NCBI GenBank assembly: GCA_963716725.1 | Contig: CAVQUB010000012.1 | Span: 64,001-128,000 of the forward strand | DNA from: an uncultured delta proteobacterium | Lineage (GTDB): Bacteria; Myxococcota_A; Polyangia; Polyangiales; Polyangiaceae | Reading direction: 5' to 3' | DNA: 64,000 bases | Shown here: piece by piece, positions 1-64,000 of the stretch | Numbering within the stretch: the first letter of the stretch is position 1 | Layout of the letters: each line of letters starts with the position of its first letter | Notes under the pieces: generated by a model | What the model saw: only the letters and a program-made list of their open reading frames with translations | Databases searched by the model: none | Told to the model about the DNA's origin: nothing | Translations under genes and position numbers: made by a program

Positions 1-90
1 ACGCGCGCACGCGCGCCGGCCTGCCGCCGGACGCAGCCTTCCGTCAACTACTCGACGACACCGACGACAACAACAACGAGGAGAAGTGAC

Positions 91-595
91 ATGTATCGCA
101 AACGATTTGGTCTGACGGGCCATCCGCTGCCCAAGAATGCCCAAGGCAAGACCTTTTACGACGACAGCCCGCCGTACCGCAGGCTCGAGCGAGCCTTCCG
201 GCAACTGGTCGACGAGCCCGGCGTGGGTCTCATCACCGGCGAGCCCGGTGTCGGCAAGACGGCAGCGCTCAGAAACCTGTGCGCGACGCTGCCCAAGCCC
301 GACAACTTGGTGCTCTACCTCTGCGACACCGCCGTTTCGCCGCTCGACCTCTATCGCACGTTGGCGCAGGAGCTCGGCGTCGCGCCGTCCCACCGCCGCG
401 GCCAGCTCTGGACCGACATCAAGAAGGTCCTCGTGCACCTGGTCGACGAGCGACACACCCAGCCGCTCCTCGTGCTCGACGAGGCGCAGCACCTGAGCGA
501 CAAGTTTCTGCTCGACCTCTCCGGTTTTCTCAACTTCGCCTTCGACAGCCGCGAGCTCTTGACCTTGTGGCTGGTGGGACTGCCGGCACTCGGTC
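91..595 (+). pseudogene. ExeA-like AAA ATPase (transposon-associated), 3'-truncated
   Basis: MYRKRFGLTGHP start, Walker A GEPGVGKT, Walker B LVLDEAQHL; family-like sequence stops after LWLVGLPAL and runs into an unrelated fragment. Confidence 0.8.
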
Positions 596-603
596 GCACG
601 CCG

Positions 604-783
604 CTCGCGATGAGCGCCCTCGATCGAGCGACCTCGGCGAGAACCCCGGCAGTCGGCATGGTCCACCACTCGGACCGGGGCAGCGTCTACGCCAGCGGCG
701 ACTACGGCGACGCGCTGGAGAAGCTGGGAGCCGTGAAGAGCATGAGCAGGAAGGGGGACTGCTGGGACAACGCGGTCGCCGAG
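604..783 (+). mobile_element. IS3-family DDE transposase internal fragment
   Basis: VHHSDRGSVYAS...SMSRKGDCWDNAVAE is the IS3 integrase-core signature. Confidence 0.85.
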
Positions 784-1201
784 CCGGCTTTGTGGTGCCT
801 GAATGGCCTAGGGCGCAGATTGGGATTCGAAGAGGAAGTGGAGGCGAAGTCTTGCTCACGCGGGCTCACCAGGACCGCCCGTGGGCTGCCGTCCTGGGGG
901 CAACAGGTTTGTCGCGCTCATCCACCACCGACTTTGCCGCTCTGCTACACGCGCTCGCGGCGCCAAATCTTGTGGGAGGTTAGCTCGCTATCGGCACCTC
1001 CGTAGTTCGTGTCGTTTGCGATTTGGGACGACGAATTTTCGCCGCCGCACGCTCCAGTGCCTTCGCGCGATACTCCAGATCTTGTGCGGCTTGGCGCAAA
1101 CCGCGTGCGCCGCTGCGAGCGACACGCTCCGGCTCATAAACCGTATCGTCGCGCCACATCGCCCAAAGTACGCCGGCCAAGCGCCGCGCCAGGGCGATCA
1201 C
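784..1201 (-). mobile_element. IS110-family remnant: transposase C-terminus (980-1201) plus downstream non-coding end
   Basis: IALARRLAGVLWAMWRDDTVYEP is a typical IS110 C-terminal motif; about 200 bp of non-coding DNA follows the stop. Confidence 0.75.
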
Positions 1202-1217
1202 GGCGACTCGCTTCCCC

Positions 1218-1355
1218 GACCGCCGCGTCGCGGACGCCCGCCGCGAGCGCGCGCTTTGGCGGCTCGGCTACCGGGTGCTCCGGCTCGAGTCCGACCTCGT
1301 GCTCGGTGCGCCCGAGGAAGCGGTGGCGCGGGTGCGCGCGGCGCTCGCAGGCTAG
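1218..1355 (+). pseudogene. DUF559 (Vsr-like) endonuclease, C-terminal fragment
   Basis: Manual translation DRRVADARRERALWRLGYRVLRLESDLVLGAPEEAVARVRAALAG*; no start codon. Confidence 0.75.
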
Positions 1356-1533
1356 GGAACCTCTCTTTCTGGCCCAACTCCCTCGCCAGGGGAAGGCGGG
1401 TGTTCCGAGACCGGGACGCCGGCGCTTGCGGCTGCGTCGTTGCAGAATGCCGTCCAGCGCGTTCATCTGGCTCCGCACCTTGCCAACGTCGACAGCCCGC
1501 AGTCGAGGTCGCCGGCTTCGGCAAGGTGCTAGG

Positions 1534-1944
1534 ATGAGGATCGAGATGACGACCGTGTCGTTGCAGGGATCCGCCGAAGCCCCGGTGCGGGGCGCCTTCC
1601 GTGCGGCCCGGGATGCACACGACCGGGACATCGACCTGAAGCCGATTCAACCTCTGCTCGACCGCATCGTTGCGCTCTGGCGACCTGAGCGCATCTGGTT
1701 GTTCGGGAGCCGCGCGCGCGGCGAAGCACAGGCGGGGAGCGATTGGGATCTCTTTGCTGTCGTGCCCGACGACGTGCCGGACGACCAACTCGAACCGGCC
1801 ATCAGCTGGAGGCTCCGGAAGGAATCGCGAACGCGAGCCGACGTGGTGCCCTGCCATTCCTCGGACTTCCGCGAGGCCCGGGACACGCCGAACACCATGG
1901 CGTACGAAGTCGCGCGGGGGGGCGTGATTCTGTATGAGCGCTGA
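1534..1944 (+). CDS. Minimal nucleotidyltransferase (MNT) antitoxin
   Basis: LFGSRARGEAQAGSDWDL motif; overlaps the HEPN gene. Confidence 0.85.
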   Translation: MRIEMTTVSLQGSAEAPVRGAFRAARDAHDRDIDLKPIQPLLDRIVALWRPERIWLFGSRARGEAQAGSDWDLFAVVPDDVPDDQLEPAISWRLRKESRTRADVVPCHSSDFREARDTPNTMAYEVARGGVILYER

Positions 1945-2374
1945 CGTGGTGATCGCGAACTTCTTGAGGATCGCGAGCCAGGATCTCGAAGGCGCGAAGA
2001 TCCTCGCGGAAGCGAACAATCGAAACGCCGTGTATCTGTGCGAGCAAGCGGCTGAGAAGATCATCCGAGCAGTTCTCACCTCGGAGGGGCAGCATGCGGG
2101 CATCAAGCACTTGCTCGACGAAATGGTGGAAGCAGTCCCCGATGCGAACCCAATCAAGCCGCTTCTGGAGGGGATCGAGCACCTCGCGGCATTTGCCACG
2201 ACGTATCGCTATCCGAGCCCCGCCGGGAGAATCAAGGCGCCGCCTGCCGCAGCCGATCTGACCAAGCATCTGGCCGACGTCGAGGCCGCGTTGACTGAAG
2301 TAGTGAAGCGCTTCGGTGTTGATCTATCGAAGCCGAACGAACCGGCGGCGAACTCTGTACCGATACGAGACTGA
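1934..2374 (+). CDS. HEPN domain protein (MNT-HEPN pair)
   Basis: A..DL..A, YLCEQAAEKIIRAVL, H..L, YRYP motifs. Confidence 0.85.
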   Translation: MSADVVIANFLRIASQDLEGAKILAEANNRNAVYLCEQAAEKIIRAVLTSEGQHAGIKHLLDEMVEAVPDANPIKPLLEGIEHLAAFATTYRYPSPAGRIKAPPAAADLTKHLADVEAALTEVVKRFGVDLSKPNEPAANSVPIRD

Positions 2375-2530
2375 CGAGCCGCGAGAGAGGCTCTGTGCGA
2401 TGTCCATCGCACGCCTGTTCCGGTGGGACGAGCGGACCTGTCGTGCCTCGGCCCGGCGCAGCGGTCGACGAAGCGCCCGGAGTGCCTCGGCGGCGCGGTG
2501 GTCGGGCCCCGCTCGTCAGCGCACGCTCTG

Positions 2531-2569
2531 CGCCCTGGGTCGCGAAGCCCGCCCACCACGCCGGGCCTC
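2531..2569. repeat. 39-bp direct repeat, identical to 6629-6667
   Basis: CGCCCTGGGTCGCGAAGCCCGCCCACCACGCCGGGCCTC at both positions. Confidence 0.9.
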
Positions 2570-2600
2570 TCTTCCTGCCCCCACTCGCCTCGCTGCGCTC
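2570..2600. repeat. Junction motif, copy 1
   Basis: TCTTCCTGCCCCCACTCGCCTCGCTGCGCTC; aligns with 3604-3635 with about 4 differences. Confidence 0.7.
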
Positions 2601-2852
2601 GGCGGTCTCCCCCAACGCCGGTGCGCGCGGGCGGTGGCGCTTTGCTCAGACCGGAGCGCGGGTGGCGCATGCCCCCGCGCACGCGGCGGGGGGAGACGCG
2701 CGTTTGGGCGTGTCGGTGGCCGTGCTGGGGGGAGCGGAGTCGACGGTGTTGCCGGCGCGCACACTCCCGTGTCGTGACTCGATACCACCGCGGCCCTTTC
2801 CCTGGCGTTTGGGTGACCTACCGAATGGCTCAACGCATGCAAGTGGCGCTGC

Positions 2853-3380
2853 ATGTCCTTGTCTCGGGTCGGAACCGTCCGCGCCGCGGTGGTCCTCGCC
2901 ATGTCTCCGGTGGCGGCGCTGCTCGCTTGCGACGTGGGAGACCTGGACTTCCAGTTGTTCAGCGGCGCTGACGGGGGCTCGGGTGAGTCCGGGTGGTTCA
3001 AAGGGGAGTGCAAGACCGACCAGCACTGCGAGGCGGGGCAGTGCTGTGTGCACTTTCTCGGCGGGTCGTGCGAAGACTTGGTTTGGACCAGTTCGACGCA
3101 GCCCATCTGTTTCAACTCTGGGGACGATCACGACGGGCTTTGCGCCTGTTTCCCGCCCCAGGCCCAGCCGATGTGCCCACCGGCGATACTCGAGCCCCCG
3201 GTGAAGCCCGAGTGCGCGCCCCGCCCTTACGTGAAGTGCGCGATGCTCTGCCCCGAGCAGGTCTGCGCGTGTTCCACGCAAGAGCTGGATCTATCTGACG
3301 TTGGAGTCGAAGTGCCGAGCTGTCCCCCGTCGGACTGGTCGATTACGTGCCCAAGCGCAGACGGCGGAGTCGCCGATTGA
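2853..3380 (+). CDS. Cys-rich lipoprotein
   Basis: Signal peptide with lipobox LLAC, many Cys. Confidence 0.7.
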   Translation: MSLSRVGTVRAAVVLAMSPVAALLACDVGDLDFQLFSGADGGSGESGWFKGECKTDQHCEAGQCCVHFLGGSCEDLVWTSSTQPICFNSGDDHDGLCACFPPQAQPMCPPAILEPPVKPECAPRPYVKCAMLCPEQVCACSTQELDLSDVGVEVPSCPPSDWSITCPSADGGVAD

Positions 3381-3391
3381 CGAGGCGCTTC

Positions 3392-3603
3392 GCGCGAGCC
3401 CGCCACCCTCACCGCACCCGAACCCAAGTCCCCGGTCCCCGATCGTCGCCGCTGCGCACGCTGTGCCACGCATCGGGCACCTGGGGCTCCGTCCACGAAA
3501 ACAGCCACTTCGCGTCGCGGACCGAGAGGTTGACGCAGCCGCCGCTCTTCGGCTCACCGAAGCGATCGTGCCAGTAGGCCGCATGCAAGGCGAAGGGCAT
3601 GTG
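3392..3603 (-). repeat. 212-bp exact duplicate of the L,D-transpeptidase 3' end (6929-7140)
   Basis: Base-by-base identity; encodes [11 protein letters not shown]...TWVRVR* plus 17 bp downstream. Confidence 0.95.
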
Positions 3604-3635
3604 TCTTCCTGCCCCAACTCGCCGCCGCTGCACTC
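3604..3635. repeat. Junction motif, copy 2
   Basis: TCTTCCTGCCCCAACTCGCCGCCGCTGCACTC; 3608-3628 identical to 38216-38236. Confidence 0.8.
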
Positions 3636-3711
3636 CTTCGAGTATCGCGAAGCGCGTCGCGGCGTCGGTCTTCCCCAAACTCGGGCTTTGCCCGAGCGGG
3701 GAAGACGGGCG

Positions 3712-3930
3712 TGGGTTCCGAGGTACTTCGGCGTCCTTTCGAGGCACTCGTCGCGCCGCCGACTCGTCGTGCCTGCTCCCCCGCCCGACGCGACCGCGCA
3801 CAAGCCCCCGCCCGCCCGCGGCGATCAGCTTGAGCTGCTCGGCGAGACAGACGACGCACCCGCTCCGCGAGCCCCTTGGGGATCCCCGAAGGGGGACAAA
3901 CGACGGGCCTGGCTCCTGGCGCATGTGTTG
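3712..3930 (+). mobile_element. IS91-family (rolling-circle) transposase C-terminal fragment
   Basis: [18 protein letters not shown]...RRAWLLAHV resembles the IS91 RY.GV and W..LL..V motifs. Confidence 0.6.
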
Positions 3931-4184
3931 ACCACGCGAAGGTGCGCCTGCCCGAGCAGTTGGTGCTGGGGTTCGGGAAGGAGTGAGGCAGGCGCCAAGC
4001 GCCTCGCCGAGCGCGAACGTGTGTCCTCTGCAGCGCGCGACGCCGAAAATCCTGCCGCGCTCTACCTTTGCGGGGCCCCGAGCGGGTTCACGGGCCAGCC
4101 CTCGACCGCGCGCATGCCTGCGCGTACTGTTCGACTCGGTGGGTTTTGGCAGTTCGTTTTCCCTACGCGCCCGTCGTCCTGAGC

Positions 4185-4736
4185 ATGAGCGTGTTCTTGT
4201 CATGCTCAGGACTCGTCGCGCAGGACTTGATAGGTGCGGATGCCGCCCCGGAACCCGATGCTGGCGACGGGGCGGCTGCTGCTGACGGAGTAGTGGACTC
4301 TGGTGACGGATTAGATGCTGCTGACGGGGTGGCAAACGCAGATGGAGTCGCAGGTGCCGACAGCAGCTGGTCCGACGCCACCGCGGCGACTGACGCGCCT
4401 CAAGGGTGTGACGGGGATGAGCATGAAACGTCTTTGGGGTGCGTTTCGTGCGAGGCTGCGTTGGAGCTCGTGGCATCGACGATCGGGTCCTTGGTGCTGA
4501 ACGCGAAAACCTGCGACAAAGCGATTGACTGCGCACTAGCAGCCGTATCTGTCGTCCCGTGCTACAAACGTTGCGCAGAGCCTGTCTCTGCGAAGCACGT
4601 AGATACGCTGTCAGGCCAACTCAAGGAAGTCGCGAAGGGCGATCTCTGTTTCTGCGCAGACAAGCCTCCGGACTGCATTGACGCATCCCTGCAAAAAGTC
4701 GGTTGTCTTGGCGGGCTCTGCCAATTCCTTCCTTGA
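4185..4736 (+). CDS. Cys-rich secreted or lipoprotein-like protein with atypical codon usage
   Basis: DA/DG-rich linker, Cys-rich C-terminus, many A/T-ending codons; start uncertain. Confidence 0.6.
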
Positions 4737-5181
4737 TCGTCGTCCGCGAGAGAGCGTGGCTGTTCGACCATCTACGGTCACGGCGCCCACACCCCGAACG
4801 GGCACGTGGATGCATACCACGCGAACACGAGACCCAAAGCCCACCACGCGATGGACCGGGCCATCGGCCACCGCGAAAGCAGCCATGCGAGGGCGACGAC
4901 GAGATAAGCGTTTGCCGCTTGGTAGCGGGCAAACGAAATGAGTGAAGGGGAAAAAAACGGCAGCAACCAAAGTGCTAACCCAAGCCCCGCCAATGCGTAG
5001 AGGATTCCCGCGCGGCGGCGAACAAAGAAGAGGGGCAAAGTGACAACGGCAGCTAAAACGCTCCTGCGTGCGGTATCTCCTCCTTCCTACACACGGCGCC
5101 CAGCGCTGCACCGCCCTGGCGCAACTGCGAGGGTCGCGGGCACGGCCTGGAGCGACGCGCGGTGGGCGCTATCACCGGCGC

Positions 5182-6345
5182 ATGCGGGGACGATGGCGTG
5201 GGTTGAAAGGGCTGTGGCTCGCGTGCGCGCTGGGCGCCTGCTCGTCGGAAGAGACTTCCCCAAGCGGCGCGAGGTGTACACCCGGGCAGTCGGCGCAGTG
5301 CGCCTGCGCCAACGGGCAGACCGGCGCCCAGATCTGCCAGGGCGACGGCACGTTCGCGGGCTGTGTCTGCGGCGGGAGCGGTGGTGGCGCGGGGCACGCG
5401 AGCGGAGGAACGGGAGGCCAGTCGACCGGGGGCGGGGCGGGCCAGTCGATCGGCGGGACGGGCGGTTCCGTGCCCGGCGAATCTCTTACCGGCGAGTGGA
5501 GCAAGGTGTTCCCGGGCGGCTTCGAGATCGCTGCGCTGGCGGTCGATGCTTCCGGGACGCTGGTCGTGGCTGGCGCGAGCTCGGCTCCGGTGGATTTCGA
5601 GAACGGTCCGGTTGGCAAGACGATGACCGGCTGGGCCAAACAACTGCTGATCGCTGGCTTCGACTCGAGCGGCCAGCGCAAGTTCGCCTTCGCCAAGGAT
5701 GCCGGGCGCATCGACGCGCAAACGTTGTCCATCCGACCCGTGGCCCAGGATCGGATCGTGGTTCAGGGCGAGACCACGGTGATCAGCCAGGGCTCGGGCC
5801 CGAGCGTGAAGTACACGCTCGTCTGGCCGTGCGGAACGGCACCTTCCAGCATCGGGAGCGGCGTACACTTCGTCGTCGAGCTCGACCAGGTGGGCAACTG
5901 CATCTGGGATCACACCTATCCGGCGGATGGCTACTCTCAGTTGCCGACCGCCGTGGTGTCTCCGAAGGACGGCTCGGTGTTCGTCACCGCCGTTGGGCAG
6001 TGGGGGACGCCGGTGACTCGGCGCTACCTCGCAAACGGCACTGAGCGCTGGCAGAAGGCGTTCGGGGGCAGCGCGCTCACCGCTCTGTCCACCGGCCATG
6101 TGCTGCTCGCGAGCTACAATCCGTTGACGCTACCTTCGGGAACGGTCGCCGGCCTGTTCGCGCTGGCTAGGCTGGACAGCACGGGCGGCGTCGTCGCTGG
6201 AAACGCCTGGGGCACCAGTGTCTACGACCCCACGCGCCAGCTCGTGGGCTTCGACATCGGCGGCAACGATCTCGTGGCGCTCGCTTTGCGCTACACCGGT
6301 ACCGTCGACTTGGGTGGCGGGCCTCGCACCTCTACCAATGCTGGC
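5182..6345 (+). pseudogene. Lipoprotein with Cys-rich module and beta-propeller (SBBP-like) repeats, 3'-truncated
   Basis: Lipobox LGAC, CTPGQSAQCAC module, Gly linker, WSKVF/WQKAFG repeats; coding character is lost after GTVDLGGGP. Confidence 0.7.
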
Positions 6346-6385
6346 GCCAGCCCGTCGAAGTCCCGAGCTCGGCCGCCGCGTACCC

Positions 6386-6493
6386 TTCGAGCCGGTGGGC
6401 GTCATGCGTCGGTACGAGCGCGGTGCGGACGGCGCCTACCACGACGGCATGCTGCTCGACCTCTTGCCCGAGGACTTGAACCGCGGGAAGTAG
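6386..6493 (+). pseudogene. GNAT (AAC(6')-like) acetyltransferase C-terminal fragment
   Basis: FEPVGVMRRYERGADGAYHDGMLLDLL*. Confidence 0.6.
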
Positions 6494-6547
6494 GGCAGTC
6501 GGGGAGAATTTGCTCGCCCCGCAGTGCGCGCTCTCTCCGCTTCAGCG

Positions 6548-6628
6548 CCCCCCGGGATGTCCGGGATGATGACGGTCTGGCCGTGCGACTCTTGGTCCGT
6601 CTTGCTGTGGGGGATCGTCAAGAGCAGC
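6548..6628 (-). mobile_element. Tyrosine recombinase internal fragment
   Basis: LLLTIPHSKTDQESHGQTVIIP resembles the catalytic-Lys SKTDQ motif of Cre-like integrases. Confidence 0.6.
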
Positions 6629-6677
6629 CGCCCTGGGTCGCGAAGCCCGCCCACCACGCCGGGCCTCGGAGGAACCC

Positions 6678-6936
6678 ATGCTTGCCCGTGACCGTCATCA
6701 GCTCCGCCGCCAGCAAACCCCCGCCGAACGCGCCGCCGAGATGCGCGCCGTGCCCACCCGCTCGGAGGCTGCCCTCTGGGCAATGCTCCGCGCTCGAAAA
6801 CTCGGCGCGTCGGTGCGGCGTCAGGTGGTGATCGGCCAGCACGTGGTCGACTTCTTGGTGCCCGCTCGCAAGCTCGTCGTCGAAGTCGACGGCGGGTGCC
6901 ACCGCGACCGCCGCGTGGCGGACGCCCGGCGCGAGC
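6678..6936 (+). pseudogene. DUF559 endonuclease, N-terminal part, interrupted
   Basis: GGAGG RBS; MR..PT.SEAALW..LR, RRQ..IG..VVDFL, LVVEVDGGCH, DARRE, then a break. Confidence 0.8.
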
Positions 6937-6945
6937 CCGCCACCC

Positions 6946-8664
6946 TCACCGCACCCGAACCCAAGTCCCCGGTCCCCGATCGTCGCCGCTGCGCACGCTG
7001 TGCCACGCATCGGGCACCTGGGGCTCCGTCCACGAAAACAGCCACTTCGCGTCGCGGACCGAGAGGTTGACGCAGCCGCCGCTCTTCGGCTCACCGAAGC
7101 GATCGTGCCAGTAGGCCGCATGCAAGGCGAAGGGCATGTGGAAAAACTGCGTGAAGGGGACCTCCGAGAGGTAGTAGCTCTTGCGCTCGGGGTCGGGCGT
7201 CATGGTCGTCGATCGGTGCTTCCACTCGATGCGGAAGGTGCCCGTCGGCGTGGTGAACTTCGCGGGCGCGCCGTTGTCGCGTTTGTAGCCGTTGGCGCCC
7301 GGCGAGATCAGCGTGGCGAAGATCGCGCGATCGCCCTCGTAGGCGACCAACGTGCCCCTGAAGATGCTGATGTCCACCCACTTCTCGCCGGCGGCTAGCG
7401 AGAAGCCTCGGGGCGGACGCTCGTCGATCATCGTGGCGTCGCGCTCGCGGATGAAGCCGCCGTCGGTCGTCTCCAGGTAGCGGACGTTGCGCTCCTTGCG
7501 GTAGCGGCCCGTCAGGCCCATCCAGGACAATCGCGTCCAGCTGCCCGGCGTCTCGCGCATCGCACCCGGCGTGGTGTCCTCACGAAAGCCGGCCAGCGGA
7601 TCGGGGTCGTCCGCGCGTGGTTCGTGAACATCGAGCTCCTCCTCGAAGCTCACCGGGGTCAGATCCGAGGCCGTTGCGATCACGCGGTACTTGGGCTTGT
7701 CGTCGTGCCTCACGAAGGCGAGGGGCAAGCGCACGCGCTCGCCGTCGATCTGCACTCCCACGAAGGGCGAGGGCTCGAGGGGGGCGAGTTTGTCCTTGGG
7801 GGCGACCAGCAGATCGTCGGTCAGGACCCAGCTGCGGCCGTCGACCACGAACTCGTCGGTCCACGCGATGGCCGAGCGAGCGGGGATCCACTTGGCGAAG
7901 GGGCGCGTCTCGTGAGGTGCGCTGGCCAGCGATGCAGGGGAGAGGGCACCGGTGGCGAATACGTTCGGGGGCGCGCCGGTGGCAGCGGCGAGATCGACGT
8001 CCTTCAGCGCCGCGGGAACGCGGACCGGATCGCGACCCTCGCGCTGCGCGGTGCGGAGCTCTTCGAGGCGGGCGAGGTGAGCGTCGAGCTCGAACTCGAC
8101 CCGGCGTTGCTCGTCGGCGGTCGGGATCTTCCGATAGAGCAGCCCCTCGCGCGAGGTGCTCCAGCCCAGGGGCGCCGCGGCATCGAAGTCGCCGTGGTGG
8201 CTGCGCTTGGCGACGATGATCGGGTGCGAGTCCACGTCGAGCGTGGTACTCGGATCGAGACAGACGTAGCCCGCCGGCTCGACCGCGTACCAGCCCTTGC
8301 TGCAGCCATCGGTCCCCTTCGAAGCAGCGTCGCGCAGGGGCACGACCGCGCCGATGTGAAGCTGGCCGATCTCAGGCGAGGTTTGGCGGGGGCTCTGCCG
8401 AACGAAGACGCGGGACGACAGCGCGCCGATGCGCGGCGGTGGCGGCGTTGGCGCGACCTGAGCGGCGGGCGCGACCTGAGCGGCGGGCGCGACCTGAGCG
8501 GCGGGTGCCGGACCGTCGGCGGCGAGTGTCGTGGTGGCTGCGGCGGTGGGCTCGGACTCGGTCGTTGTCGACGCCGCGGGTGACGGAGTGACGGATGACG
8601 GCCGACAGGCCGCGAGCACGAGCGCGAGCGCGGTGCCCAGGACCAGCCGACGTTCCAGAGACAT
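6946..8664 (-). CDS. L,D-transpeptidase (YkuD family) lipoprotein
   Basis: Lipobox [34 protein letters not shown]; 18-bp tandem repeat x3 (AAQVAP). Confidence 0.9.
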   Translation of the reverse strand: MSLERRLVLGTALALVLAACRPSSVTPSPAASTTTESEPTAAATTTLAADGPAPAAQVAPAAQVAPAAQVAPTPPPPRIGALSSRVFVRQSPRQTSPEIGQLHIGAVVPLRDAASKGTDGCSKGWYAVEPAGYVCLDPSTTLDVDSHPIIVAKRSHHGDFDAAAPLGWSTSREGLLYRKIPTADEQRRVEFELDAHLARLEELRTAQREGRDPVRVPAALKDVDLAAATGAPPNVFATGALSPASLASAPHETRPFAKWIPARSAIAWTDEFVVDGRSWVLTDDLLVAPKDKLAPLEPSPFVGVQIDGERVRLPLAFVRHDDKPKYRVIATASDLTPVSFEEELDVHEPRADDPDPLAGFREDTTPGAMRETPGSWTRLSWMGLTGRYRKERNVRYLETTDGGFIRERDATMIDERPPRGFSLAAGEKWVDISIFRGTLVAYEGDRAIFATLISPGANGYKRDNGAPAKFTTPTGTFRIEWKHRSTTMTPDPERKSYYLSEVPFTQFFHMPFALHAAYWHDRFGEPKSGGCVNLSVRDAKWLFSWTEPQVPDAWHSVRSGDDRGPGTWVRVR

Positions 8665-8769
8665 GGCGCGAATATCGCGGAGGACCGCTGATCCGGCCCA
8701 GATCCTTGAGACCGAGCTCGATGGGCGGCTCGATCTCGCGCGAATCATCGTGGGGCGAGCAACGGGCGC

Positions 8770-10947
8770 TCAGAACGGCTTGCCCGGTTTGACCGGAGGC
8801 CGGGGTGCCATCTCGGGACGCGGCGGCGGGGGGCGCGGGGCCATCTCGGGACGCGGCGGCGGCGGACGCGGCGCAGTGTGGGTCGGCGGGGGAGGCGGGG
8901 GAGCCGTGGCGTCGCGGGGCGAGGCCGCGTTGGCGACCTCGGTGCGCGTGAAGCCGATCTGGAAGCGCTGCCCGCGCACGTTTGCATCGAAGGTCAGCTT
9001 CCGGGTCGCGTCCACGATGGCGCGCTCTCGATCGGGGTCGAGCCGAGGGTGCAGCACGGTGACCTTCGATACGCTGCCATCGGTCGCGATCCAGAGCTCG
9101 AGGTCGACGCTGTCGGCGGGCACCACGTTTCGTGCGAGCAGGGGCAGCAGCTCTTCGTCGAGGATGGGCTTGATCAACGCGGCCGGACCCTGGGGCGGTG
9201 GCGTGTCGCGGGGCGCTGGCGTCGGCGTCGGCGTCGGCGCTGCATCCGGCACGTTCCGTGGCGGGCCGGAGGCGGTGGCCGTCGGGATCGCCACCATCTC
9301 GGTGGGGTGGCTCTTCTCCTTGCAGCCTGCCGCGCCGAGCGTGACCGTGGCGACGAGCCCAGCGCTGGCTGCCACCTGCATGAAGCCGCTGGATTTCTGC
9401 CGCCTGGTGGGCCGCAGCGGGACCGTGCGGATCTCGTCCAGGAGCTCCTTGACCTTGCGCCCGAGCCGCTCGTTGTCCGCGATCACCCGCCCTCGCAGCT
9501 CGGCGGTGAAAGCGTCCCGATCGGCCGGGCCGGTCAGGCGCGCGATGCCAGCGATGAGCGCCTCGAGGTGGTCGCAGGTGTTGACGTTCACCTCGACGAT
9601 CTGTTGTTTCACCTTGCGTCGGATCGCGTCGTTTGGCTCGAAGAATCTGGCGAGCAGCTGCTGCTCGTAGTCGATCTGCATCGCCAGGTGGTGCAGCCCC
9701 TCGTCACCGTAGTTTCGTGCCTCGAAGGCGGGATACATGATCTCGAAGGCGGTCTGGGCCCGCGCGTCGGTGATCTGGTAGTCGTATCCCCAATAGTCGC
9801 CGATCAGACGATTGTCGCGGCGCAGTCGCTTCTCGAGGGGCGTGCCCGCGTAGATCTCGGTGCGACAGAAGTTCATGGCTTGGTCGGGGTGGGCCCGCAG
9901 GAACGCCACGTTTCCGGCGAGGTCTTCCAGGGTCGAGTCCGGGTTGAGCACCAAGAGGTTGAAGCAGGTATGGATCTCCAGGCCGCCCAGGATCTCGAGC
10001 GCGCGCAGGTTGTCCTCGACGGTCTGACCGCGCCCGAGGCGCCGCAGCGACTCCGCCGTGCCCGCTTCGAGGCCGAGAAAGACGCGGAACATGCCCATCT
10101 CGCGCAAGAGCTCGAAGACCTCGGCGTCCACCACGTCCGGCCGACACTTGATCGCGAAGGCGATGGGTGTCGTCACGTTACGCGCGGCCAGCGCCGATCG
10201 GAGCGCGTGCATGCGTTCGAGCATCGCGACCTTGTCGTCGAGCACGAAGTTGTCGTCGTGGAAGTTGAAGATGCGCACCCCCTGGCCGTAGAGCAGCGCC
10301 ATCTCGTCGGCGAGGTGCTCCGGTGCGCGCAGGCGCAGGCGATCGCCGCCGCAGAGCCGATGCCAGGCGGCGATGGAGCAGAAGGAGCAGTTGCGCGTGC
10401 AGCCCCGGGACGACAGGATGTTGGTGATGGGGATCCCGAGGTAGTCGTCGAAGGGATGCTTGCGGGGCGGGAAGGGCAGCACGTCGAGATCGGGGGGCTT
10501 GATCGCGTCCGCGTTCTTCACCAGACCATCTCCCTGGCGCCAGACCAGGCCCGCGACGCTCGACGGATCGGGCAGCACGTGGACCAGATCGCACAAGATG
10601 GGCTCACCTTCGCCGCAGGCCACCGAGTCGAAGGCGCGCACGTCGTTCAAGAGCTGATCGGGGTGCATGGCGGCGAAGTGGCCACCGGCGATCAGATGGC
10701 CGGGGAAGCCCAGCTCCCTCACTCGCACCGCGAGCCGAGCGAACTCCCTCGCGCGGTAGGTGAAGACCATCGAGAAGCCCACCAGCGGCGCGCCCGAGGC
10801 GACGATCTGTCGCGCGGCCTCCTCCACTTCGTCGGCGCCGTTGAAGACGACGGTCGTGACTCGGTGTCCCGCGTGTTCGAGCGCTCCTCTCAGGTAGCGC
10901 ACTGCCAGGTTCTCCTCGAACTCCGCACCGACCAGGACGACGTGCAT
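8770..10947 (-). CDS. B12-binding radical SAM enzyme with C-terminal lipoprotein/TonB-C-like extension
   Basis: N-terminal B12-binding domain (LIAGGHFA, GEGE), SRGCTRNCSFC, FHDDNF, GLEAG; internal hydrophobic segment ending AAGC. Confidence 0.9.
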   Translation of the reverse strand: MHVVLVGAEFEENLAVRYLRGALEHAGHRVTTVVFNGADEVEEAARQIVASGAPLVGFSMVFTYRAREFARLAVRVRELGFPGHLIAGGHFAAMHPDQLLNDVRAFDSVACGEGEPILCDLVHVLPDPSSVAGLVWRQGDGLVKNADAIKPPDLDVLPFPPRKHPFDDYLGIPITNILSSRGCTRNCSFCSIAAWHRLCGGDRLRLRAPEHLADEMALLYGQGVRIFNFHDDNFVLDDKVAMLERMHALRSALAARNVTTPIAFAIKCRPDVVDAEVFELLREMGMFRVFLGLEAGTAESLRRLGRGQTVEDNLRALEILGGLEIHTCFNLLVLNPDSTLEDLAGNVAFLRAHPDQAMNFCRTEIYAGTPLEKRLRRDNRLIGDYWGYDYQITDARAQTAFEIMYPAFEARNYGDEGLHHLAMQIDYEQQLLARFFEPNDAIRRKVKQQIVEVNVNTCDHLEALIAGIARLTGPADRDAFTAELRGRVIADNERLGRKVKELLDEIRTVPLRPTRRQKSSGFMQVAASAGLVATVTLGAAGCKEKSHPTEMVAIPTATASGPPRNVPDAAPTPTPTPAPRDTPPPQGPAALIKPILDEELLPLLARNVVPADSVDLELWIATDGSVSKVTVLHPRLDPDRERAIVDATRKLTFDANVRGQRFQIGFTRTEVANAASPRDATAPPPPPPTHTAPRPPPPRPEMAPRPPPPRPEMAPRPPVKPGKPF

Positions 10948-11032
10948 GCGACCACCTCCCTCTTGGGTGGCGGCAGTCTGCGCCATGCGAGGGGCCGCCG
11001 ACACCCGCGCGGCGATGAACTATGCTGCGGGG

Positions 11033-11377
11033 ATGATCGATCTCATTTGCAAGCGCACCTGAAGCACCTGCCGCAAGGCGGTCGCCTTGCTCGAAGAAAA
11101 CAAGATCGCCTACCGCTACCGGGAGTACACCGAGGAGCCCCTCGACAAAGCCGAGCTCGTGAAGGTGCTCGGCTACCTGGGGCTCGGGCCCAAGGACGTG
11201 CTGCGCAAGAACGACGCCGCGTTCAAGGACAACGGGCTGACGGGCAACGAGAGCGACGCCAAGCTGATCGCGCTCATGGTCGCTCATCCCACTCTTTTGC
11301 AGCGGCCCATCGGAGTGAAGGGCAAGCGGGCGGTGCTCGGACGACCTCCGGAGAACCTGCTGAACCTCGCGAAGTAG
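11033..11377 (+). CDS. arsC: ArsC/Spx-family reductase, predicted selenoprotein (Sec at TGA 11060-11062)
   Basis: MIDLICKRT-U-STCRKAVALLEE...LLQRPI...LGRPPE; the TGA sits at the catalytic Cys of the family CSTCRKA motif. Confidence 0.85.
11073..11090 (+). promoter_or_regulatory. Putative bacterial SECIS element
   Basis: GCAAGGC-GGTC-GCCTTGC: perfect 7-bp stem, GGUC loop starting 18 nt after the UGA. Confidence 0.75.
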
Positions 11378-11493
11378 CCCTGTGCCACCGCGCGAGCTGG
11401 CACAGTCCGCGGCGCGAGGGTCGCGTCAGGTCCCGTGAGAGCGCTGGTTGGGCGAGGGTTCCGCGTGGCACGCCGCGTGCAGCCGCGCGGGAC

Positions 11494-12954
11494 GTGAACT
11501 TGCGAGCTTGGGGCTGGTGCCTAGTGGGCCTTGCGGGCGCTGCCTGCGGATCGAGGAGCGGGATCTTCGGGATCGACGGGACTACCGCCGCGGGCGGCGC
11601 CGCGTCGGGCGGCAGCACGAGCGCTGGCGGATCGGGCGGATCGGGCGGCTCAGGCAACGTGGGCGGCTGGCTCGACGCCGCCATCGACGCGCCACCGCCT
11701 CTGCCCGACTGCATCTACGTCCAACACGGCGATCCCATCGTGCTCTTCACCTACCCCGATGGCGTGCGCACGCCGATGCTGGCGCGACTCTCCCCCGGCA
11801 GCCCGGGCGTGGCGGCGCGCATCGCCTTCGGCTTGATCCACGAGCACTTCTGGCACCCCGACATTCGGGTCGCGGATGTGTCGGTGGGTCCAGCGTGGCC
11901 CGAGGGCGTGAGCATCCCGCACCCCATGACGCTCTACGGGATCGACGCGCACTCGGGCGGTCAGCTCGTGCCGGCGGTGGATCCGCCCGGCGGCCTAGCG
12001 CTCTTCTACTACCACGCCGACGAGGCCAGCCCGAACGTGAAGCCCGGCTTGATGCTGCGCCGCTTCGACACCACCGCGTGGAAGCCCTTCAACGAGGTGT
12101 TCGTCGAGCAGCAGGGCGACTACGGCTTCGCGATCGCTCCCGGCCCGGTCGTGGCCCAGAAGAACGCGGACGGGATTGGCTACGCCGTGACCTGGCGCGG
12201 ACCCGTCGAGAACGACGGCGGCTACATCACGGCCACCTGGATCCGCCTGATCGACGCCCAGGGAGCGCCTGCGGGTGGCAGCATCGAGATCGATCCGCCG
12301 AGCGCGTACCCCGGGACGGGGGCCACCGTGGTGTGGGGTGGCGCGAGCTTCATCGTGGCCTCGAACTCTCGCGCGTGTCCCGGCGACGACGCTGCTTGCG
12401 CGAATCGCCTGACCATCTCGAGCCTGGGCAAGCTCGGGTTGACGAAGACGGCGGCTGCCACGCCGAACGCCGGCATGCGCGCGCGCACGCCGCTCTTGCG
12501 GTCGCACGACGGTAAGGCCTGGGTGGCGTGGCGGGAGCAGCTCATCTCCGCGAAGCCCGAGAACGATCCCTCGAGCATCGTGCGCCTGGTGGCCATCGAC
12601 CCGAGCGGTCAGCTTGCGCCCATCGCGTGGCAGACCGATGCTCATCCCGACGCGGGCGCTGAGCTGTCGGTCTCCGATCAGGGCGTGCTGTTGGCTTGGG
12701 GCGAGCGAGTCGATCCGAAGCTGCCACCGCAGACCGTCGGACACTCGCGGCTGCGGCTCCGGCAGTTCGGCAAAGCGGGCCAAGAGCTCCAAGAGCTGTC
12801 GATCCCGACCACCAGCCTGACCACGGGAACTGCGTATTCCGTCACGACCCTCGACCAGCCGCGGGCGTTGTTGGTGTCGTGGACCGCGCAGGGTGGAGAC
12901 GCTTCGAGCCAGTCCGTGGCGTATCTCGCGCGCTTCGACTGCGCGGCGCCGTGA
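11494..12954 (+). CDS. Lipoprotein, unknown function
   Basis: GTG start, signal ending GAAC-GSRSG, Gly linker, beta-rich body. Confidence 0.75.
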   Translation: MNLRAWGWCLVGLAGAACGSRSGIFGIDGTTAAGGAASGGSTSAGGSGGSGGSGNVGGWLDAAIDAPPPLPDCIYVQHGDPIVLFTYPDGVRTPMLARLSPGSPGVAARIAFGLIHEHFWHPDIRVADVSVGPAWPEGVSIPHPMTLYGIDAHSGGQLVPAVDPPGGLALFYYHADEASPNVKPGLMLRRFDTTAWKPFNEVFVEQQGDYGFAIAPGPVVAQKNADGIGYAVTWRGPVENDGGYITATWIRLIDAQGAPAGGSIEIDPPSAYPGTGATVVWGGASFIVASNSRACPGDDAACANRLTISSLGKLGLTKTAAATPNAGMRARTPLLRSHDGKAWVAWREQLISAKPENDPSSIVRLVAIDPSGQLAPIAWQTDAHPDAGAELSVSDQGVLLAWGERVDPKLPPQTVGHSRLRLRQFGKAGQELQELSIPTTSLTTGTAYSVTTLDQPRALLVSWTAQGGDASSQSVAYLARFDCAAP

Positions 12955-12961
12955 TCGGCTG

Positions 12962-13408
12962 GTGCGGAGTGACCTCGCACGCCGTGGACCCAAGGACGAC
13001 GGAGGGAGTCACCACGCCTTCACGCGGTGGTTCGTGCGCTGGGCGTATTCGTACGACCGGGGTCCGAGCAGGTGCGCGCTCACCGAAGTAAAGATCACGG
13101 TCGCGGTGACCTTCATCATGCCCGATTGGAGTGCGCCCCCCGAAGCGCAACCAGATCTGGTGGCGCGCTGGAACCAATATAGAACGCGTCTGCAGCGACA
13201 CGAGGATGGCCACAGGGAGCACGGCCTCGGCGCCGCCAAAGACGTGCTCTACGATCTTCAGAAGCTGCCGCCCGCATCCGACTGTGATGCCATGAACCGC
13301 CAGGCGAACGCCCGAGCCACCGGCATCCTCGGGCGATACAAACAGAAGGACAAAGACTACGACCGGGACACACGCCACGGTGCTACGCAAGGCGCCCGCT
13401 TTCCCTGA
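12962..13408 (+). CDS. DUF922-like Zn-dependent protease, apparently 5'-truncated
   Basis: RRGP..., HEDGH (HExxH), YDRDTRHGATQGA; no signal peptide. Confidence 0.7.
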   Translation: MRSDLARRGPKDDGGSHHAFTRWFVRWAYSYDRGPSRCALTEVKITVAVTFIMPDWSAPPEAQPDLVARWNQYRTRLQRHEDGHREHGLGAAKDVLYDLQKLPPASDCDAMNRQANARATGILGRYKQKDKDYDRDTRHGATQGARFP

Positions 13409-13475
13409 GCCGCGATCCAGGCACGGGGCGTGCAGTTAGCACCGATGACGCAGCACGAAGCCGCGACGAGGTGCC

Positions 13476-14561
13476 ATGAATACGCGAAACCGACCCGTTT
13501 TCGAGCTCATCTCCAGTCTCGTCTCCGGACTGCGTCCGGACCGGTCCGGACGGATCTTCTGCCTTTCGCTCGGGGCGATCGTCCTGGGCTGCTCGGCCGC
13601 GCCGGACGAGATGCTCGGCGACGAGCCCGAGACCATCACTCCCGGCGGTGAAGATCTGAAGGGCTGCCAGGGAAAGGCCTCGTCGAGCATCCCGGGTTCG
13701 GGATCTTACGTGCTCACCACCTTCGGAGGGCCGTCGGAGCCCCAGCCGCTCGCCTGCGGCGGGCACTCCAAGTCGGGTAGCTGGTACTACGCGGCGTCGC
13801 GGCAGCGATACGGCTGCGGCACCCGCATCCGTATCATGGCCAACGGCAAGTGCGTGGTGGCTCAGACCGACGACTACGGGCCGGACGTGTGCGTCGAGAA
13901 AGCTGCCGGCATGCCGGTGATGGACGTCTCCCCGCTGGTGAGCAAGCACTTGTTCGGCGAGTCCGGGCTCGGTTGGTCCGACAAGAAGAAAGTCAGCGTC
14001 GAGGTGGCACCGTCAGGAACGCCGCTCGGCCCCTGCGCGAGTGACAAGCCCGGTGGCGGCGGATCGAATACGGGCGGCGCGGGCGGCGGGGCTGGATCGA
14101 ACACCGGCGGCGCGGGCGGCGGGGCTGGATCGAACACCGGCGGCGCGGGCGGATCGAGCAGCGGCGGGTCGGCGGGCACCGGCGGCAAGGGTCTCGGGTG
14201 TACCCCGAAGCTGTGCGGATCGAGCAGCCCCACCCAAGACGGCTCCGGAGCGGAGTGCTACTGCGACGGCGGCTGCACCGGGTACGGCGACTGCTGCTCG
14301 AACTACGTGTCCGTGTGCGGTGGCAGCAGCGGCTCCGGTGGCAGCGGCGGTTCGGGTGGCAGCGGCGGTTCGGGTGGCAGCAGCGGCTCCGGGGGCAGCA
14401 GCGGCTCCGGGGGCGGCAAGGCCTGCTCCAGCGATGGGGCCTGCAATCCCGGCAATGACGGATCGGGCCTGATCTGCCTGAGCGGGCTCTGCGTGCCCGG
14501 GTGCAAGGTGAACGCCCAGTGTCCGGGGATCAAGACCTGCAAGAGCGGCAAGTGCGTGTGA
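13476..14561 (+). CDS. Lipoprotein with RlpA/expansin-like DPBB and somatomedin-B-like modules
   Basis: Lipobox VLGC; CGTRIRI..GKCVVAQTDDYGP; CYCDGGCTGYGDCCSNY; Gly-Ser repeats. Confidence 0.7.
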   Translation: MNTRNRPVFELISSLVSGLRPDRSGRIFCLSLGAIVLGCSAAPDEMLGDEPETITPGGEDLKGCQGKASSSIPGSGSYVLTTFGGPSEPQPLACGGHSKSGSWYYAASRQRYGCGTRIRIMANGKCVVAQTDDYGPDVCVEKAAGMPVMDVSPLVSKHLFGESGLGWSDKKKVSVEVAPSGTPLGPCASDKPGGGGSNTGGAGGGAGSNTGGAGGGAGSNTGGAGGSSSGGSAGTGGKGLGCTPKLCGSSSPTQDGSGAECYCDGGCTGYGDCCSNYVSVCGGSSGSGGSGGSGGSGGSGGSSGSGGSSGSGGGKACSSDGACNPGNDGSGLICLSGLCVPGCKVNAQCPGIKTCKSGKCV

Positions 14562-14696
14562 TTCGCTGTCGGCGGGGCAGCGGCGCACCCGTGTTCGCGC
14601 GCGCTCGGTGAATCTCCCCTCGATCCCAGCCTGAGCGCGTGCATCATGCGAGTCGGGAGACCGCATGAGCCGTGCCACTCACGACCGGAGCGCAGC

Positions 14697-15419
14697 GTGA
14701 GCGCGCTGTCGATCGTGCCCCTGGGCGTGGGCGACGCCTTCAGCGTGCGTTGGTATTCGTCGTGCCTGCTCATCGAGACCGAAGGCGAACGACTGCTGGT
14801 CGACTGTCCGCACCCAATCCGTAAGATCCTCAGTGAGGGGACCGCGGGACGAGTCGATCTCGGCGACATCTCCGGCGTGGTGCTCACGCACCTGCACGCC
14901 GATCACGCCTCGGGGCTCGAGGGCTTCGCCTACTTCGTCCGCTTCGCGCTCGGCCGCCGTGCGCAACTGGTGTTGCATCCGAGCGTGCAGGCGCGCCTCT
15001 GGGAGGGGCATCTCGCCGCGGGAATGGAGATGCTCGGGGACAGTCCGATGCAGCTCGAAGACTACTTCGACCTCACCGCGCTCGACCTCGATCGCCCCGT
15101 TCGCTTCGGCAAGTTCGAGATTGCGTGTCGCACCACGCGCCACCCGATCCCGACGACGGCGCTCCGGATTTCGGCGGGCGGCCGAGAGATCGGGATCAGC
15201 TCGGACACGAGCTTCGATCCGGAGCTGATCGAGTGGCTGGGGCACTCGGATCTGATCGTGCACGAGACGAATCTCGGCATCCACACTCCCTACGAAGAAC
15301 TCGCGCGGCTCCCGGCGGAGCTCCGAAGCCGCATGCGACTCACGCACTTTCCGGACGACTTCGATGGGGACGCTTCCGTCATCGCCGTGCTCGAGCAGGG
15401 CGTGCGCGTCGTGGTTTGA
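14697..15419 (+). CDS. MBL-fold metallo-hydrolase (RNase Z-like)
   Basis: THLHADH, SSDT, HE and LTH motifs. Confidence 0.85.
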   Translation: MSALSIVPLGVGDAFSVRWYSSCLLIETEGERLLVDCPHPIRKILSEGTAGRVDLGDISGVVLTHLHADHASGLEGFAYFVRFALGRRAQLVLHPSVQARLWEGHLAAGMEMLGDSPMQLEDYFDLTALDLDRPVRFGKFEIACRTTRHPIPTTALRISAGGREIGISSDTSFDPELIEWLGHSDLIVHETNLGIHTPYEELARLPAELRSRMRLTHFPDDFDGDASVIAVLEQGVRVVV

Positions 15420-15426
15420 CGACGGC

Positions 15427-17205
15427 CTAGTGCGACGCAAACCCCGTGTCGATCACCTCGCAGCTCCCGCTCTGGAGCCAGGTGGAGAAGCAGTGGGCCA
15501 CGGCGTTTTGCGAGTATTCCTGCACGATCAGCGCGCCGTGGCGCGAGCCCGCGGGAACCTCGTTCATGGGGTTGTGCACCAAGATGCGCGTCGCTTTTTG
15601 GCCGTCGGTGGCGAAGGCGAAGTTGTCGCTCGCCGGGAGCGCGAGCTCGGTCATCCCGGCGACCTCGTGCTGGGACGGCAGCGCCAACGCCGCGCCGAAG
15701 GCCCGCGCCCACTGGTCGCTCGACGGCTCGGGGATGACCGGATCCGCGCTGGCCTGCATGAACAGCGCCGGCCTTGGGCGCGCGCTTCGATCTTCGACCC
15801 GGAGCGCGTAGGCCAGCGGATCAGCTCCATCGAGAACGACCTCCGCCAGCCCGAGCAACGTCTCCCGCTCGGGCGTCGGGCGGTTCACGATGTTGGCCAC
15901 CAAGAGCGAGAACAGACCCTTCGCGACGATCTCGGGATAGCCCCCGGCGGCCACGAAGAGCGCCGCGGCCTTCACGTTCTTGGTGGTGGCAAAGGTCATG
16001 CTGCCGGAGATGCCACCGAGCGAGAGTCCCATGTAGAAGCCACGGGTTGCATCGAGAGCCGACTTGGTGCTCAGCGCGGGCTCGAGGGCCGCGTTGAGCT
16101 CAGCGACTCCGGTGAAGATGGCCATGTGGTCCGCGACGGTCTGCCGGAAGTTGTCGCGGGTCTTGGCGAGGTCGTCGAAGTTCACGAAATCGAGATCGGT
16201 CCCGCCGGCGCCCTGCGCGCGGTCGCCGTGATAGGGGAGGTCGATAGCTACCAACGCGAAGCCTGCTTCGGCCAGGGGGCGTGCGAGCTGGAGTACATCG
16301 GTCTTGTTTTGGCCGCCGCCGTGCTGAAAGAGCACGAAGGGGTGCGGTGCGCTGCCCTTTGCGGGCAACACCACCACGAAGCCCGGCTTGGTGACGCCGG
16401 TGGCTTCGGGAGCCCCGTCGGAGCCGCGCTGAAACACGCCGTTTTCGTCGGCGTAGGCCGGCAACTCGAGGATCCCGGTGGCGGCGGTTGGCGCCAGCGA
16501 CGGCGCCACGTCCGCCGGGGGCGCGGCGGCTCCGAAGGACGCGAGCGTTCGGGCTTCCACCTTGGCGACCTTCATCACCGGAGCCTGGGAGACGCGAGCG
16601 TAGAGCCGCACCAGATCCTGCGGCGTGGTGGCGATCCGAAATGGCAACGCCAGCGCCGCGTCGGTGTCCGCCGGGAGCGATTGCATGGCGGCGGCGTAGG
16701 CCGCAGCTTCACCACAAGCGGGCAAGGCTTTGGCGCCCGAGATCGCGCCGGCGCCGACGGTGAGCACGACCTCGGTGACGCCGGGCGGCACGGGGTCGCG
16801 CGGTTGGACCACCAGCGTCGTGCCTTCCTCGGAGAGAACGGCGCTCAGCACCGAGCCGAGATCGGTCATTGCGTCGTTGCCCTGCACGCCGAAGAGCCGA
16901 AGCTGAGTGGCATCGACACTCGAGGCCGGCGCGTCGAGCGGCAGCACCAGGGTTGGCCGCGCCGGCCACCCATCGACCAGCGAGAGCTGCGCTGCCCACT
17001 CGGGCTTCACCTCGGCGACCATCGCCACCGCGAAGTCGTTGGCTGGGGGCTCGAGCCGCGCGCTCTTGTGCCAGGCGGGCGTGGGGAACGCCAAGACCTT
17101 CGATGTGTCGGCGCAATGCCCGGCGCTGGCCGTTGCGTCGTCGTCCCCGCCGCAACCCCAGGCGAAAAGCGAGAACACGAGGACTCCGAAGAAGGGTGCT
17201 TTCAT
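15427..17205 (-). CDS. Alpha/beta-hydrolase lipoprotein
   Basis: Lipobox AWGC; FQHG, IDLPYHGDR, GLSLG nucleophile elbow. Confidence 0.8.
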   Translation of the reverse strand: MKAPFFGVLVFSLFAWGCGGDDDATASAGHCADTSKVLAFPTPAWHKSARLEPPANDFAVAMVAEVKPEWAAQLSLVDGWPARPTLVLPLDAPASSVDATQLRLFGVQGNDAMTDLGSVLSAVLSEEGTTLVVQPRDPVPPGVTEVVLTVGAGAISGAKALPACGEAAAYAAAMQSLPADTDAALALPFRIATTPQDLVRLYARVSQAPVMKVAKVEARTLASFGAAAPPADVAPSLAPTAATGILELPAYADENGVFQRGSDGAPEATGVTKPGFVVVLPAKGSAPHPFVLFQHGGGQNKTDVLQLARPLAEAGFALVAIDLPYHGDRAQGAGGTDLDFVNFDDLAKTRDNFRQTVADHMAIFTGVAELNAALEPALSTKSALDATRGFYMGLSLGGISGSMTFATTKNVKAAALFVAAGGYPEIVAKGLFSLLVANIVNRPTPERETLLGLAEVVLDGADPLAYALRVEDRSARPRPALFMQASADPVIPEPSSDQWARAFGAALALPSQHEVAGMTELALPASDNFAFATDGQKATRILVHNPMNEVPAGSRHGALIVQEYSQNAVAHCFSTWLQSGSCEVIDTGFASH

Positions 17206-17305
17206 GGCGCTGGCGCGAAGAATGCCCGATGCTGTTCGAAGCGCCAACTGGCGGCGAGAGCGATTGGGAGCGCGACGCGCCCCGCAGTGAGTACGCGCCG
17301 CCGGG

Positions 17306-18298
17306 TCAACTGCGGCTGAACACCACGGGTATCGAGACCGTTGTTGCCTTTCCCGAGGTCGGGAAGGTCCAGCCGCGGGCCTGCTCCGCGATGCAGGAGC
17401 CGAGGCCGGGAAACCCGGCCGGGTTGGACGCGCTCGCGCGCTGCACGGCTCCCGATGGCGCGATCACCAAGGTCAGCGTGATCCGCGCCGTACTCGGAGC
17501 GCCTGCTCCGTTCGCCACGGGCGCCCAGCAGCGCTGCCGAAGCGACGACGACCTTTGCTTCACGACCTTGGAGATTGCGGTCGAAGTCAGCGCGTGTTGG
17601 TCCACGGACGGTTGATCCAGGTCGGTGGAGATCGGCGGCGACTTCAGGGCTCGCTCGCCCGTAAAAGTGATGGGCACGTTCACGCGAGTCGTCGCTGTGG
17701 ATTTCGGAAAACGCCAACGCCGCGCTTCGGTGGCGACGCAGCGTCCCAGTGAGAGATCGCTGGTCGGGTCGCCCTGGATCGTCGCCGACGAGACCGCGCC
17801 GTCCGGCCCAATGGTCAGCGCCATCGCCAGGCGAGCTTCCGGCTGCTCGACGCCCTTGGCCAAGAGCGGCTGCCAGCACTGCCGGTCCAGCGCGCTGCGC
17901 TTCGCATTCACCACCGCGAGCGCGTCGCTCGAGCTCAGGCGCTCTTTCTGCGGGTCGGCGACTCCCGTCTGCTGTCCCGTTGACGGCGGCAAGTCGAGCC
18001 CCGACCATGGATCGATCGCCTCGTGATTGTCGATGCTCGCACCCGCTAGCGGCGCATCGGTCTCGACCGGCTCGCGCGTCACGTGCAGGTCCCCGTCGCG
18101 GGAACGCGCGAGCAGCACGATCACACCTGCCGCCACCGCCACCAGGCCAGCAGCGGCTCCGAGCCGAGCGCGCCGCCGCCGCTGGTGGACGACCGGCCGC
18201 CAGGTGCCGTCGAAACGCAGCACCGCCAGCGTGTCCTCCAGCTCCCGGATCGCAGGCTCCGGATCGCCAGTCGGGTCCCAGAGGTAGTCGTCACTCAT
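17306..18298 (-). CDS. Putative anti-sigma factor with two AgmX/PglI-C (TonB-C-like) domains
   Basis: YLWD N-terminus, one TM helix, two LxxCW...W.FP domains; overlaps the ECF gene. Confidence 0.7.
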   Translation of the reverse strand: MSDDYLWDPTGDPEPAIRELEDTLAVLRFDGTWRPVVHQRRRRARLGAAAGLVAVAAGVIVLLARSRDGDLHVTREPVETDAPLAGASIDNHEAIDPWSGLDLPPSTGQQTGVADPQKERLSSSDALAVVNAKRSALDRQCWQPLLAKGVEQPEARLAMALTIGPDGAVSSATIQGDPTSDLSLGRCVATEARRWRFPKSTATTRVNVPITFTGERALKSPPISTDLDQPSVDQHALTSTAISKVVKQRSSSLRQRCWAPVANGAGAPSTARITLTLVIAPSGAVQRASASNPAGFPGLGSCIAEQARGWTFPTSGKATTVSIPVVFSRS

Positions 18299-18881
18299 GG
18301 TGTCCGAGCCTTTGTCTGAGCAGCTTCAAGCCGCGGTGCAGGTTGACGCGGACGGAGTCGGGACGCAGCCCCACCCGTTCGGCGATTTCGGGTCCGCTCA
18401 GGCCTTCGACCAGCCGCAAGATCAGGGGCTCGCGATAGGCGTCAGGCAGCGCCCGGATCTGCACGAGGATCTGCTCTGCCTCGGAGCGGCGCGGATCTGC
18501 TGATGGAATGTCGTCGGGCAACTCGCTGAAGCGTCGCCCCGCGCGCAGGTGGTCCGTGGCGCGATTGCGGGTGATCTGCGCCAGCCATGCGCCGAAGGCG
18601 TCCGGTTCCTCGAGCTGGTGCAGCTTCCCGAGCGCAATCATGAACACGTCTTGCACCAGATCGTCGGCGTCCCGCTTGTCGACCCGCGCAAGCAGCACGC
18701 CGTGCACCATGCGGAAGTAGCGCTCGAACAGGCGGCCAAACGCCATCGGATCTCCCTCCCGAGCGGCCGTCACGAGGCTCCGGTCGGGTGAGGGGCTCAA
18801 GATCTCGGCCCGCGCGGCTGGCGACGCGGCCGCGTCGCGCGGAGCGAAGAGGCTTGCCACGGCTTTGGGGAACGCAGCCAC
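18291..18881 (-). CDS. ECF sigma-70 factor
   Basis: DADDLVQDVF, WLAQITRN, LPDAYREPLILR, EIAE, VNLHRG. Confidence 0.92.
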   Translation of the reverse strand: MAAFPKAVASLFAPRDAAASPAARAEILSPSPDRSLVTAAREGDPMAFGRLFERYFRMVHGVLLARVDKRDADDLVQDVFMIALGKLHQLEEPDAFGAWLAQITRNRATDHLRAGRRFSELPDDIPSADPRRSEAEQILVQIRALPDAYREPLILRLVEGLSGPEIAERVGLRPDSVRVNLHRGLKLLRQRLGHHE

Positions 18882-18978
18882 GATACGAGCATGGACGTGA
18901 GCGGAGGGTCGATCGTTAACCGCGCGGCGCGCAAGATGGCCACCCGGGGGGTGTCTTCAGAGGTGGGACTCTCCGCCC

Positions 18979-20115
18979 ATGAAAAAGCACGGATTTTGCC
19001 TCGGCTTCCTGGTCCTGACCGGAACGGTCGCCTGCTCGGCCGCTAGCGATGGAGGCGAAGAAGACCCGGGTAACCTCGTGGCGACCGGCGGGAAGGGGGG
19101 CGCCGGGCAGGGTGGAGGTGGTGGTTCGGGTGGGTCATCCCTCGCCATTGGGGGCGCCGGGTCAGGCGCCGCGGCCGGCGGCGGGGGCATGACCGAATGC
19201 CAGGCGGTCTCCCAAGAGGCGACGAGCAAGTTCAAGCCCGTCGACATCATCTGGGCCGTCGACACCTCGGGCAGCATGAACGCCGAGCGCAAGGCCGTCG
19301 AGACCAACCTCAACGCTTTTGCCCAACAGATCACCGCCGCGGGCATCGATGTTCACGTGGTGCTGATCGCCGATCCGTCGGCGATGTGCATCGGCGCGCC
19401 GCTCGGGAAGGGTTCGTGTCCCGGCGGCTCGAACTCACCCGGGTTTCTCCACGTGGAGAAGTACGTCGGCAGCCACAGCGCGCTCAGCGCCTTCGTGGGT
19501 TACTACCAAGCCTACAAACCCGCGCTCCGACAGAACTCGCTCAAGGTCTTCACCGTCGTGACGGACGACAACACCAAGTCTGGCAACATCAACTCGGCGG
19601 CCGAGTTCACCCAGGCGGTCGCCGCCTTGGATCCCGGATGGTTCGACGATTGGAAAGTGTCAGGGATCTTCTGCACCGGGAAGGGCTGCTCGAGCAACTG
19701 CGCTGCGACCGGCCACACCTACAACGCGCTGGTCGCTCAAACCAACGGTGTCTCCGGAGACCTCTGCGGCGGCAACGCGGCGGGCTTCACCCCCGTCTTC
19801 GACTCGCTCGCGAAGTCCATCATCGACAGCAAGACCCTAGATTGTCAGTGGACGATCCCCCCGGCGCCCGTCGGTCAGACCTTCGACAAGACGAAGGTGA
19901 ACGTCCGCTTCACCTCCGGCGCGAACGTCGGCTCGGACATCTTCGCGGTGGCCGATGCGACTCAATGCGGACCGCAGGGGGGCTGGTACTACGACGACCC
20001 CAACAATCCTTCGACGATCTCGGTCTGTCCGACCACCTGCCAGGCGATCCAGGCGGATCCCAGCGGCAAGATCGACATCTTGTTCGGCTGCTCTACGGTC
20101 GTGAAGCCGAGCTGA
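18979..20115 (+). CDS. vWA-domain lipoprotein
   Basis: Lipobox TVAC; MIDAS DTSGSM, VTDD; myxobacterial GGWYYD..CP.TC tail. Confidence 0.85.
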   Translation: MKKHGFCLGFLVLTGTVACSAASDGGEEDPGNLVATGGKGGAGQGGGGGSGGSSLAIGGAGSGAAAGGGGMTECQAVSQEATSKFKPVDIIWAVDTSGSMNAERKAVETNLNAFAQQITAAGIDVHVVLIADPSAMCIGAPLGKGSCPGGSNSPGFLHVEKYVGSHSALSAFVGYYQAYKPALRQNSLKVFTVVTDDNTKSGNINSAAEFTQAVAALDPGWFDDWKVSGIFCTGKGCSSNCAATGHTYNALVAQTNGVSGDLCGGNAAGFTPVFDSLAKSIIDSKTLDCQWTIPPAPVGQTFDKTKVNVRFTSGANVGSDIFAVADATQCGPQGGWYYDDPNNPSTISVCPTTCQAIQADPSGKIDILFGCSTVVKPS

Positions 20116-20136
20116 GGGCAAGGCCCCAGCGGAGCG

Positions 20137-20775
20137 TTACTTCTTGCTCTTGGGCCGAGCGGCGGGCGTGAGCTCTTTGTTGCGCCAGTAGTAGGCGTTC
20201 TTCTTGCCGCTCTCGTCGCTGAAGCCCACCAGCTCGATCTCCGCCTGGATGGCCGCCGTGCCTTCCGGCACGTGAGCCTTCTTCACGCACGAGAAGGTGA
20301 TCACGGCCTTCTCGCCGGCCTTCATCGGTCCTTCGAAGATGTTGCCCGCGCAGGTCTTGAAGGGCCGGTTCTGCTCGTCATCTTTGACCTCGAGCTGCTT
20401 GCCCGCCTTGTCGTAGAAGTAGACGACCAGCTTGCCGTAGTTGATCTCCACTTTGGACGTGTTCGCGACCTTGAAAGACGGGCCCTTGTCGTCCGTCTTC
20501 CCGGTCCACGACACCTCCATCGTGCGCAGAGTGCCCTTGGCTTCGCAGGGCTTCTCGAAGGTGGAATCGCCAACGGTGCCCTCGGGGCAGTCGTGTTTGG
20601 GCGCGGATGGCGAAGCGCTCGCGCTCGGGGGTGGAGCGGCACTCGGGGCCGCCGTCGCTGCGGCGCTGCTCGCGGCGCCCTTGGTGGGCGCCGGCTTCTC
20701 CTCGTCGCATGCCGAGGTCAAGCAGAGCGCGCTCGTCAGGGGGAGTACTTTCGACCAGAGAACGAGCTTTGACAT
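20137..20775 (-). CDS. Lipoprotein, unknown function
   Basis: Lipobox TSAC, Ala/Pro linker. Confidence 0.75.
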   Translation of the reverse strand: MSKLVLWSKVLPLTSALCLTSACDEEKPAPTKGAASSAAATAAPSAAPPPSASASPSAPKHDCPEGTVGDSTFEKPCEAKGTLRTMEVSWTGKTDDKGPSFKVANTSKVEINYGKLVVYFYDKAGKQLEVKDDEQNRPFKTCAGNIFEGPMKAGEKAVITFSCVKKAHVPEGTAAIQAEIELVGFSDESGKKNAYYWRNKELTPAARPKSKK

Positions 20776-20842
20776 GGCGCAACGTTAACGGAGGGTCGCC
20801 GCGCGGGTCGACCCGAAAATCGCCCGCGGCCGTCGCTGATGC

Positions 20843-23323
20843 TCAAACCACCGCGGATTTCTGCTTGGTGGTCTTGACCGCCACCACGTACAGCAGCGCG
20901 GCGATGGCGATGAAGGGCAGCATGCTCAACGCGTCGGAGCTCGCGCCCTCGAACACCGGATTGTTGTGCTTGGCCCAGTCGTCGATCCGGGTCTGCACGT
21001 CGCCCATCACCCCGGCCACGAACGCGATCACGATGCCGGCGATGGCGCCGCCCGCGATGTAGCCGCTGGAGAGCAGCACCCCCGGGCTCTTGTCGGTCTC
21101 TGCGACCAGCTGCTCCTGACTCAGGTTTTTTCCGGCGAGGCGCTTCTGGATCTGCTTGTCGGCCAGCCAGCGCACGAGCCCGCCGGCCAAGATGGGCGTC
21201 GACGACGAGATCGGCAGGTAGACGCCGACCGCGAAGGCGAGGGACGGGATCCCCGACAGCTCGAGCACCACCGAGATCATCACGCCGAGCAACACCAGGC
21301 TCCAGGGAAGCTCGCGGTTCAGAATGCCCTTGATGATGTAGGACATCAGCGTGGCCTTTGGCGCGTCGAACTTGGTCACCTTGCTGCCGTCCGGCCGCAG
21401 GGCGTGGGTGCCGTTGATGCCCGGATCGACCAGGTAGACGGCCCGACCTGTATCGTCGACCAGGTACTTGCCCGGGGGGCCACCCTCGCTCGCGGTCTTC
21501 TGCCAGACTCGGTAGGTCGCCGGATCGGTCTTGGACTGGGGACCCGCCAGCGCTTCACGTTTGTCGAGCCCCGCGACGCTGGTCACGAGCTCGGCGCTGA
21601 AGGTCTCGTCGATCTTGTGCGTGACCTGTTTCGTGCGCACGTCGACGACGTAGTTGCCCGGCGCGAGGTTCGGCACTCGTACCGTCTTCGAGTCGGGGGC
21701 GGCGCTCTCGTCGAGCTGAGCCAGCTTTTTGTAGCTGCCGCCGGCCCCTGGCGGCGTGCCGCGCCAGCTCGGCAGCGCCGTTATCACGTCATCGGTCACC
21801 GAAACCGGTTCGACCTGCTGGAAGGTCGCTTGGGGCACATACACGGTCGCGGCGTCGTTGAGGCGAAGCAGAATCGGTCCCAGCACCAGCGCCGACGCAA
21901 GGGCGCCGACCAAGATGGCGTACTGCTGGTACTTCGGGGTTGCTCCCACCAAGAAGCCGGTCTTGAGATCTTGAGAGGTCGTGCCGCCGTTCGATGCCGC
22001 GATGCACACGATGGCCCCGACGCTGAGCGCCGTCACGTAGTACGGCGGCGACGTCCAGCCGAGGATCAGGAACACGCCGCAGGTGAGCAGGAGTGTGGCG
22101 ACGGTCATGCCCGAGATGGGGTTCGACGAGGAGCCGATTTCTCCGGTCAAGCGCGAGCTCACGGTGACGAACAAGAAGCCGAGCACCACGATCAGCACCG
22201 CGCCCAGCACGTTCATTCGCAGCGTTGGCGCCAAGGTGATGGCGGTGATCAACACCAAACAGCCGATCAGAACCCACTTCATCGACAGGTCTTGGTCCGT
22301 GCGTGGACGGTCCCCGGCCGCCTGACTCGAGCCGCCGCGCAGATCGCGCAGGCCACCCTTGATGCCTTGCCAAATCGTCGGCAGCGAGCGGGCCAGGCTG
22401 ATGATGCCGCCGGCGGCGACCGCGCCCGCGCCAATGTAGAGCACGTACGCCCCGCGGATTTGGTAATGGCTCATCTCCCGAATCGGAATGGTGCCGGGTG
22501 GCAGAGCGTGCGTCAGGCCGTCGCCGAAAAACTTGATGGCGGGGATCAGCACCAAGTACGCGAGCACGCCGCCCGCGCACATGATCGCGGAGATGCGCGG
22601 GCCGATGATGTAGCCGACCCCGAGCAGCTCCGGCGAGATCTCGGCGGACACGCTGCCGCCCTTCAAGATCGACGTGAATACCTTCTCCGGGACGTCCTTC
22701 CAGCCGCGCAGCGCGACCATCACCGCCTTGTAGACCAGACCAATTCCGAAGCCGGCGAAGATGATCTTGCCGCCACCGGCTTCGGTCTCCTCGATGGGCG
22801 CTCCGGCCGAGTGCGCTGCGGCGCGTGACTCGTCGCTCGCCCCCGCCTTCAAGACCTCCGCGCAGGCGGTGCCCTCGGGGTACTTCAGGGAGCCGTGTTG
22901 TTCGACGATCAGGGCGCGTCGGAGCGGGATCATCATCAAGATGCCGAGCAGGCCGCCGAGCACCGCCACCAGCATGACGCGCGTGATCTCGAGGTCGAAT
23001 CCCAAGATCATGATCGCAGGCATCGTCACGCCCACGCCGAAGGCGATGGACTCACCGGCCGAGCCGGCGGTTTGCACCACGTTGTTCTCGAGGATGGTGG
23101 CGTTCTTCAGGCCGAACTTGGAGAGCAAGCGGAAGAGCGTGATCGAGATCACGGCGACCGGGATCGATGCGCTCACGGTGAGCCCGACCTTGAGTACCAG
23201 GTAGAGGGACGAGGCGCCGAAGACCATGCCGAGCAGCGTGCCGACGATCAGGGGCAGCGGCGTCAGCTCGCGCAGCGCGACGTGCGCCGGGATGTAGGGA
23301 TCGTGCTTGTTTCCCTCGCTCAT
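20843..23323 (-). CDS. OPT-family oligopeptide transporter
   Basis: YLVLKVGLTVSASIP, ENNVVQT, YPEGTAC, SSNPISGM, SQDLKTG. Confidence 0.93.
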   Translation of the reverse strand: MSEGNKHDPYIPAHVALRELTPLPLIVGTLLGMVFGASSLYLVLKVGLTVSASIPVAVISITLFRLLSKFGLKNATILENNVVQTAGSAGESIAFGVGVTMPAIMILGFDLEITRVMLVAVLGGLLGILMMIPLRRALIVEQHGSLKYPEGTACAEVLKAGASDESRAAAHSAGAPIEETEAGGGKIIFAGFGIGLVYKAVMVALRGWKDVPEKVFTSILKGGSVSAEISPELLGVGYIIGPRISAIMCAGGVLAYLVLIPAIKFFGDGLTHALPPGTIPIREMSHYQIRGAYVLYIGAGAVAAGGIISLARSLPTIWQGIKGGLRDLRGGSSQAAGDRPRTDQDLSMKWVLIGCLVLITAITLAPTLRMNVLGAVLIVVLGFLFVTVSSRLTGEIGSSSNPISGMTVATLLLTCGVFLILGWTSPPYYVTALSVGAIVCIAASNGGTTSQDLKTGFLVGATPKYQQYAILVGALASALVLGPILLRLNDAATVYVPQATFQQVEPVSVTDDVITALPSWRGTPPGAGGSYKKLAQLDESAAPDSKTVRVPNLAPGNYVVDVRTKQVTHKIDETFSAELVTSVAGLDKREALAGPQSKTDPATYRVWQKTASEGGPPGKYLVDDTGRAVYLVDPGINGTHALRPDGSKVTKFDAPKATLMSYIIKGILNRELPWSLVLLGVMISVVLELSGIPSLAFAVGVYLPISSSTPILAGGLVRWLADKQIQKRLAGKNLSQEQLVAETDKSPGVLLSSGYIAGGAIAGIVIAFVAGVMGDVQTRIDDWAKHNNPVFEGASSDALSMLPFIAIAALLYVVAVKTTKQKSAVV

Positions 23324-23403
23324 GGCCGCGGACGCTAGCCCACGGCGCGTCGCGGAGACAGTCGCGCCGTGGGCGCGCTCCTGCATCCAGAGTAGGCTCA
23401 GGG

Positions 23404-24336
23404 GTGATGCGAGCACGCGTGGCGACGATCTGGGTCTGCATCGCCAGCTTTCCGCCGCTCGCCGCCTGCGGCTCCGAGGACCGCGAGCCAGGGAATTCGA
23501 GCGGCGGGGCCCCGAGCGGTGGTGCCGCTGGCAGCGCTGGAGTGTCCGGTGGCGGCAGCGGCGGTTCGCTCGGAGGCTCCGCCGGCACGGGTGGCTCGAC
23601 GGACGCCGGAGCCGACGCGGAGGCCGATGCGAGCTCGGGCGATCTGGACGGCGACGGACTCGACGACGCCGTCGAGCTCGCCGTCGCCAAGGGCTACTTT
23701 CCATATTTCGCCATCGCCCCCGACGACAAGTGTCCGCGGCACGGGGTGCTGTTCCGGGCGGCGCCGCACCCGGCCGACGCGAGCCTGATCGCCATCTGGT
23801 ACGTGGCGCTGTTCGAGAGCGACTGCGGCGCGACCGGCCACGCCGGTGACGACGAGGTGTTCGGCGCCGTCGTCGATCCGAAGACTCCCGCCCCGGCCGG
23901 GCTCCTGGCGGTTCGCGCCATCTCCCACCAGGGCACGCTGTGCGAGAAGACCACGACCTGCGGCTCATTGCCGGGCTGCAAGCCCTGCAAGACCGCCAGC
24001 AAGAACGGCGCGGCGTTCCCGGTCGTCTTCGCCAGCGTGAACAAACACGGCACCTACGTCGACGAAGGCACCTGCGATCTCAACGTGATCTGCGACTTCG
24101 GCGGCTGCACGCTGAACCCGACCCCCGCGGCGCCGGAATTCGTCAACGCAGGGGAGCCCGGAAAGCCGCTCACCAACAACCTCAGCCAGAACGGGTTCAT
24201 CAGCTCCACCAACGGCTGGACGAAGAGCGAACTCTTCGACTTCGATCCCTGGGGAAATAAGGATTTTGGCGGCGCCGGTAACGTCACCGACGATCTCGGG
24301 GACCCGGCCTTCGTGATTTCGCCATCTGGCTGCTGA
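23404..24336 (+). CDS. Cys-rich lipoprotein
   Basis: Lipobox LAAC, Gly linker, DLDGDGLDD, GHAGDDE. Confidence 0.75.
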   Translation: MMRARVATIWVCIASFPPLAACGSEDREPGNSSGGAPSGGAAGSAGVSGGGSGGSLGGSAGTGGSTDAGADAEADASSGDLDGDGLDDAVELAVAKGYFPYFAIAPDDKCPRHGVLFRAAPHPADASLIAIWYVALFESDCGATGHAGDDEVFGAVVDPKTPAPAGLLAVRAISHQGTLCEKTTTCGSLPGCKPCKTASKNGAAFPVVFASVNKHGTYVDEGTCDLNVICDFGGCTLNPTPAAPEFVNAGEPGKPLTNNLSQNGFISSTNGWTKSELFDFDPWGNKDFGGAGNVTDDLGDPAFVISPSGC

Positions 24337-24363
24337 GTCTCGCCGTCGTGGGCCGAGGTCGGG

Positions 24364-24864
24364 TCAGGGGATCCATGCCTTCGCCTTGGCGTCGTCTTCG
24401 GTGACGTCCGCCACGAGCCACGCCCCGCTGCTGATCTCGAACAAGAGGTGAACGAAGTCACACTTGCGCTCGCCGGGGCACACGACATCGACCGGCACCA
24501 CGGCACGATGCTGGTCGGCCCGGGCATCACCGCTCACGCGCGCTTGGAACTTCTTGCCCGCTTGGCCAGCGAAGCTCGAGCACTCTTTGCTCCAGCAATC
24601 GGGCGTCGACGCTCGCTCCGCGCCGGCGTCGTCGTCGGAGTTGGCGGCCGCGAGGAACTTCGCGACGGCTGCGTCGAGCCGGGGCGCCGGGCTCACGGGG
24701 TCGCTCTTTGCCTGCGTAGGAGCCAGATCGGCGCCCGTGGTGTCGGCGCCGGGCTCCGTCGGCTCGGGGATCGCAGTGTGGACGGGCGTTGCCGTCTCGC
24801 CCTTCGGGGGCTGAGCCGAGCAAGCAGCGAGCGCAAGCGCCACCAGGGCGCGCATGGCGATCAT
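24364..24864 (-). CDS. Small lipoprotein
   Basis: MRALVALALAAC lipobox. Confidence 0.7.
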   Translation of the reverse strand: MIAMRALVALALAACSAQPPKGETATPVHTAIPEPTEPGADTTGADLAPTQAKSDPVSPAPRLDAAVAKFLAAANSDDDAGAERASTPDCWSKECSSFAGQAGKKFQARVSGDARADQHRAVVPVDVVCPGERKCDFVHLLFEISSGAWLVADVTEDDAKAKAWIP

Positions 24865-24977
24865 GCGCCGCAGCCTAGACGATTGCTCCGTCGCAGGGGA
24901 GTGAACGCTGGGGTGTGAGCGAGGATCCGCGGGCCCCGGGCGCCCCCCGACGCTCGGGACCGCACGGATCGCTCGAG

Positions 24978-25457
24978 CTACCGCGGCCGGGCCTCCGGGG
25001 GCGCCTTCGGCGCCGCTACCTTTGCGCCCATCTCCATCCGGAGCTTGAGGTTGTCCAAGAGCGACTCGGCCTCTCGCTCGTTGATACGGTGGAGGAGCGG
25101 TTCTGCCAGCTTGTCCAAGAGCTTGCTGGGCAACGCGTATTCGATGTCGAGCACGACCTTGCACTGGCCGTTCTCGCCCGAGTACGCCCAGGTGAAGGTG
25201 CTGGGGATGCCCTTCTCGTTCTTGACGATGACGCGCTGGTTTTGGATCACCTCGGCGGTCGCCGAGTGGCCGTGGAAGTGCAACCCACCCATCTTGTAGA
25301 TCCAGTCGAAGCTGTGGGCGCCGTTGGTCGCCCGCTTGACGTTGCTGACCTCTACCAGGCTGGGCCAGACCTCCGGCAGGTTTTCGGGACGAGTCAGGAA
25401 CTCGAAAACCTGATCGAGCGGCGCGCGAATGCTTACGGATTTGCGGATCTTTGCCAT
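24978..25457 (-). CDS. SRPBCC (polyketide cyclase/START-like) protein
   Basis: SVSIRAPLDQVFEFL..PENLPE.WP; L.NLK C-terminal helix. Confidence 0.85.
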   Translation of the reverse strand: MAKIRKSVSIRAPLDQVFEFLTRPENLPEVWPSLVEVSNVKRATNGAHSFDWIYKMGGLHFHGHSATAEVIQNQRVIVKNEKGIPSTFTWAYSGENGQCKVVLDIEYALPSKLLDKLAEPLLHRINEREAESLLDNLKLRMEMGAKVAAPKAPPEARPR

Positions 25458-25623
25458 GTCGAATCCTCACTTGGTGTGCCCCCCCCTCGAGGGGCGACCC
25501 GCAAGAAGCAAGTGGGATGCCGTGCGGAAAAGTGCGCTGCGCGCGGGCAAGTCTCGCTGTATCAGTCGCGGGTTGCGCCGCAGACTGCGGCACCGCGGCG
25601 AAACGCACCAGTGCGGCGCGAGC

Positions 25624-26325
25624 CTAGGGCGGCCCTGGGGATTTCGTGGCGGTGAAGCTGCAGTAGTTGACTCCGCCGACGCTGCACGCGCCAGCCGTCC
25701 AGGTCGTCGCGGACACGGTGGAAGTGCAGGTCGCGCTGACGCCGCCGAGCGAGCAGTTGACGCTGAGTTGCGATGCCGACAGCGAGCCTGTGCAGGTCGT
25801 GCCGGTGTTGCAGCTCACGGTGGTCGAGCAACTCCCGGTCGCTTGGGTCACGGTGCAGGCGCCGAGGCCGCAGTCACCGCTCAGTGTCCATTGGCCGGCG
25901 ACGTTCGGGCAAGCGCCGGTGCCGCCGGTGCCGCCGCCACCCGTGCCTCCGCCGGGCGCTCCGCCACCTCCGGTGCTGACGCCACCCGTGCCTCCGCCGG
26001 GCGCTCCGCCACCTCCGGTGCTGACGCCACCCGTGCCGCCGGCGGGCAAACCGCCGCCACCGCTCGAGCCCCCGGTGCCTCCGGTGCTGACGCCGCCGGT
26101 GCCTCCGGCGGGCAAACCGCCGCCACCGCTCGCGCCCCCGGTGCCTCCAGTGCTGACGCCTCCGGTGCCGCCCGCGGGCAAACCGCCGCCACCGCTCGAG
26201 CCGCCGGCTCCCGAACCGCCATCGACGGCGGCGCCGCCGCCCGAGCCGCTGCTGCCGCACGCCACCCCGCTCGCGAAGGCGAGCAACATCACCCCGACTC
26301 GAGATCGTCGCATCGCCGCGAGCAT
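25624..26325 (-). CDS. Gly-rich repeat lipoprotein
   Basis: Lipobox GVAC; tandem GGTGGVSTGG repeats; Cys-rich tail. Confidence 0.75.
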   Translation of the reverse strand: MLAAMRRSRVGVMLLAFASGVACGSSGSGGGAAVDGGSGAGGSSGGGGLPAGGTGGVSTGGTGGASGGGGLPAGGTGGVSTGGTGGSSGGGGLPAGGTGGVSTGGGGAPGGGTGGVSTGGGGAPGGGTGGGGTGGTGACPNVAGQWTLSGDCGLGACTVTQATGSCSTTVSCNTGTTCTGSLSASQLSVNCSLGGVSATCTSTVSATTWTAGACSVGGVNYCSFTATKSPGPP

Positions 26326-26420
26326 AGCAGGATTTGCGACGCCGCTACCGCCGCGCGATTGGGCGCAGCGCCGGCCCGGCCCCGCCCTCGAGGCTGATGC
26401 TCGAGGGACGTGGTCGGGAG

Positions 26421-27593
26421 TCAGATCTCGAGGCTGGGCGCGCGGAGATCTGGCGCGTCAGCGCCGGGCGCGCGCGGCGCGTGTTCCAACTCGCGTCGCG
26501 CGTCGCGCTTCAAGCGCGCGATGTGCCAAGCGTTGCCGACGCGGTCCTGACACGCGGCTTCGAGCAGCTGTGCCCGATCGCTCAAGCGCGACGACAGTTC
26601 GAGGCCCGTGAATGCCCGACCAACTGTCCGGGGACCGGACGCGCGACGATCGTCGAGCCAGCCCGGTTGCCCTTCGGCTCGGCGCTGTCGCTCCAAGTTC
26701 GTGAGCAACTGCGCCGAATGCACCGCCTCGAGGGGAGACGTGGTTTCGACGAATGGCGAGAAAGGCGAGTCGCTGTTCACATCAACGACCCGCGTCAGAT
26801 GCTGCGCCCAACAGTGATCTTCTCCGTAGCCGGTGTCGGTGATTCCCACGCTCTCCGTCTCGGGTCGGAGGGCGTCCGGGAATCGCGCGGCGAGGCGAGT
26901 GATCTTCGCCGGTCCGGAGTTGATGCGTCCGGGTTCGGAGCACTCCGCGTGATCCGCTCCGAGGCGGTCTCGCGCCACCTCGACCACGACGCGGGGCGAG
27001 GCGCTGGTGATCACGATTCGGAGGCCGGGACATCGCGCACGCAGGGCGTCGAGGTCTTCACGGCGGATCACTTGGTCCGGGGCGTGGCGGTCCCAGACCC
27101 GTTCGGCCAGTTCGCGAGCGACCTCGTCGGGGATCTCAGACAACAACTCGAGCATCGTGTCCTGCGGAACGCGCTGCACCACACGCACCGGCTCGGGTCC
27201 GAAGCGACGGTAGGTCCAAGCACGCAGCAGGTCGTGCTTCTCCGGGAGCTTGCCGCAGAGGAAGTAGTAGAGCCCCGGCCGAGCCCAGGTTCTACCGCCA
27301 TGCCAGAGGTAGCGCAGCGAGCCGGCCAGGCTGCGCGGATCGAAGGCCAAGCGCCCGGTTTCGCGTCGCGGTTCCATCGACTCCAGCTGCTCCCGCCCGA
27401 AGGCGCGCAGCGCGGCGATCTCCCAGCCGAGCAGCTCGCCCATGTTGCGGCCGAGGTGCAGCGTGCGGTCGAGATCCAAAATCAGAAACCGGGTGCTGTT
27501 CGGGATCACGCGCCCCGCGAGCGCGGCGAAATCCATGGGCCCTTCGTGCAGGACCAATCGATCGACCAGCCGGTAGCGGCGTTCGGGTGACAT
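26421..27593 (-). CDS. HAD-superfamily hydrolase
   Basis: LDLDRT motif I, ITSAS motif II, K, TDTGYGED motif IV. Confidence 0.7.
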   Translation of the reverse strand: MSPERRYRLVDRLVLHEGPMDFAALAGRVIPNSTRFLILDLDRTLHLGRNMGELLGWEIAALRAFGREQLESMEPRRETGRLAFDPRSLAGSLRYLWHGGRTWARPGLYYFLCGKLPEKHDLLRAWTYRRFGPEPVRVVQRVPQDTMLELLSEIPDEVARELAERVWDRHAPDQVIRREDLDALRARCPGLRIVITSASPRVVVEVARDRLGADHAECSEPGRINSGPAKITRLAARFPDALRPETESVGITDTGYGEDHCWAQHLTRVVDVNSDSPFSPFVETTSPLEAVHSAQLLTNLERQRRAEGQPGWLDDRRASGPRTVGRAFTGLELSSRLSDRAQLLEAACQDRVGNAWHIARLKRDARRELEHAPRAPGADAPDLRAPSLEI

Positions 27594-27714
27594 GCCCTCC
27601 GAGCTTGCGACGCGGCTCGACGTGCGGGCGTCAGAGTTCGGTCACGTTTTCGTCAGATCTGCGCCTCTGCCACGGCTCGATTGTCCCCCCGGCCGGTTCA
27701 GATTACTTTGGGGA

Positions 27715-30083
27715 ATGGCCTGGGGTGCAAGGTTCGGATCGGGGTGCTTTGGGGGTGTGCTGTCGCTGCTGGTTGGCTTTGCGTTGCTCCCATCGGGGTG
27801 CTCCAGCGAGTCGACGAACAACGTCATTGGCCAGCCGGACGCGGGCCAGCCGGACACGGGCCAGCCGGACACGGGCCAGCCGGACGCGAATGATGCCGGC
27901 TCGGGCACCTGCTCGGACGGCGTGAAGAACGGTTCCGAGGTCGCCGTCGACTGCGGTGGCGGCTGCCTGTGTAGCACCGGACAGCCGTGCCAGCTTGCCG
28001 GCGACTGTGCGAGCAGCGTGTGCGCCGGCGGCAAATGCCAGCCGCCGAACTGCACCGACGGCTACAAGAACGGCGACGAAAGCGACATCGACTGCGGTGG
28101 CAACGCATGCCCCGCGTGCGCCGCTCTGAAGGCGTGCGCGGTCTCCGCCGACTGCCTGAGCAAGGTGTGCAAGGGCGGCGTGTGCCAGGCCCCGACCTGC
28201 AGCGACCTCGCCCAGAACGCGGACGAGACCGACGTCGACTGCGGCGGGTCCACCTGCGGCGCGTGCGCCGATGGCAAGGCGTGCGTCGCGCCGTCCGATT
28301 GCGTGAACGGGCTGTGCGCCAGCGGCAAGTGCGTTCCGGCAAGTTGCCTGGACGGCGTGCTCAACGGCGACGAAACCGACAAGGACTGCGGCGGAAGCTG
28401 TGCCAGCTGCAACGACGGTCAGATCTGTGGCGCCGGCGCTGACTGCAAGAGCCTGGTGTGCTCTTCCGGCACTTGTCAGATCGCGAGCTGCAACGACACT
28501 GCGAAGAACGCCCTGGAAACGGACGTGGACTGCGGCGGGCCCATATGCCCCAAGTGCGCCGCCCCCCTGGCCTGCGCGCAGGCCAGCGACTGCCAGAGCG
28601 CTATTTGCTTGGGCAACAAGTGCCAGGCTGCAAGCTGCACCGACAGCGTGAAGAACGGCGCAGAGAGCGACGTCGATTGCGGTGGCAACCTGTGCTCGGG
28701 GTGTCTGAACGGCCAGACCTGCTCCGCCGGAGCGGATTGCAAAAGCGGCGGCTGCGCCAGCGCCATCTCACAGTGTGGTCCCTGGGCCAAGCGATTCGGC
28801 GATACGACCGAGGAATACGCGCACACGGTCGCCGTGGACTCGCAAGGCAACATCATTCTGGTTGGCGAGTTCTGGGGCAGTGTGAGCTTCGGTGGCGCGA
28901 CGTTCACCGCCCTGGGGACCCACCCCGATGCCTTCGTCGTCAAGCTCTCACCGAGCGGCGCCCATCTGTGGTCCAAGCAGTTCGGGGGCACGGGGATCGA
29001 CATTGCCTACGGGGTGGCGGTGGACGCCAGCGACGACATCGTGGTGACGGGCGGCGCGGACAGCACCAACTTCGGCGGCGGGCTGCTCACCAGCAAGGGA
29101 AGCGTAGACGCCTTCATCGTCAAGCTGAAGGGCAGCGACGGCTCGCACATCTGGTCCACCCTGGTCGGCGGACTCATCGCCGAATACGCCCAGAGCGTAG
29201 CGGTGGTCCCGCCCACCGGCGACGTGGTGATCGTGGGTCGGGCATATTCTGCGTCGTACTCGCTCGGCGGCGCCACCTTCACTGGGAAGGGGGGCATGGA
29301 CGCCTTTGTCGCCAAGTACAAGGGCAGTGACGGCTCGCACCTCTGGTCGAAGGGCTTTGGCGACACCGGCGAGGAGCGCTTGGGCCGGGTGGCGGTGGAT
29401 TCCGCCGGAAATGCCTTCGTTGCCGGCTCCTTCACCACGTCCATTGACCTGGGAGGCGGGTCCCTGCCGACCGCCGGCAGCCTGGACATGATCGTCGGCA
29501 AGCTCGCTTCCGCGAACGGCGCCCACCTGTGGTCGAAAGCGTTCGGCGGGACGCTCGGCGATGCGTTGTCTGGCATTGCGGTGGACCCCGCCGGCGATCC
29601 CGTGGTTACCGGGTCCATGGGCACTGCCATCACTCTCGGCGGCGCCGTGCTCCCTTACGTCGCACTGTCCGACGTCGTGATCGCCAAGTTCAACGGCTCG
29701 AATGGTTCCCACTTGTGGTCGGTCGCCGCCGGCGGGGGAGCTTCGACCTGGGCAACTCCGTTGCCTTTTTCGGCAGCGATCCAATTGTTGCGGGCAGCTA
29801 TCTCTCCGGCGCTCTCAACTTTGGCGGCGGCAACTTGCCGGCCGGCAGCGGCGACGCGCTGTTCATGGTCCGTCTCACCGGCTCTACCGGCGCGCACGTG
29901 GCTTCCGCAGGTTATGCGCCGACCACGGGCAAGCTGCTCCAACGAGGCTTGGCCATCAGCCCCGTCTCTAACAGCGTCGTGATCAGCGGCTCTGTCACCG
30001 GCACTGCCAGCATCGGCACGTCGCTGCTGACCGCCGTCGGAGGGAGTGACGCCTTCGTGGCAAGCTTTGGTCCGCTGCCCTGA
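27715..30083 (+). pseudogene. Cys-rich repeat plus SBBP beta-propeller lipoprotein, frameshifted at a G-run (29734-29738)
   Basis: Six C.DG.KNG.E.DVDCGG repeats and HLWSK.FG repeats; the last blades continue in another frame (ORF 29529-30083). Confidence 0.8.
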
Positions 30084-30349
30084 GCGTCACGCGGGGCTGC
30101 ACCACCGGCGACATCGCTGGAGAGATTGTCCCCGCTGCTCCGGTCCGAAGCGCTGGGCGGCCCGCCCTGAGCCACTCTCGACCTCGAACTGCGACGCGCG
30201 TACCCCGAGTCCCGGCGAGTGTTGCCAGATGGGATTTCCTACGCGCCAAGCCTTCCGCAAGCGGTTGGATGCGGAAGGCTTGGTGGGTGGTTCGACGGGC
30301 ACGTCATCGACGCCGCCACGCGCTGTCGAGCGAGCGCACTCAGTCAGCG

Positions 30350-31480
30350 CTAGGGCGTGGTCGCCCCCGTGATGTAGTAGCCATACTTCGCGTAGGTCTG
30401 GACGTATTCGTAGCTCAGCCGGACGTAGCCAGCGTGACCCGAGTCCGCACCCCAACTGTTCTTCATCTCGAAGTAGTTGCCGGCGCGGTTGTAGCCGACC
30501 ATCAACATGGCATGGCCGGCATAAGCGGCGGCCGGATTGCCGCCCACGAGCTGAACGTCCACCACGCCCGTGTCGATGGTTGGATCGGACCAATCGGCGC
30601 CAGCAACGTAGATGCCGAAGATGATGTCGTTGCCCGCGGCGAGCACGCTCTCGAGGTAACTCGTGTTCTCGGCAACCTGCGTTCCCGTGCCGCCCTGCGC
30701 GGTGGCAAACATCAACCGGGTCGAGGTGTGGCCGTTGGTCGCCGTGCTGCTGCAGGTGGCCGGGACGGTGACGTCACACGCCGGCAGCGCTGGGGTGTAC
30801 GCCCAGTTGGAACAAGCGCGGTCCGTCGTGAGGTACTCGGCTGCCCGCCAGGTCTGTAGCCCGTCGTTCCAACAGGACTTCTTGCCCTCCTTCGCCATGA
30901 AGATCTCGAACGCGTGTTGCTCCGAGAGATCGCGCGTCACGTCGTTCTTCCACTTGTACCAGGACTCGATGCCCGCCACGGCCGCATGCGCCACGCAGGT
31001 GCCGCGCCCGCCCTGGTTCTTGATGCCCGTCTGGCGAGCGACGTGGCTCAGGGTGTCCGGGATGAGTGCGATCTTCGGCGGCCTCTCGAACTTCAGGTAG
31101 GGCGAGGTGAAATGGGGCTGGTAGGCCTTCAGCTTGGGGTCGAGCACTGCGGCAGCCGTGAGGAGATTCTTGGGCGGACCCGGCTCGGGAACGTCGACTC
31201 GCTCGAGCACCACCTTGCGCTTGCTCTTCGCCAATGTCAGCTGTGGGAAACCTTTGGCGGTGTAGCCGAGCGCCGCCTGGACTTTCGCTTCCACGAACGG
31301 TTTTTTGCCGGCCAGCGCTTGCTTGAGCTTCGCGCCCGCAACGATCGGCTTGACCTTCAGCGTCAGCGCCGCCTTCGGCTTCACCGGCTTTGGCTCCCCG
31401 CCTGCCACTCCACCGAATGTCAATGCGATCCCGGTTGCAAACCCGACCGTGCCCAAGAGCAAAGTTCGACGACGAATCAT
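30350..31480 (-). CDS. Papain-family (C1) cysteine peptidase, probable Tat substrate
   Basis: QGGRGTCVAHA, LSEQ, GHAMLMVGY, KNSWG; RRRTLL signal. Confidence 0.9.
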   Translation of the reverse strand: MIRRRTLLLGTVGFATGIALTFGGVAGGEPKPVKPKAALTLKVKPIVAGAKLKQALAGKKPFVEAKVQAALGYTAKGFPQLTLAKSKRKVVLERVDVPEPGPPKNLLTAAAVLDPKLKAYQPHFTSPYLKFERPPKIALIPDTLSHVARQTGIKNQGGRGTCVAHAAVAGIESWYKWKNDVTRDLSEQHAFEIFMAKEGKKSCWNDGLQTWRAAEYLTTDRACSNWAYTPALPACDVTVPATCSSTATNGHTSTRLMFATAQGGTGTQVAENTSYLESVLAAGNDIIFGIYVAGADWSDPTIDTGVVDVQLVGGNPAAAYAGHAMLMVGYNRAGNYFEMKNSWGADSGHAGYVRLSYEYVQTYAKYGYYITGATTP

Positions 31481-31503
31481 GATATTTTCTCCAATTCGCC
31501 CGC

Positions 31504-31884
31504 TCACGGCGGGCACCTGCCAGATTGTTCCCGGCAACTTCCGGGTGCACAGCGGCCGCGATGGAAGTCCCACTCGCGGCAACGCGAACCGTCAGCAAAG
31601 ACGCAGACCCCAACCTCCCCCGCCGGCTCGTTGACGATCTCGAGCTTGCCTCCGTTCTTCTTACAATGAACTGAGGCGGGATTCGCCAAGCCAGAGTTTT
31701 GCGGCTCAGGCGTCGACGCCGGCGGCGCGGCGGAGAGATCAGCGGGCACCGTCGTCGATTCCGACGTCGGCGCGTCCGACGTGGTCGCCGACGAAGCTGG
31801 CGAGGGCGTAGCCGCGTTCGGCGTGCAGGAGAGCACGCTGCACAGGACGCACCAGGGCGCGAAGCTCAATCTCTCCCAACGCAT
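31504..31884 (-). CDS. DUF333 lipoprotein
   Basis: LANPASVHCKKNGG...CVFADGSRCREW. Confidence 0.85.
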   Translation of the reverse strand: MRWERLSFAPWCVLCSVLSCTPNAATPSPASSATTSDAPTSESTTVPADLSAAPPASTPEPQNSGLANPASVHCKKNGGKLEIVNEPAGEVGVCVFADGSRCREWDFHRGRCAPGSCREQSGRCPP

Positions 31885-32233
31885 GCGCGCGCCTATGCAA
31901 GCTACATTCCAGCCGGGTTAGCCCGAGTTTCTGAGACCAACCGGCCCGCTGCAGCGAAGAATTCGCGGGAAGAGCCCAGCGCGCGGCAAGCCTTGCAGAT
32001 CGCGTGCGACCCTCCGGTGCAATTGTGAATCGCCTTGGTGAGACGCTCGACGAAGCCTCGCTCTACCGCTACCCGCGCTCGGCCCGGTGCTCGATCTCCG
32101 CACCCTGCGTGCTGCGTGCGCGCGCCGCTCGCGCGTTGCTCACGCCCGCGCCGGCGGCCGCCCGGCAAACTTTTGGCTCGCCGTGTTGCTGACCAGCAAG
32201 CTCGCGGTCCGCTGGAACGCCTAGGTGTTCTCG

Positions 32234-33310
32234 TCAGCCATTGCGCTCGAGCAGCTCGAGGGCTTCGGCGCGATCGATCTCGTCGAGGCTCTCGATGGCG
32301 CCTTCCAGAGCGGCGTCGTCAATCAGACTCGGACCCTCGTCGCTCAGACGTACCGCAAGCTGCACCAGCGGGGGTGACGCTGGGCCAATGCGTCGTCGCA
32401 CCTCTTCGCGCACACCGGGTGAGCGAGCAGCGAGCAGCGCGTAGGCCGCCGCCGCCCGTGCATCGATCGGCGCCGCCACGTTCTCCAGCGTCGCCAGCAC
32501 CTGCTCCTCGCTCACGCGAACGCGATAGTTGCCGGCGCGGGCTGCCGCCAAGAGCCGCCGCGAGCCGTCCAGCCACTCACGCATGGTCCGCTCTCCCCGG
32601 CGGAGTTCCGCGGGGCATTCCTCACCTGCTTGTGCGTCCGTGATGCCCGCCTCGATCGCGTCGCAGAGGGCATGTCCGCGCTCCAGAGCGCGCTTGCCGA
32701 GCAGCGGCAGCTCCACCACCGCGCGTCCCGTGCGGTCGCGGACCACGAGCCGCGGGGACAAACCGCGGACCTGAACGCGCGCGTCGCGCAATAGGTCGAA
32801 CGGCCAGTAGCTGGAGGCACCGCGGCGCCGCAGGCGCACGCCGCCCTCGTCCACGCCGAGCTCGACCGACAGGGTGCCCCAGAGTGGCCGTGCCAAGAGC
32901 CCGGTCGCGATGACGGCGAAGAGCCCCGCGAAGACTGCCGGCAAGAGATGAAACACGTCGAAGCTCTCCAGCTTCGAAATGTCATTGACGCCCGACACCA
33001 CCGTGATGAGAAGCAGCACGCCGAAACCCAGCGCCAGGCATTGGTCCAAGGTGAGCACGATCCCCCGCTTGTGCGTCTCCTGCTCCGGTGGCAGCGCGCC
33101 AATCTCGTTCAGGCCGGCGAACAACAGCACGAGCAACGGGCCTGCGACCCACACGACCAACGGCCACCCCTCGCCCCGCGTGAGAGCGGGCAGCGTCAGC
33201 CCGATGCCCGCCGTGCCCACGAGCGCGTAGAGCACCGCGCGCAGCGCCACGCGGAGCGGCACGCTCCAAATCTTGCGGAACCACAGCACCGGTTCTTTCG
33301 CGCGGCTCAA
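32234..33310 (-). CDS. Membrane protein (4 TM plus PH-like/helical C-terminal domain)
   Basis: Hydrophobic N-terminal half, soluble C-terminal half. Confidence 0.65.
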   Translation of the reverse strand: MSRAKEPVLWFRKIWSVPLRVALRAVLYALVGTAGIGLTLPALTRGEGWPLVVWVAGPLLVLLFAGLNEIGALPPEQETHKRGIVLTLDQCLALGFGVLLLITVVSGVNDISKLESFDVFHLLPAVFAGLFAVIATGLLARPLWGTLSVELGVDEGGVRLRRRGASSYWPFDLLRDARVQVRGLSPRLVVRDRTGRAVVELPLLGKRALERGHALCDAIEAGITDAQAGEECPAELRRGERTMREWLDGSRRLLAAARAGNYRVRVSEEQVLATLENVAAPIDARAAAAYALLAARSPGVREEVRRRIGPASPPLVQLAVRLSDEGPSLIDDAALEGAIESLDEIDRAEALELLERNG

Positions 33311-33811
33311 GGCGAGCGAACATACATCGCCGGCACATGCGATGGGTACTCACACGCGCTCGGCGAAGCGCGACCGCACTCTCGTTCAGCGCGTCCAGGG
33401 GAACCGCGGTCCCATGCGGGCAGATCCACTCCTGGCTGCGGGTTTCTTCCCTCTTCCGCCGCGGCGATGATGTAGCCCAGCACGCAGAGCCCGCAGCGGC
33501 GCTCGAGCAGGGGCCCCCTCACGACGTTCGGGTCGAGCTCGGTGAGCCGCGACCCCAGCGTCGCCTCGGTCGGCTTCGCCCACTCATCGTCGATCTGTTC
33601 CTTGCGGAATGCCCGGACGTAGCCGTTGAAGATGCCGACATCGGGAAACTCGTTGGTGGGCGCTGCCGGCGCAAACCAGCACTGGCAACGCGCGCCCGTC
33701 AGCCGCGTAGTAGATGGCAGCCGCGGACCAAGATGGCAGCCGCTCGAGCGCATCCGGGGCGCCACGGTCCTGATGGTGCCGCTCCGTCGAGCAGCGCGCC
33801 GGCGCTCGCGC

Positions 33812-34360
33812 TCAGCAGCTCGTTGTACACTCGATGCGCGAGAGCTTGGCGCTGCCGGCTCCGTAGATGCAGCCCCACAGATCACCGTTCGCGTCGCAGC
33901 AGTATTGGCCGACCCCCCCACCCCCGAACACGGGCAGACTTTTGCAGTCCGATGAGCCAGCGACCAAGCCATCCGGGCACGCACGCACGGTGCCGCCGGG
34001 ATCTGCGCCTTGGAAGCCGCACTGGTAGAGATCCTGAGAAGCGTCCCAGCCGCATTGCGTCACGGGCGCGCATGAGCCGCCCGCCCCCGCGGCGCCTGCG
34101 GCCCCGCCAGTGCCACCGGTGGCCCCGCCTGCGCCACCGGTGGCCCCGCCTGCGCCGCCGGTGGTTCCGCCGACCGCGCCCGTGCCGCCAGCGGAGCCTG
34201 CTGTGCCGCCCGCGCCGCCCGCGCCGCCCGCGCCGCCCGCGCCGCTACCGCCCGATCCGCCGCTACCACGAGGCACTGATTCGTCCTCATCCTCGCTGCA
34301 GCCGACCAGGCTGAGCCCGACCAAGAAACACGTCGCCACCCCCAAACGCTTGAGATTCAT
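33812..34360 (-). CDS. Gly-rich, Cys-rich lipoprotein
   Basis: Lipobox LVGC; GGAGG repeats. Confidence 0.75.
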   Translation of the reverse strand: MNLKRLGVATCFLVGLSLVGCSEDEDESVPRGSGGSGGSGAGGAGGAGGAGGTAGSAGGTGAVGGTTGGAGGATGGAGGATGGTGGAAGAAGAGGSCAPVTQCGWDASQDLYQCGFQGADPGGTVRACPDGLVAGSSDCKSLPVFGGGGVGQYCCDANGDLWGCIYGAGSAKLSRIECTTSC

Positions 34361-34612
34361 CGCGCTAGCGTGCCAGCGCCAGGGCCGGAGCGACAGCGGC
34401 GGTTTCGGGGGTTTATGGGGGATGTGGGGCCGAGCTGGGTCGGGTGGCGCGGGACCGCTAGCTGAACATGCAACTCGCGCATCACGCCGCCGACAGCCAC
34501 CCACAACCTGTTCAACTCGCTTGCCGCTGCCCTTGCTGATGGCGGCGCTCGCGGCAGGGGGAAGTGGCGCCTCGTGTCCAGGGGCGTTCGTCTCAGGACG
34601 CAAGCAAAAATT

Positions 34613-35074
34613 TCAAGCCGCACGGGCGCGCAGGTACGCGACGCTGCCCGGCAGGTCGCGGATCAGCCGCAGCAGGATGTCCATCGCCGCCGTCTGAACG
34701 TTGCGCCCGGACTCCCAGCGGGAAACCGTGTTCGCGCCGAGGCGCAGGAGTCGCGCCAGGTCGCTTTGCTTGAGCTCGAACTGCGCCCGAATGGCGCGGA
34801 TCTCGTCGGCCGAGAGCAGCCCGTGCTTCTTCCGGTAGATTCCGATCGCGTCCTCGTGGAGCCGCTTGGCCTCCCGGAACCGCAGCACGATCTCTCCGCA
34901 CTTCGGGCACTTCAGGTGCGACGCCGACGGCACCGCGATCTCCTCTCCGTTGATCGGCAGCTTCAGCCGCCCGCGTGCTTCCCTCATCATCGTTCCGCAG
35001 GCCGGGCAAGCGTCGGCGGGAAGCTCGCGACCACGACGCGCTGCTTGGCGTGGCTTGCTACCCTTCTTCGTCAT
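34613..35074 (-). CDS. mqsA: MqsA-family antitoxin
   Basis: CPAC/CPKC zinc finger plus Xre HTH (NTVSRWESG). Confidence 0.88.
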   Translation of the reverse strand: MTKKGSKPRQAARRGRELPADACPACGTMMREARGRLKLPINGEEIAVPSASHLKCPKCGEIVLRFREAKRLHEDAIGIYRKKHGLLSADEIRAIRAQFELKQSDLARLLRLGANTVSRWESGRNVQTAAMDILLRLIRDLPGSVAYLRARAA

Positions 35075-35372
35075 CGACAGCCTCGTCCTCGTGGAACGAC
35101 ACGATCACGCAGTCTTCTCGGAGCACGATCTTGACGTAGATGATCCGTCCCTCGACGGCGGGCTTGAAGACGTACATCCACTCGCCCGTCACCTCGGACG
35201 CAAGGCGACCGGCCGAGTCGGTCGGGCTCAGGCCCTCGACCACCTGGCGCACGTCTTCCACTGCGAGGCCCAGGGCGACCGCCTCTCGGTCGGCCTTGTA
35301 CGTCAGACGCACGCACCCCTGGGACCCGAGCGCGTGGATGCGCATCAAGTCCCTGGGTAGCCAGCGCGGCAT
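35058..35372 (-). CDS. MqsR-like toxin
   Basis: Upstream of and overlapping mqsA; W.YVFKP, IYVKI, IVSFH. Confidence 0.75.
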   Translation of the reverse strand: MPRWLPRDLMRIHALGSQGCVRLTYKADREAVALGLAVEDVRQVVEGLSPTDSAGRLASEVTGEWMYVFKPAVEGRIIYVKIVLREDCVIVSFHEDEAVDDEEG

Positions 35373-35848
35373 GTCGAAGGTCCATAACCTTGTGAGAGAT
35401 TATGCATATGGTTATTCGAAGCGTCGAGCGCTGGATTGGGCAGCGCGAGGCGCGGCACGGCAAGCGAGAGAGAGCGAAGGTCGTGCCCAGCTCGAAGCTG
35501 ACGAGATTCGTGAGTTTTCAAGTGCCCGCGGGGGCGGCGATCGCCACTCTTCGCCAGGTGATCGCCACCCGCGGGCCCCTCGGGAGCGCCCGGTCCCCAC
35601 CGACGTCTCGACGCGCCACAAGCGCCAGGCGGTTCGGTGAGCCGCTGAGGTCGCCATCGCCGCACAGACCCGCAAGAGGTGCTCGGGCGCCTCTTCGTCC
35701 GGCAAGGGGAGGCAGCGACAATCGCGGGCTCAGCCTTCCCTCATCATCGTGCCGCAGAACACCTGGACCCAGCTCGCCGATGGCACGAACCAGACGCAGA
35801 CCAGCCGTGCCGGTCGTGGGTCTCTGTCCTCGAGTCGGGAGTGGCTGA

Positions 35849-35929
35849 TCACGCCCGCGCCGGTGGCCGCAGGCTCGCCCGCGGCCCGATCAACACATAC
35901 GTCTTCATCTCGCCCTTGCCCTTCACCTC
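35849..35929 (-). repeat. 81-bp exact duplicate of the adenylate cyclase 3' end (39053-39133)
   Basis: Identical sequence, followed by motif-like TTGTCCTGCCTCCCCC. Confidence 0.93.
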
Positions 35930-36325
35930 TTGTCCTGCCTCCCCCGGTCGTTGCTCGCCGCGCTATCGCGCGGCTGCGCGCCGCCTGCCCCCTCCTTATC
36001 CGGCAAGCGCCAGCGGCGGTCGAGTTGTGACAGCGTTGCGGGCTCGAGGGCGCTTGCACGCACGGAATGACCTCCGCCGACGCTTGCTCGGATGGAGGGG
36101 GCGCGTCGTGCCGAGACTGGCTGCAGGCCGAGTTGCGGTGGGGTCGCGCACCAGTCGGCGTCGCTGGGTGCGCAGGCACTCGAGGGCGGCTGCGGCTGCT
36201 CACTCCCGGGTCCGCGTCTGCCGCGCGGCGCAGCGTGGGCTCTGCCCGGGCTCGGGGTGGCGATCCGGCGCACTTGCGGTCCACCCCAGGGCGATGAGCT
36301 TGCGTTTGTGGTATTTTCTGGAGGG

Positions 36326-36590
36326 ATGCGTTCTACAACGCCAGCGGCTCCGGTCATCAAGAACGTCCTGCTGAGCGGCGCGCTCGACGGCGACCTCGCG
36401 ACCGTGAAGCTCACGGTCGACGTGACCGATCCCGATGGGTTGTCCGACATCGCCGGCGGGAAGCTCTTCTCGAAGGACAAGTCGAAGTTCCTGGGCGCAT
36501 TCACCCAGCTCAGCGGAGGGACGTTCACGACGGACTTGACCTGGAAGACCGTGAACGAAGTCGAAACGCTTGGGCTTCAAGTGCCACTGT
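36326..36590 (+). pseudogene. Fragment of an Ig-like secreted protein
   Basis: APVIK...VDVTDPDGLSDIAGG...GTFTTDLTW with coding-like codon use; ends abruptly. Confidence 0.5.
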
Positions 36591-36808
36591 GCCTGTCAGA
36601 AGGCTACGCAGGTCGCGCCGCAACTGGCGCAGCTCACTTCCACCTGCTGCTCTCGGCTCGCCGTGTTCGACGCAGCGTCCGTGAACTCGATGAGCTCGAA
36701 TCGCGTGGTGGTCGCGCCTTCCGTGAGGAGGATGCAGTGAACGGCTGCGCAGACCCATGCGGGCCCACGGGTTGCGCTTGCGACTGCGGGTGACCAGCGA
36801 GGTCGAAC

Positions 36809-38005
36809 ATGCCAACTCCATCCAGTCGGAACGGTCGGATCTGGGTCGTCTTGGTGGCGCTGGTGGGGGCGGGGTGCGGGGCTGAGCAAATCGACGGCAC
36901 GGGCGCCGCGGGCGGAGGCGGCGTCACGCACTCCGGCGGCAACGGTGGGACCGCTGGGGTGGGCGGAGTTGCGCCTGACGCAGGGGGTGGCGGTGGCTGC
37001 GTGAGGCAGATCGGCGCAAGTTGGGAATTCACGTGCGCGGTGAGGACCGACGACAGCGCTTGGTGCTGGGGAGATGCGGGCTACGCGTTCTTGGACGACT
37101 TCGTCCAAAGCGCCCACCCGGTTCGGCTGACCTCCTTCGGGACGGAGGTGGTCCAGATCGCGGCGGGCTGGCATCACGCGTGCGCGCTCACCAAGGCGGG
37201 AGCCGTCTCCTGCTGGGGCTCCAACGACGCCGGACAACTCGGTAGCGATGGGGTCTCGACGACCGCGATCGGCTCGGACGTAGTGTCCGTCGCATCCCGC
37301 CACAAGCACACCTGCGTGGTGAGAGTCGATGGCAGCGTGTGGTGCTGGGGCAGCAACTACTCCGGGCAAATCGGCGACGGAACGACGGTCGACCAGCCGC
37401 TGCCGAAGCGAGTCAATTCCGTCGGTGCGGGCGTCACCCAAGTAACCGTAGGCGACGGCCACAGCTGCGCGGCCACCAGCGACGGGACAGTTTGGTGTTG
37501 GGGCTTCAACCACAACGGCCAACTCGGCGACGGAACGACCGAGGCCAAGACGACCCCGACGCCGGTGTTCAAGCTCGCAACGCCGCCGAGGGAGCTCACT
37601 GCTGGATTCGATTTCACGTGTGCGCTGGAGCAGAACGGCAGCCTGTGGTGCTGGGGCGCAGGCCAATTGGAGCCTTCGAAAGTCGAGGGGATCGGAGCGA
37701 AGGTGGCGCAGATCGGGTCAGGGCGGCTCCACATTTGCGCGGTGACGGAGGCAGGCGCGCTGTGGTGCTGGGGCAAAAACTTCAGCGGCCAGTTGGGCAC
37801 AGGCACGACCGACGACCAGGTCGCGCCGGTGCTGATCCTCGGCTCGGGCGTGGTCCGCGTGGCCGGGGGTCGTCATCACACCTGCGCGATCGTGGCGGAC
37901 GGCACTCCCCTGTGCTGGGGCCAGAACTCGGCCAGCCAGCTCGGCGACGGAACGACCTTGGGGATGCAGACGAGCCCGGTGCCGGTCGTCGGCCTGTGTC
38001 CCTGA
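36809..38005 (+). CDS. RCC1-repeat lipoprotein
   Basis: Lipobox GAGC; seven (H)TCA...G.VWCWG(.N..GQLG) repeats. Confidence 0.92.
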   Translation: MPTPSSRNGRIWVVLVALVGAGCGAEQIDGTGAAGGGGVTHSGGNGGTAGVGGVAPDAGGGGGCVRQIGASWEFTCAVRTDDSAWCWGDAGYAFLDDFVQSAHPVRLTSFGTEVVQIAAGWHHACALTKAGAVSCWGSNDAGQLGSDGVSTTAIGSDVVSVASRHKHTCVVRVDGSVWCWGSNYSGQIGDGTTVDQPLPKRVNSVGAGVTQVTVGDGHSCAATSDGTVWCWGFNHNGQLGDGTTEAKTTPTPVFKLATPPRELTAGFDFTCALEQNGSLWCWGAGQLEPSKVEGIGAKVAQIGSGRLHICAVTEAGALWCWGKNFSGQLGTGTTDDQVAPVLILGSGVVRVAGGRHHTCAIVADGTPLCWGQNSASQLGDGTTLGMQTSPVPVVGLCP

Positions 38006-38213
38006 TCACGCCCGCGCCGGCGGCCGCAGGCTCGCCCGCGGACCGATCAAGCCATGCGTCTTCATCTCGCCTTTGCCCTTCACCTCGATCGTGCCGCGGG
38101 GCTCGAAGTGAAACTGCGTGCGCAGGCGTTCGTAGGTGCGTTCGGTGACCTGGATGGTGTCGGGCTCGGCGTGGGTTTCCATGCGGGCGGCGGTGTTCAC
38201 GGTGTCGCCCCAC
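38006..38213 (-). repeat. 208-bp diverged duplicate of the adenylate cyclase 3' end (39053-39260)
   Basis: About 12 substitutions by manual alignment, mostly synonymous. Confidence 0.93.
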
Positions 38214-38236
38214 TGCCTGCCCCAACTCGCCGCCGC
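38214..38236. repeat. Junction motif copy
   Basis: 38216-38236 CCTGCCCCAACTCGCCGCCGC is identical to 3608-3628. Confidence 0.85.
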
Positions 38237-38290
38237 CGCGTGGTCGCGTGACGCGGGTTGCTGCACGCGAACGCGAGATTGGAGACTAGC

Positions 38291-38866
38291 TCATTCCGCC
38301 GGTGGTGCGAACAGGCGACCTACCTCGAGTTCAATGGCTTCGAAGGGTTCGATGCGCGCGAGGGCCGTGTGATCATAGCTTCCGACCTCGCCCCAACGCC
38401 CCGCGTCGAGGCGATACGCCTCGAGCACGCGCTCCACCGGATCGACGATCCAGTAGTACTGCACGCCGGCGCGTGCGTAGAGGCTCTTCTTCTTCACGCG
38501 GTCGTGCGTGGCATTGCTGGGCGAGACGATCTCGCAGATCCAATCCGGCACGACCGTGAGCGGGCGCGTGTCCCAGGGTTTCGGAAGGCGCTCGCGGCGC
38601 CAACCGGAAAGATCCGGCCGCACCACGTCGTGGGGGCCGAGTTCGACGTCCACCTCGAGCAGAATCCACCAGCCACCCGGACCCCCACGGCCGTCGTCGT
38701 CGTCGAACGGTCCGCCAACGAAGCGCGACAGGGAGCGTTGGGCTCTTGCATGCCGCGGGAGCGGAGCCGGCGAAACAGTGATCTCACCGTCGAGGATCTC
38801 CGCCCGCACGTTCTCTGCGAGAGCGAGGAGGTCTTGGTAGCTGGCTGGGCGGCGCGCCGGCTGCAC
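38291..38866 (-). CDS. Uma2-family endonuclease
   Basis: EILDG, RPDLSGW, PDWICEIVSPS, DR..K..LYA..GV..YWIVDP. Confidence 0.92.
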   Translation of the reverse strand: MQPARRPASYQDLLALAENVRAEILDGEITVSPAPLPRHARAQRSLSRFVGGPFDDDDGRGGPGGWWILLEVDVELGPHDVVRPDLSGWRRERLPKPWDTRPLTVVPDWICEIVSPSNATHDRVKKKSLYARAGVQYYWIVDPVERVLEAYRLDAGRWGEVGSYDHTALARIEPFEAIELEVGRLFAPPAE

Positions 38867-39052
38867 GCATGCGAGTATAGCGCAAAGTCACGACGGGGCC
38901 GGGCCCCGACACGACGCATGTCGCGCAAACCGCCCCGTTCGCGCTCTCCTGGGAGCCGGTCGATGGCGAGATCTTCGTGACCGTGGACTGAGCGACGCTC
39001 CAGCCGCGCCCAAGGCTCCGGTTCATCGGGGTAACCGAGCTTCGCGAGCCGC

Positions 39053-40354
39053 TCACGCCCGCGCCGGTGGCCGCAGGCTCGCCCGCGGCCCGATCAACAC
39101 ATACGTCTTCATCTCGCCCTTGCCCTTCACCTCGATGGTGCCGCGGGGCTCGAAGTGGAACTGCGTGCGCAGGCGTTCGTAGGTGCGCTCGGTGACCTGG
39201 ATGGTGTCCGGCTCGGCGTGGGCTTCCATGCGCGCGGCGGTGTTCACGGTGTCGCCCCACAGATCGTAGGAGAATTTCTTGGTGCCGATGACGCCGGCGA
39301 CGACCGGGCCGCTGTTGATGCCGATCCGGACGCGGATGGGCTCGCCGGTGGGAGTCTGGAAACGCGACGCCACTTCGCGGAGCTCGAGGGCCATGTTGGC
39401 GACGGCCACCGCGTGGTCCTTGCGCGGCGTGGGAACGCCGGCGACCGCCATGTAGGCGTCGCCGATGGTCTTGATCTTCTCGAGCCCGTACTTCTCGGTG
39501 AGCGCGTCGAGTCTGGAGAATATCTCGTTCAGCATCGCGACCAGCTTGGTCGGCGCCATCTTGGCGCTGAGCGGCGTGAAGCCGACCAAGTCGACGAACA
39601 GTACCGTGGCCTCGAGGAAACCTTCGGCGATGGCGGCTTGATCGCGCTTGAGCCGCTCGACGATGGACGCGGGTAGGATGTTGAGCAGCAGTTGCTCCGC
39701 CGCCTCGCGCTCTTGGGAGAGCTCCCAGCGCGCTCGGTGCTCGCGGCGCCGAAGCTGATCAGCGAGATGCGTGCCGACGCAGGTGATGACCGCTGCCGTC
39801 GTGACCAGAAACAGCCCTTCCACCAGCCAGCCCGCGTCTGCTCGGCTGACCCGGGCGAGCCCCGCGGCCAGGTACATCGCGAGCACGATGCCGAGCACGG
39901 CCAGGATTTGCTTCAAGGTGTAGGGGAACGCCCAGCCGGTGAACACGATGAAGAGCACGAGCATGCCGACGTCGGAGCCGCCGGCCACGCCGTAGCGCAA
40001 CATCGGGAGCACCGTGTAGGCGGCGTTGCCGATGGTGAGCGCTACCGACAGGGAGAAGGCCCAACGCTCGAGGCTGGGCAGGTAGGTCAGGGCCGCGAAC
40101 CCGAGGGCGAAGGCCACCGCCACCGAGCGCTGGATGGCGGCGTCCTTGATCGGGCCCACGCCGAAGGCCGCGAGCACCGCCAGCGCCAGGAGGTGGAGGG
40201 CCGCGTAGACGCTGCCTCCGGTACGAAGGCGGCGGAAAATCAGCGCCCGGACGTCGTCGTGGAAGCCCTCGATCAGATCCCGGGAGGCCTCCGGCCGGAT
40301 CACCACCGAACGCACGGAGGCGGGGAACAGCTCGGAGACGGGTGACGGAGACAC
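39053..40354 (-). CDS. Membrane adenylate/guanylate cyclase (class III)
   Basis: About 6 TM helices; LLLNILP, FVDLVGFT, KIKTIGDAYM, YDLWGDTVNTAARME, VKGKG; start uncertain. Confidence 0.93.
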   Translation of the reverse strand: MSPSPVSELFPASVRSVVIRPEASRDLIEGFHDDVRALIFRRLRTGGSVYAALHLLALAVLAAFGVGPIKDAAIQRSVAVAFALGFAALTYLPSLERWAFSLSVALTIGNAAYTVLPMLRYGVAGGSDVGMLVLFIVFTGWAFPYTLKQILAVLGIVLAMYLAAGLARVSRADAGWLVEGLFLVTTAAVITCVGTHLADQLRRREHRARWELSQEREAAEQLLLNILPASIVERLKRDQAAIAEGFLEATVLFVDLVGFTPLSAKMAPTKLVAMLNEIFSRLDALTEKYGLEKIKTIGDAYMAVAGVPTPRKDHAVAVANMALELREVASRFQTPTGEPIRVRIGINSGPVVAGVIGTKKFSYDLWGDTVNTAARMEAHAEPDTIQVTERTYERLRTQFHFEPRGTIEVKGKGEMKTYVLIGPRASLRPPARA

Positions 40355-40449
40355 GGGCAGGGGCTCGAAAGCCCGAGTATCACAGGGTGCAAAACTTGGC
40401 CGACTTGATGGGGAACTGGAAGAAGAAGGGCAGCGCCCCACGTGTCCCC

Positions 40450-42954
40450 ATGACCACCCGAATCGAGCCCGAGCTGGTCGCCCTGCGCAAGCTGGCCGAG
40501 CAAGCCGCCGTGAATCGCAAAGAGCGGGTGACGACCGCGCACCTGCTGGCGGCCATCGCGTCGCGGCCGAGTGTCGCGGCCGATCTGCTCAACGAGCGGC
40601 GCCTGAGCGACGAGACGCTGCTGCGTGCGGCGCGCGCCGTGACGGACGACGAAAACGACGCGGTTCGCCGCGCGGTCCAGCGCGCACGAGAGATCGCGAC
40701 GCGCATGGGAGGAGCCGAGCCGGGAGCGATTCACTTGCTGATCGCTTTGGCCAGCGACCGACACACCGCTGCGCATCGCGCGCTGGACCAACACGGCGTG
40801 GACCTGTCCCGACTTCGGGCAGCGGCCATGAGCTCGGGTCTGGGTTTCGTCAGTCGTCGCCGGACCCTCGCGCTTCGCGAGATCCAGGAGGAGCCGAAGC
40901 GAGTCGCCGCTCCTCCGTCGCGCATGCCGAGCGGAACGACGATTCCGCTCTTCCCCCCGGCCACCGAGAAGAAGCCGCCAGTTCGAGGCAGCGCCACCGT
41001 GGTCCGAGATCCGGCTTTGGTGGCCGAGCCAGCGCCGACGAGCACGCGGGTTGCGGAGACGTGCGCAGCTCCGTCGCAGCGCGAGGGGCGCGACTCGGCA
41101 CGGCGCTCCGGCGGAAAGCGCCGCGCGCGCGCGGTGGGCGGCGAGCGATTTGTCCTCGACCCCCAGAAGTTCCCGACCCTCTGCGGCCTCGGCACCAACC
41201 TCACGCTGGCCGCCGCTCGCGGCGAGCTCGATCCCGTGGTGGGGCGCCGCACCGAGGTCGAGCAAGCGCTGGACGTCTTGGCCAAGCGCCATGCCAACAA
41301 CCCGTGCCTGATCGGGGCCGCCGGCGTGGGCAAGACCAGCGTCGCGCGCGGGATCGCGCAGCGCATCGCGGAGGCCGAAGACGTCCTCTCCCTCGACGAT
41401 CGCATCATCATCGAGATCCCGCTCAGCGAGCTGATCGCGGGCACCGGTGTGCGGGGCGCCTTGGCGTCGCGGCTGGGTGCGCTACGCAAAGAGGTCGCCG
41501 CCTCGGCCAATCGCGTGGTGTTGTTCTTCGACGAGATCCACCAGCTCTTTGCCGGGGAGGCTGCGGAGGAGATCGGCGCGGAGCTCAAGCTGGCCCTGGC
41601 CAAGGGCGAGCTGCCCTGCATCGGGGCAACGACCCGAGAGGACTACGCCAAGGTCATCGAAGCCGACCAGGCGTTGGCGCGACGCTTCAGCGTGGTCGAG
41701 ATCGAAGAGCCCAGCCGAGAAGACGCCTATCTGGTCCTGGAGGCGTTGTCGGAAAAGCTCTCGGTACACCACCGTGTCGCGTACGACGACGCGGCGCTCG
41801 CGCTCACCATCGGTTGGAGCGTGCGCTACCTCCCGGGCCGCGCGCTGCCCGACAAGGCCGTCAGCATCGTCGATCTGGCCGGCGCCCGCGCTCGGCGGCG
41901 CGGCCTGGAGCGCGTCACGCCGGAGGCGGTCGCCGAGATCGTGGCGGAGCTGGCGGACATGCCTGTCGAGCGCCTGCTCGAGACCGATGCGGATCGCTTC
42001 TTGCGCATGGAAGAGATCCTCGCCGAACGCGTGGTCGGTCACGGCGACGTGATCCGACGCATCGCGCGCATCCTGCGCCGCAACGCCGCGGGGCTGGGAT
42101 CGAAGCGCCCCATCGGGACCTTCCTCTTGCTCGGGCCCACCGGCGTCGGCAAGACCGAGACCGCGAAGGCCGTCGCCGAGGTGCTGTTCCACTCCGATTC
42201 GGCGATGACGCGCCTGGACCTGTCCGAGTTCAGCGAGCCGCACTCCATCGCCCGCCTGATCGGCGCCCCGCCCGGCTACGTCGGCCACGATGCCGGTGGG
42301 TACTTGACCGAGGCCGTGCGCCGGCGCCCGTACCAGGTCGTGCTGCTGGACGAGATCGAGAAGGCACACCCGGAGGTGCTGGTGAGCTTCCTCGCGGTCT
42401 TCGATGAAGGGCGCTTGACCGACGGTCGCGGACGCACCATCGACTTCACCAACACCGTCATCCTCATGACCTCGAACCTCGGCGCGGGCGAGGTCGGCGC
42501 CTCGCCCAAGCGCCGGGTCGGCTTCGGAGCGGAGGCCGGTCCCGATGGCGACGAAGTCGAGAAACGAGTGATTGCAGCGGCGAGGGCGGCCCTGGCCCCC
42601 GAGCTCTACAACCGCATCGACGAAGTCCTGGTCATGAGCCCGCTCAGCCGCAGCGACGTGCGCGAGATCGCCCGTCGCCTGCTCGAAGGCGTCGGCCGGA
42701 TGCTCGAGGCGCAGCGTGGCGTGCGGCTCGAGGTAGAAGACGCGGCCATCGATCTCTTGCTCGACGCCGGAGGCTTCGACCCCACGCTCGGCGCGCGACC
42801 CATGAAGCGCACCATCGCGCGCCTGGTCGAGGCGCCGCTCGCCGAACAGATCTTGAAGGGCAAGCTCTCCGCGGGCGATGTCGCGATGCTGACCGCCGAC
42901 GACGCGCAGATCGGCATCGACGTGGTGAGCAGAAGCGTCAGCGCCGCTGAGTGA
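40450..42954 (+). CDS. ATP-dependent Clp protease ATP-binding subunit (ClpA/ClpC-like)
   Basis: Clp N-domains, GAAGVGKT and GPTGVGKT Walker A motifs, GAPPGYVG, VGF ClpP-docking loop, no M-domain. Confidence 0.93.
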   Translation: MTTRIEPELVALRKLAEQAAVNRKERVTTAHLLAAIASRPSVAADLLNERRLSDETLLRAARAVTDDENDAVRRAVQRAREIATRMGGAEPGAIHLLIALASDRHTAAHRALDQHGVDLSRLRAAAMSSGLGFVSRRRTLALREIQEEPKRVAAPPSRMPSGTTIPLFPPATEKKPPVRGSATVVRDPALVAEPAPTSTRVAETCAAPSQREGRDSARRSGGKRRARAVGGERFVLDPQKFPTLCGLGTNLTLAAARGELDPVVGRRTEVEQALDVLAKRHANNPCLIGAAGVGKTSVARGIAQRIAEAEDVLSLDDRIIIEIPLSELIAGTGVRGALASRLGALRKEVAASANRVVLFFDEIHQLFAGEAAEEIGAELKLALAKGELPCIGATTREDYAKVIEADQALARRFSVVEIEEPSREDAYLVLEALSEKLSVHHRVAYDDAALALTIGWSVRYLPGRALPDKAVSIVDLAGARARRRGLERVTPEAVAEIVAELADMPVERLLETDADRFLRMEEILAERVVGHGDVIRRIARILRRNAAGLGSKRPIGTFLLLGPTGVGKTETAKAVAEVLFHSDSAMTRLDLSEFSEPHSIARLIGAPPGYVGHDAGGYLTEAVRRRPYQVVLLDEIEKAHPEVLVSFLAVFDEGRLTDGRGRTIDFTNTVILMTSNLGAGEVGASPKRRVGFGAEAGPDGDEVEKRVIAAARAALAPELYNRIDEVLVMSPLSRSDVREIARRLLEGVGRMLEAQRGVRLEVEDAAIDLLLDAGGFDPTLGARPMKRTIARLVEAPLAEQILKGKLSAGDVAMLTADDAQIGIDVVSRSVSAAE

Positions 42955-44308
42955 TCGCGCTCCAACGCCTGCTGCCAGTTCGACGGAGCGCCAGGGCTGC
43001 GGCGGCGAAGACCCCGAGCCACGCGCCGGACTTGGGCGCCCGCGGTAGCGCGCAGCCGCAGCCGCCGTCGTCCTCGGAGGGCGTTGTGCTGCCGCTGGCG
43101 CCGCCCGATCCACCGCTCGCGCTCGCGCCGCCGCCGCCGCTGCCCGCGCTGGCGCCGCTGCCCGCGTCGCCTCCGAAACCGGAGCCCGCCGCGCCGCCCG
43201 AACCGCTCGTGCCCGCGCTGCCGCCGCCGCTCGGCGTGCCTCCCGAACCGCCGCCAGCGCCGGTGCCGCCGGTGCCGCTGGGGCTGGTCGCGATACAGGC
43301 CTTGAGTTCGTCGAAGGCGGGCTTGCGCTGCCAGTTGTCGGCGTAGCTGCCGTCCGGATCGTGAGTTCTCAGCGCTAGGCCCCAGTGGATGTCGGGCCAG
43401 AGGCCGTTCGGGTGCTCCTCGCTGAGCTCGTAGATGAAGGTCTTCTGCCACCAGGCGCGTTTGTTCTGCGCTTGCATCACGCGCTCCACGTACTTGCGCT
43501 GGGTCTCGAGCTCGGTCGCGTTGCCCACAATCGCCTCGCGCCCGGTTTCAGTCACCCAGATCGGCAGGTTGCCGAAGCCCTTCGCCAGCAGCACTTCGCG
43601 CGCGCTGAGCGATCCCTGCCAGACTACGGTGTTGCCCAGCTTGACGACGCGATGGGATTCGAGCTTGTTGTAGAAGCTGTCTTTGCTGACGCCGGCGGCG
43701 GAGTCGTCTTCCGGGAACGACGCGTAGATGTGCCAGCTGATGACGTCGAGATCGGAGCCGCGGGCCGCGAGGGCTGCTTCGAGGTACTCCCCGTACTTGT
43801 CACCGATGGTGGCGAGCTCTGGACCGACGAGCAGGCAGCTCGGACACCCTTGCTTGATGGCGTCGACCGCGGGGATGAAAGCGTTGTCGATCCACTGCTG
43901 CTTCGTGCCCTCGAAGAAGTCGCCGAGGTTCGGCTCGTTCCAGGTCCCCCAGGCCGCGACCCGCCCGTCGGCGTAACGCTGGGTCGCCGCCAGCACGAAG
44001 GCCTTGTAGGCGACGGGCTCGGGCACGTCGTTGTTGAAGCCGTCGCCCTTGGTGTTGCCCAGGCTCGCCCACTTTGGGGTGTAGCCGATGGTCGCGAACA
44101 CCTTGAGGTTCCTCGCCTTGGCGGCGTCGATCACGGCGTCGAAGGGGGCCCAGTTGTACTTGCCCTTCTGCGGCTCGCCGATGTCCCAGTTGAAGTCGAT
44201 GCGGATCCACTCGCTGCCGAGCTCCTTGGACAGATCGAGGGTGTCGCTGGGCGGCAGGTGGACGTTCATGCCGATGGCAGCGGCCATGCAGACTGCGGAC
44301 AAAGCCAT
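42938..44308 (-). CDS. Clan-A glycoside hydrolase with MYXO-CTERM
   Basis: WNEPN acid/base, WVTETG nucleophile; GGCGC + TM + RR tail. Confidence 0.85.
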   Translation of the reverse strand: MALSAVCMAAAIGMNVHLPPSDTLDLSKELGSEWIRIDFNWDIGEPQKGKYNWAPFDAVIDAAKARNLKVFATIGYTPKWASLGNTKGDGFNNDVPEPVAYKAFVLAATQRYADGRVAAWGTWNEPNLGDFFEGTKQQWIDNAFIPAVDAIKQGCPSCLLVGPELATIGDKYGEYLEAALAARGSDLDVISWHIYASFPEDDSAAGVSKDSFYNKLESHRVVKLGNTVVWQGSLSAREVLLAKGFGNLPIWVTETGREAIVGNATELETQRKYVERVMQAQNKRAWWQKTFIYELSEEHPNGLWPDIHWGLALRTHDPDGSYADNWQRKPAFDELKACIATSPSGTGGTGAGGGSGGTPSGGGSAGTSGSGGAAGSGFGGDAGSGASAGSGGGGASASGGSGGASGSTTPSEDDGGCGCALPRAPKSGAWLGVFAAAALALRRTGSRRWSAITQRR

Positions 44309-44408
44309 GGGTGCTCCGCCCGGAAGTTTCGCACCTTTTTCGCCGGGTGGCCCGGTGAAAGCATTCAACACCTTTGCTTCGGCCCCGGAGCGAGGTGACA
44401 ATCAGGCC

Positions 44409-45614
44409 ATGAACCGCCGGATCGACTTCATCGCTCCCGCCCTCGTGCTCGCCGTCGGCCTCAGCGCAGCAGCGGTTTCTTGTGGCTCCGACGAAAACGG
44501 AGGCGGCAGCGGCGGCACGAGCAGCGGCGGCACGAGTAGCGGCGGCACGAGCAGCGGCGGCACGAGCAGCGGCGGCACGAGCAGCGGTGGAGCAGCGGGG
44601 AGCGGCGGCAGCGCAGGCGGAGGCGGTACGAGCAGCGGCGGTGCGGCGGGCGGCGGCGGCACTTCGTCGGGTGGCACCAGCTCCGGAGGCAGTGGTGGTT
44701 CCGGCACGGGCGGCAAGGCTGGCATCCCTCCGGACAAGCAGAACCTTCGCATGGCGTTCTTCGGTGACACGTCGAGCGGTACGAACTTCAAGAACGTGAT
44801 CGGGCTCGCCAAGGCCGACAAGGCCGACTTCATCCTCGGCGGCGGCGACTACGACTACTCCTACAACCCGAGCGCTTGGCTCACCGCGATGAACAGCGTC
44901 TTGGGCGCGGACTATCCGATCTTCGGAGCGGTTGGCAACCACGACCAGACCACCTGGGCTCCCTACGCCACCGAGTTCAAGAGCCGCATGCAGAAGGCGG
45001 GTGTCAAGCCCGACGACCCCGACTTCACCGACGAGAAGTTCTCGATGGTCTACCGCGGGATCAAGGTGGTCTTTGTCGGTCAGAACGGCAAGAACACCGA
45101 GTTCGCCGACTACATCAAGACGCAGTTTGCCACCGACGATCACATCTGGCGTCTGTGCGTTTGGCACAAGAACCAGAAGGCCATGCAGGTGGGCGGCAAG
45201 GGCGACGAGATGGGCTGGGCCGTCTACGAGAATTGTCGAGCCGCCGGCGCCATCGTGTTGACCGGGCACGAGCACTCCTATCACCGCACGAAGACCCTCA
45301 CCGATATGACGAACCAGGTCGTGGACACGACCTGCTCCGATCCCAAGAAGCTCTGTGTAGGACCGGGACGCACCTTCACGGTGGTCGCAGGGCTCGGCGG
45401 AACCGGCATTCGGGACCAGGCTCGCTGCCTGCCCAGCACCTATCCCTATGGTTGCAAGCAAGAGTGGGCGCACATCTACACCAGCGACCAGAGCGCCGAA
45501 TACGGCACCCTGGTCATCGACTTCTACGTCAACGGAAATCCGAAGCAGGCCAAGGCCTACTTCAAGAACGTGAAAAACCAGATCGTCGACGAGTTCGACA
45601 TCACCAAGGACTGA
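44409..45614 (+). CDS. Metallophosphoesterase lipoprotein
   Basis: Lipobox AVSC; 15-bp SGGTS repeats; GD, GDYDY, GNHD, GHEHSY. Confidence 0.88.
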   Translation: MNRRIDFIAPALVLAVGLSAAAVSCGSDENGGGSGGTSSGGTSSGGTSSGGTSSGGTSSGGAAGSGGSAGGGGTSSGGAAGGGGTSSGGTSSGGSGGSGTGGKAGIPPDKQNLRMAFFGDTSSGTNFKNVIGLAKADKADFILGGGDYDYSYNPSAWLTAMNSVLGADYPIFGAVGNHDQTTWAPYATEFKSRMQKAGVKPDDPDFTDEKFSMVYRGIKVVFVGQNGKNTEFADYIKTQFATDDHIWRLCVWHKNQKAMQVGGKGDEMGWAVYENCRAAGAIVLTGHEHSYHRTKTLTDMTNQVVDTTCSDPKKLCVGPGRTFTVVAGLGGTGIRDQARCLPSTYPYGCKQEWAHIYTSDQSAEYGTLVIDFYVNGNPKQAKAYFKNVKNQIVDEFDITKD

Positions 45615-45686
45615 GCCTCGCGCCCCCTTCATCGCCTGAGCGCGAGCGTCTGGGCGCGACTGGAGAGCGCGGGCACTGGCCCTCGA

Positions 45687-47207
45687 TTGTCGTGGGTGGC
45701 CGCCGCCGCCATCGCCGCTCACGCCACGGTGTTGAGTGGCGGGTTCATCTGGCTCGATCGGGCGCATCTGACGGCAGGACTGGCGGTTCGGCCGCGCGCC
45801 GAGTGGCTGGCGCTGTTTCGGGAGCCCTTCGCGGGCACCGGTTTCTATCGGCCGCTCACCGCGCTCTCGCTTTCCATTGACGCTGCCTGGGGAAACCCCG
45901 CGCTTTTTCACGCCGTGAACCTCGGCTTGCACGCCGTCGCGGCGATGCTGCTCTTGTTGGCAGCCCAGGCTCTGGGCGCGAGTCGTCGCGCCGCGACGCT
46001 CGGGGCGCTGCTGTTCGCGACGCATCCCGTCGGATCCCTGGTTGCGGGGGCGATAGCGTTCCGGTCGGAGGCGCTGATCGCTTGCGGCCTGTTCGGCTTG
46101 ATCGCCGCCCACGTGAAGGGCCGCGGGGCTCTCGCAGCGCTGGCGGTCCTGGTGGCGGGCTTGTCGAAGGAGACGGGGTTGGTGCTGGCGCCGCTCTTCG
46201 TGGCCGTGGTCGAGCTCGAAGGCCGAGCGCGACGTCGTTGGTCCGTGATCGCCGCGGAGGCTCTCGCCTTCGGTCTCGCGCTCGGTCTGCGCATTGCCTA
46301 CGCGCCGCCCTGGCTCGGGCGTTTTCCCGAGCTTGGCCCCAGCGAGGCCGTTGGCACGCGTCTTGGTGCACTGGCAAAGAGCGCCAGCTTCGTGATCGCG
46401 CCCCTCGACCGGAGCATCTGCGACGCGTTTCCCGTGCTGTCGGCTCACGCGCCGCTCGCGATCTTGGGAGGCCTCGCGGCGCTGGGGCTCGGCGCGCTGG
46501 CGTGGCGCGGCGGCTCGCTCGGCGCGCTGACCGCGCTGTCGCTGCTTCCTTCGCTGCAGCTCGTCCCGACGCTCCGCTGGTGGTCGCCGCACTATTTGTA
46601 CCTGGCGGCGGGGCTGTTCTTGGTGTTGGTGGCTCGCCGAATCGAAGGACGGGGCGCCGCGGCCACCACCCTGGCGCTGGTCGCGACCCTGGCGCTCGGG
46701 GTGCTGTCGTGGGGCGATGGTCGCCGATACCGGAACGACGAGACGCTCTGGCGGCCCGAGGTGGCGCGGGAGTCCGCCTGTCGCGAGGGGCATTTCTATT
46801 TGGCCGAGGCTGCCCGCGAGCGAGGCGATCTGCCGGGTGCGGCTGAGCATCTCGATGCGGCGCTGCGCTCGCGGGCGGGCATGCTCGCCTTCGTCGATCT
46901 CGACGCAGCGCTGACCAACTACGGAGTCGTGCTGTTCTCCCTGCGCCGCTACGACGAAGCGCGACAGGCCTTCGAGGGCGCGCTCGAGCACGTCGGCGAC
47001 CAGCCCGGCCGCCGAAAGTTGAACCACGACATCGCTACCGCGACGTTGGCGGGCGGGGACGCGCAGGGCGCGGCCTCGAGGCTCGAGCCCGAGGTCCGCC
47101 GTCCCGACGCGCTGCCCGAGTCGTTGGTCGTATACGCTCGAGCCCTCGACGCGCTTGGCCGCGGGGCGGAAGCGGAGACGATCCGGAGGCGCCGCGCGCC
47201 GAGATGA
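45687..47207 (+). CDS. TMTC-like GT-C membrane glycosyltransferase with TPRs
   Basis: F.WLD, YRPL, FHAVNL.LH, FATHP, SKET, multi-TM, C-terminal TPRs. Confidence 0.8.
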   Translation: MSWVAAAAIAAHATVLSGGFIWLDRAHLTAGLAVRPRAEWLALFREPFAGTGFYRPLTALSLSIDAAWGNPALFHAVNLGLHAVAAMLLLLAAQALGASRRAATLGALLFATHPVGSLVAGAIAFRSEALIACGLFGLIAAHVKGRGALAALAVLVAGLSKETGLVLAPLFVAVVELEGRARRRWSVIAAEALAFGLALGLRIAYAPPWLGRFPELGPSEAVGTRLGALAKSASFVIAPLDRSICDAFPVLSAHAPLAILGGLAALGLGALAWRGGSLGALTALSLLPSLQLVPTLRWWSPHYLYLAAGLFLVLVARRIEGRGAAATTLALVATLALGVLSWGDGRRYRNDETLWRPEVARESACREGHFYLAEAARERGDLPGAAEHLDAALRSRAGMLAFVDLDAALTNYGVVLFSLRRYDEARQAFEGALEHVGDQPGRRKLNHDIATATLAGGDAQGAASRLEPEVRRPDALPESLVVYARALDALGRGAEAETIRRRRAPR

Positions 47208-48662
47208 TCACGGCTCGAAGGTCAGGACCGCGATGTCGAAATTGGGATCCGCGCTGGAGCCCTGGATCTTGTGCCCCAAGAGCTCGAAACCTCCCTGGAA
47301 CCTCCCGGCGAGGTAGAGCTTGCCGTCGGCGAGGGTCACCTTCGTGAACCCATCGGTGCCGTCTCCGCCAACGAGCGTCGCCCAGAGCGTCTTGCCGGTC
47401 GGGTCGAGCCGGATCAAGAAGCCGTCCTCCCCGGCATTCTTCGTGAGGTTGCCCGTTCCGAAGTCCACGGCCAGGCTCATCAGGCTTCCTGCAACGAAGA
47501 TGTCACCGGTCTTCGTGATGGCGGCGGAGTACGCGCGATCGTTGCCGTCTCCGCCGAAGGTCCGCGCCCACTCGAGCTTCCCAGTGGGATCGAAGCGCGC
47601 GACGACGATGTCATCCCCCGCCGCATAAGGCAGCGCGGGTCCAGTGAAGAGATCGACCACCCCCGCCACCTTACCGACAGCCACCACGGAACCCGTCAGC
47701 GGATCGCTGGCTGCGCCGAAGAAAGCGTCGTTCCCCGTGCTGCCGAGAGCGCGTGCCCATTGGAACGTCAGCGAGTTGTCGTAGTACGCGATCGCTGCAA
47801 GCTGACCGGTGCCGCTGCCGACGACCTTCAGCGGATCGCCGAAGGGCGAGGATTCTCCGACGGCCGCGACGGCGTTGTTCCCGGTGACGGTGACTCCCAA
47901 GAACGCCTGCTTGCCGGCGCCGGCAAACAGCACGTGCGCCTCGTTGCCGCTCTGGTACTCGGTGGACACCAGGCCGTCGCCGGCAGCGTCGGCGACGATC
48001 GGCTGGCCGTGGTGGATGGTGGAGTTCTCGACGGTGCCGGCCGCCACCGTGCCGTCAGCCAGCCGAGCGTTGCCCCAGAAGCTCTGGGTCCCCAGGCCCA
48101 GCAGCGCGGACGACATGATCGCGATGCCGCCATCGGACGCCGGATAGACTCGCGCGACGACCCCGCCGAAGTCGGGCGTCGCCTCCGTCCAGGTCTTGGG
48201 GCCGATGGTTACGGTGTCCTCGAAGAACCCGACGAACTCGTGCTCGCCCTTCCCGTCGATCTCGAGCGCCATCAAGTAGAACTTCCCGGTTGCGGAGGGG
48301 AAGGTGCGCCGGTCGACTTCCGTCTTGTCGGAAAAGTCTATGATGAAGCCCTCGCCGCCAGTGCTGACGGCTCGGTAGCCCGAGACGAATGCGTGGCCGC
48401 TGATTGGGTCCACTGCGACGTCGGAGACGAATTGATTCGAAGGTTGCTTCGCCAAGGCCACGTTCACGAGCTTTGGCACCGGTGAAGCTGCATCGGGGCC
48501 GGCATCGATCGCGCCGCCGCTGCCCGCGGCGCCCCCGCCGCCCCCGCTGCCCGCAGCGCCGCCGCTGCCCGAGGGATTGTTGCTGGACGACGACGAACAG
48601 TGAAGGGCGCTCGCGACCGTGAGGGGCAACGCGAGCCAGGGGACGAGCCGATGATGAAGCAT
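47208..48662 (-). CDS. Beta-propeller (SBBP-like) lipoprotein
   Basis: Signal ending ALHC; WAR.FGG.GND repeats. Confidence 0.8.
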   Translation of the reverse strand: MLHHRLVPWLALPLTVASALHCSSSSSNNPSGSGGAAGSGGGGGAAGSGGAIDAGPDAASPVPKLVNVALAKQPSNQFVSDVAVDPISGHAFVSGYRAVSTGGEGFIIDFSDKTEVDRRTFPSATGKFYLMALEIDGKGEHEFVGFFEDTVTIGPKTWTEATPDFGGVVARVYPASDGGIAIMSSALLGLGTQSFWGNARLADGTVAAGTVENSTIHHGQPIVADAAGDGLVSTEYQSGNEAHVLFAGAGKQAFLGVTVTGNNAVAAVGESSPFGDPLKVVGSGTGQLAAIAYYDNSLTFQWARALGSTGNDAFFGAASDPLTGSVVAVGKVAGVVDLFTGPALPYAAGDDIVVARFDPTGKLEWARTFGGDGNDRAYSAAITKTGDIFVAGSLMSLAVDFGTGNLTKNAGEDGFLIRLDPTGKTLWATLVGGDGTDGFTKVTLADGKLYLAGRFQGGFELLGHKIQGSSADPNFDIAVLTFEP

Positions 48663-48711
48663 GGTTACTCCGCGGCGGATGAGCGAAACGATAGCACGCG
48701 TGCCCGGGCCC

Positions 48712-49416
48712 TCACCAGCTGCGGTGCACCGAGAACGCCTGGTTGGCCGTGTCGATGCTGAGGAACGAAATGTTGCCCTGGGCGCACGAGCCGCTGTTCA
48801 AGAACAAACGGTCGCCGTGCTCGGCGCGCGTCGCGATGTGAGTGTGCCCAGTGACGACCACGTCTGCGCTGCGCAGCCGTGCGACGTCCACGGCCCAACG
48901 CTGAAAGCTGCACGATGTGGCATCGAGGCTCGCCCCGCCCCGCATGCCGTCAACGCGGCGCAAGAGCTGATAAAGCGCGGCAAATCCGCAGCGCCGAATC
49001 CAGCCCCCGACCCAGACTCCGAGTTCACTCAGCAGGCGCGCGTGGCTCACGACCACGTCGTTCTGGTGGCCGTGCGTCATTAGCAGACGCACCCCGTCGG
49101 CCTGGAAGCTGAGCTCTTCGGGTGCGCCGCGCGCCCTCGCGGCGATGTCGTGGTTTCCGTGCACGTAGGCGTACATCGGCCCCTCGAAGCGGCGGGCGAT
49201 CTCCGGGTGGACCGCGCGCGCCTTGTCGAGCTGCGCCAGCGGGTTCCCAGGGAGTGCTCCGGTGAGCGTCTCCCAGATGTCGCCGAGCAGCACGACGCGT
49301 TCGAAGTTGCGCTCCAAGAAACCGAGGAAACGCAGGAACTCGCCGTCGTCGTGACCGAAGAGATCCGTCGCGCCTCCTGCTCCGAGATGCAGGTCCGAGA
49401 TGACTGCGAGTTTCAC
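48712..49416 (-). CDS. Metallophosphoesterase (LpxH-like)
   Basis: SDLHLG, LGD, GNHD, HGH, GHTH, NSG. Confidence 0.85.
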   Translation of the reverse strand: MKLAVISDLHLGAGGATDLFGHDDGEFLRFLGFLERNFERVVLLGDIWETLTGALPGNPLAQLDKARAVHPEIARRFEGPMYAYVHGNHDIAARARGAPEELSFQADGVRLLMTHGHQNDVVVSHARLLSELGVWVGGWIRRCGFAALYQLLRRVDGMRGGASLDATSCSFQRWAVDVARLRSADVVVTGHTHIATRAEHGDRLFLNSGSCAQGNISFLSIDTANQAFSVHRSW

Positions 49417-49698
49417 GCGTCGTCTCCGTCGTGGAGAGCTTGCAGAAACATTTGCTCACGCTTTCTTTAGCTCGGGAACAAGCATCGGCAAGCGGCTTCT
49501 GTTCGGTGCGACAGCGTTGTCATGGTCGCACCCCGCATGACATTTCTGTCATGGTCAGTCAGGTCGGAAAACCTGCCCTGAAAAGCGGCGCATGGTTTTT
49601 GCGACTGCTATGCTCCGTAGTGCTCGCAACGGTATTCGCCGCGCTCGGCTGGTCGAGAGCGGACAGCTGAAAACGGGCGTTTCGGAGGTCAGTTCGAT

Positions 49699-49995
49699 AT
49701 GCGTTTAAGGAATCTCGCTTTTGGTTTGGCATGTCTCACCGCCATGTCCGCCGTCGTGGTGGGCTGCGGCGATGATGACGACGACGAGAAGACGGGCACC
49801 GGCGGAGCAACGTCGGGCGGCGGCGGCTCGGGTGGCTCGGGCGGCTCCGGCGGCTCCGGCGGCACCGCGGGTGCTGGCGGCACCGCGGGTGCTGGCGGCA
49901 CCGCGGGTGTTGGCGGCGGCGCAGGTGCTGGCGGCGGCGCAGGCGCTGGCGGCGGCGCAGGCGCTGGCGGTTCCAGCGACTCCGGCACTGACTGA
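49699..49995 (+). CDS. Small Gly-rich lipoprotein
   Basis: GGAGG RBS, lipobox VVGC, only low-complexity repeats thereafter. Confidence 0.7.
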   Translation: MRLRNLAFGLACLTAMSAVVVGCGDDDDDEKTGTGGATSGGGGSGGSGGSGGSGGTAGAGGTAGAGGTAGVGGGAGAGGGAGAGGGAGAGGSSDSGTD

Positions 49996-50123
49996 GTCAG
50001 GAGCTGGAGCGGCGAGCCGGTCTTGCCACACTGCGATACTTCTGCGGCGTCCTCCGGGGCGCCGCAGTTTTTCGTGGCGATAGGCGCGCGGAGTCCACGG
50101 AGGCGCTAGCATGCCCGCCCGGC

Positions 50124-51248
50124 ATGCTGCGCATTGCCCTTCAGTCGCTGGCCCACGACCGGGGCAAGTTGGTGGCGTCCATCGCGGGTGTCGCCTTCGC
50201 GGCGACGCTGGTGCTGGCGCAGGTGGGGCTGTACGCGGGCTTCCTCGAGAGCTCGAGCGCCGTCATCCGCTACGTCGGAGGCGATGTTTGGGTCATGCCC
50301 AAGGGAACCGTCGTCGTCGACAACGGTGAACGGCTCAGCGCCGGGAGCCGCGAGATCGCATCGGCCCATCCCTGCGTCAAAAGCGTCCGCGGACTCGTGC
50401 TCTCGTTCCAGGCCCTCCGCAAGCCCAACGGCAGCCTGGAGGCCGTGCAGATCGTCGGCTTCGAGCCCAGCCCGGAGCGCGTATTGCCGTGGGCCATGGC
50501 CCGCGGGCTGCCCCAGGACTTGCACGCGCCCGGGCGCGTTGCGATTGACCGCCTCGACGTCGAGAAGCTCGCCATCGAAGGCGATCCCATCGGTGCCGAA
50601 CTCGGGATCGGTCGCGACTCCGTGCGGGTCGCGGCCATCACGGATGGGATCCGAGCTTTCACGCTGGCACCCTACGTATTCACCGAGCTCGACACCGCAC
50701 GCCGGCTCGCCATGCTCGGCGCCGACCAGTCGTACTATTGGGTGCTCGACCTGGCGCGTCCCGAGTGCACGGCGGAGGTCGTCGCGGCCGTCAGCCGACA
50801 CCCCGATCTGATCGCTCGGCGCACGGAGGACTTCCAGCAGCTGACCGAAGACTACTGGGTCGCCGGCTCCGGTGCGGGGACGGCCATCGGTTTCAGTGCG
50901 CTCTTGGGTCTCGTGGTCGGCGTCGTGATCGTGGGTCAGACGCTGTACGCCGTGACGAAAGAACATCTGCGCGAGCTCGCCACGCTCAAGGCGATCGGCG
51001 CTTCTCCGGCCGAGATCGTCAGTTTCGTGGCCTGGCAGGCGGCGTTCTTGGCCCTCATCGGCGGTGGTTTTGGCCTGCTGATGGCCTTTGGTGTGCGAAG
51101 TTGGGCCGTGGACTACGGCCTCACCATCGTGCTCTCGGGGCCCGTGCTGGCGGTCGGATGCGGAGCGGTGCTCTTGATGTGTGCCGTCGCAAGCTTGTGG
51201 AGCGTGCGCGCGGTGATGGCGCTCGAGGCCGCCGAGGTGTTTAGGTGA
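50124..51248 (+). CDS. ABC permease (DevC/FtsX-MacB type)
   Basis: TM1, periplasmic domain, VGQTLY..ELATLKAIG. Confidence 0.9.
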   Translation: MLRIALQSLAHDRGKLVASIAGVAFAATLVLAQVGLYAGFLESSSAVIRYVGGDVWVMPKGTVVVDNGERLSAGSREIASAHPCVKSVRGLVLSFQALRKPNGSLEAVQIVGFEPSPERVLPWAMARGLPQDLHAPGRVAIDRLDVEKLAIEGDPIGAELGIGRDSVRVAAITDGIRAFTLAPYVFTELDTARRLAMLGADQSYYWVLDLARPECTAEVVAAVSRHPDLIARRTEDFQQLTEDYWVAGSGAGTAIGFSALLGLVVGVVIVGQTLYAVTKEHLRELATLKAIGASPAEIVSFVAWQAAFLALIGGGFGLLMAFGVRSWAVDYGLTIVLSGPVLAVGCGAVLLMCAVASLWSVRAVMALEAAEVFR

Positions 51249-51955
51249 CCAAGGCCCTCGTACGTTCCGTTGCCCTCGAGAAGACCTTCGGTGAGGGTGA
51301 GCTGGCGACTCCAGTTCTACGCGGCGTCTCCATCGAGGTGCTGGCGGGGGAGCTGGTCCTGCTCATGGGGCCGTCGGGTTCGGGCAAGACGACGCTGATT
51401 TCAATCCTCGCCGGGCTGCTGCGTCCCACGGCTGGGCGAGTCGAGCTTTGCGGATCGGCGATCTCCGAGCTGCACGAAGCGGATGTGACGCGTGTCAGAC
51501 GCCGGCATCTGGGATTCGTCTTTCAGAGCTACAATCTGTTCCCGGCATTGACCGCCCTGGACAACATCGCCGAAGTGCTGAAGCTCAAGGGGCTCCCGAG
51601 AAAGGATGCGCGAGAGCGAGCGAAGCGCGCGCTCGCGGAGGTCGGCCTGGCAGATCGGCTCCACCACCGGCCGGGCGAGTTGTCCGGTGGCCAGAAACAG
51701 CGAGTCGCAATCGCCCGGGCGCTGGCCGGGGATCCCGCGTTGATTCTGGGCGACGAGGTCACCGCTGCGCTCGACACGCACACCGCGCTGCAGGTGCTCG
51801 AGATCCTCCGCCGTCAGATCACGTCGGAGCGAGGCATACTCTTGGTCACCCACGACCGCAGGCTCGAGCAATACGCCGATCGAGTGATCGAGATCGAAGA
51901 CGGACGCATCGCCCGCGTCTTGCCCGGCGGCGCTGGCGCGGGAGCAGCGGCATGA
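51245..51955 (+). CDS. ABC ATP-binding protein (DevA/LolD-like)
   Basis: GPSGSGKT, LSGGQKQRVAIARA, VTHD. Confidence 0.95.
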   Translation: MTKALVRSVALEKTFGEGELATPVLRGVSIEVLAGELVLLMGPSGSGKTTLISILAGLLRPTAGRVELCGSAISELHEADVTRVRRRHLGFVFQSYNLFPALTALDNIAEVLKLKGLPRKDARERAKRALAEVGLADRLHHRPGELSGGQKQRVAIARALAGDPALILGDEVTAALDTHTALQVLEILRRQITSERGILLVTHDRRLEQYADRVIEIEDGRIARVLPGGAGAGAAA

Positions 51956-53175
51956 AGCGGGTTGGTCGTTGGTGGATTGGCGCCCTGACGGTGATCGCGG
52001 CGGCTGGGGGCGGACTCTGGCTTCACGGCCGAGCGACGGCGGAGACGGCTCCCGTCGAAGCCGGCGAGGTCGGCGAGCGCATCGTTGCGCGCGCCGTCGT
52101 CGTCCCCCGCGAGGGCGTCGCCGAAGTCCGCTCGCGCAGCGACGGCAAGGTCGTCAAGGTCTTGGTGCGAGTCGGACAGACGGTGAGGTCCGGTGAGCTG
52201 CTGGCCGAGATTGAACCAGAGACCGTCGTGAGCGAAGTGGCGCGGCGTGAGGCCGAGCTCGACAGCCTGCGCGGGAGCGCGAGTTCGGTGGCGCAAGGCG
52301 CTCGCCCCGAGGAAGTCTCGCTCGCCGAGGCCGAGCTTCGCGCCACCAAGGAGGAGCTCGAGCTCGCCGAGACGCGAGCCGCGCGGGAACAGAAGCTGGT
52401 GGACCGGGGAGTGAGCCCGACGGCCGCTGTCGACGAGGCAAACCGGGCCCGTGGCGTGGCGCGTGCCCGAGTCGAAGCTGCCGATGCGCGCTTGCGCCTC
52501 GCCAAAGCTGGAGGACGCAAGAGCGAGATCACGTCGGCCAACGCTCGAGTCCGGGCCGCCCGGGCTGCCGTATCGCAAGCCAAACAGGAGCTCGACAAGA
52601 CCAGGATCCTCGCGCCGATTGCCGGCGTCGTGCTCTCGCGCGGCATCGATCCGGGGGACGTGATCGCGGGCAGTGCGGCCGGAGTTGGTGCGCCGGTCTT
52701 CGAGATCGCCGATGTGTCCAACGTCGAGCTTCAGATGGAGGTCGAAGAAGTGGACTCGTCCCGTCTGGTGGCCGGCCTCGAGGTTCGCGTGACGCCGTCG
52801 GGGCGGCCGGACACCATTGGCATGGGCACCGTCTCCAGAGTCGGCGCCCAGCTCCAGCGCCGCAGCATCGGGGCCTTCGACGCGCGGGAGCGTGGCGAGG
52901 GATGGGTGCGGGTAGGGTGGATCGACGTGCGCTGGGAGGACGACCGCGTCATGCCGCTCGGCCAGCGCGTCGAGGTTGTCGCCGAGCTGCCGCCGCGCAA
53001 GGTGACGGCGCGCGTGCCGCGTGAATCCGTTCGAGTCCGCAACGGCCGGGCAACGGTGGACCTGGTCTCGGGCCTCGGCTTTCGCGAGACGCCCGTGCGC
53101 CTTGGGGCCGCCGACGACACCCACGTCGAGGTCAGCGGGTTGCCCGTTGGAGCCCGCGTGCGGGCGCGCCACTAG
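51952..53175 (+). CDS. HlyD-family membrane fusion protein
   Basis: N-terminal TM, lipoyl halves flanking a coiled coil, APIAGVV. Confidence 0.88.
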   Translation: MKRVGRWWIGALTVIAAAGGGLWLHGRATAETAPVEAGEVGERIVARAVVVPREGVAEVRSRSDGKVVKVLVRVGQTVRSGELLAEIEPETVVSEVARREAELDSLRGSASSVAQGARPEEVSLAEAELRATKEELELAETRAAREQKLVDRGVSPTAAVDEANRARGVARARVEAADARLRLAKAGGRKSEITSANARVRAARAAVSQAKQELDKTRILAPIAGVVLSRGIDPGDVIAGSAAGVGAPVFEIADVSNVELQMEVEEVDSSRLVAGLEVRVTPSGRPDTIGMGTVSRVGAQLQRRSIGAFDARERGEGWVRVGWIDVRWEDDRVMPLGQRVEVVAELPPRKVTARVPRESVRVRNGRATVDLVSGLGFRETPVRLGAADDTHVEVSGLPVGARVRARH

Positions 53176-53815
53176 TGCCGCGCGGCCGAAGTTCGAGTGG
53201 ATTCGCCCCTGGGACCTGCGCTCATTTGGGCTCTCACAGGAAGGGCGGAAGAGCGGAAGGATTTGGGGGGGGCAGGCGTGAGCCCCCGCAGGCCATTTCT
53301 GAGCGCGGTCACGTTGAAGTTGACGAGCAGGCCGCCAGGCAACTGCGAAAGGCGCAGATAGGTGATGACCTGCGCTTCGTGAATCGGGAGCAGCCGCTCG
53401 ACCGCCCCGAGCTCCAGGAGGATATGATCTGGAAGCGACCAGGTCGAGGCGATAGGCGCAGTCAAGGTGCACGCCTTTTTGGCGGATTGGTAGCGGATTG
53501 GTAGCGGTCGCTGCCGCTCGAACCTGAGCCGTCGTTCGGACAGCTCGGCAGATAGACAGGCCTCGTATGCGGATTCCATCTGCCCTGGACCGAGATGCCG
53601 ATGCACCTCGATCAGCGCACCGATCACCTCGTCCGTCCCATCCCCAAATCTTCCGAGCTTTCGCCCTTCCTGTGCCATCCCCGTGCGAGCGGAACCGTCG
53701 GACGACCACCGTGCGCTCGGCCCGCGAACGCGCTGTAGTCGATCATGTCACCCCACTACACCGACGACACGCACACGAAAAAGAAACCAGCGAAACTTCT
53801 GCCGCGCGCCACTAG
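53172..53815. mobile_element. Non-autonomous IS630-like element bounded by CTAG and ~21-bp inverted repeats
   Basis: Left CTAG-TGCCGCGCGGCCGAAGTTCG; right end reverse-complemented CTAG-TGGCGCGCGGCAGAAGTTTCG. Confidence 0.7.
53280..53678 (-). pseudogene. GxxExxY protein with an internally frameshifted segment
   Basis: EVHRHLGPGQMESAY...EAQVITYLRLS..GLLVNFN; the KGVHLDCAYRLDL segment is in another frame after an 11-bp tandem duplication (GCGGATTGGTA x2). Confidence 0.85.
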
Positions 53816-53825
53816 CCCAAACTCG

Positions 53826-54869
53826 TCACTTCGAATTCTGGGCCGCGAGATTCACCAACGGGGAGTTGTACGGATCGTACCCTTCTTGGCGGTCGACCAC
53901 CTTCATCGTTCTCGGATCCACGACCAGCCCGAGGGGCAGGCCGTTCGAGCCGGGACCCTTGAAGGTGAACGCGGGATCCACGCCGCAGCTCCACTCTTTG
54001 GCTTTGTAGGTGTTCTTCCACGACTCCGCGTGCTTGAGCTGCGCGGGGCTCCCGGAGTTGTCTTGGATGATCAGGGTCAGAACCTCGATGCCCTTCTGAC
54101 TCCAGCCCCCGGACATTTTCGAGTTCAGTGCCTGCGCCTCGGTCTTGCAGGCGCCGCACCAGAGCGCGGATTGGACCAGGAACAACGCGTGGATGCCGCG
54201 CTTGCCGTCGCAGTCGAAGTAGTCCGTGATCGAGATCGTCGACGCCGTACTGGAGCCGTCGACGAAGCCTTGCCACGACAGCTTTGGATCGAGGACCTTG
54301 CCCACGGAGGTCCCGTAGGGCCCGCTCGGATACACGCAGGTGCTTCCGCCGTTGCCGGTCCCGCCCCCGCCGGAGTTCACGACGCCGCCGTTGCCGCCGC
54401 CGCTGGTCGAGCCTCCGACATTTCCACTGCCGCCGTTGGAACCGCCGCCCCAACCGCCGCCGCTCGGGCTGCCACCGTTGGAACCGCCACCCCAGCCACC
54501 GCCGCTCGGGCTGCCGCCGTTGGAACCGCCGCCCCAACCGCCGCCGCCGGGGCTGCCGCCTCCGCCTTCTGAAAGACCACCACCCCCGCCAGCGGGCGGA
54601 GGTGGGTTCGGGGGCGGGGGAGGGCCTCCGGGTGGACCGCAGCTCTCGACGCACCCGACTTTGTCGCCGGTCGCGCAGATGCACGAGGCGATGCAGCCGG
54701 TGCACGCCGAGCACCCGCTCTCCGGTTCACAGCCTGGGGTGCCCACCCCGCCGCCCGCCCCGATTGCGCTCTCGTCCTCCTCTCCAACGCCCGACGGTTG
54801 TGCGCAGGCCGCGAGCACGAGGCTCGCAAAGACGGCGACTGCCGGCGTTCTCTTCCTGATCGCCGCCAT
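53826..54869 (-). CDS. Thioredoxin-like (redoxin) lipoprotein
   Basis: Lipobox LAAC; YPSGPYG; ALWCGAC. Confidence 0.8.
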   Translation of the reverse strand: MAAIRKRTPAVAVFASLVLAACAQPSGVGEEDESAIGAGGGVGTPGCEPESGCSACTGCIASCICATGDKVGCVESCGPPGGPPPPPNPPPPAGGGGGLSEGGGGSPGGGGWGGGSNGGSPSGGGWGGGSNGGSPSGGGWGGGSNGGSGNVGGSTSGGGNGGVVNSGGGGTGNGGSTCVYPSGPYGTSVGKVLDPKLSWQGFVDGSSTASTISITDYFDCDGKRGIHALFLVQSALWCGACKTEAQALNSKMSGGWSQKGIEVLTLIIQDNSGSPAQLKHAESWKNTYKAKEWSCGVDPAFTFKGPGSNGLPLGLVVDPRTMKVVDRQEGYDPYNSPLVNLAAQNSK

Positions 54870-54927
54870 CGAGGGTCTGACCCCTCTCGACCGCCGACCT
54901 TGCAAAAGTTTGTGGGGCTTGGAGCGG

Positions 54928-56325
54928 CTAGGAGCGGCGGCGCCTGGCGGCAGCGACCAGCGTCAGCGCGAGGAGCCAGGGCACAGCCCCACCGGGGGCC
55001 GGGCTCGTTCGGCAGCCGCAGCCGCCATCGTCGTTGGCCTCTCCGCCGGTCGGCAAGCCGGCGTCGGCCGGTCCGGAGCCCCGGCCCTGGCCCGAGAGCG
55101 CCACTTTGATGAAGCGCGCGTCCGGATCGTTGGTGACCAGGGTCAGCACGCTGCTCGCCTTGCCGGGTGCGGCCGGTGAGAACTTCACCGAATAGGTCCC
55201 CGACTGCTGTGAGGCGACCAGGACCTCGGCCGTGGTCGACGAGAATGCTTTGGACTCCCCCGAGTCGAAGAAGCCGGCGGCGCGCGCCTTGGCCTCGCCG
55301 ACGTTGCTCAGGGTCAGCGTCAGGGTCTTCGACTCGCCGACGTCCACGGCGCCGAACTCGAGCTCCGGCGCCACCTGCTCGAGATCGGGCAGGGGGACAT
55401 GCACGCGCAGCGGATCGAAGACGAAGTCCTGCTTGCCGACGTCGAAGGAGACCGGGATGTCTACCACCGGGATGTTGAAGTCCTTGCCCAAGACCTTGAC
55501 GAAGAAGGTCGGGATCAGGTGCAGCGTGCCGGCGTAGTCCACTCGCCCCTCCGGGAAGACGTCGTATTCGACGAACGCGCCGCCGAGAAAAGCACGCGTG
55601 GTCGTGCCGCCGGCGCTGGTGATGGGCGCTTCGGTCACTTTTGCCGGTTCGATGCGGATGCGCTCGGTCTGGTAGGTGGCGGTCAGATCTCCCGAGACGT
55701 CCAGGGCAACGCCGCCCTTGCTGATCTGGCTGGGGATGCCCAGCATGTCGAGCAGATTGACCTCGAACATGCGTAGCTTGGGGCTCTTGCCGGTCGCCTT
55801 CGCGACGCTCGGAGCGAAGGCCCAGGGTGTGAACTTCGTCTCGGCCTTCAGGTGAAAATCGATCTGCGGGACGTAGGGGATGTTTCCCTCCCACTTCACC
55901 GGCACGCCGATCACCGACACGTCGAGCTTGGCTTTCGCCCCGAGCTCGAGGCCGTAGTCGAACTTCAGCAGGCCGTGGGTTCCGCCTGGCGTCGCGAGCG
56001 TCATGGCTTCGGGCCAGGTCGTCTCCAGGGCGCCGTCGAGCTCGACCGTGGTGCTCGCCGGGATCTTCAGGAAGAAGCGCACCTGGAGATCGCTGCCCTG
56101 GGGGACCCAACCCGTGTCGAAGTCGAAGGCGACTGGGAGGGAAATCGTCTTGGCGTAAGCGAGCTTCGCCGTCGTGCACTCGAGGTCCGTCTCGCTGCAG
56201 TAGGTCGCGAGCACATCCCAGGGATCCGCTCCCCCGTCGCCCGCTCCGCCATCGGCCAGCGCCGGTGTGCCCCACGCCGCTCCGGCCAGCGTGGCGACGG
56301 TCAATGCCCGGATGAACTCACGCAC
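54928..56325 (-). CDS. MYXO-CTERM surface protein with ASH/choice-of-anchor-D domain
   Basis: LEFGAVDVG..LSNVG..TNDPD; GGCGC + TM + RRRRS. Confidence 0.85.
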   Translation of the reverse strand: MREFIRALTVATLAGAAWGTPALADGGAGDGGADPWDVLATYCSETDLECTTAKLAYAKTISLPVAFDFDTGWVPQGSDLQVRFFLKIPASTTVELDGALETTWPEAMTLATPGGTHGLLKFDYGLELGAKAKLDVSVIGVPVKWEGNIPYVPQIDFHLKAETKFTPWAFAPSVAKATGKSPKLRMFEVNLLDMLGIPSQISKGGVALDVSGDLTATYQTERIRIEPAKVTEAPITSAGGTTTRAFLGGAFVEYDVFPEGRVDYAGTLHLIPTFFVKVLGKDFNIPVVDIPVSFDVGKQDFVFDPLRVHVPLPDLEQVAPELEFGAVDVGESKTLTLTLSNVGEAKARAAGFFDSGESKAFSSTTAEVLVASQQSGTYSVKFSPAAPGKASSVLTLVTNDPDARFIKVALSGQGRGSGPADAGLPTGGEANDDGGCGCRTSPAPGGAVPWLLALTLVAAARRRRS

Positions 56326-56400
56326 GGCCCCGAGATTACCACGGAATTAGCGCGCACGCGTTGAAGGAGGCCCCGCCGTGAGTTATGGGTTCGCCTCTCC

Positions 56401-56823
56401 GTGGCCACGTCCGAAGCCGAAATAGAAGCCCGCGTCCGCCGTTGGGACGCTCTGGGCATGATCGTATCCATCGCCTGCGTGGTCCACTGCGTGGCGCTTC
56501 CCCTCGCCCTCGGGCTCTTGCCGGCCCTCGGGCTCTCGTTCCTCGCGAACGAGGGCGTGCACGAGGTGCTGGCCGTCGTGGTCGTGGTTGTTGCCCTGTT
56601 GGCCTTCGTCCCCGGCTACCGGGTGCACCACGCTCGGTACGTACCGGCCGTCGGCGCCATCGGCGTCGCCCTGTTGACCGGTGCTGCCTTCGCCCCCGGC
56701 CTATCAGTGGTGATCGAGTCGGTCGTGACGGCCTTTGGAGGCACTGTGCTCGTGACCGCTCACGTGCTCAACCACCGTGCGCTGGCCCGTGCACACGTTC
56801 ACACTCCAGAGTGCTCGCACTGA
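56401..56823 (+). CDS. MerC-family membrane protein
   Basis: WDALG..SIACVVHCVALP, 4 TM, AHVLN, His-rich tail. Confidence 0.85.
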   Translation: MATSEAEIEARVRRWDALGMIVSIACVVHCVALPLALGLLPALGLSFLANEGVHEVLAVVVVVVALLAFVPGYRVHHARYVPAVGAIGVALLTGAAFAPGLSVVIESVVTAFGGTVLVTAHVLNHRALARAHVHTPECSH

Positions 56824-56824
56824 G

Positions 56825-59308
56825 TCACCCCGGGGTTGCCTCCAAGGCCCGCCGATACCGTTCTCGACGCAGCTGGTCCGAGAGGATCTCGTAGGCCTCG
56901 TCCAAGACCTCGAGGATCAGGTCGACGTCCTCCCGGAAGGTGGCCGTACTGGCGGTGAGGATCCGGCTCGGCTCGAACTCGAGGCGCAGATCGGAGTACG
57001 CGCGCTGCACGTCGTAGGTCGTCGCGGTCTTGGCCACACCGAGCAAGGCGAAGTAGTCCCCCTCTTCTACCAGGCACTTGCGCGCCTGGATCCGCGCGCG
57101 CAGCGCCAGTTCATCGAGCTCGTCGTACTGTCGCGGTGCCTCTGCTCGCGGCGACGGCGAGCTGAGCGCCGGTGACGAGATCTCGAGCACGCCGAGTTGC
57201 GTCAGCGCATACAGGACAGCGAGCAGATCGCTCGGAGCGCCTGCCCCCAGGACTTCGCCGAGCGCGGCTGCCTTGGAGCGCACCACCCACGCGGTCTCGT
57301 CGGCGGACAGCGCGCACTCGGTGAGCAGGGCGGGGTTCGGGCCATCCGCGAGCTGGGCGCGGGGGCCCCCGAGGCGCGACTCGGCCTCGCCGGGAGCGAC
57401 CACCCGGCGCACGATTTCGACGTACACCTCGGCGCCGGTGGCGCCCCCGAACACCGCAGGCTCCGCCTGCAATCGCGCAGGGACCTCGCGCTCGAGTCCG
57501 GCCGAGCCGGCGGTCATCTCGAGGGCGCGGGCTACGAGCCACTCCGCGTGGGCTCGGAGCACCGGCCACAGCTCGTCTTGGCGCAGGTGCCCATGGGCGA
57601 TGAGCGCTGCGCCGGCGTGTCGTCCGAAGGCTGCGAGCTTGTGTCCCAGTGACTTCTGTACTTCGGGCGAGAGCGTTCCGCGCTCGGTCAAGAACGCGAC
57701 CAATGACTCGCTGGCGATGCCGGAGGCCGCCGTGACGAAGTCGCCGTCGCGCAGCACGATGCGCCGGATCCCCGCGTCGGATTCGAAGGCGACCGCACCG
57801 GAGAAGCGCGAGCGAATCGCGCGGGCCAGGCCCCGGGCGCTGTCGCCGCGCCCCAGCGCTTGCGGGATCTCCAGGGGCGCCGTTGGTGCGGGCTCGAACG
57901 CGACAGAGGCAGGCGCGGGGACGTCGACTCGCGTCGAGCGGTCGAGTCGAAGCCCGTCGGGCGTTGGTGCGGGCGGCATCGGCGTCGGGCGGAACACTGC
58001 GGTGTGGGCGTCCGGATCACGCACGCTCATCGGTCGCACCTCGACGCTGGTCATCGCGCCAGGGGCGCTCGCCGAGGGCGGTGCCGGCGCGACGGGCTCG
58101 TGGGGACGCGAAGCGATGCCGAGAGGCGCCTTCGGAAATTCCTCCGCGTGCGACTCGATCACGAGCCCGGCGAAGTTCTCCCGCGCGGGGGGCGCGACCG
58201 TGGGACCCGGGACGGGAGCCGCGTCACTCGTGGGCGTCAGCAAGGGACCCAGCGCGCCGACGCCGGTGCGGCCCCCCGCTGTCCCCGAAGCAGTGAGCAT
58301 GCCCGTTCTCGCGCTGCCGCCCGAGCTCGAGCCGGAGCCCGTTCCCGCCTCGTCCTCGTCCTCGTCGTCGATGTCGAGAGGCTCGTCGAGGGCCGAGAGC
58401 ACGTCGGCCGGGAGTACTGCATCCACCTCGTCGTCGGGGGAGAGACGCAGGGATTCGGGCGGTCGCTGGGAGGCGCCCGTGCCGCCGATGCGTTGCTCGG
58501 CCCGGGCCAGGATGCTCTCGAGCTCGGGGCTGATCTCCGATCTGAACACCCGGCGCCCGGCGGCGCTGCCCGCGCCGTCCGGCTCCACGCCGAAGCCGAG
58601 GGGGATCGGGCGCGGCAAGATGGGCTCGGGTGCCGGCATCGAGCTGTGAAGCTCTGGTGGCACTGAAGCGTGCGCTGGTGGCAGCGAGCTCGGACCGGAG
58701 TCGGGCACGGGGGACGGCCGGGCTGGCGGCCGCGGCGGAGTCGTCGACGCGATGGCGCCGCTGGGTGACGCGGGCGGCGTCGGCGGAGGCGATGACGCAA
58801 GGTCCGAGGATCGCGGCGCGCGGCTCGAATCAGGCCCGCTGCGCGGCAGAGCAGCGGGGGGGCGACTCGACGGCCCCCCGCCGCGGCGTGAGGGATCGGG
58901 TGCGCAAGGCGGTCCGATCAACGCCTCGACTTTTCGCAAGAGTCCGAAGGTGTCCACGGGGCGGACGAAGAAGCCGCTCGACTCGTGGAAAACCTCGTCG
59001 CGAAGCTCGTCCAGCGATCGACTCGGCAGACCGAAGAACACCACGTCGACTTGGTTCGCGCCGGGCACCTCGCGCAGTCTTCGAACTTGCTCGAGTGCGG
59101 GGGTAGCGTCCACGTCGCACAAGATCAGCGCGGGCTTCTGGACCGAGACGCGTCCCACGAGCAGCGCGAGGGGCACTTCGACCACAGCGTACCCGCGGCT
59201 CCGAAGCGCGCTCATCAGCCTTTCGGCTTCAGCCGAAGCGTCGCTCATGAAGATGAGCTGATCGTCGCGCGGTGCGCCGGACCCACCGCCCGAGAATTCG
59301 GAACCCAC
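56825..59308 (-). CDS. Receiver-like / DUF4388-like / DnaJ-like multidomain protein
   Basis: Degenerate receiver, Pro-rich linker, FSG...LRDG segment, DYFALLGV...EAYEILSD J-like domain with HPD replaced by EPS. Confidence 0.75.
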   Translation of the reverse strand: MGSEFSGGGSGAPRDDQLIFMSDASAEAERLMSALRSRGYAVVEVPLALLVGRVSVQKPALILCDVDATPALEQVRRLREVPGANQVDVVFFGLPSRSLDELRDEVFHESSGFFVRPVDTFGLLRKVEALIGPPCAPDPSRRGGGPSSRPPAALPRSGPDSSRAPRSSDLASSPPPTPPASPSGAIASTTPPRPPARPSPVPDSGPSSLPPAHASVPPELHSSMPAPEPILPRPIPLGFGVEPDGAGSAAGRRVFRSEISPELESILARAEQRIGGTGASQRPPESLRLSPDDEVDAVLPADVLSALDEPLDIDDEDEDEAGTGSGSSSGGSARTGMLTASGTAGGRTGVGALGPLLTPTSDAAPVPGPTVAPPARENFAGLVIESHAEEFPKAPLGIASRPHEPVAPAPPSASAPGAMTSVEVRPMSVRDPDAHTAVFRPTPMPPAPTPDGLRLDRSTRVDVPAPASVAFEPAPTAPLEIPQALGRGDSARGLARAIRSRFSGAVAFESDAGIRRIVLRDGDFVTAASGIASESLVAFLTERGTLSPEVQKSLGHKLAAFGRHAGAALIAHGHLRQDELWPVLRAHAEWLVARALEMTAGSAGLEREVPARLQAEPAVFGGATGAEVYVEIVRRVVAPGEAESRLGGPRAQLADGPNPALLTECALSADETAWVVRSKAAALGEVLGAGAPSDLLAVLYALTQLGVLEISSPALSSPSPRAEAPRQYDELDELALRARIQARKCLVEEGDYFALLGVAKTATTYDVQRAYSDLRLEFEPSRILTASTATFREDVDLILEVLDEAYEILSDQLRRERYRRALEATPG

Positions 59309-59528
59309 GGTGCCAGCAGTCTACGTTAGAAGCGGGGCATGGCGCGATCTTCAGGCCCGGATCAGCGATCCGCCCACCTGTCCGACAGGGCGGCGCCGAG
59401 GGTGGCCCCAAAGCGCGGCCACCACCCCGCCGTCAGTACGGCGATGACCACGAATCCGACCACGAAGGCCTCACCCGACGTGAGCCCGAGCATGACCCAT
59501 CGATAACGCGCTACCCTGGTCCCCTGCA

Positions 59529-60077
59529 ATGCCCACGGTGGTCCACTACGTCGTCGGGCTTGGCTCGAATCTTGGCGATCGCCGGGGGCACCTGGTCCGT
59601 GGCGCCGCCCGGGTCGCGGAGCTGGGTCTGATCCTCGGCCGCTCGGCGATCTATGAGTCTCCCGCGTGGGGCGGGCCGGAACAGGGGCCCTTCCTCAATG
59701 CTGCCTTGTCCCTGGCGACGGGGCTGGAGCCCGAGGCGCTGCTCGAAGCCCTGCTCGAGATCGAGCGTGAGCTCGGCCGCGAGCGACGCGTCCGATGGGG
59801 GCCCCGCACGGTGGATCTGGACGTCCTGTGGGCCGACGGTCTCGCCTTCTCGTCCGCGGTTCTGCGGATCCCTCACGAGCGGCTCGCCGAGAGGACCTTC
59901 GCCCTCGGTCCGTTGCTCGACGTGGTCCCGGAGGCTCGTCCACCGGGCGGACCGGAGCCTTATGCAGTGGCGTTTCGTCGGCTGCGCCTGCCCCGGCTCG
60001 AGCGGGTTTTCGAGCCCGACGAGTGGTCCCAGCCCTCTGCTGAATCCGGCGTCGCGCCCCATCACGCACTGCGCTAG
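59529..60077 (+). CDS. folK: 2-amino-4-hydroxy-6-hydroxymethyldihydropteridine diphosphokinase
   Basis: GLGSNLGDR, FLNAA, RWGPRTVDLD, IPH..L.ER.F. Confidence 0.95.
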   Translation: MPTVVHYVVGLGSNLGDRRGHLVRGAARVAELGLILGRSAIYESPAWGGPEQGPFLNAALSLATGLEPEALLEALLEIERELGRERRVRWGPRTVDLDVLWADGLAFSSAVLRIPHERLAERTFALGPLLDVVPEARPPGGPEPYAVAFRRLRLPRLERVFEPDEWSQPSAESGVAPHHALR

Positions 60078-60216
60078 ACACGCCGGACGCGAGGTGGTAC
60101 GTCGCGCGCGCCGCCGGCGAGGAAGCCTGTGCGTGGCGCAAGCCCGCTCGGCCCCCCGACCGGTCCGGCGAACTCGGACTACCGAAAGCTCCCGAGCGCG
60201 TCTCGGGACTCGCCAG

Positions 60217-60699
60217 GTGACTACCGTGATCGACAATCCCATGCTCGGCGCCGCGATGAGCGGGGGGATCAGCATCGACTTCGACAAGACCTTCGTCTTG
60301 CAGATGGGCATCTTCGCGCTGCTCATCATCGTCCTCAAGCCACTGCTTTTCGACCCCATCCTCCGGGTCTTCGAGGAGCGCGAGAAGCGCACGGACGGCG
60401 CCCGCGCCGACGCTCGGGCCATGCAAGAAGAGGCCGGGCAGCTGCTCCGACGCTACGAGTCGGAGCTCGAGCGGGTGCACCGTGTGGCCGCCGAAGAGCG
60501 AGATCACCTCCGCGCCGAGACCACCAAGCTGGAGGCCAGCATTCTCGGAGAGGCCCGCGCGGTGTCGACCCGAGTCGTGGAGGAGGGCCGGAAGAAGATC
60601 GAGACCGAGGTGAATTCGATTCGCTTCGACCTGGGGCGGCAGACTGAACAGCTTTCGCGCGACGTTGCGTCGCGTGTGCTCGGACGGGAGGTGCGCTGA
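60217..60699 (+). CDS. atpF: ATP synthase F0 subunit b'
   Basis: TM plus LLFDPILRVFEERE coiled coil; first of two b genes; start uncertain. Confidence 0.85.
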   Translation: MTTVIDNPMLGAAMSGGISIDFDKTFVLQMGIFALLIIVLKPLLFDPILRVFEEREKRTDGARADARAMQEEAGQLLRRYESELERVHRVAAEERDHLRAETTKLEASILGEARAVSTRVVEEGRKKIETEVNSIRFDLGRQTEQLSRDVASRVLGREVR

Positions 60700-61442
60700 T
60701 GAGCCGCCGACACCTGATCGCGTCCGCGCTGCTCGCGGCGCTCACCCTGCTCTTCAGCCAGCTGGCCTGGGCCGAGAAGTCAGCGCCGCACGGCGGACCG
60801 GCCGCGGCCCACGGGGCGGCGGCGGAGGGCGGTCAGGGCGAGAGCCACGGCGCCGACCACGGCCCGGCGCCGATCAACTGGTATTACGGGATGCTGCTCG
60901 AGACCGACACCCAAGAGCCGAACCTCCTGTTCCGGCCCAAAGGCATGCAGCCGCCGCTCGGGGCGATGATCCTGAACGCCGGGATCCTCTTCTTCGTCAT
61001 GTATCGTTTCGGACGCCGGCCGTTGGCCGAGGCGGTCAAGAAGCGCAAGGCGTCGATCATGCATGGCATGGACGAAGCCGGTCGCATGCGGGACGAAGCC
61101 GAGGACCGCCTCGCCGGGTACGAAGAGAAGCTCGAGTCCATCGACGAAGAGGTCGAGCGGCTGAAGCGCGAAATGCGCGCAGCCGGCGAGGCCGAGCGGG
61201 CCCGCATCCTCGCCGAGGCGAAGGAGCGCAGCCAGCGCATGGAGCGCGAAGCGCTGATCTTGATCGAGCAAGAGCTCAAAGCCGCGCGCCAAGCCCTGGT
61301 CAGCGAAGCCGTCGAGGGCGCGGTCAAGAGCGCTGCGGCGCATTTGGCCAAGGAGATCGGCGCCGCCGATCACGCCCGCATGGCGGACGAATATCTCGCG
61401 GCGCTCGATCAGGCCGTCATCACCAAGGGAGGTCAGGCGTGA
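60699..61442 (+). CDS. atpF: ATP synthase F0 subunit b with N-terminal extension
   Basis: Signal-like N-terminus, His-rich segment, TM, long coiled coil. Confidence 0.85.
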   Translation: MSRRHLIASALLAALTLLFSQLAWAEKSAPHGGPAAAHGAAAEGGQGESHGADHGPAPINWYYGMLLETDTQEPNLLFRPKGMQPPLGAMILNAGILFFVMYRFGRRPLAEAVKKRKASIMHGMDEAGRMRDEAEDRLAGYEEKLESIDEEVERLKREMRAAGEAERARILAEAKERSQRMEREALILIEQELKAARQALVSEAVEGAVKSAAAHLAKEIGAADHARMADEYLAALDQAVITKGGQA

Positions 61443-61987
61443 TCAGTTCTGCCATCGTCGAGCGCTACGCCCGAGCGATCTTCGAGCTCGGCGTCGAGTC
61501 GGGCCAGCTCGAACACCTCAGCGCGCAGTTGCGCGATCTCTCGGCGCTCTTCGCCACCAGTCGCGAGCTGCGAATGGTGGGAGAGAACCCCCTGATCCCC
61601 GACGATCAGCGCGACGCGGTGCTCAAGGAGCTCGGCGGCCGCCTTGGCGTCGGCGACCTCGCTCTCAATACGGTCCGCCTCCTGGCACGCCGGCGTCGAC
61701 TCTCCGCCCTGCCGGACATCGCCAAGCGGCTCGGCGGTCTGGCCGACGAGAAGGCCGGCGTCGTGCGCGCCAAGGTCGTGAGCGCCGCGCCGCTTTCCGA
61801 GGACTTCTACACGAAGCTCGCGCAAAAGCTCGAAGCCAAGACCCGCATGAAGGTCGTCATCGAGCGCGAGCAGGACCCGAGCCTGATCGCGGGTGTCGTG
61901 ACCAAGATTGGCGACAACACCATCGACGGCAGCCTGAGGGGGCGACTGTCGGCCATGGAGCGCAACTTGCTCCAAGCTCGCGTTTGA
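61439..61987 (+). CDS. atpH: ATP synthase F1 delta subunit
   Basis: RYARAIF, SAAPL, DPSLIAG, IDGSLRGRL. Confidence 0.93.
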   Translation: MISSAIVERYARAIFELGVESGQLEHLSAQLRDLSALFATSRELRMVGENPLIPDDQRDAVLKELGGRLGVGDLALNTVRLLARRRRLSALPDIAKRLGGLADEKAGVVRAKVVSAAPLSEDFYTKLAQKLEAKTRMKVVIEREQDPSLIAGVVTKIGDNTIDGSLRGRLSAMERNLLQARV

Positions 61988-62044
61988 TTTTCTCTCTCTT
62001 GCTCAACTCAGCGACCTGAACGGTCCTTGCCCTGCGATAGAACC

Positions 62045-63727
62045 ATGCAGCTCAGCGCCGACGAAATCAGTCAGATCATCAAGAAGCAGATCCAGAACTT
62101 CGATCGCGCTGCCGTGGTCACCGAGACCGGTACCGTGCTCACCAGCGGTGACGGTATCGCACGCGTCTACGGTCTCGAGGGCGCCATGTCCGGCGAGCTC
62201 GTCGAGTTCCCGGGAGGCATCTTCGGGCTCGTGCTGAACCTGGAAGCAGACAACGTCGGCATCGCGGTGCTCGGCGACGCCACCGCGGTGAAAGAGGGCG
62301 ACATCGTCAAGCGCACCGGGCGCATCGCCGAGATCCCCGTGGGCGAAGCGGTGGTGGGCCGCGTGGTCAACGCGCTGGGCCAACCCATCGACGGCAAGGG
62401 CGCCATCGAGAGCAAGGAGCGACGCCGCATCGAGGTGAAAGCTCCTGGCATCATCGGCCGTCAGCCCGTGCGCGAGCCGTTGCAGACGGGCCTCAAGGCC
62501 ATCGACGCGATGATCCCCATCGGTCGCGGACAGCGCGAGCTCATCATCGGCGACCGGCAGACGGGAAAGACCGCCATCGCCATCGACACCATCATCAACC
62601 AAAAGGGCAAAGACGTCTTCTGCGTCTACGTCGCCATTGGTCAGAAGGCCTCGACCGTCGCCCAGGTGGTGGACAAGCTGAAGGCCCACGGGGCCATGGA
62701 ATACACCACCGTGGTCGTGGCCACGGCGATGGAGACGGCCCCCCTGCAGTTCCTCGCGCCCTACACCGGCGTCAGCATCGGCGAGTACTTCCGCGACACG
62801 GGTCGCCACGCGCTCTGCATCTACGACGACCTCTCCAAGCAGGCCGTTGCCTACCGCCAGATGTCGCTGCTCCTGCGCCGGCCGCCGGGTCGCGAGGCGT
62901 ACCCCGGAGACGTGTTCTACATCCACTCGCGCTTGCTCGAGCGAGCCGCCAAGATGGGACACCGCTGGTTCGTCGTGAAGAAGGGCCAGAGCGTACCGCC
63001 CGGCGATTGGAGCTTCCGTGGCGTGGACGGCAGGACGCACCTCGGCGAAGAGGGCAAGCACGAAGCCGAGAAGTCCCTCGAAGCGCAGGCCAACAAGGGC
63101 GAGCTCGAACTCGCTCACGATCCGCACTCGGGTGGCTCGCTCACGGCGCTGCCGATCATCGAGACTCAGGCGGGCGACGTCTCCGCGTACATCCCGACCA
63201 ACGTGATCTCGATCACGGACGGTCAGATCTTCCTCGAAGGTGACTTGTTCTACTCCGGCGTTCGACCGGCCATCAACGTCGGCATCAGCGTGAGCCGCGT
63301 GGGCGGCAACGCGCAGATCAAGGCGATGAAGAAGATCGCCGGCACCCTGCGCCTCGACCTCGCTCAGTACCGAGAGATGGCTGCCTTCGCGCAGTTCGCC
63401 AGCGATCTCGACGCTTCGACCCGGGCTCAGCTCGAGCGCGGGCAGCGCCTCACCGAGCTGCTCAAGCAGGGGCAGTACGTGCCCTTGCCCGTCGAGAAGC
63501 AGGTGTTGATCATCTACGCGGGCACCAACGGCTTCGTAGACAAGCTGCCCGTGGCCTCCCTGAAGTCGTTCGAGCAGGAGCTGTATCGGCACGTGGACGA
63601 AAAGCATCCAGACCTCTGGACCGACATCCGCGAGAAGCGCGAGATCACCGACGAGGTCAAGAAGAAGCTCGACAAGGTGCTCAAGAAGTTCGTCAAGGGA
63701 TTCGTCGCCAGCTCCGACGCCGAGTGA
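62045..63727 (+). CDS. atpA: ATP synthase F1 alpha subunit
   Basis: [36 protein letters not shown]. Confidence 0.98.
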
Positions 63728-63733
63728 CGTCCG

Positions 63734-64000
63734 ATGGCCAACCTAAAAGCCATTCGCAAGCGCATCGTCTCCGTCAAGAGCACGCAGAAGATCACGCGCG
63801 CCATGAAGATGGTGGCTGGCGCGCGGCTGAACCGCGCCCAACAGCGCATCCTGTCGCTTCGCCCCTACGCGGTGAAGACCGGGCACGTGCTCGCGGAAGT
63901 GACCGCGGCGGCTAGCCGTCGACTGGACGAGGGCGGCGGCGGCATCGACGCCGAGCATCCCCTGCTGGCGCGCCGCGCTGAGAACAGCGTGCTGCTCCTG
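63734..64000 (+). CDS. atpG: ATP synthase F1 gamma subunit (partial, runs off the window)
   Basis: MANLKAIRKRIVSVKSTQKITRAMKMVAGARL. Confidence 0.95.
   Translation, partial: MANLKAIRKRIVSVKSTQKITRAMKMVAGARLNRAQQRILSLRPYAVKTGHVLAEVTAAASRRLDEGGGGIDAEHPLLARRAENSVLLL

What the first reader, a model, noticed from the sequence alone, without database searches (positions are those of the whole stretch)
2531..39260. Candidate undescribed cassette-accretion system: duplicated gene 3' ends followed by a shared junction motif
Seen: four duplicated segments are each followed on the + strand by a related motif. 2531-2569 is followed by TCTTCCTGCCCCCACTCGCC; 3392-3603 by TCTTCCTGCCCCAACTCGCCGCCGC; 38006-38213 by TGCCTGCCCCAACTCGCCGCCGC; 35849-35929 by the weaker TTGTCCTGCCTCCCCC. 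The 3608-3628 and 38216-38236 copies are 21/21 identical although they sit 35 kb apart beside unrelated genes (L,D-transpeptidase, adenylate cyclase). Duplication lengths differ (39, 81, 208, 212 bp), even within one target gene, and the host gene stays intact. Established: site-specific integrases use a fixed att core and DDE transposases make short fixed duplications; neither fits. Inference: a one-ended insertion mechanism joins a motif-defined end at variable positions near gene 3' ends and resolves the other end by (micro)homology, as in HUH/rolling-circle strand transfer or target-primed synthesis. It would deliver lipoproteins, TA modules and nucleases. No intact catalytic gene is present in the window.
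Basis: partly seen in the sequence, partly recalled or inferred. Interest (0 to 1): 0.85.

Follow-up and report, generated by a model that had tools for sequence, protein, structure and literature searches.

The report
Nuclease cassettes stacked at gene ends
Small selfish DNA cassettes, most of them carrying a nuclease gene, have repeatedly inserted into the tail ends of ordinary genes of this bacterium and its sister species, each time leaving a spare copy of the tail so the gene still works; this resembles a trick known from fungal mitochondria that I could not find described for bacteria.

Summary
All four duplications and motifs are at the stated coordinates, and the motif is far above chance. 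One of the four (2531-2569) is not a gene end but the leader of a nuclease gene.

The "junction motif" is the first ~20 nt of a 110-130-nt structured module (M) with covarying hairpins. M forms the 5' end of a genus-specific family of small cassettes, most often M-leader-DUF559, a Vsr-like PD-(D/E)XK nuclease.

These cassettes lie convergent to, and just after, the stop codon of conserved genes. Here the hosts are an L,D-transpeptidase and a class III cyclase. In sister species they are purC, uppS and ATPase genes. The host's 3' end is duplicated (39-610 bp) and the displaced copy abuts M. Repeated events plus later insertions build arrays.

The best-supported mechanism is nuclease-driven homing with a surrogate gene end, as in endonuclease mORFs of fungal mitochondria. 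Nuclease activity and specificity are inferred, not shown.

An IS91-family transposase lies 8 kb outside the window but appears to be a secondary arrival. No tyrosine recombinase is on the contig.

The scan has noted DUF559 cassettes with duplicated gene ends on other DNA. I found none in print.

The parts
2421..2569 (+). Leader fragment of a DUF559 cassette. Its last 39 nt (2531-2569) equal 6629-6667. It is cut just before the DUF559 ribosome-binding site by the next module.
   Evidence: copies on C6, C13, C34, C5; intact leader at 6629-6677 runs into ATG 6678
2570..2700 (+). M2 module: TCTTCCTGCCCCCACTCGCC motif plus a long stem (GTCTCCCCC...GGGGGAGAC) around an ~80-nt insert.
2853..3380 (+). 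Cargo: Cys-rich ORF of 175 aa with a lipobox-like LLAC (read by eye). A paralogue lies at C12 44598-45252 (95%).
   Evidence: (no Pfam family)
3392..3603 (-). Displaced copy of the L,D-transpeptidase 3' end: last 64 codons, stop and 17 nt. It is 100% identical to 6929-7140.
   Evidence: (YkuD 100-140/146)
3604..3715 (+). M1 module: motif, small helix and covarying 16-bp composite hairpin.
3721..4169 (+). Remnant of an IS91-family element: tnpA aa 440-541 at 53% identity plus the conserved right end ...TTTGGCAGTTCGTTTTCCCTACGCG.
4185..6628 (+). Further cargo. Two lipoprotein-like ORFs (4185-4736; 5182 to about 6300), read by eye from the sequence. A GNAT-like C-terminal fragment at about 6350-6490, also read by eye.
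   Evidence: third-position GC frames; no Pfam family; a 2,500-nt contig of run X8 covers 4126-6625
6629..6928 (+). DUF559 leader (6629-6677) and the first 83 codons of DUF559 (6678-6928). It is convergent with the LDT gene and truncated where it meets the LDT 3' UTR.
   Evidence: PF04480, 62.4 bits
6929..8748 (-). Intact L,D-transpeptidase gene (CDS 6946-8748). Its last 212 nt (6929-7140) are the gene-proximal copy of the duplication.
35849..35929 (-). Distal displaced copy of the cyclase 3' end (81 nt, 100% to 39053-39133). It abuts the end of an RCC1-like remnant.
35930..36124 (+). M3 module: TTGTCCTGCCTCCCC motif plus a long stem GCCCCCTCC...GGAGGGGGC (stem read by eye). Relatives lie on C1. 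The same variant abuts the LDT fragment of G002.
36809..38005 (+). Cargo or neighbour: RCC1-repeat protein gene, stop-to-stop with the middle cyclase fragment.
38006..38213 (-). Middle displaced copy of the cyclase 3' end (208 nt, 94% to 39053-39260). The junction falls at YDL|WGDTVNTAARME.
38214..38236 (+). Remnant of M1 (first 23 nt only).
38291..38866 (-). Cargo: Uma2-family PD-(D/E)XK nuclease gene, 191 aa.
   Evidence: PF05685, 8.8e-30
39053..40441 (-). Intact class III adenylate/guanylate cyclase gene. Its last 208 nt are the gene-proximal copy.

Best explanation
The shared motif is the start of a structured 110-130-nt module (M, variants M1-M3). M is the 5' end of small selfish cassettes confined, among the genomes sampled, to this genus. 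The commonest cassette is M - leader (~150-200 nt) - DUF559, a ~137-aa Vsr-like PD-(D/E)XK nuclease.

A cassette sits convergent to a conserved host gene, starting within 0-180 nt of its stop codon. When the insertion point lies inside the host's 3' coding region, the gene-proximal side carries a full copy of the host's 3' end, so the gene stays whole. The displaced 3' end remains on the far side, directly abutting M.

Repeated invasions at the same point, plus later arrivals, stack displaced ends into arrays. The later arrivals include an IS91-family element, lipoprotein-like genes and TA pairs.

Shown:
- the anatomy;
- its recurrence at six host genes and in five genomes;
- the covarying hairpin;
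- conserved nuclease motifs;
- one filled site against five empty sites.

Inferred: the nuclease cuts cassette-free alleles near the junction, and the break is repaired from a cassette-bearing allele (homing), as for endonuclease mORFs with C-terminal duplication in fungal mitochondria. M is probably the nuclease gene's 5' UTR or control hairpin.
For: M is part of the DUF559 unit.
- In G002 at least 8 of 14 M1 hits lie <=0.9 kb upstream of a DUF559 hit.
- In 16 aligned units the left flanks all differ and similarity starts at (T)TCCTGCCCC.
- M structure: 98.4% of 436 cells pair against 90.2% in shuffles, and 33 cells carry double changes against 8.9. 0 of 500 shuffles reach the observed value for cells paired or for cells with double changes; the count of pairs with a double change (6, against 4.8) is not significant (119 of 500). 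Slid controls pair at 40-58%.

Gene-end duplications abut M.
- LDT: G000 212 bp (100%), G002 610 bp (94.6%), G003 205 bp (95.6%), G005 140 bp (94.3%). G001 has an array of 5 units.
- Cyclase: 208 and 81 bp.
- Other hosts: 4 of 13 other loci fetched show it. These are uppS 142 bp, purC 80 and 63 bp, and MoxR-like 230 bp.

DUF559 is convergent and close to the host stop.
- uppS 3 nt, purC 10 and 88 nt, LDT G003 ~180 nt.
- A DUF559 3' remnant fused to M3 abuts the cyclase stop in G004.

Junctions fall in conserved-motif coding: the YkuD catalytic region, WGDTVN of the cyclase and MWPDF of UppS (motif conservation recalled).

Nuclease family.
- PF04480, 2e-23.
- PDB 3HRL 5e-18, and I-Bth0305I (3R3P) 0.013.
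- D74, E85, D87 and H91 are invariant in 9 copies.

Filled against empty site: the G002 unit at L021 occupies a spacer that is 19-95 nt long in 5 of 6 relatives.

Precedents.
- Mitochondrial mORFs (PMC3630166, passages read).
- Free-standing Vsr-like endonuclease genes, 15 of 16 with 5' UTR hairpins (PMC2677866, passages read).
Against: - No cleavage data exist.
- The mitochondrial model expects a foreign inserted end. Here the fragments are closest to the same genome's own gene: 100/90% in G000, 100% in G002 and 96.9/99.5% in G003, against 75-87% between species.
- The DUF559 tree gives no host-specific lineages. 0 of 17 inner branches are well supported. The purC label needs 4 changes against 4.5 in shuffles.
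- Four identical DUF559 copies in G002 lie at different sites. Two of those loci (L021, L023) show no flanking duplication, which looks more like transposition.
- M2 and M3 modules precede cargo with no nuclease.
- The functional LDT copy is identical to the displaced copy over 212 nt, so any immunity to cutting is unexplained.
- In the cyclase array the oldest-looking fragment is the one identical to the gene.
Confidence: 0.55

Rival explanations
1. Autonomous transposon-like element. DUF559 nicks at or beside the folded M hairpin, and the unit is copied into new sites from its M end. The other end is resolved variably, sometimes giving long target duplications. This is, but with a Vsr-like nuclease rather than an HUH enzyme.
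For: - Four identical DUF559 units sit at different G002 sites.
- The ends are defined: M on the left, and stop plus GACAAAGATTGC(TTC)n(GTGGCGT)n on the right in G002.
- The hairpin covaries, with only Watson-Crick pairs plus one plus-strand U-G pair.
- There is an intergenic insertion with no gene-end copy.
- DUF559 is truncated at variable points where it meets host DNA (6928 in the window; in G004).
Against: - Two loci holding identical (youngest-looking) copies (L021, L023) have no flanking duplication, so duplication is not an obligate product.
- The duplicated segments end at or just past the host stop codon, which fits selection for a working gene better than random second nicks.
- No transposase-like domain is present, and no Vsr-like enzyme is known to transpose DNA (recalled).
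Confidence: 0.17
2. No dedicated enzyme. Once a [gene fragment + M] repeat exists, cassettes between two such repeats loop out and re-enter by ordinary homologous recombination (Campbell-type). They are exchanged between strains the same way.
For: - The boundaries are direct repeats of 60-610 bp at 81-100% identity.
- Fragments resemble their own genome's gene, which suggests concerted evolution.
- Nuclease-less cassettes share the same boundaries.
Against: - It does not explain how the first junctions arose.
- It does not explain why a DUF559 gene is so regularly beside the host stop.
- It does not explain why junctions sit in conserved-motif coding at six different host genes.
Confidence: 0.13
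3. One-ended rolling-circle transposition of an IS91/ISCR-type element whose terIS is the motif. Re-entry by homology would then follow, as proposed for ISCR1 and the duplicated 3'-CS of class 1 integrons (the ISCR1 model is recalled).
For: - An IS91-family tnpA (Zn_Tnp_IS91 3.4e-15, Y2_Tnp 4.8e-8) lies at C12 54402-56111, directly after a third LDT fragment plus M1.
- An IS remnant follows M1 at 3721-4169.
- IS91 terIS has a subterminal palindrome and is skipped in 1-10% of events or more (PMC13181058, passages read).
Against: - Full IS copies on C13 (x2) and C8 have a different upstream region without M.
- M occurs dozens of times in the genus without the IS and upstream of DUF559.
- Bases right of the junctions do not match the flanks of the IS right ends.
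Confidence: 0.05
4. Tandem site-specific integration by a tyrosine recombinase (island accretion at an att site in the gene's 3' end), or an integron-like attC system.
For: - Repeated gene-end fragments resemble stacked att sites.
- M is a structure-conserved, sequence-variable hairpin, like attC.
Against: - 0 of 19 Phage_integrase (PF00589) matches of the genome lie on contig C12.
- Inserts are 0.8-3.3 kb and carry no integrase.
- The same M abuts unrelated host genes.
- Fragment lengths differ within one host.
Confidence: 0.03
5. An ordinary REP-type repeat with no link to the duplications, or an assembly artefact.
For: - The genome is a 35-contig assembly at 84% completeness.
- Repeats attract mis-joins.
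Against: - The genome has only 16 copies.
- Five of them have a second copy of their left flank within 0.6-6.1 kb on the same contig, running up to the junction.
- The same layout occurs in G001, G002 (5 contigs), G003 and G005.
Confidence: 0.02

Closest known systems
Mobile endonuclease ORFs (mORFs) with C-terminal gene duplication in fungal mitochondria. Examples are Glomus atp6, atp9, cox2 and nad3, and Allomyces macrogynus atp6 (PMC3630166, passages read; the Allomyces paper is known only through that citation).
   Same: The order is gene core, inserted 3' end, endonuclease gene, then native displaced 3' end. The host gene stays functional. Mobility is ascribed to the endonuclease cutting ORF-less alleles.
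   Different: - Here the nuclease is DUF559/Vsr-like, not LAGLIDADG or GIY-YIG.
- It is antisense (convergent) to the host rather than in phase.
- It sits in bacterial chromosomes.
- It has a conserved structured 5' module.
- It builds multi-cassette arrays with non-nuclease cargo.
- The two copies are near-identical within a genome rather than clearly foreign.
Free-standing Vsr-like (EDxHD) homing endonuclease genes: 'fractured genes' (PMC2677866, passages read) and I-Bth0305I (PMC3239194, search listing and abstract only).
   Same: - A small PD-(D/E)XK/Vsr-fold nuclease gene inserted in conserved genes.
- A hairpin in the 5' UTR (15 of 16 loci in that paper).
- A weak sequence match of the catalytic core to 3R3P (E 0.013).
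   Different: Those genes sit between split-intein gene halves or inside group I introns. Here there is no intein or intron, and gene integrity is kept by duplicating the 3' end. Membership of that exact family is not established.
ISCR1/IS91 one-ended transposition with duplicated 3'-CS in complex class 1 integrons (IS91 facts from PMC13181058, passages read; the ISCR1 model recalled).
   Same: A fixed element end abuts a host fragment of variable length. A second copy of that fragment lies beyond the cargo.
   Different: The motif is not an end of the IS91-family element of this genome. The associated gene is a nuclease, not a Y2 HUH transposase.
Integron cassette arrays and Rhs/CDI orphan-tip arrays (both recalled).
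   Same: Stacked small cassettes carry TA genes and unknown ORFs, with structured boundary repeats. Displaced gene ends are left behind by successive replacements.
   Different: There is no integrase or attI. The repeated host piece is the true 3' end of a housekeeping-type gene, not a toxin core.

Membership tests
Endonuclease mORF with C-terminal duplication (mitochondrial type) | An endonuclease gene lies between a gene-attached 3' end and a displaced native 3' end. | tested here: met
   LDT in G000 (DUF559 6678-6928 between 6929-7140 and 3392-3603, with later inserts); uppS and purC in G002; purC in G003.
Endonuclease mORF with C-terminal duplication (mitochondrial type) | The host gene remains full length. 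| tested here: met
   YkuD 2-140/146 and Guanylate_cyc 7-182/183. SAICAR_synt and Prenyltransf are complete.
Endonuclease mORF with C-terminal duplication (mitochondrial type) | The inserted end is foreign: more diverged from relatives than the native end. | tested here: not met
   The two copies are 94-100% identical within each genome, and both are closest to that genome's own gene.
Endonuclease mORF with C-terminal duplication (mitochondrial type) | The endonuclease cleaves the ORF-less allele at or near the insertion point. | not testable with these tools
   Needs an enzyme assay.
Vsr-like / EDxHD homing endonucleases (I-Bth0305I) | Sequence or profile similarity of the catalytic domain. 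| tested here: inconclusive
   The profile of 9 copies hits 3R3P at E 0.013 over 40 residues and hits 3HRL (DUF559-type 'endonuclease-like protein') at 5e-18.
Vsr-like / EDxHD homing endonucleases (I-Bth0305I) | Conserved acidic and His catalytic residues. | tested here: met
   D74, E85, D87 and H91 are invariant in 9 of 9 aligned copies. Their assignment as catalytic is by analogy (recalled).
IS91 / ISCR rolling-circle elements | The motif is an end (terIS) of an element encoding a Y2 HUH transposase. | tested here: not met
   3 full copies (C13 x2, C8) share a different left region without M. M lies upstream of DUF559 in most cases.
IS91 / ISCR rolling-circle elements | A conserved target tetranucleotide lies next to oriIS. 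| tested here: inconclusive
   14 right ends stop at ...ACGCG and are followed by C plus variable bases. No GTTC or CTTG is seen.
Integron / tyrosine-recombinase island | A tyrosine recombinase gene lies at or near the array. | tested here: not met
   0 of 19 PF00589 matches are on C12.
REP / BIME-type extragenic repeats | Many copies, with no fixed gene partner. | tested here: not met
   16 copies in 7.9 Mb, with a regular DUF559 partner.

The most novel reading that the evidence does not exclude
The M hairpin with a DUF559 nuclease may be a self-sufficient new kind of bacterial mobile element. It would move through a nick at a folded DNA end, with no transposase or integrase. Together with gene-end surrogates it would act as an integron-like device that stacks cargo (TA pairs, lipoproteins, other nucleases) at the 3' ends of housekeeping genes, making these gene ends the variable hotspots of the genome.
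Probability: 0.17. Interest if true: 0.85.

Novelty: new variant of a known kind. Interest (0 to 1): 0.62.

Why it matters
- It gives a concrete, testable origin for small variable islands that sit directly after conserved genes in large GC-rich genomes.
- It extends the mitochondrial 'endonuclease plus surrogate gene end' strategy to bacterial chromosomes and to a nuclease family (DUF559) with almost no literature. Only 25 papers in the searched library mention DUF559, none in title or abstract.
- It points to natural site-specific nucleases aimed at conserved coding motifs.
- It warns annotators that orphan 3' gene fragments and hybrid gene ends can be footprints of such cassettes.

Tried and rejected
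- **Rfam:** no family matched in the window at gathering scores.
- **IS91 terIS hypothesis:** held, then dropped.
- **Shine-Dalgarno idea:** I considered that the reverse complement of M supplies a Shine-Dalgarno sequence for an internal ATG of the displaced fragment. It fits LDT, uppS and one ATPase-gene fragment but not the cyclase or the LDT-7032 junctions (read by eye). Dropped.
- **Target consensus:** right of the junctions, 4 of 7 intact sites start with GA (a fifth is offset by 1 nt). The sample is too small.
- **DUF559 tree by host gene:** unresolved.
- **purC empty site:** the downstream flanks are not conserved between species.
- **uppS:** G000 has a single copy of the gene end, but the downstream flank is not comparable.
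- **Public runs:** no RNA holder is listed.
- **Laid contigs:** contigs of 4 runs from 4 studies cover most bins. Among the 32 records listed (280 more were not shown), none bridges a duplication boundary with 31 or more letters on both sides. This gives no independent check of the junctions and no clean empty allele. One X8 contig leaves the LDT fragment at the 7032-equivalent position for an M-like sequence (side of 21 letters only).
- **Earlier-findings look-up by place:** returned nothing for this genome.
- **Not used:** structure prediction, complex prediction and the large protein searches.

Full report
**Observation.** The four duplications are real.
- 3392-3603 equals 6929-7140 (212 nt, 100%).
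- 38006-38213 matches 39053-39260 (208 nt, 94%).
- 35849-35929 equals 39053-39133 (81 nt, 100%).
- 2531-2569 equals 6629-6667 (39 nt, 100%).

Each is followed on the plus strand by the quoted motif. The motif gives 3 window matches against 0.31 expected, and 0 of 100 shuffles reach 3. It has 8 exact copies in the 7.9-Mb genome and 16 profile matches. The host genes are whole: a 600-aa YkuD L,D-transpeptidase (6946-8748, minus strand) and a 462-aa class III cyclase (39053-40441, minus strand).

One correction applies. 2531-2569 is not a gene end. It is the leader that at 6629-6677 runs into the start codon (6678) of a DUF559 gene, and it is dispersed on four other contigs.

**What the motif belongs to.** Alignment of the copies shows a unit of about 80-130 nt. 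It has the motif, a small helix and a composite hairpin. On 22 copies from five genomes, 98.4% of 436 cells pair, against 90.2% in shuffles and 40-58% when the partners are slid. 33 cells carry changes on both sides, against 8.9 expected. 0 of 500 shuffles reach the observed value for cells paired or for cells with double changes. The count of pairs with a double change (6, against 4.8) is not significant, 119 of 500. I call the variants M1 (3604-3715), M2 (2570-2700) and M3 (35930-36124). With the pattern used, M was found only in this genus among 61 genomes sampled from the family, apart from one probable chance hit. It has about 10-45 BLAST matches per genome in 5 of 6 sister genomes.

**A false lead.** Just outside the window, C12 54402-56111 encodes an IS91-family transposase (Zn_Tnp_IS91, Y2_Tnp). 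It directly follows a third LDT fragment (91%) plus M1. Window 3721-4169 is a remnant of the same element. However, the full IS copies on C13 and C8 have a different upstream region without M. In the sister genomes M1 regularly lies 230-900 nt upstream of a DUF559 gene, for at least 8 of 14 M1 hits in G002. In an alignment of 16 units the left flanks all differ and similarity begins at (T)TCCTGCCCC. In G002 the units end with the stop codon plus GACAAAGATTGC(TTC)n(GTGGCGT)n. The IS therefore appears to be a later arrival in one cassette's leader. Its right flank does not resume the leader, so this is inference.

**The cassette and its hosts.** DUF559 is a Vsr-like PD-(D/E)XK domain.
- Pfam PF04480 matches at 2e-23.
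- PDB 3HRL matches at 5e-18, and the I-Bth0305I core weakly at 0.013.
- D74, E85, D87 and H91 are invariant in 9 copies.
- G000 has 9 matches to the family.

The gene lies convergent to a conserved host gene and close to its stop.
- LDT: G000 (truncated copy 6678-6928), G003 and G001.
- purC: G002 and G003, with fragments also in G001 and G000.
- uppS: G002.
- A MoxR-like ATPase gene: G001.
- An ArsA-like ATPase gene: G003 and G002.
- In G004 a DUF559 3' remnant fused to M3 abuts the cyclase stop.

**Duplications are a family trait.**
- LDT: 212 bp in G000, 610 bp in G002, 205 bp in G003 and 140 and 92 bp in G005. G001 has five stacked units, each an 85-92-bp LDT fragment plus M.
- Other loci: of 13 other loci fetched around M1/DUF559 units, 4 have a direct repeat with one copy ending within 5 nt of M and the other starting after the nuclease gene. 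These are uppS 142 bp, purC 80 and 63 bp, and MoxR-like 230 bp. Three loci are tandem units, 4 show none and 2 have repeats that do not abut M.
- M2 units: G003 C12 holds an array with 212-235-bp repeats.
- G000: five M units have a second copy of their left flank 0.6-6.1 kb away on the same contig.
- The duplicated piece usually ends at or up to 32 nt past the host stop. G002 LDT (+414 nt) is the exception.
- The junctions fall in conserved-motif coding: the YkuD catalytic region, YDL|WGDTVN of the cyclase and I|MWPDF of UppS.
- In LDT the same two junction positions recur across species.

**Mobility.** The G002 unit at L021, together with a back-to-back small ORF, fills a spacer between two conserved genes. 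I read that ORF by eye as a GxxExxY-type PD-(D/E)XK protein. The spacer is only 19-95 nt long in 5 of 6 relatives, and G003 has a different 1.7-kb insert there. Four DUF559 copies in G002 are identical in protein sequence and sit at different sites.

**Mechanism.** The layout is gene, surrogate 3' end, nuclease gene, then displaced 3' end. This is the layout of endonuclease mORFs in fungal mitochondria, where the endonuclease cuts ORF-less alleles and repair copies the element in (PMC3630166, passages read). Free-standing Vsr-like endonuclease genes with 5' UTR hairpins are also known (PMC2677866, passages read). I therefore favour nuclease-driven homing with a surrogate gene end (0.55).

Several results count against a simple version of this model.
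- The copies are closest to their own genome's gene: 94-100% within a genome against 75-87% between species.
- The nuclease tree shows no host-specific lineages.
- Two loci holding identical copies (L021, L023) lack duplications.
- Many M2 and M3 cassettes carry no nuclease.
- In the cyclase array the distal fragment, not the middle one, is identical to the gene.

The rivals are a transposon-like hairpin-nicking element (0.17), enzyme-free Campbell-type recombination between the boundary repeats (0.13), IS91 one-ended transposition (0.05), a tyrosine recombinase or integron (0.03; 0 of 19 PF00589 matches are on C12), and a REP repeat or artefact (0.02).

**Novelty.** Searches for DUF559 with homing or mobile terms and for DUF559 alone (25 papers, none with the term in title or abstract) found no description of such bacterial cassettes. 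A search on homing endonucleases with C-terminal duplication returned fungal mitochondrial papers. Earlier notes of this scan describe DUF559 cassettes with hairpin ends and duplicated gene ends in other genomes. I reached my reading first (note) and did not check those loci. New here are the long, variable duplications, the covarying 5' module shared with nuclease-less cargo, and the multi-cassette arrays at the same gene ends across a genus.

**Verdict.** The finding is a new variant of a known kind.

Noticed in passing
G000 genome-wide; e.g. C4 157629-157845, C5 605042-605204; C12 54828 (outside the window): A 27-nt hairpin mini-repeat (core GACCCTKGGAAGTCCC, 7-nt loop, GGGAC). It has 92 hits with <=1 mismatch against 1 in the reversed-genome control. 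It occurs singly and in head-to-tail arrays of period 27. Four copies appear to sit in frame inside the IS91-like tnpA (DPWKS... inserts). One sits inside M2 of the G001 and G005 LDT arrays.
   Followed up: partly
G000 C13 110310-114223 and C8 414320-417061 (outside the window): IS91-family element with 5'-truncated copies (aa 232-564) stacked head to tail, 1,180 bp apart, directly after a full copy. The right end ...TTTGGCAGTTCGWTYSCCTTACGCG is conserved in 14 copies.
   Followed up: partly
window 1009-2374: Nucleotidyltransferase (NTP_transf_2/Polbeta) plus HEPN gene pair, a MNT-HEPN type toxin-antitoxin module. It lies just upstream of the leader fragment.
   Followed up: no
window 34613-35372 (minus strand): MqsA antitoxin and MqsR toxin gene pair next to the cyclase array.
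   Followed up: no
window 91-1005: AAA_22 ATPase ORF with a short integrase-core (rve) match. It is probably a transposon remnant at the window start. DUF6431 and Trans_reg_C ORFs lie just upstream (L001).
   Followed up: no
L021 462-1003 (G002), minus strand: A small ORF, read by eye as a GxxExxY-type PD-(D/E)XK protein, lies back to back with the DUF559 unit. It is followed by the same (GAA)n/(ACGCCAC)n tail in inverted orientation (36-nt inverted repeat, 97%). Two nuclease cassettes seem to share an end type.
   Followed up: partly
L034 5387-5812 (G000 C1 141387-141812), minus strand: An orphan 141-aa ORF with only the DNA gyrase B C-terminal domain, beside an M2 cassette. It may be another displaced or surrogate gene end.
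   Followed up: no
window 8770-11004 (minus strand): A B12-binding radical SAM gene directly upstream of the LDT gene. In G006, LDT and the cyclase are adjacent (C9 52518-55254), while here they are 30 kb apart.
   Followed up: no

Follow-up and report, generated by a model that had tools for sequence, protein, structure and literature searches.

A B12-binding radical SAM enzyme joined by an internal lipoprotein-like signal to a tail that may be its own substrate

A single gene in the window (the whole 64,000-nucleotide stretch of DNA analysed here) encodes a B12-binding radical SAM enzyme followed, in the same frame, by a segment resembling a lipoprotein signal peptide and by a proline-rich tail in which a short glutamate-centred motif recurs. 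This architecture is common to 164 non-identical homologues from several diderm phyla. The explanation that we prefer, and to which we give an even chance, is a self-contained enzyme-substrate fusion: the class B enzyme would modify its own tail before that tail leaves the cytoplasm, probably to be set free as a lipoprotein. What has been observed (how the protein is built and how far this is conserved, the statistics of the motif, and split versions of the system) is presented first.

Architecture of the fused gene

The open reading frame spans 8770..11004 on the minus strand if it is read from a GTG, and the ATG at 10947 gives the 725-residue protein P0001. Judged from the sequence, ATG 10947 is a better start than GTG 11004, because the Shine-Dalgarno-like GAGGGAGG lies 8-15 nt upstream of it and because Met1 is conserved in at least 90% of an alignment of 118 sequences. 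Read from this codon, P0001 consists of a B12-binding and radical SAM enzyme (residues 1-511), a basic stretch, a 20-residue alanine-rich hydrophobic segment, AAGC, SHPTEMVAIP, a proline-rich linker, a TonB/TolA-C-like domain and two copies of RPPPPRPEMAP. The features are as follows, the Pfam domain coordinates having been shifted by 19 from the 744-residue (GTG-start) form.

8770..10947, minus strand: whole gene, a 725-residue B12-binding radical SAM enzyme with an exported-type tail (P0001); stop codon 8770-8772
10955..10962, minus strand: Shine-Dalgarno-like GAGGGAGG, read directly from the sequence, 5' of ATG 10947
10585..10917, minus strand: B12-binding domain, residues 11-121 (Pfam PF02310, 47.0 bits against a cut-off of 32.1)
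9916..10413, minus strand: radical SAM core, residues 179-344 (Pfam PF04055, 67.6 bits against a cut-off of 29.5)
9415..9765, minus strand: C-terminal helical region of the enzyme, residues 395-511 (AlphaFold2 helices 395-412, 418-436, 440-468 and 474-511)
9394..9414, minus strand: basic n-region RPTRRQK, residues 512-518, from the sequence
9325..9384, minus strand: alanine-rich, signal-peptide-like hydrophobic segment FMQVAASAGLVATVTLGAAG, residues 522-541, from the sequence
9322..9324, minus strand: Cys542 of the lipobox-like AAGC, with Lys next, from the sequence
9283..9312, minus strand: first motif, SHPTEMVAIP, residues 546-555 (Glu550 and Pro555 conserved in at least 90% of 118 sequences)
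9202..9282, minus strand: Pro/Thr/Ala-rich linker, residues 556-582, from the sequence (pLDDT below 50 for residues 555-577)
8908..9201, minus strand: TonB/TolA-C-like globular domain, residues 583-680 (pLDDT 84-97)
8803..8868, minus strand: two tandem RPPPPRPEMAP, residues 694-704 and 705-715, ending 10 residues before the C-terminus

An earlier note on this DNA had listed RPTRRQK, the hydrophobic segment, a Cys codon at 9322-9324, HPTEMVA and the tandem repeats, and we located every one of them. Neither a cobalamin riboswitch nor any other RNA element was found near the gene (the sole match was to radC RNA, at 22.4 bits against a gathering score of 40), and a promoter and terminator scan of the gene's surroundings gave nothing above chance. 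YkuD and ArsC genes lie near the gene in the window and are not conserved beside its homologues.

A predicted class B radical SAM enzyme

The N-terminal part carries both sequence hallmarks of class B radical SAM enzymes, namely an N-terminal B12-binding domain and a radical SAM core with a CxxxCxxC cluster motif. The latter reads CTRNCSFC (residues 183-190; 10378-10401, minus strand), and its C183, C187 and C190 are invariant in 118 sequences. The full-length AlphaFold2 model, with a mean pLDDT of 85.8 and a block of 87-98 over residues 401-510 in the helical region, matches the folds of OxsB (E 7e-20), MgmA (E 4e-19, TM 0.72 normalised to the target), TsrM, CysS and TokK, with E-values from 7e-20 to 3e-16. 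Sequence and model together lead us to assign the first 511 residues to a cytoplasmic cobalamin-dependent (class B) radical SAM enzyme, for which cofactor binding and SAM cleavage are predicted.

Its assignment to any named family is another matter. Of 28 NCBIfam families matched, the 25 listed all scored below their cut-offs, so that no named equivalog was reached; the best scores were those of BchE (95.8 against 481.35), HpnR (82.1 against 650) and TIGR04014 (66.1 against 360). No curated family model was found to cover the fused enzyme and no paper on such a fusion was found in the literature listings, nor, judged from search listings, was anything relevant on fused or self-modifying radical SAM enzymes; 'PPEPAH', 'EPAH motif' and 'EMAP motif' had 0 occurrences there.

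A glutamate-centred motif recurs in the tails

One homologue search returned 358 matches, and the tails of the 164 homologues introduced above are strongly enriched in a single pattern. Across the 164 mature tails we counted 429 copies of E.[AVIM][AP].P, where 200 shuffles gave 21.6 on average and 33 at most, and the enzyme parts have four; the narrower EM[AVI][AP].P, counted in 120 homologues, has 243 copies in the tails against 0 in the enzyme parts. The longer form H..EM[AVI][AP].P occurs once in a six-frame translation of the 7.9-Mb genome, and that occurrence is this gene. Loss of the tail or of the motif from homologues had been named beforehand as grounds for abandoning the idea of a substrate in cis. 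Both are retained, with at least one copy of E.[AVIM][AP].P in 145 of the 164 tailed homologues and at least two in 117.

The placement of the copies is regular: the first lies a median of 10 residues past the hydrophobic segment, and the last ends a median of 9 residues before the C-terminus. His occupies position -3 in 234 of the 429 copies and Met position +1 in 285, while P0001 itself has Pro at -3 in two of its three motifs; its two RPPPPRPEMAP copies are encoded by a 33-nt unit repeated in tandem (2.0 copies, 93% matches). On these counts the motif, which we write [TS]HxxE-M-[AVI]-[PA]-x-P, appears to be the one constant of the tails, standing at both ends of the mature tail.

Structure prediction does not bring the motifs and the enzyme together. 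The full-length AlphaFold2 model leaves both motif regions disordered (pLDDT 27-46) and outside the active site, which counts against the substrate reading; a complex prediction for residues 1-515 with tail 541-585, SAM and a 4Fe-4S cluster (score 0.02, mark 0.32) gives no evidence either way.

The same genome encodes two more fused paralogues, with different acidic proline-rich repeats (PPPDPLPPP in one, MV[AV]D[PA][LP]P in the other). Such a difference in repeats would be expected of cognate enzyme-substrate pairs. Among 3,322 neighbouring ORFs, no neighbour gene is conserved beside the tailed forms, and the fused system thus looks self-contained.

Tail-less relatives with separate motif proteins

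The earlier note had asked whether split versions occur, with the enzyme and a small motif protein encoded separately. They do. Our survey of 79 loci included 11 complete tail-less relatives, and in ten of these the gene directly downstream, on the same strand, encodes a motif-repeat protein. The repeats belong to a related Glu-centred motif, whether xEPAH, ATExxAYP or EM[AV]P: at eight of the loci the downstream product has xEPAH repeats, and at locus L073 it has five repeats of the ATE..AYP type. The split forms support a functional coupling of enzyme and motif.

The tenth, locus L023 from Planctomycetota, is placed inside the fused clade (99* SH-aLRT). Its enzyme ends exactly where the hydrophobic segment would start, and the locus encodes two secreted proteins, each of which starts GEM[AV]A.YGV right after a normal N-terminal signal peptide. 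It is important to note that this split arrangement with a signal peptide comprises one locus with context (L023) and one 525-residue enzyme without context (P0116).

The partners with xEPAH repeats occur in Geomonas-like bacteria and Bathyarchaeota, and they follow the same layout as the fused tail, that is, motif, domain, motifs. When the partner domain was compared by VIA-align with 48,161 chains, all six top-ranking chains were TolA C-terminal domains (Z 6.7-4.6 over 83-90 residues), these Z scores, at most 6.7, lying in the range that the tool describes as common. Foldseek found no match to the partner model at E of 0.001 or below, and Pfam and NCBIfam assigned the partners to no family. 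Between the fused-tail domain and the partner domain there is no significant sequence homology (hhalign probability 5%), and a partner profile run against 1.84 billion representatives gave 153 proteins at E of 0.001 or below, with no fused enzyme among the 150 listed. Because the domains are without detectable sequence homology, what ties the split forms to the fused ones is the short motifs, the class of fold and the adjacency of the genes. The xEPAH-type enzymes also have one motif-like GPEMHWFDG in their own C-terminal extension. Their partners are without a signal peptide, from which it would follow that export is not part of the ancestral function. Split relatives include the cultured Geomonas oryzae S43 (locus L050).

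Export signal or membrane anchor

The junction between enzyme and tail has a consistent character across the family. In 151 of 157 homologues the 15 residues ahead of the hydrophobic segment carry a positive net charge (median +3, against -1 downstream), and the segment itself has a median length of 16 residues and a median Kyte-Doolittle value of 1.69. A Cys stands at or near its end in 131 of the 164 homologues; in the 15 commonest contexts the Cys always follows A or G, and in 61 of the 131 it is itself followed by K (45) or R (16). A PROSITE-like lipobox core pattern is matched by P0001 (...TVTLGAAG-C) and by 104 of 157 homologues. In its basic n-region, alanine-rich h-region and [AG]-Cys, often with Lys or Arg after the Cys, the junction is like the precursors handled by Lgt and LspA, and AAGC is similar to the lipoboxes LAAC, GAAC and TVAC of neighbouring genes in the window. 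It is unlike such precursors in position, however, for their signal peptide is N-terminal and that of P0001 starts at residue 512 of 725, behind a folded enzyme of 511 residues. We found nothing relevant in the literature on an 'internal lipobox' or 'internal signal peptide', judged from search listings.

These features speak for an export function of the internal hydrophobic segment, a reading that was put forward in the earlier note and is strengthened by the ordinary signal peptide that L023 has at the equivalent position. Cleavage as a lipoprotein cannot be a universal step in the homologues, because the Cys is missing in 33 of 164. A Tat signal was considered and rejected: RR occurs within 18 residues upstream in 81 of 164 homologues and RR followed by any residue and two hydrophobic ones in 21 of 164, and P0001 has TRRQKSSGF. 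The segment was not modelled as a helix by AlphaFold2 (pLDDT below 50).

The homologues that are missing the Cys would sit well with another account, which had also been offered beforehand as a membrane-anchored enzyme with a periplasmic sensor. Here the segment would be an uncleaved signal anchor, the enzyme would act at the membrane on another substrate (a lipid or an envelope precursor), and the tail, a periplasmic TonB/GltG-like module, would localise, sense or couple, with motifs that bind protein, peptidoglycan or metal. TonB, TolA and the myxobacterial GltG/AgmX proteins are built from a TM-like segment, a proline-rich spacer and a TonB-C-like domain, an order that P0001 mirrors. Residues 578-680 are modelled at a block pLDDT of 84-97 in the order helix-strand-strand-helix-strand-helix. 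Among 31 members, the tail domain is matched by the NCBIfam models AgmX/PglI C-terminal (5/31, best E 4.3e-8), tonB_Cterm (4/31) and GltG (2/31), and a profile of the 31 tail domains run against PDB sequences gave 12 matches at E of 1 or below, all but one of them to TonB C-terminal domains (11 of 12; best E 0.0012). The score of P0001 for TIGR01352 is, however, 22.2 bits, below the cut-off of 27.1, so that we take the description of the domain as TonB-C-like to express a remote likeness. The best NCBIfam matches of the enzyme also speak for an anchored enzyme, since enzymes of lipid and tetrapyrrole metabolism are among them (BchE, HpnR, ladderane-lipid type), all far below their cut-offs.

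The anchored-enzyme account is weakened by the fact that the domain can be dispensed with while the motif persists: the domain is present in 94 of 118 homologues, and the other 24 all retain one to five motifs. In addition, the motif-repeat partners of tail-less relatives are without a signal peptide, which suggests that the motif protein there works with the enzyme in the cytoplasm; the xEPAH partners carry a TolA-like fold in such a protein, unlike TonB, TolA and GltG/AgmX. No ExbBD or TolQR genes were seen to be conserved near the homologues, a further difference from those systems alongside the sub-cut-off scores. The hydrophobic segment, being short, alanine-rich and usually terminated by [AG]-C, is nearer to a cleavable lipoprotein signal than to a stable helix. 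We therefore regard an anchored enzyme as unlikely, albeit still worth keeping in view.

Substrate or accessory

A second possibility accepts the coupling of enzyme and motif and reads it differently. Gene adjacency tells of coupling and not of its direction, and the tail or partner might be an accessory (a regulator, scaffold, pseudo-substrate or metal/cofactor chaperone) to an enzyme whose true substrate lies elsewhere. Residues that could serve as metal ligands are frequent in the motifs, as the His at -3 and the Met at +1 illustrate, along with Trp, Met, Glu and His in xEPAH; but the His is dispensable, as the Pro at -3 in two of the motifs of P0001 makes plain. The GPEMHWFDG of the xEPAH-type enzymes could be autoinhibitory. 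In the fused forms, on the other hand, the export signal would put an accessory tail across the membrane from the enzyme that it was to assist, and the many copies per protein, their disordered proline-rich setting and the differences between paralogues are typical of modification sites. An accessory role seems to us improbable.

There is virtually no chance that the fusion is an artefact in which loss of a stop codon, a frameshift or faulty assembly has run an enzyme gene and a lipoprotein gene together, the earlier note having allowed for a lost stop codon or sequencing error: although the junction resembles the start of a lipoprotein gene, with Met523 just ahead of the hydrophobic core, a lost stop codon or sequencing error is ruled out because the same continuous frame recurs in all 164 non-identical homologues, which come from several phyla and from many assemblies, and six short stand-alone tail relatives all appear to be fragments of fused genes. 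An internal translation start at Met523 was rejected as well, the aligned column not being conserved as a possible start codon.

Discussion

We return to the fused tail as a substrate of its own enzyme. On this reading the substrate would be the C-terminal 184 residues after Cys542, with motifs at both ends flanking the TonB/TolA-C-like domain, and the motifs would be modified in the cytoplasm while the tail is still tethered to the enzyme. The most likely reaction would be C-methylation at or beside the invariant Glu, which we favour because most class B enzymes catalyse it; a Glu-to-His or Glu-to-aromatic crosslink would be the alternative. The internal basic n-region, the alanine-rich h-region and A-A-G-C would then work as a lipoprotein-type signal peptide, leaving the enzyme inside and the tail outside. 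Cys542 would be lipidated, and the chain cut before it, by Lgt and LspA, which would free a modified inner-membrane lipoprotein while the enzyme stays where it was made. Being fused, a cytoplasmic enzyme that depends on cofactors would be sure to meet its target ahead of export, with the proviso that membrane insertion of the tail during its synthesis would leave the enzyme little time to act on it. The idea of the tail as a cis-encoded substrate has thus gained from the coupling seen in ten of the 11 tail-less relatives and from the reading of the segment as an export signal; the modification of the motifs, its chemistry, the translocation, and the cleavage and lipidation at Cys542 are what we infer.

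Several known systems share parts of this scheme. Class B enzymes with peptide or protein substrates, among them MgmA, TsrM and the methylases of polytheonamide and bottromycin, have the same B12-binding and CxxxCxxC core; MgmA is the glutamine C-methylase of methyl-coenzyme M reductase. P0001 differs from them in reaching no equivalog, BchE being the best, and no peptide-acting class B enzyme is known to be joined in one chain with a substrate or an export signal.

Borosins of the OphMA type consist of an enzyme fused to its own core peptide, and split forms of them exist. P0001 is like them in having the enzyme and the presumed substrate in one chain, with the substrate C-terminal, and in occurring as fused and split forms within one family. 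The single polypeptide is observed, the coupling of enzyme and motif is backed by the split forms, and modification in cis would complete the parallel. The borosin enzymes, however, are SAM-dependent alpha-N-methyltransferases, whereas P0001 is of the B12-binding radical SAM type; borosins have no internal signal peptide or lipobox, and their one core peptide contrasts with the folded domain and repeated motifs of the presumed substrate here.

A third comparison is with anSME (AtsB) and QhpD, cytoplasmic radical SAM maturases of exported proteins. They resemble the proposed system in their logic, since the protein has to be modified by an iron-sulfur enzyme in the cytoplasm ahead of its passage across the membrane. 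They are separate enzymes of the SPASM type, lacking a B12 domain, whose targets have ordinary N-terminal signals or dedicated exporters, and we know of no fusion among maturases of this kind.

We would also put forward, tentatively and at rather less than an even chance, a wider reading in which these proteins represent a widespread class of self-modifying radical SAM enzymes, with a new modification of a Glu motif, an internal lipoprotein signal and release of a modified envelope lipoprotein by signal peptidase II, the split xEPAH relatives sharing the same chemistry. On that wider reading no radical SAM enzyme fused to its substrate would have been known before, nor any natural protein that matures at an internal lipobox.

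Protein-modifying radical SAM enzymes are a main source of newly found post-translational chemistry, and here a large family, spread over several diderm phyla, offers a ready-made pairing of enzyme and probable target. The probable site is marked by a motif of 6-10 residues and is directly accessible to mass spectrometry, and Geomonas oryzae S43, being cultured, is a tractable system for testing the chemistry of the split form. If the self-modification reading is true, the problem of timing would be solved by tethering the enzyme to an export-bound protein with the export signal between them, and a natural lipoprotein signal peptide would be acting in the middle of a protein, which bears on substrate recognition by Sec, Lgt and LspA. 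The outcome would be that Myxococcota and Planctomycetota have a set of modified envelope proteins, bearing TonB/TolA-like domains, to which present annotation is blind.

The enzyme part

The gene is a minus-strand open reading frame that runs from a GTG at 11004 to 8770. The ATG at 10947 is the better start, because GAGGGAGG lies 8–15 nt upstream of it and conservation of the initial Met in the 118-sequence alignment is 90% or more; initiation there gives P0001, a protein of 725 aa. G+C content is ∼62–74% across the gene, with no break at the junction of enzyme and tail. The closest named relative, 71% identical by tblastn and 76% identical in the first 504 alignment columns, belongs to a metagenome-assembled genome of the Polyangiaceae.

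P0001 matches the Pfam models for the B12-binding domain (47.0 bits, cut-off 32.1) and the Radical_SAM domain (67.6 bits, cut-off 29.5), and all three cysteines of CTRNCSFC (residues 183–190) are invariant. The AlphaFold2 model, built with 118 sequences, has a mean pLDDT of 85.8, with residues 1–511 nearly all above 90. Foldseek matches this model to OxsB (E 7.3e-20), TsrM, CysS and TokK, and to MgmA, the methyl-coenzyme M reductase glutamine methylase (E 4.1e-19, TM 0.72 normalised to the target). Among NCBIfam equivalogs none is reached; BchE comes closest, with 95.8 bits against a cut-off of 481. Taking the domain matches together with the lack of an equivalog, we conclude that P0001 is a class B radical SAM enzyme belonging to no described subfamily. 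It has the class-defining features tested for class B radical SAM enzymes and would work like a protein or peptide maturase of that class.

Layout and conservation of the tail

The enzyme is continued in the same polypeptide by the following elements.

Tail elements of P0001 (window coordinates, strand, element, residues)
9394–9414 (−): RPTRRQK, residues 512–518
9325–9384 (−): hydrophobic segment FMQVAASAGLVATVTLGAAG, residues 522–541
9322–9324 (−): Cys542
9283–9312 (−): SHPTEMVAIP, residues 546–555
9202–9282 (−): Pro/Thr/Ala-rich linker, residues 556–582
8908–9201 (−): folded domain, residues ∼583–680, pLDDT 84–97
8803–8868 (−): two RPPPPRPEMAP copies, a 33-nt tandem repeat, residues 694–715

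All coordinates in the earlier note proved right. In the AlphaFold2 model the folded domain has the order helix-strand-strand-helix-strand-helix; disorder (pLDDT <50) is seen in the hydrophobic segment and in the two motif regions.

A protein search for homologues gave 358 hits, the best 120 of which are 584–880 aa long except for two (495 and 525 aa), and scanning a single genome of each species turned up 79 loci. With duplicates removed, 164 homologues have both tail and hydrophobic segment. By record titles, which are rough phylum labels as most belong to metagenome bins, the 57 fused loci named in the enzyme tree are from Myxococcota (28), Planctomycetota (11), Acidobacteriota (4), Lentisphaerota (2), Verrucomicrobiota (2), Fibrobacterota (1) and Spirochaetota (1), with four labelled Pseudomonadota and four whose phylum is not named. 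This conservation across 164 tailed homologues and multiple phyla excludes a lost stop codon or an assembly error as the origin of the fusion.

Two genes flanking the fusion in the window are not conserved beside its homologues. Directly downstream (6946–8748, −) is a YkuD L,D-transpeptidase gene (58.6 bits, with a weak SH3_3 match), whose product has an internal Met followed by a lipoprotein-type signal (MSLERRLVLGTALALVLAAC); at 11087–11377 (+) is a divergent small ArsC-family protein (46.2 bits, cut-off 24). Further away (13476–14561, +) is an ORF for a secreted-looking protein, unrelated to the fusion, whose low-complexity repeats are GGAGGGAGSNT and GSGGS and whose C-terminal part is rich in Cys.

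A probable internal lipoprotein-type signal

The segment connecting enzyme and tail is built like a lipoprotein signal peptide. Among 157 homologues with an uncharged stretch, the median stretch is 16 aa long and the median Kyte-Doolittle value is 1.69. Net charge over the preceding 15 residues is positive in 151 of them (median +3), and its median over the following 15 is −1. A Cys stands at the end of the hydrophobic segment in 131 of the 164 homologues and is absent in 33, and A or G precedes it in the 15 commonest contexts. The AAGC of P0001 is much like the ends of the N-terminal lipoprotein signals of its window neighbours (LAAC, GAAC, TVAC and AWGC). In 61 of the 131 cases the Cys is followed by a basic residue (45 Lys, 16 Arg). 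In Myxococcus, Lys after the lipidated Cys is a mark of inner-membrane retention. Twin-arginine export was rejected as a family feature, RR being present in 81 of 164 and RR-x-hydrophobic-hydrophobic in 21 of 164. The resemblance of the segment to a lipoprotein signal, together with the N-terminal signal peptide that takes its place at the split locus L023, makes it most likely that the tail of the fused forms is exported.

A Glu-centred motif recurs in the tails

The aligned tails have a single recurrent element, [TS]-H-x-x-E-M-[AVI]-[PA]-x-P-P. Among 120 proteins, the tails together contain 243 matches to EM[AVI][AP].P and the enzyme parts none; 102 proteins have at least one copy and 18 have none. 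The looser pattern E.[AVIM][AP].P has 429 copies in 164 mature tails, against a mean of 21.6 and a maximum of 33 in 200 composition-preserving shuffles; the enzyme parts have four. Of the tails, 145 have at least one copy and 117 at least two. The Glu is fixed by this search pattern itself, but in the alignment Glu550 and Pro555 also reach 90% conservation or more. Met occupies position +1 in 285 of the 429 copies and His position −3 in 234. The median distance from the hydrophobic segment to the first copy is 10 residues, and that from the end of the last copy to the C-terminus is 9; variants among the homologues include MEAAPPPP, HMCEMMM and ETVA. In six frames of the whole 7.9-Mb genome, H..EM[AVI][AP].P is found once, in the fused gene.

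Of 118 homologues, 94 have between one and three copies of the folded tail domain. The earlier label 'TonB-C-like' is fair as a statement of remote likeness but not of family membership: a profile of 31 tail domains finds 12 PDB sequences at E≤1, 11 of them TonB C-terminal domains (best E 0.0012), while the window's own domain scores 22.2 bits against a cut-off of 27.1. Among the 31 domains, five match the AgmX/PglI C-terminal model (best E 4.3e-8), four tonB_Cterm and two GltG. An anchored enzyme with a periplasmic TonB/GltG-like module is a possible reading of such a protein; every one of the 24 homologues without the domain keeps one to five motifs.

Split forms pair the enzyme with a motif-repeat protein

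Among 3,322 clustered ORFs around homologues there is no conserved neighbour of the tailed forms, and the only large neighbour cluster, seen at 8 loci, consists of genes that immediately follow those for tail-less enzymes of 581–602 aa. Across the 79 loci, a gene for a motif-repeat protein adjoins 10 of the 11 complete tail-less enzymes; the search for split versions that the earlier note had proposed thus gave a positive answer.

One type of partner, with xEPAH motifs, occurs at L046, L049, L050 (Geomonas oryzae S43), L051, L053 and L065 and at the Bathyarchaeota-labelled L055 and L075. These proteins start with FRPPPEPAH, followed by a folded domain and two to four further xEPAH copies; they have no signal peptide and match no Pfam or NCBIfam family. 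Searched against 1.84 billion representatives, an xEPAH profile picks up 153 proteins, in some of which the motif recurs ∼ten times. The family (P0121–P0270, e.g. P0149 and P0165) spans 200–480 aa, with up to ∼ten or more [WMR]xEP[AV]H copies. The enzymes of L046, L049, L051 and L053 (591–596 aa) have a motif-like element, GPEMHWFDG, GPEMGWVDG or SPDMGWVDG, in their own C-terminal extension; it resembles EPAHWFD of the partners, and may be left over from a fused ancestor or serve as a pseudo-substrate.

At the Omnitrophota-labelled L073, a 521-aa enzyme is followed 22 nt downstream by a 419-aa protein that lacks a signal peptide and has a TonB-C-like stretch and five GGPATE[IVM][IV]AYPSR-type repeats. 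At the Planctomycetota-labelled L023, the 525-aa enzyme (2642–4228) stops exactly where the hydrophobic segment would start, and two downstream genes (4261–4980 and 5291–6016) encode proteins with an ordinary N-terminal signal peptide, then immediately GEM[AV]A[RK]YGV; both finish in a related element. Several of six further relatives of these secreted proteins end in EM[AV]PVYGIRP, and one has a lipobox-like SSGC. A second, distinct enzyme of 525 aa, P0116, has the same end point. The exception is L077:7983–9584, from a Polyangiaceae bin, a distant tail-less paralogue (40% identity) whose end overlaps the start of a gene for a Gly-rich lipoprotein (MATTGRGLTIALATAGLMAC...) with no evident Glu motif; this pair may belong to a different system.

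The AlphaFold2 model of the Geomonas-type partner (61 sequences) has a mean pLDDT of 82.5, and Foldseek finds nothing for it at E≤0.001. In a structural search of its domain against 48,161 chains, the top six are all TolA C-terminal domains (Z 6.7, 5.7, 5.5, 5.4, 4.8 and 4.6; rmsd 2.9–4.5 Å over 83–90 residues), with a TonB C-terminal domain next (Z 4.5); Z values below 8 are common in such a search, and what counts here is that the hits agree with one another and cover the target domain in full. Fused tail and split partner therefore share a layout of motif, TolA/TonB-like domain and motifs. At the sequence level, hhalign detects no homology between the two domains (probability 5%).

Phylogeny and paralogues

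In a quick maximum-likelihood tree of 68 enzyme cores, the seven xEPAH-type enzymes form one group (SH-aLRT 99), with L073 and L077 near it (82). The fused enzymes separate into a group of 43 rows, to which the window enzyme belongs, and another of 16. The L023 enzyme also falls within the larger group (99), and its locus has the look of a fused gene that was split secondarily. As the tree is unrooted, the overall order of fusion and fission is not readable from it.

The same genome has three paralogues. On contig C3 (∼239,965–241,488, −, plus ∼400 nt downstream) is a fused paralogue (38% identity). It, too, has a basic stretch, a hydrophobic segment and a lipobox-like LAC; its short Pro-rich tail bears PPPDPLPPP repeats instead of the Glu-Met-Ala-Pro motif. 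Another on C15 (∼317,497–319,201, −; 38% identity) has a lipobox-like GATGC and MV[AV]D[PA][LP]P-type repeats (e.g. HFVADPLP, QMVVDALP, SMVADPPP); it has a frameshift near query residue 344, and may be a pseudogene or an assembly error. The third, on C9 (∼73,334–75,106, −; 32% identity), has neither tail nor hydrophobic segment, and no motif protein is evident directly after it in the translations examined. The fused paralogues carry different acidic Pro-rich repeats, as cognate pairs would; enzyme and tail are inherited together, so that these repeats are not independent evidence. A frameshift is also seen in a fused homologue on a 1.3-Mb Planctomycetia contig (L071:7830–9673), likely from an assembly error; it falls between enzyme core and remainder, and the downstream frame encodes a hydrophobic segment of the usual kind, GAAGC and three copies of the motif.

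A proposed function

On the simplest reading, the motifs are most likely the enzyme's modification sites, because they are short, repeated, paralogue-specific, set in disordered Pro-rich segments and always tied, fused or adjacent, to one radical SAM family. The earlier note had suggested a tail that serves as substrate of its own enzyme; the split forms give this suggestion partial support, as comparative evidence for the coupling of enzyme and motif. Counting against the reading, the AlphaFold2 model leaves the motifs undocked to the enzyme, the Cys is absent in 33 of the 164 homologues, the xEPAH partners are not exported, and what joins split and fused forms is short motifs, fold class and adjacency. 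It is also possible that the motif protein is an accessory or metal-binding partner.

An Ala-rich, moderately hydrophobic signal behind a folded domain of 511 aa would favour post-translational export, which would give the tethered enzyme time to act on the tail; cleavage at Cys542 by the lipoprotein pathway would then release a lipoprotein of 184 aa. Given that the xEPAH partners stay unexported, export is something added to the system and not its core. As to chemistry, methylation is the default reaction of class B radical SAM enzymes, and the nearest solved protein-modifying relative is, by the title of PDB entry 9ccb, a glutamine methylase. A Glu-to-His or Glu-to-aromatic crosslink is also conceivable: in the fused motif a His precedes the Glu by three residues, in xEPAH one follows it at the same distance, and in the L073 repeats a Tyr follows it at a distance of four.

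The likeness to borosins is limited to the idea of an enzyme fused to its substrate, and that to anaerobic sulfatase-maturing enzymes and QhpD to the modification of a protein before export. For none of the three, enzyme subfamily, tail and xEPAH partner, was a curated family found in Pfam or NCBIfam, nor were they found by full-text literature search, whose coverage leaves out most subscription journals; the fusion architecture is an unusual one that, to our knowledge, is undescribed. The modification hypothesis is directly open to mass spectrometry and, if the reading is true, what has been found is a radical SAM protein maturase together with its target.
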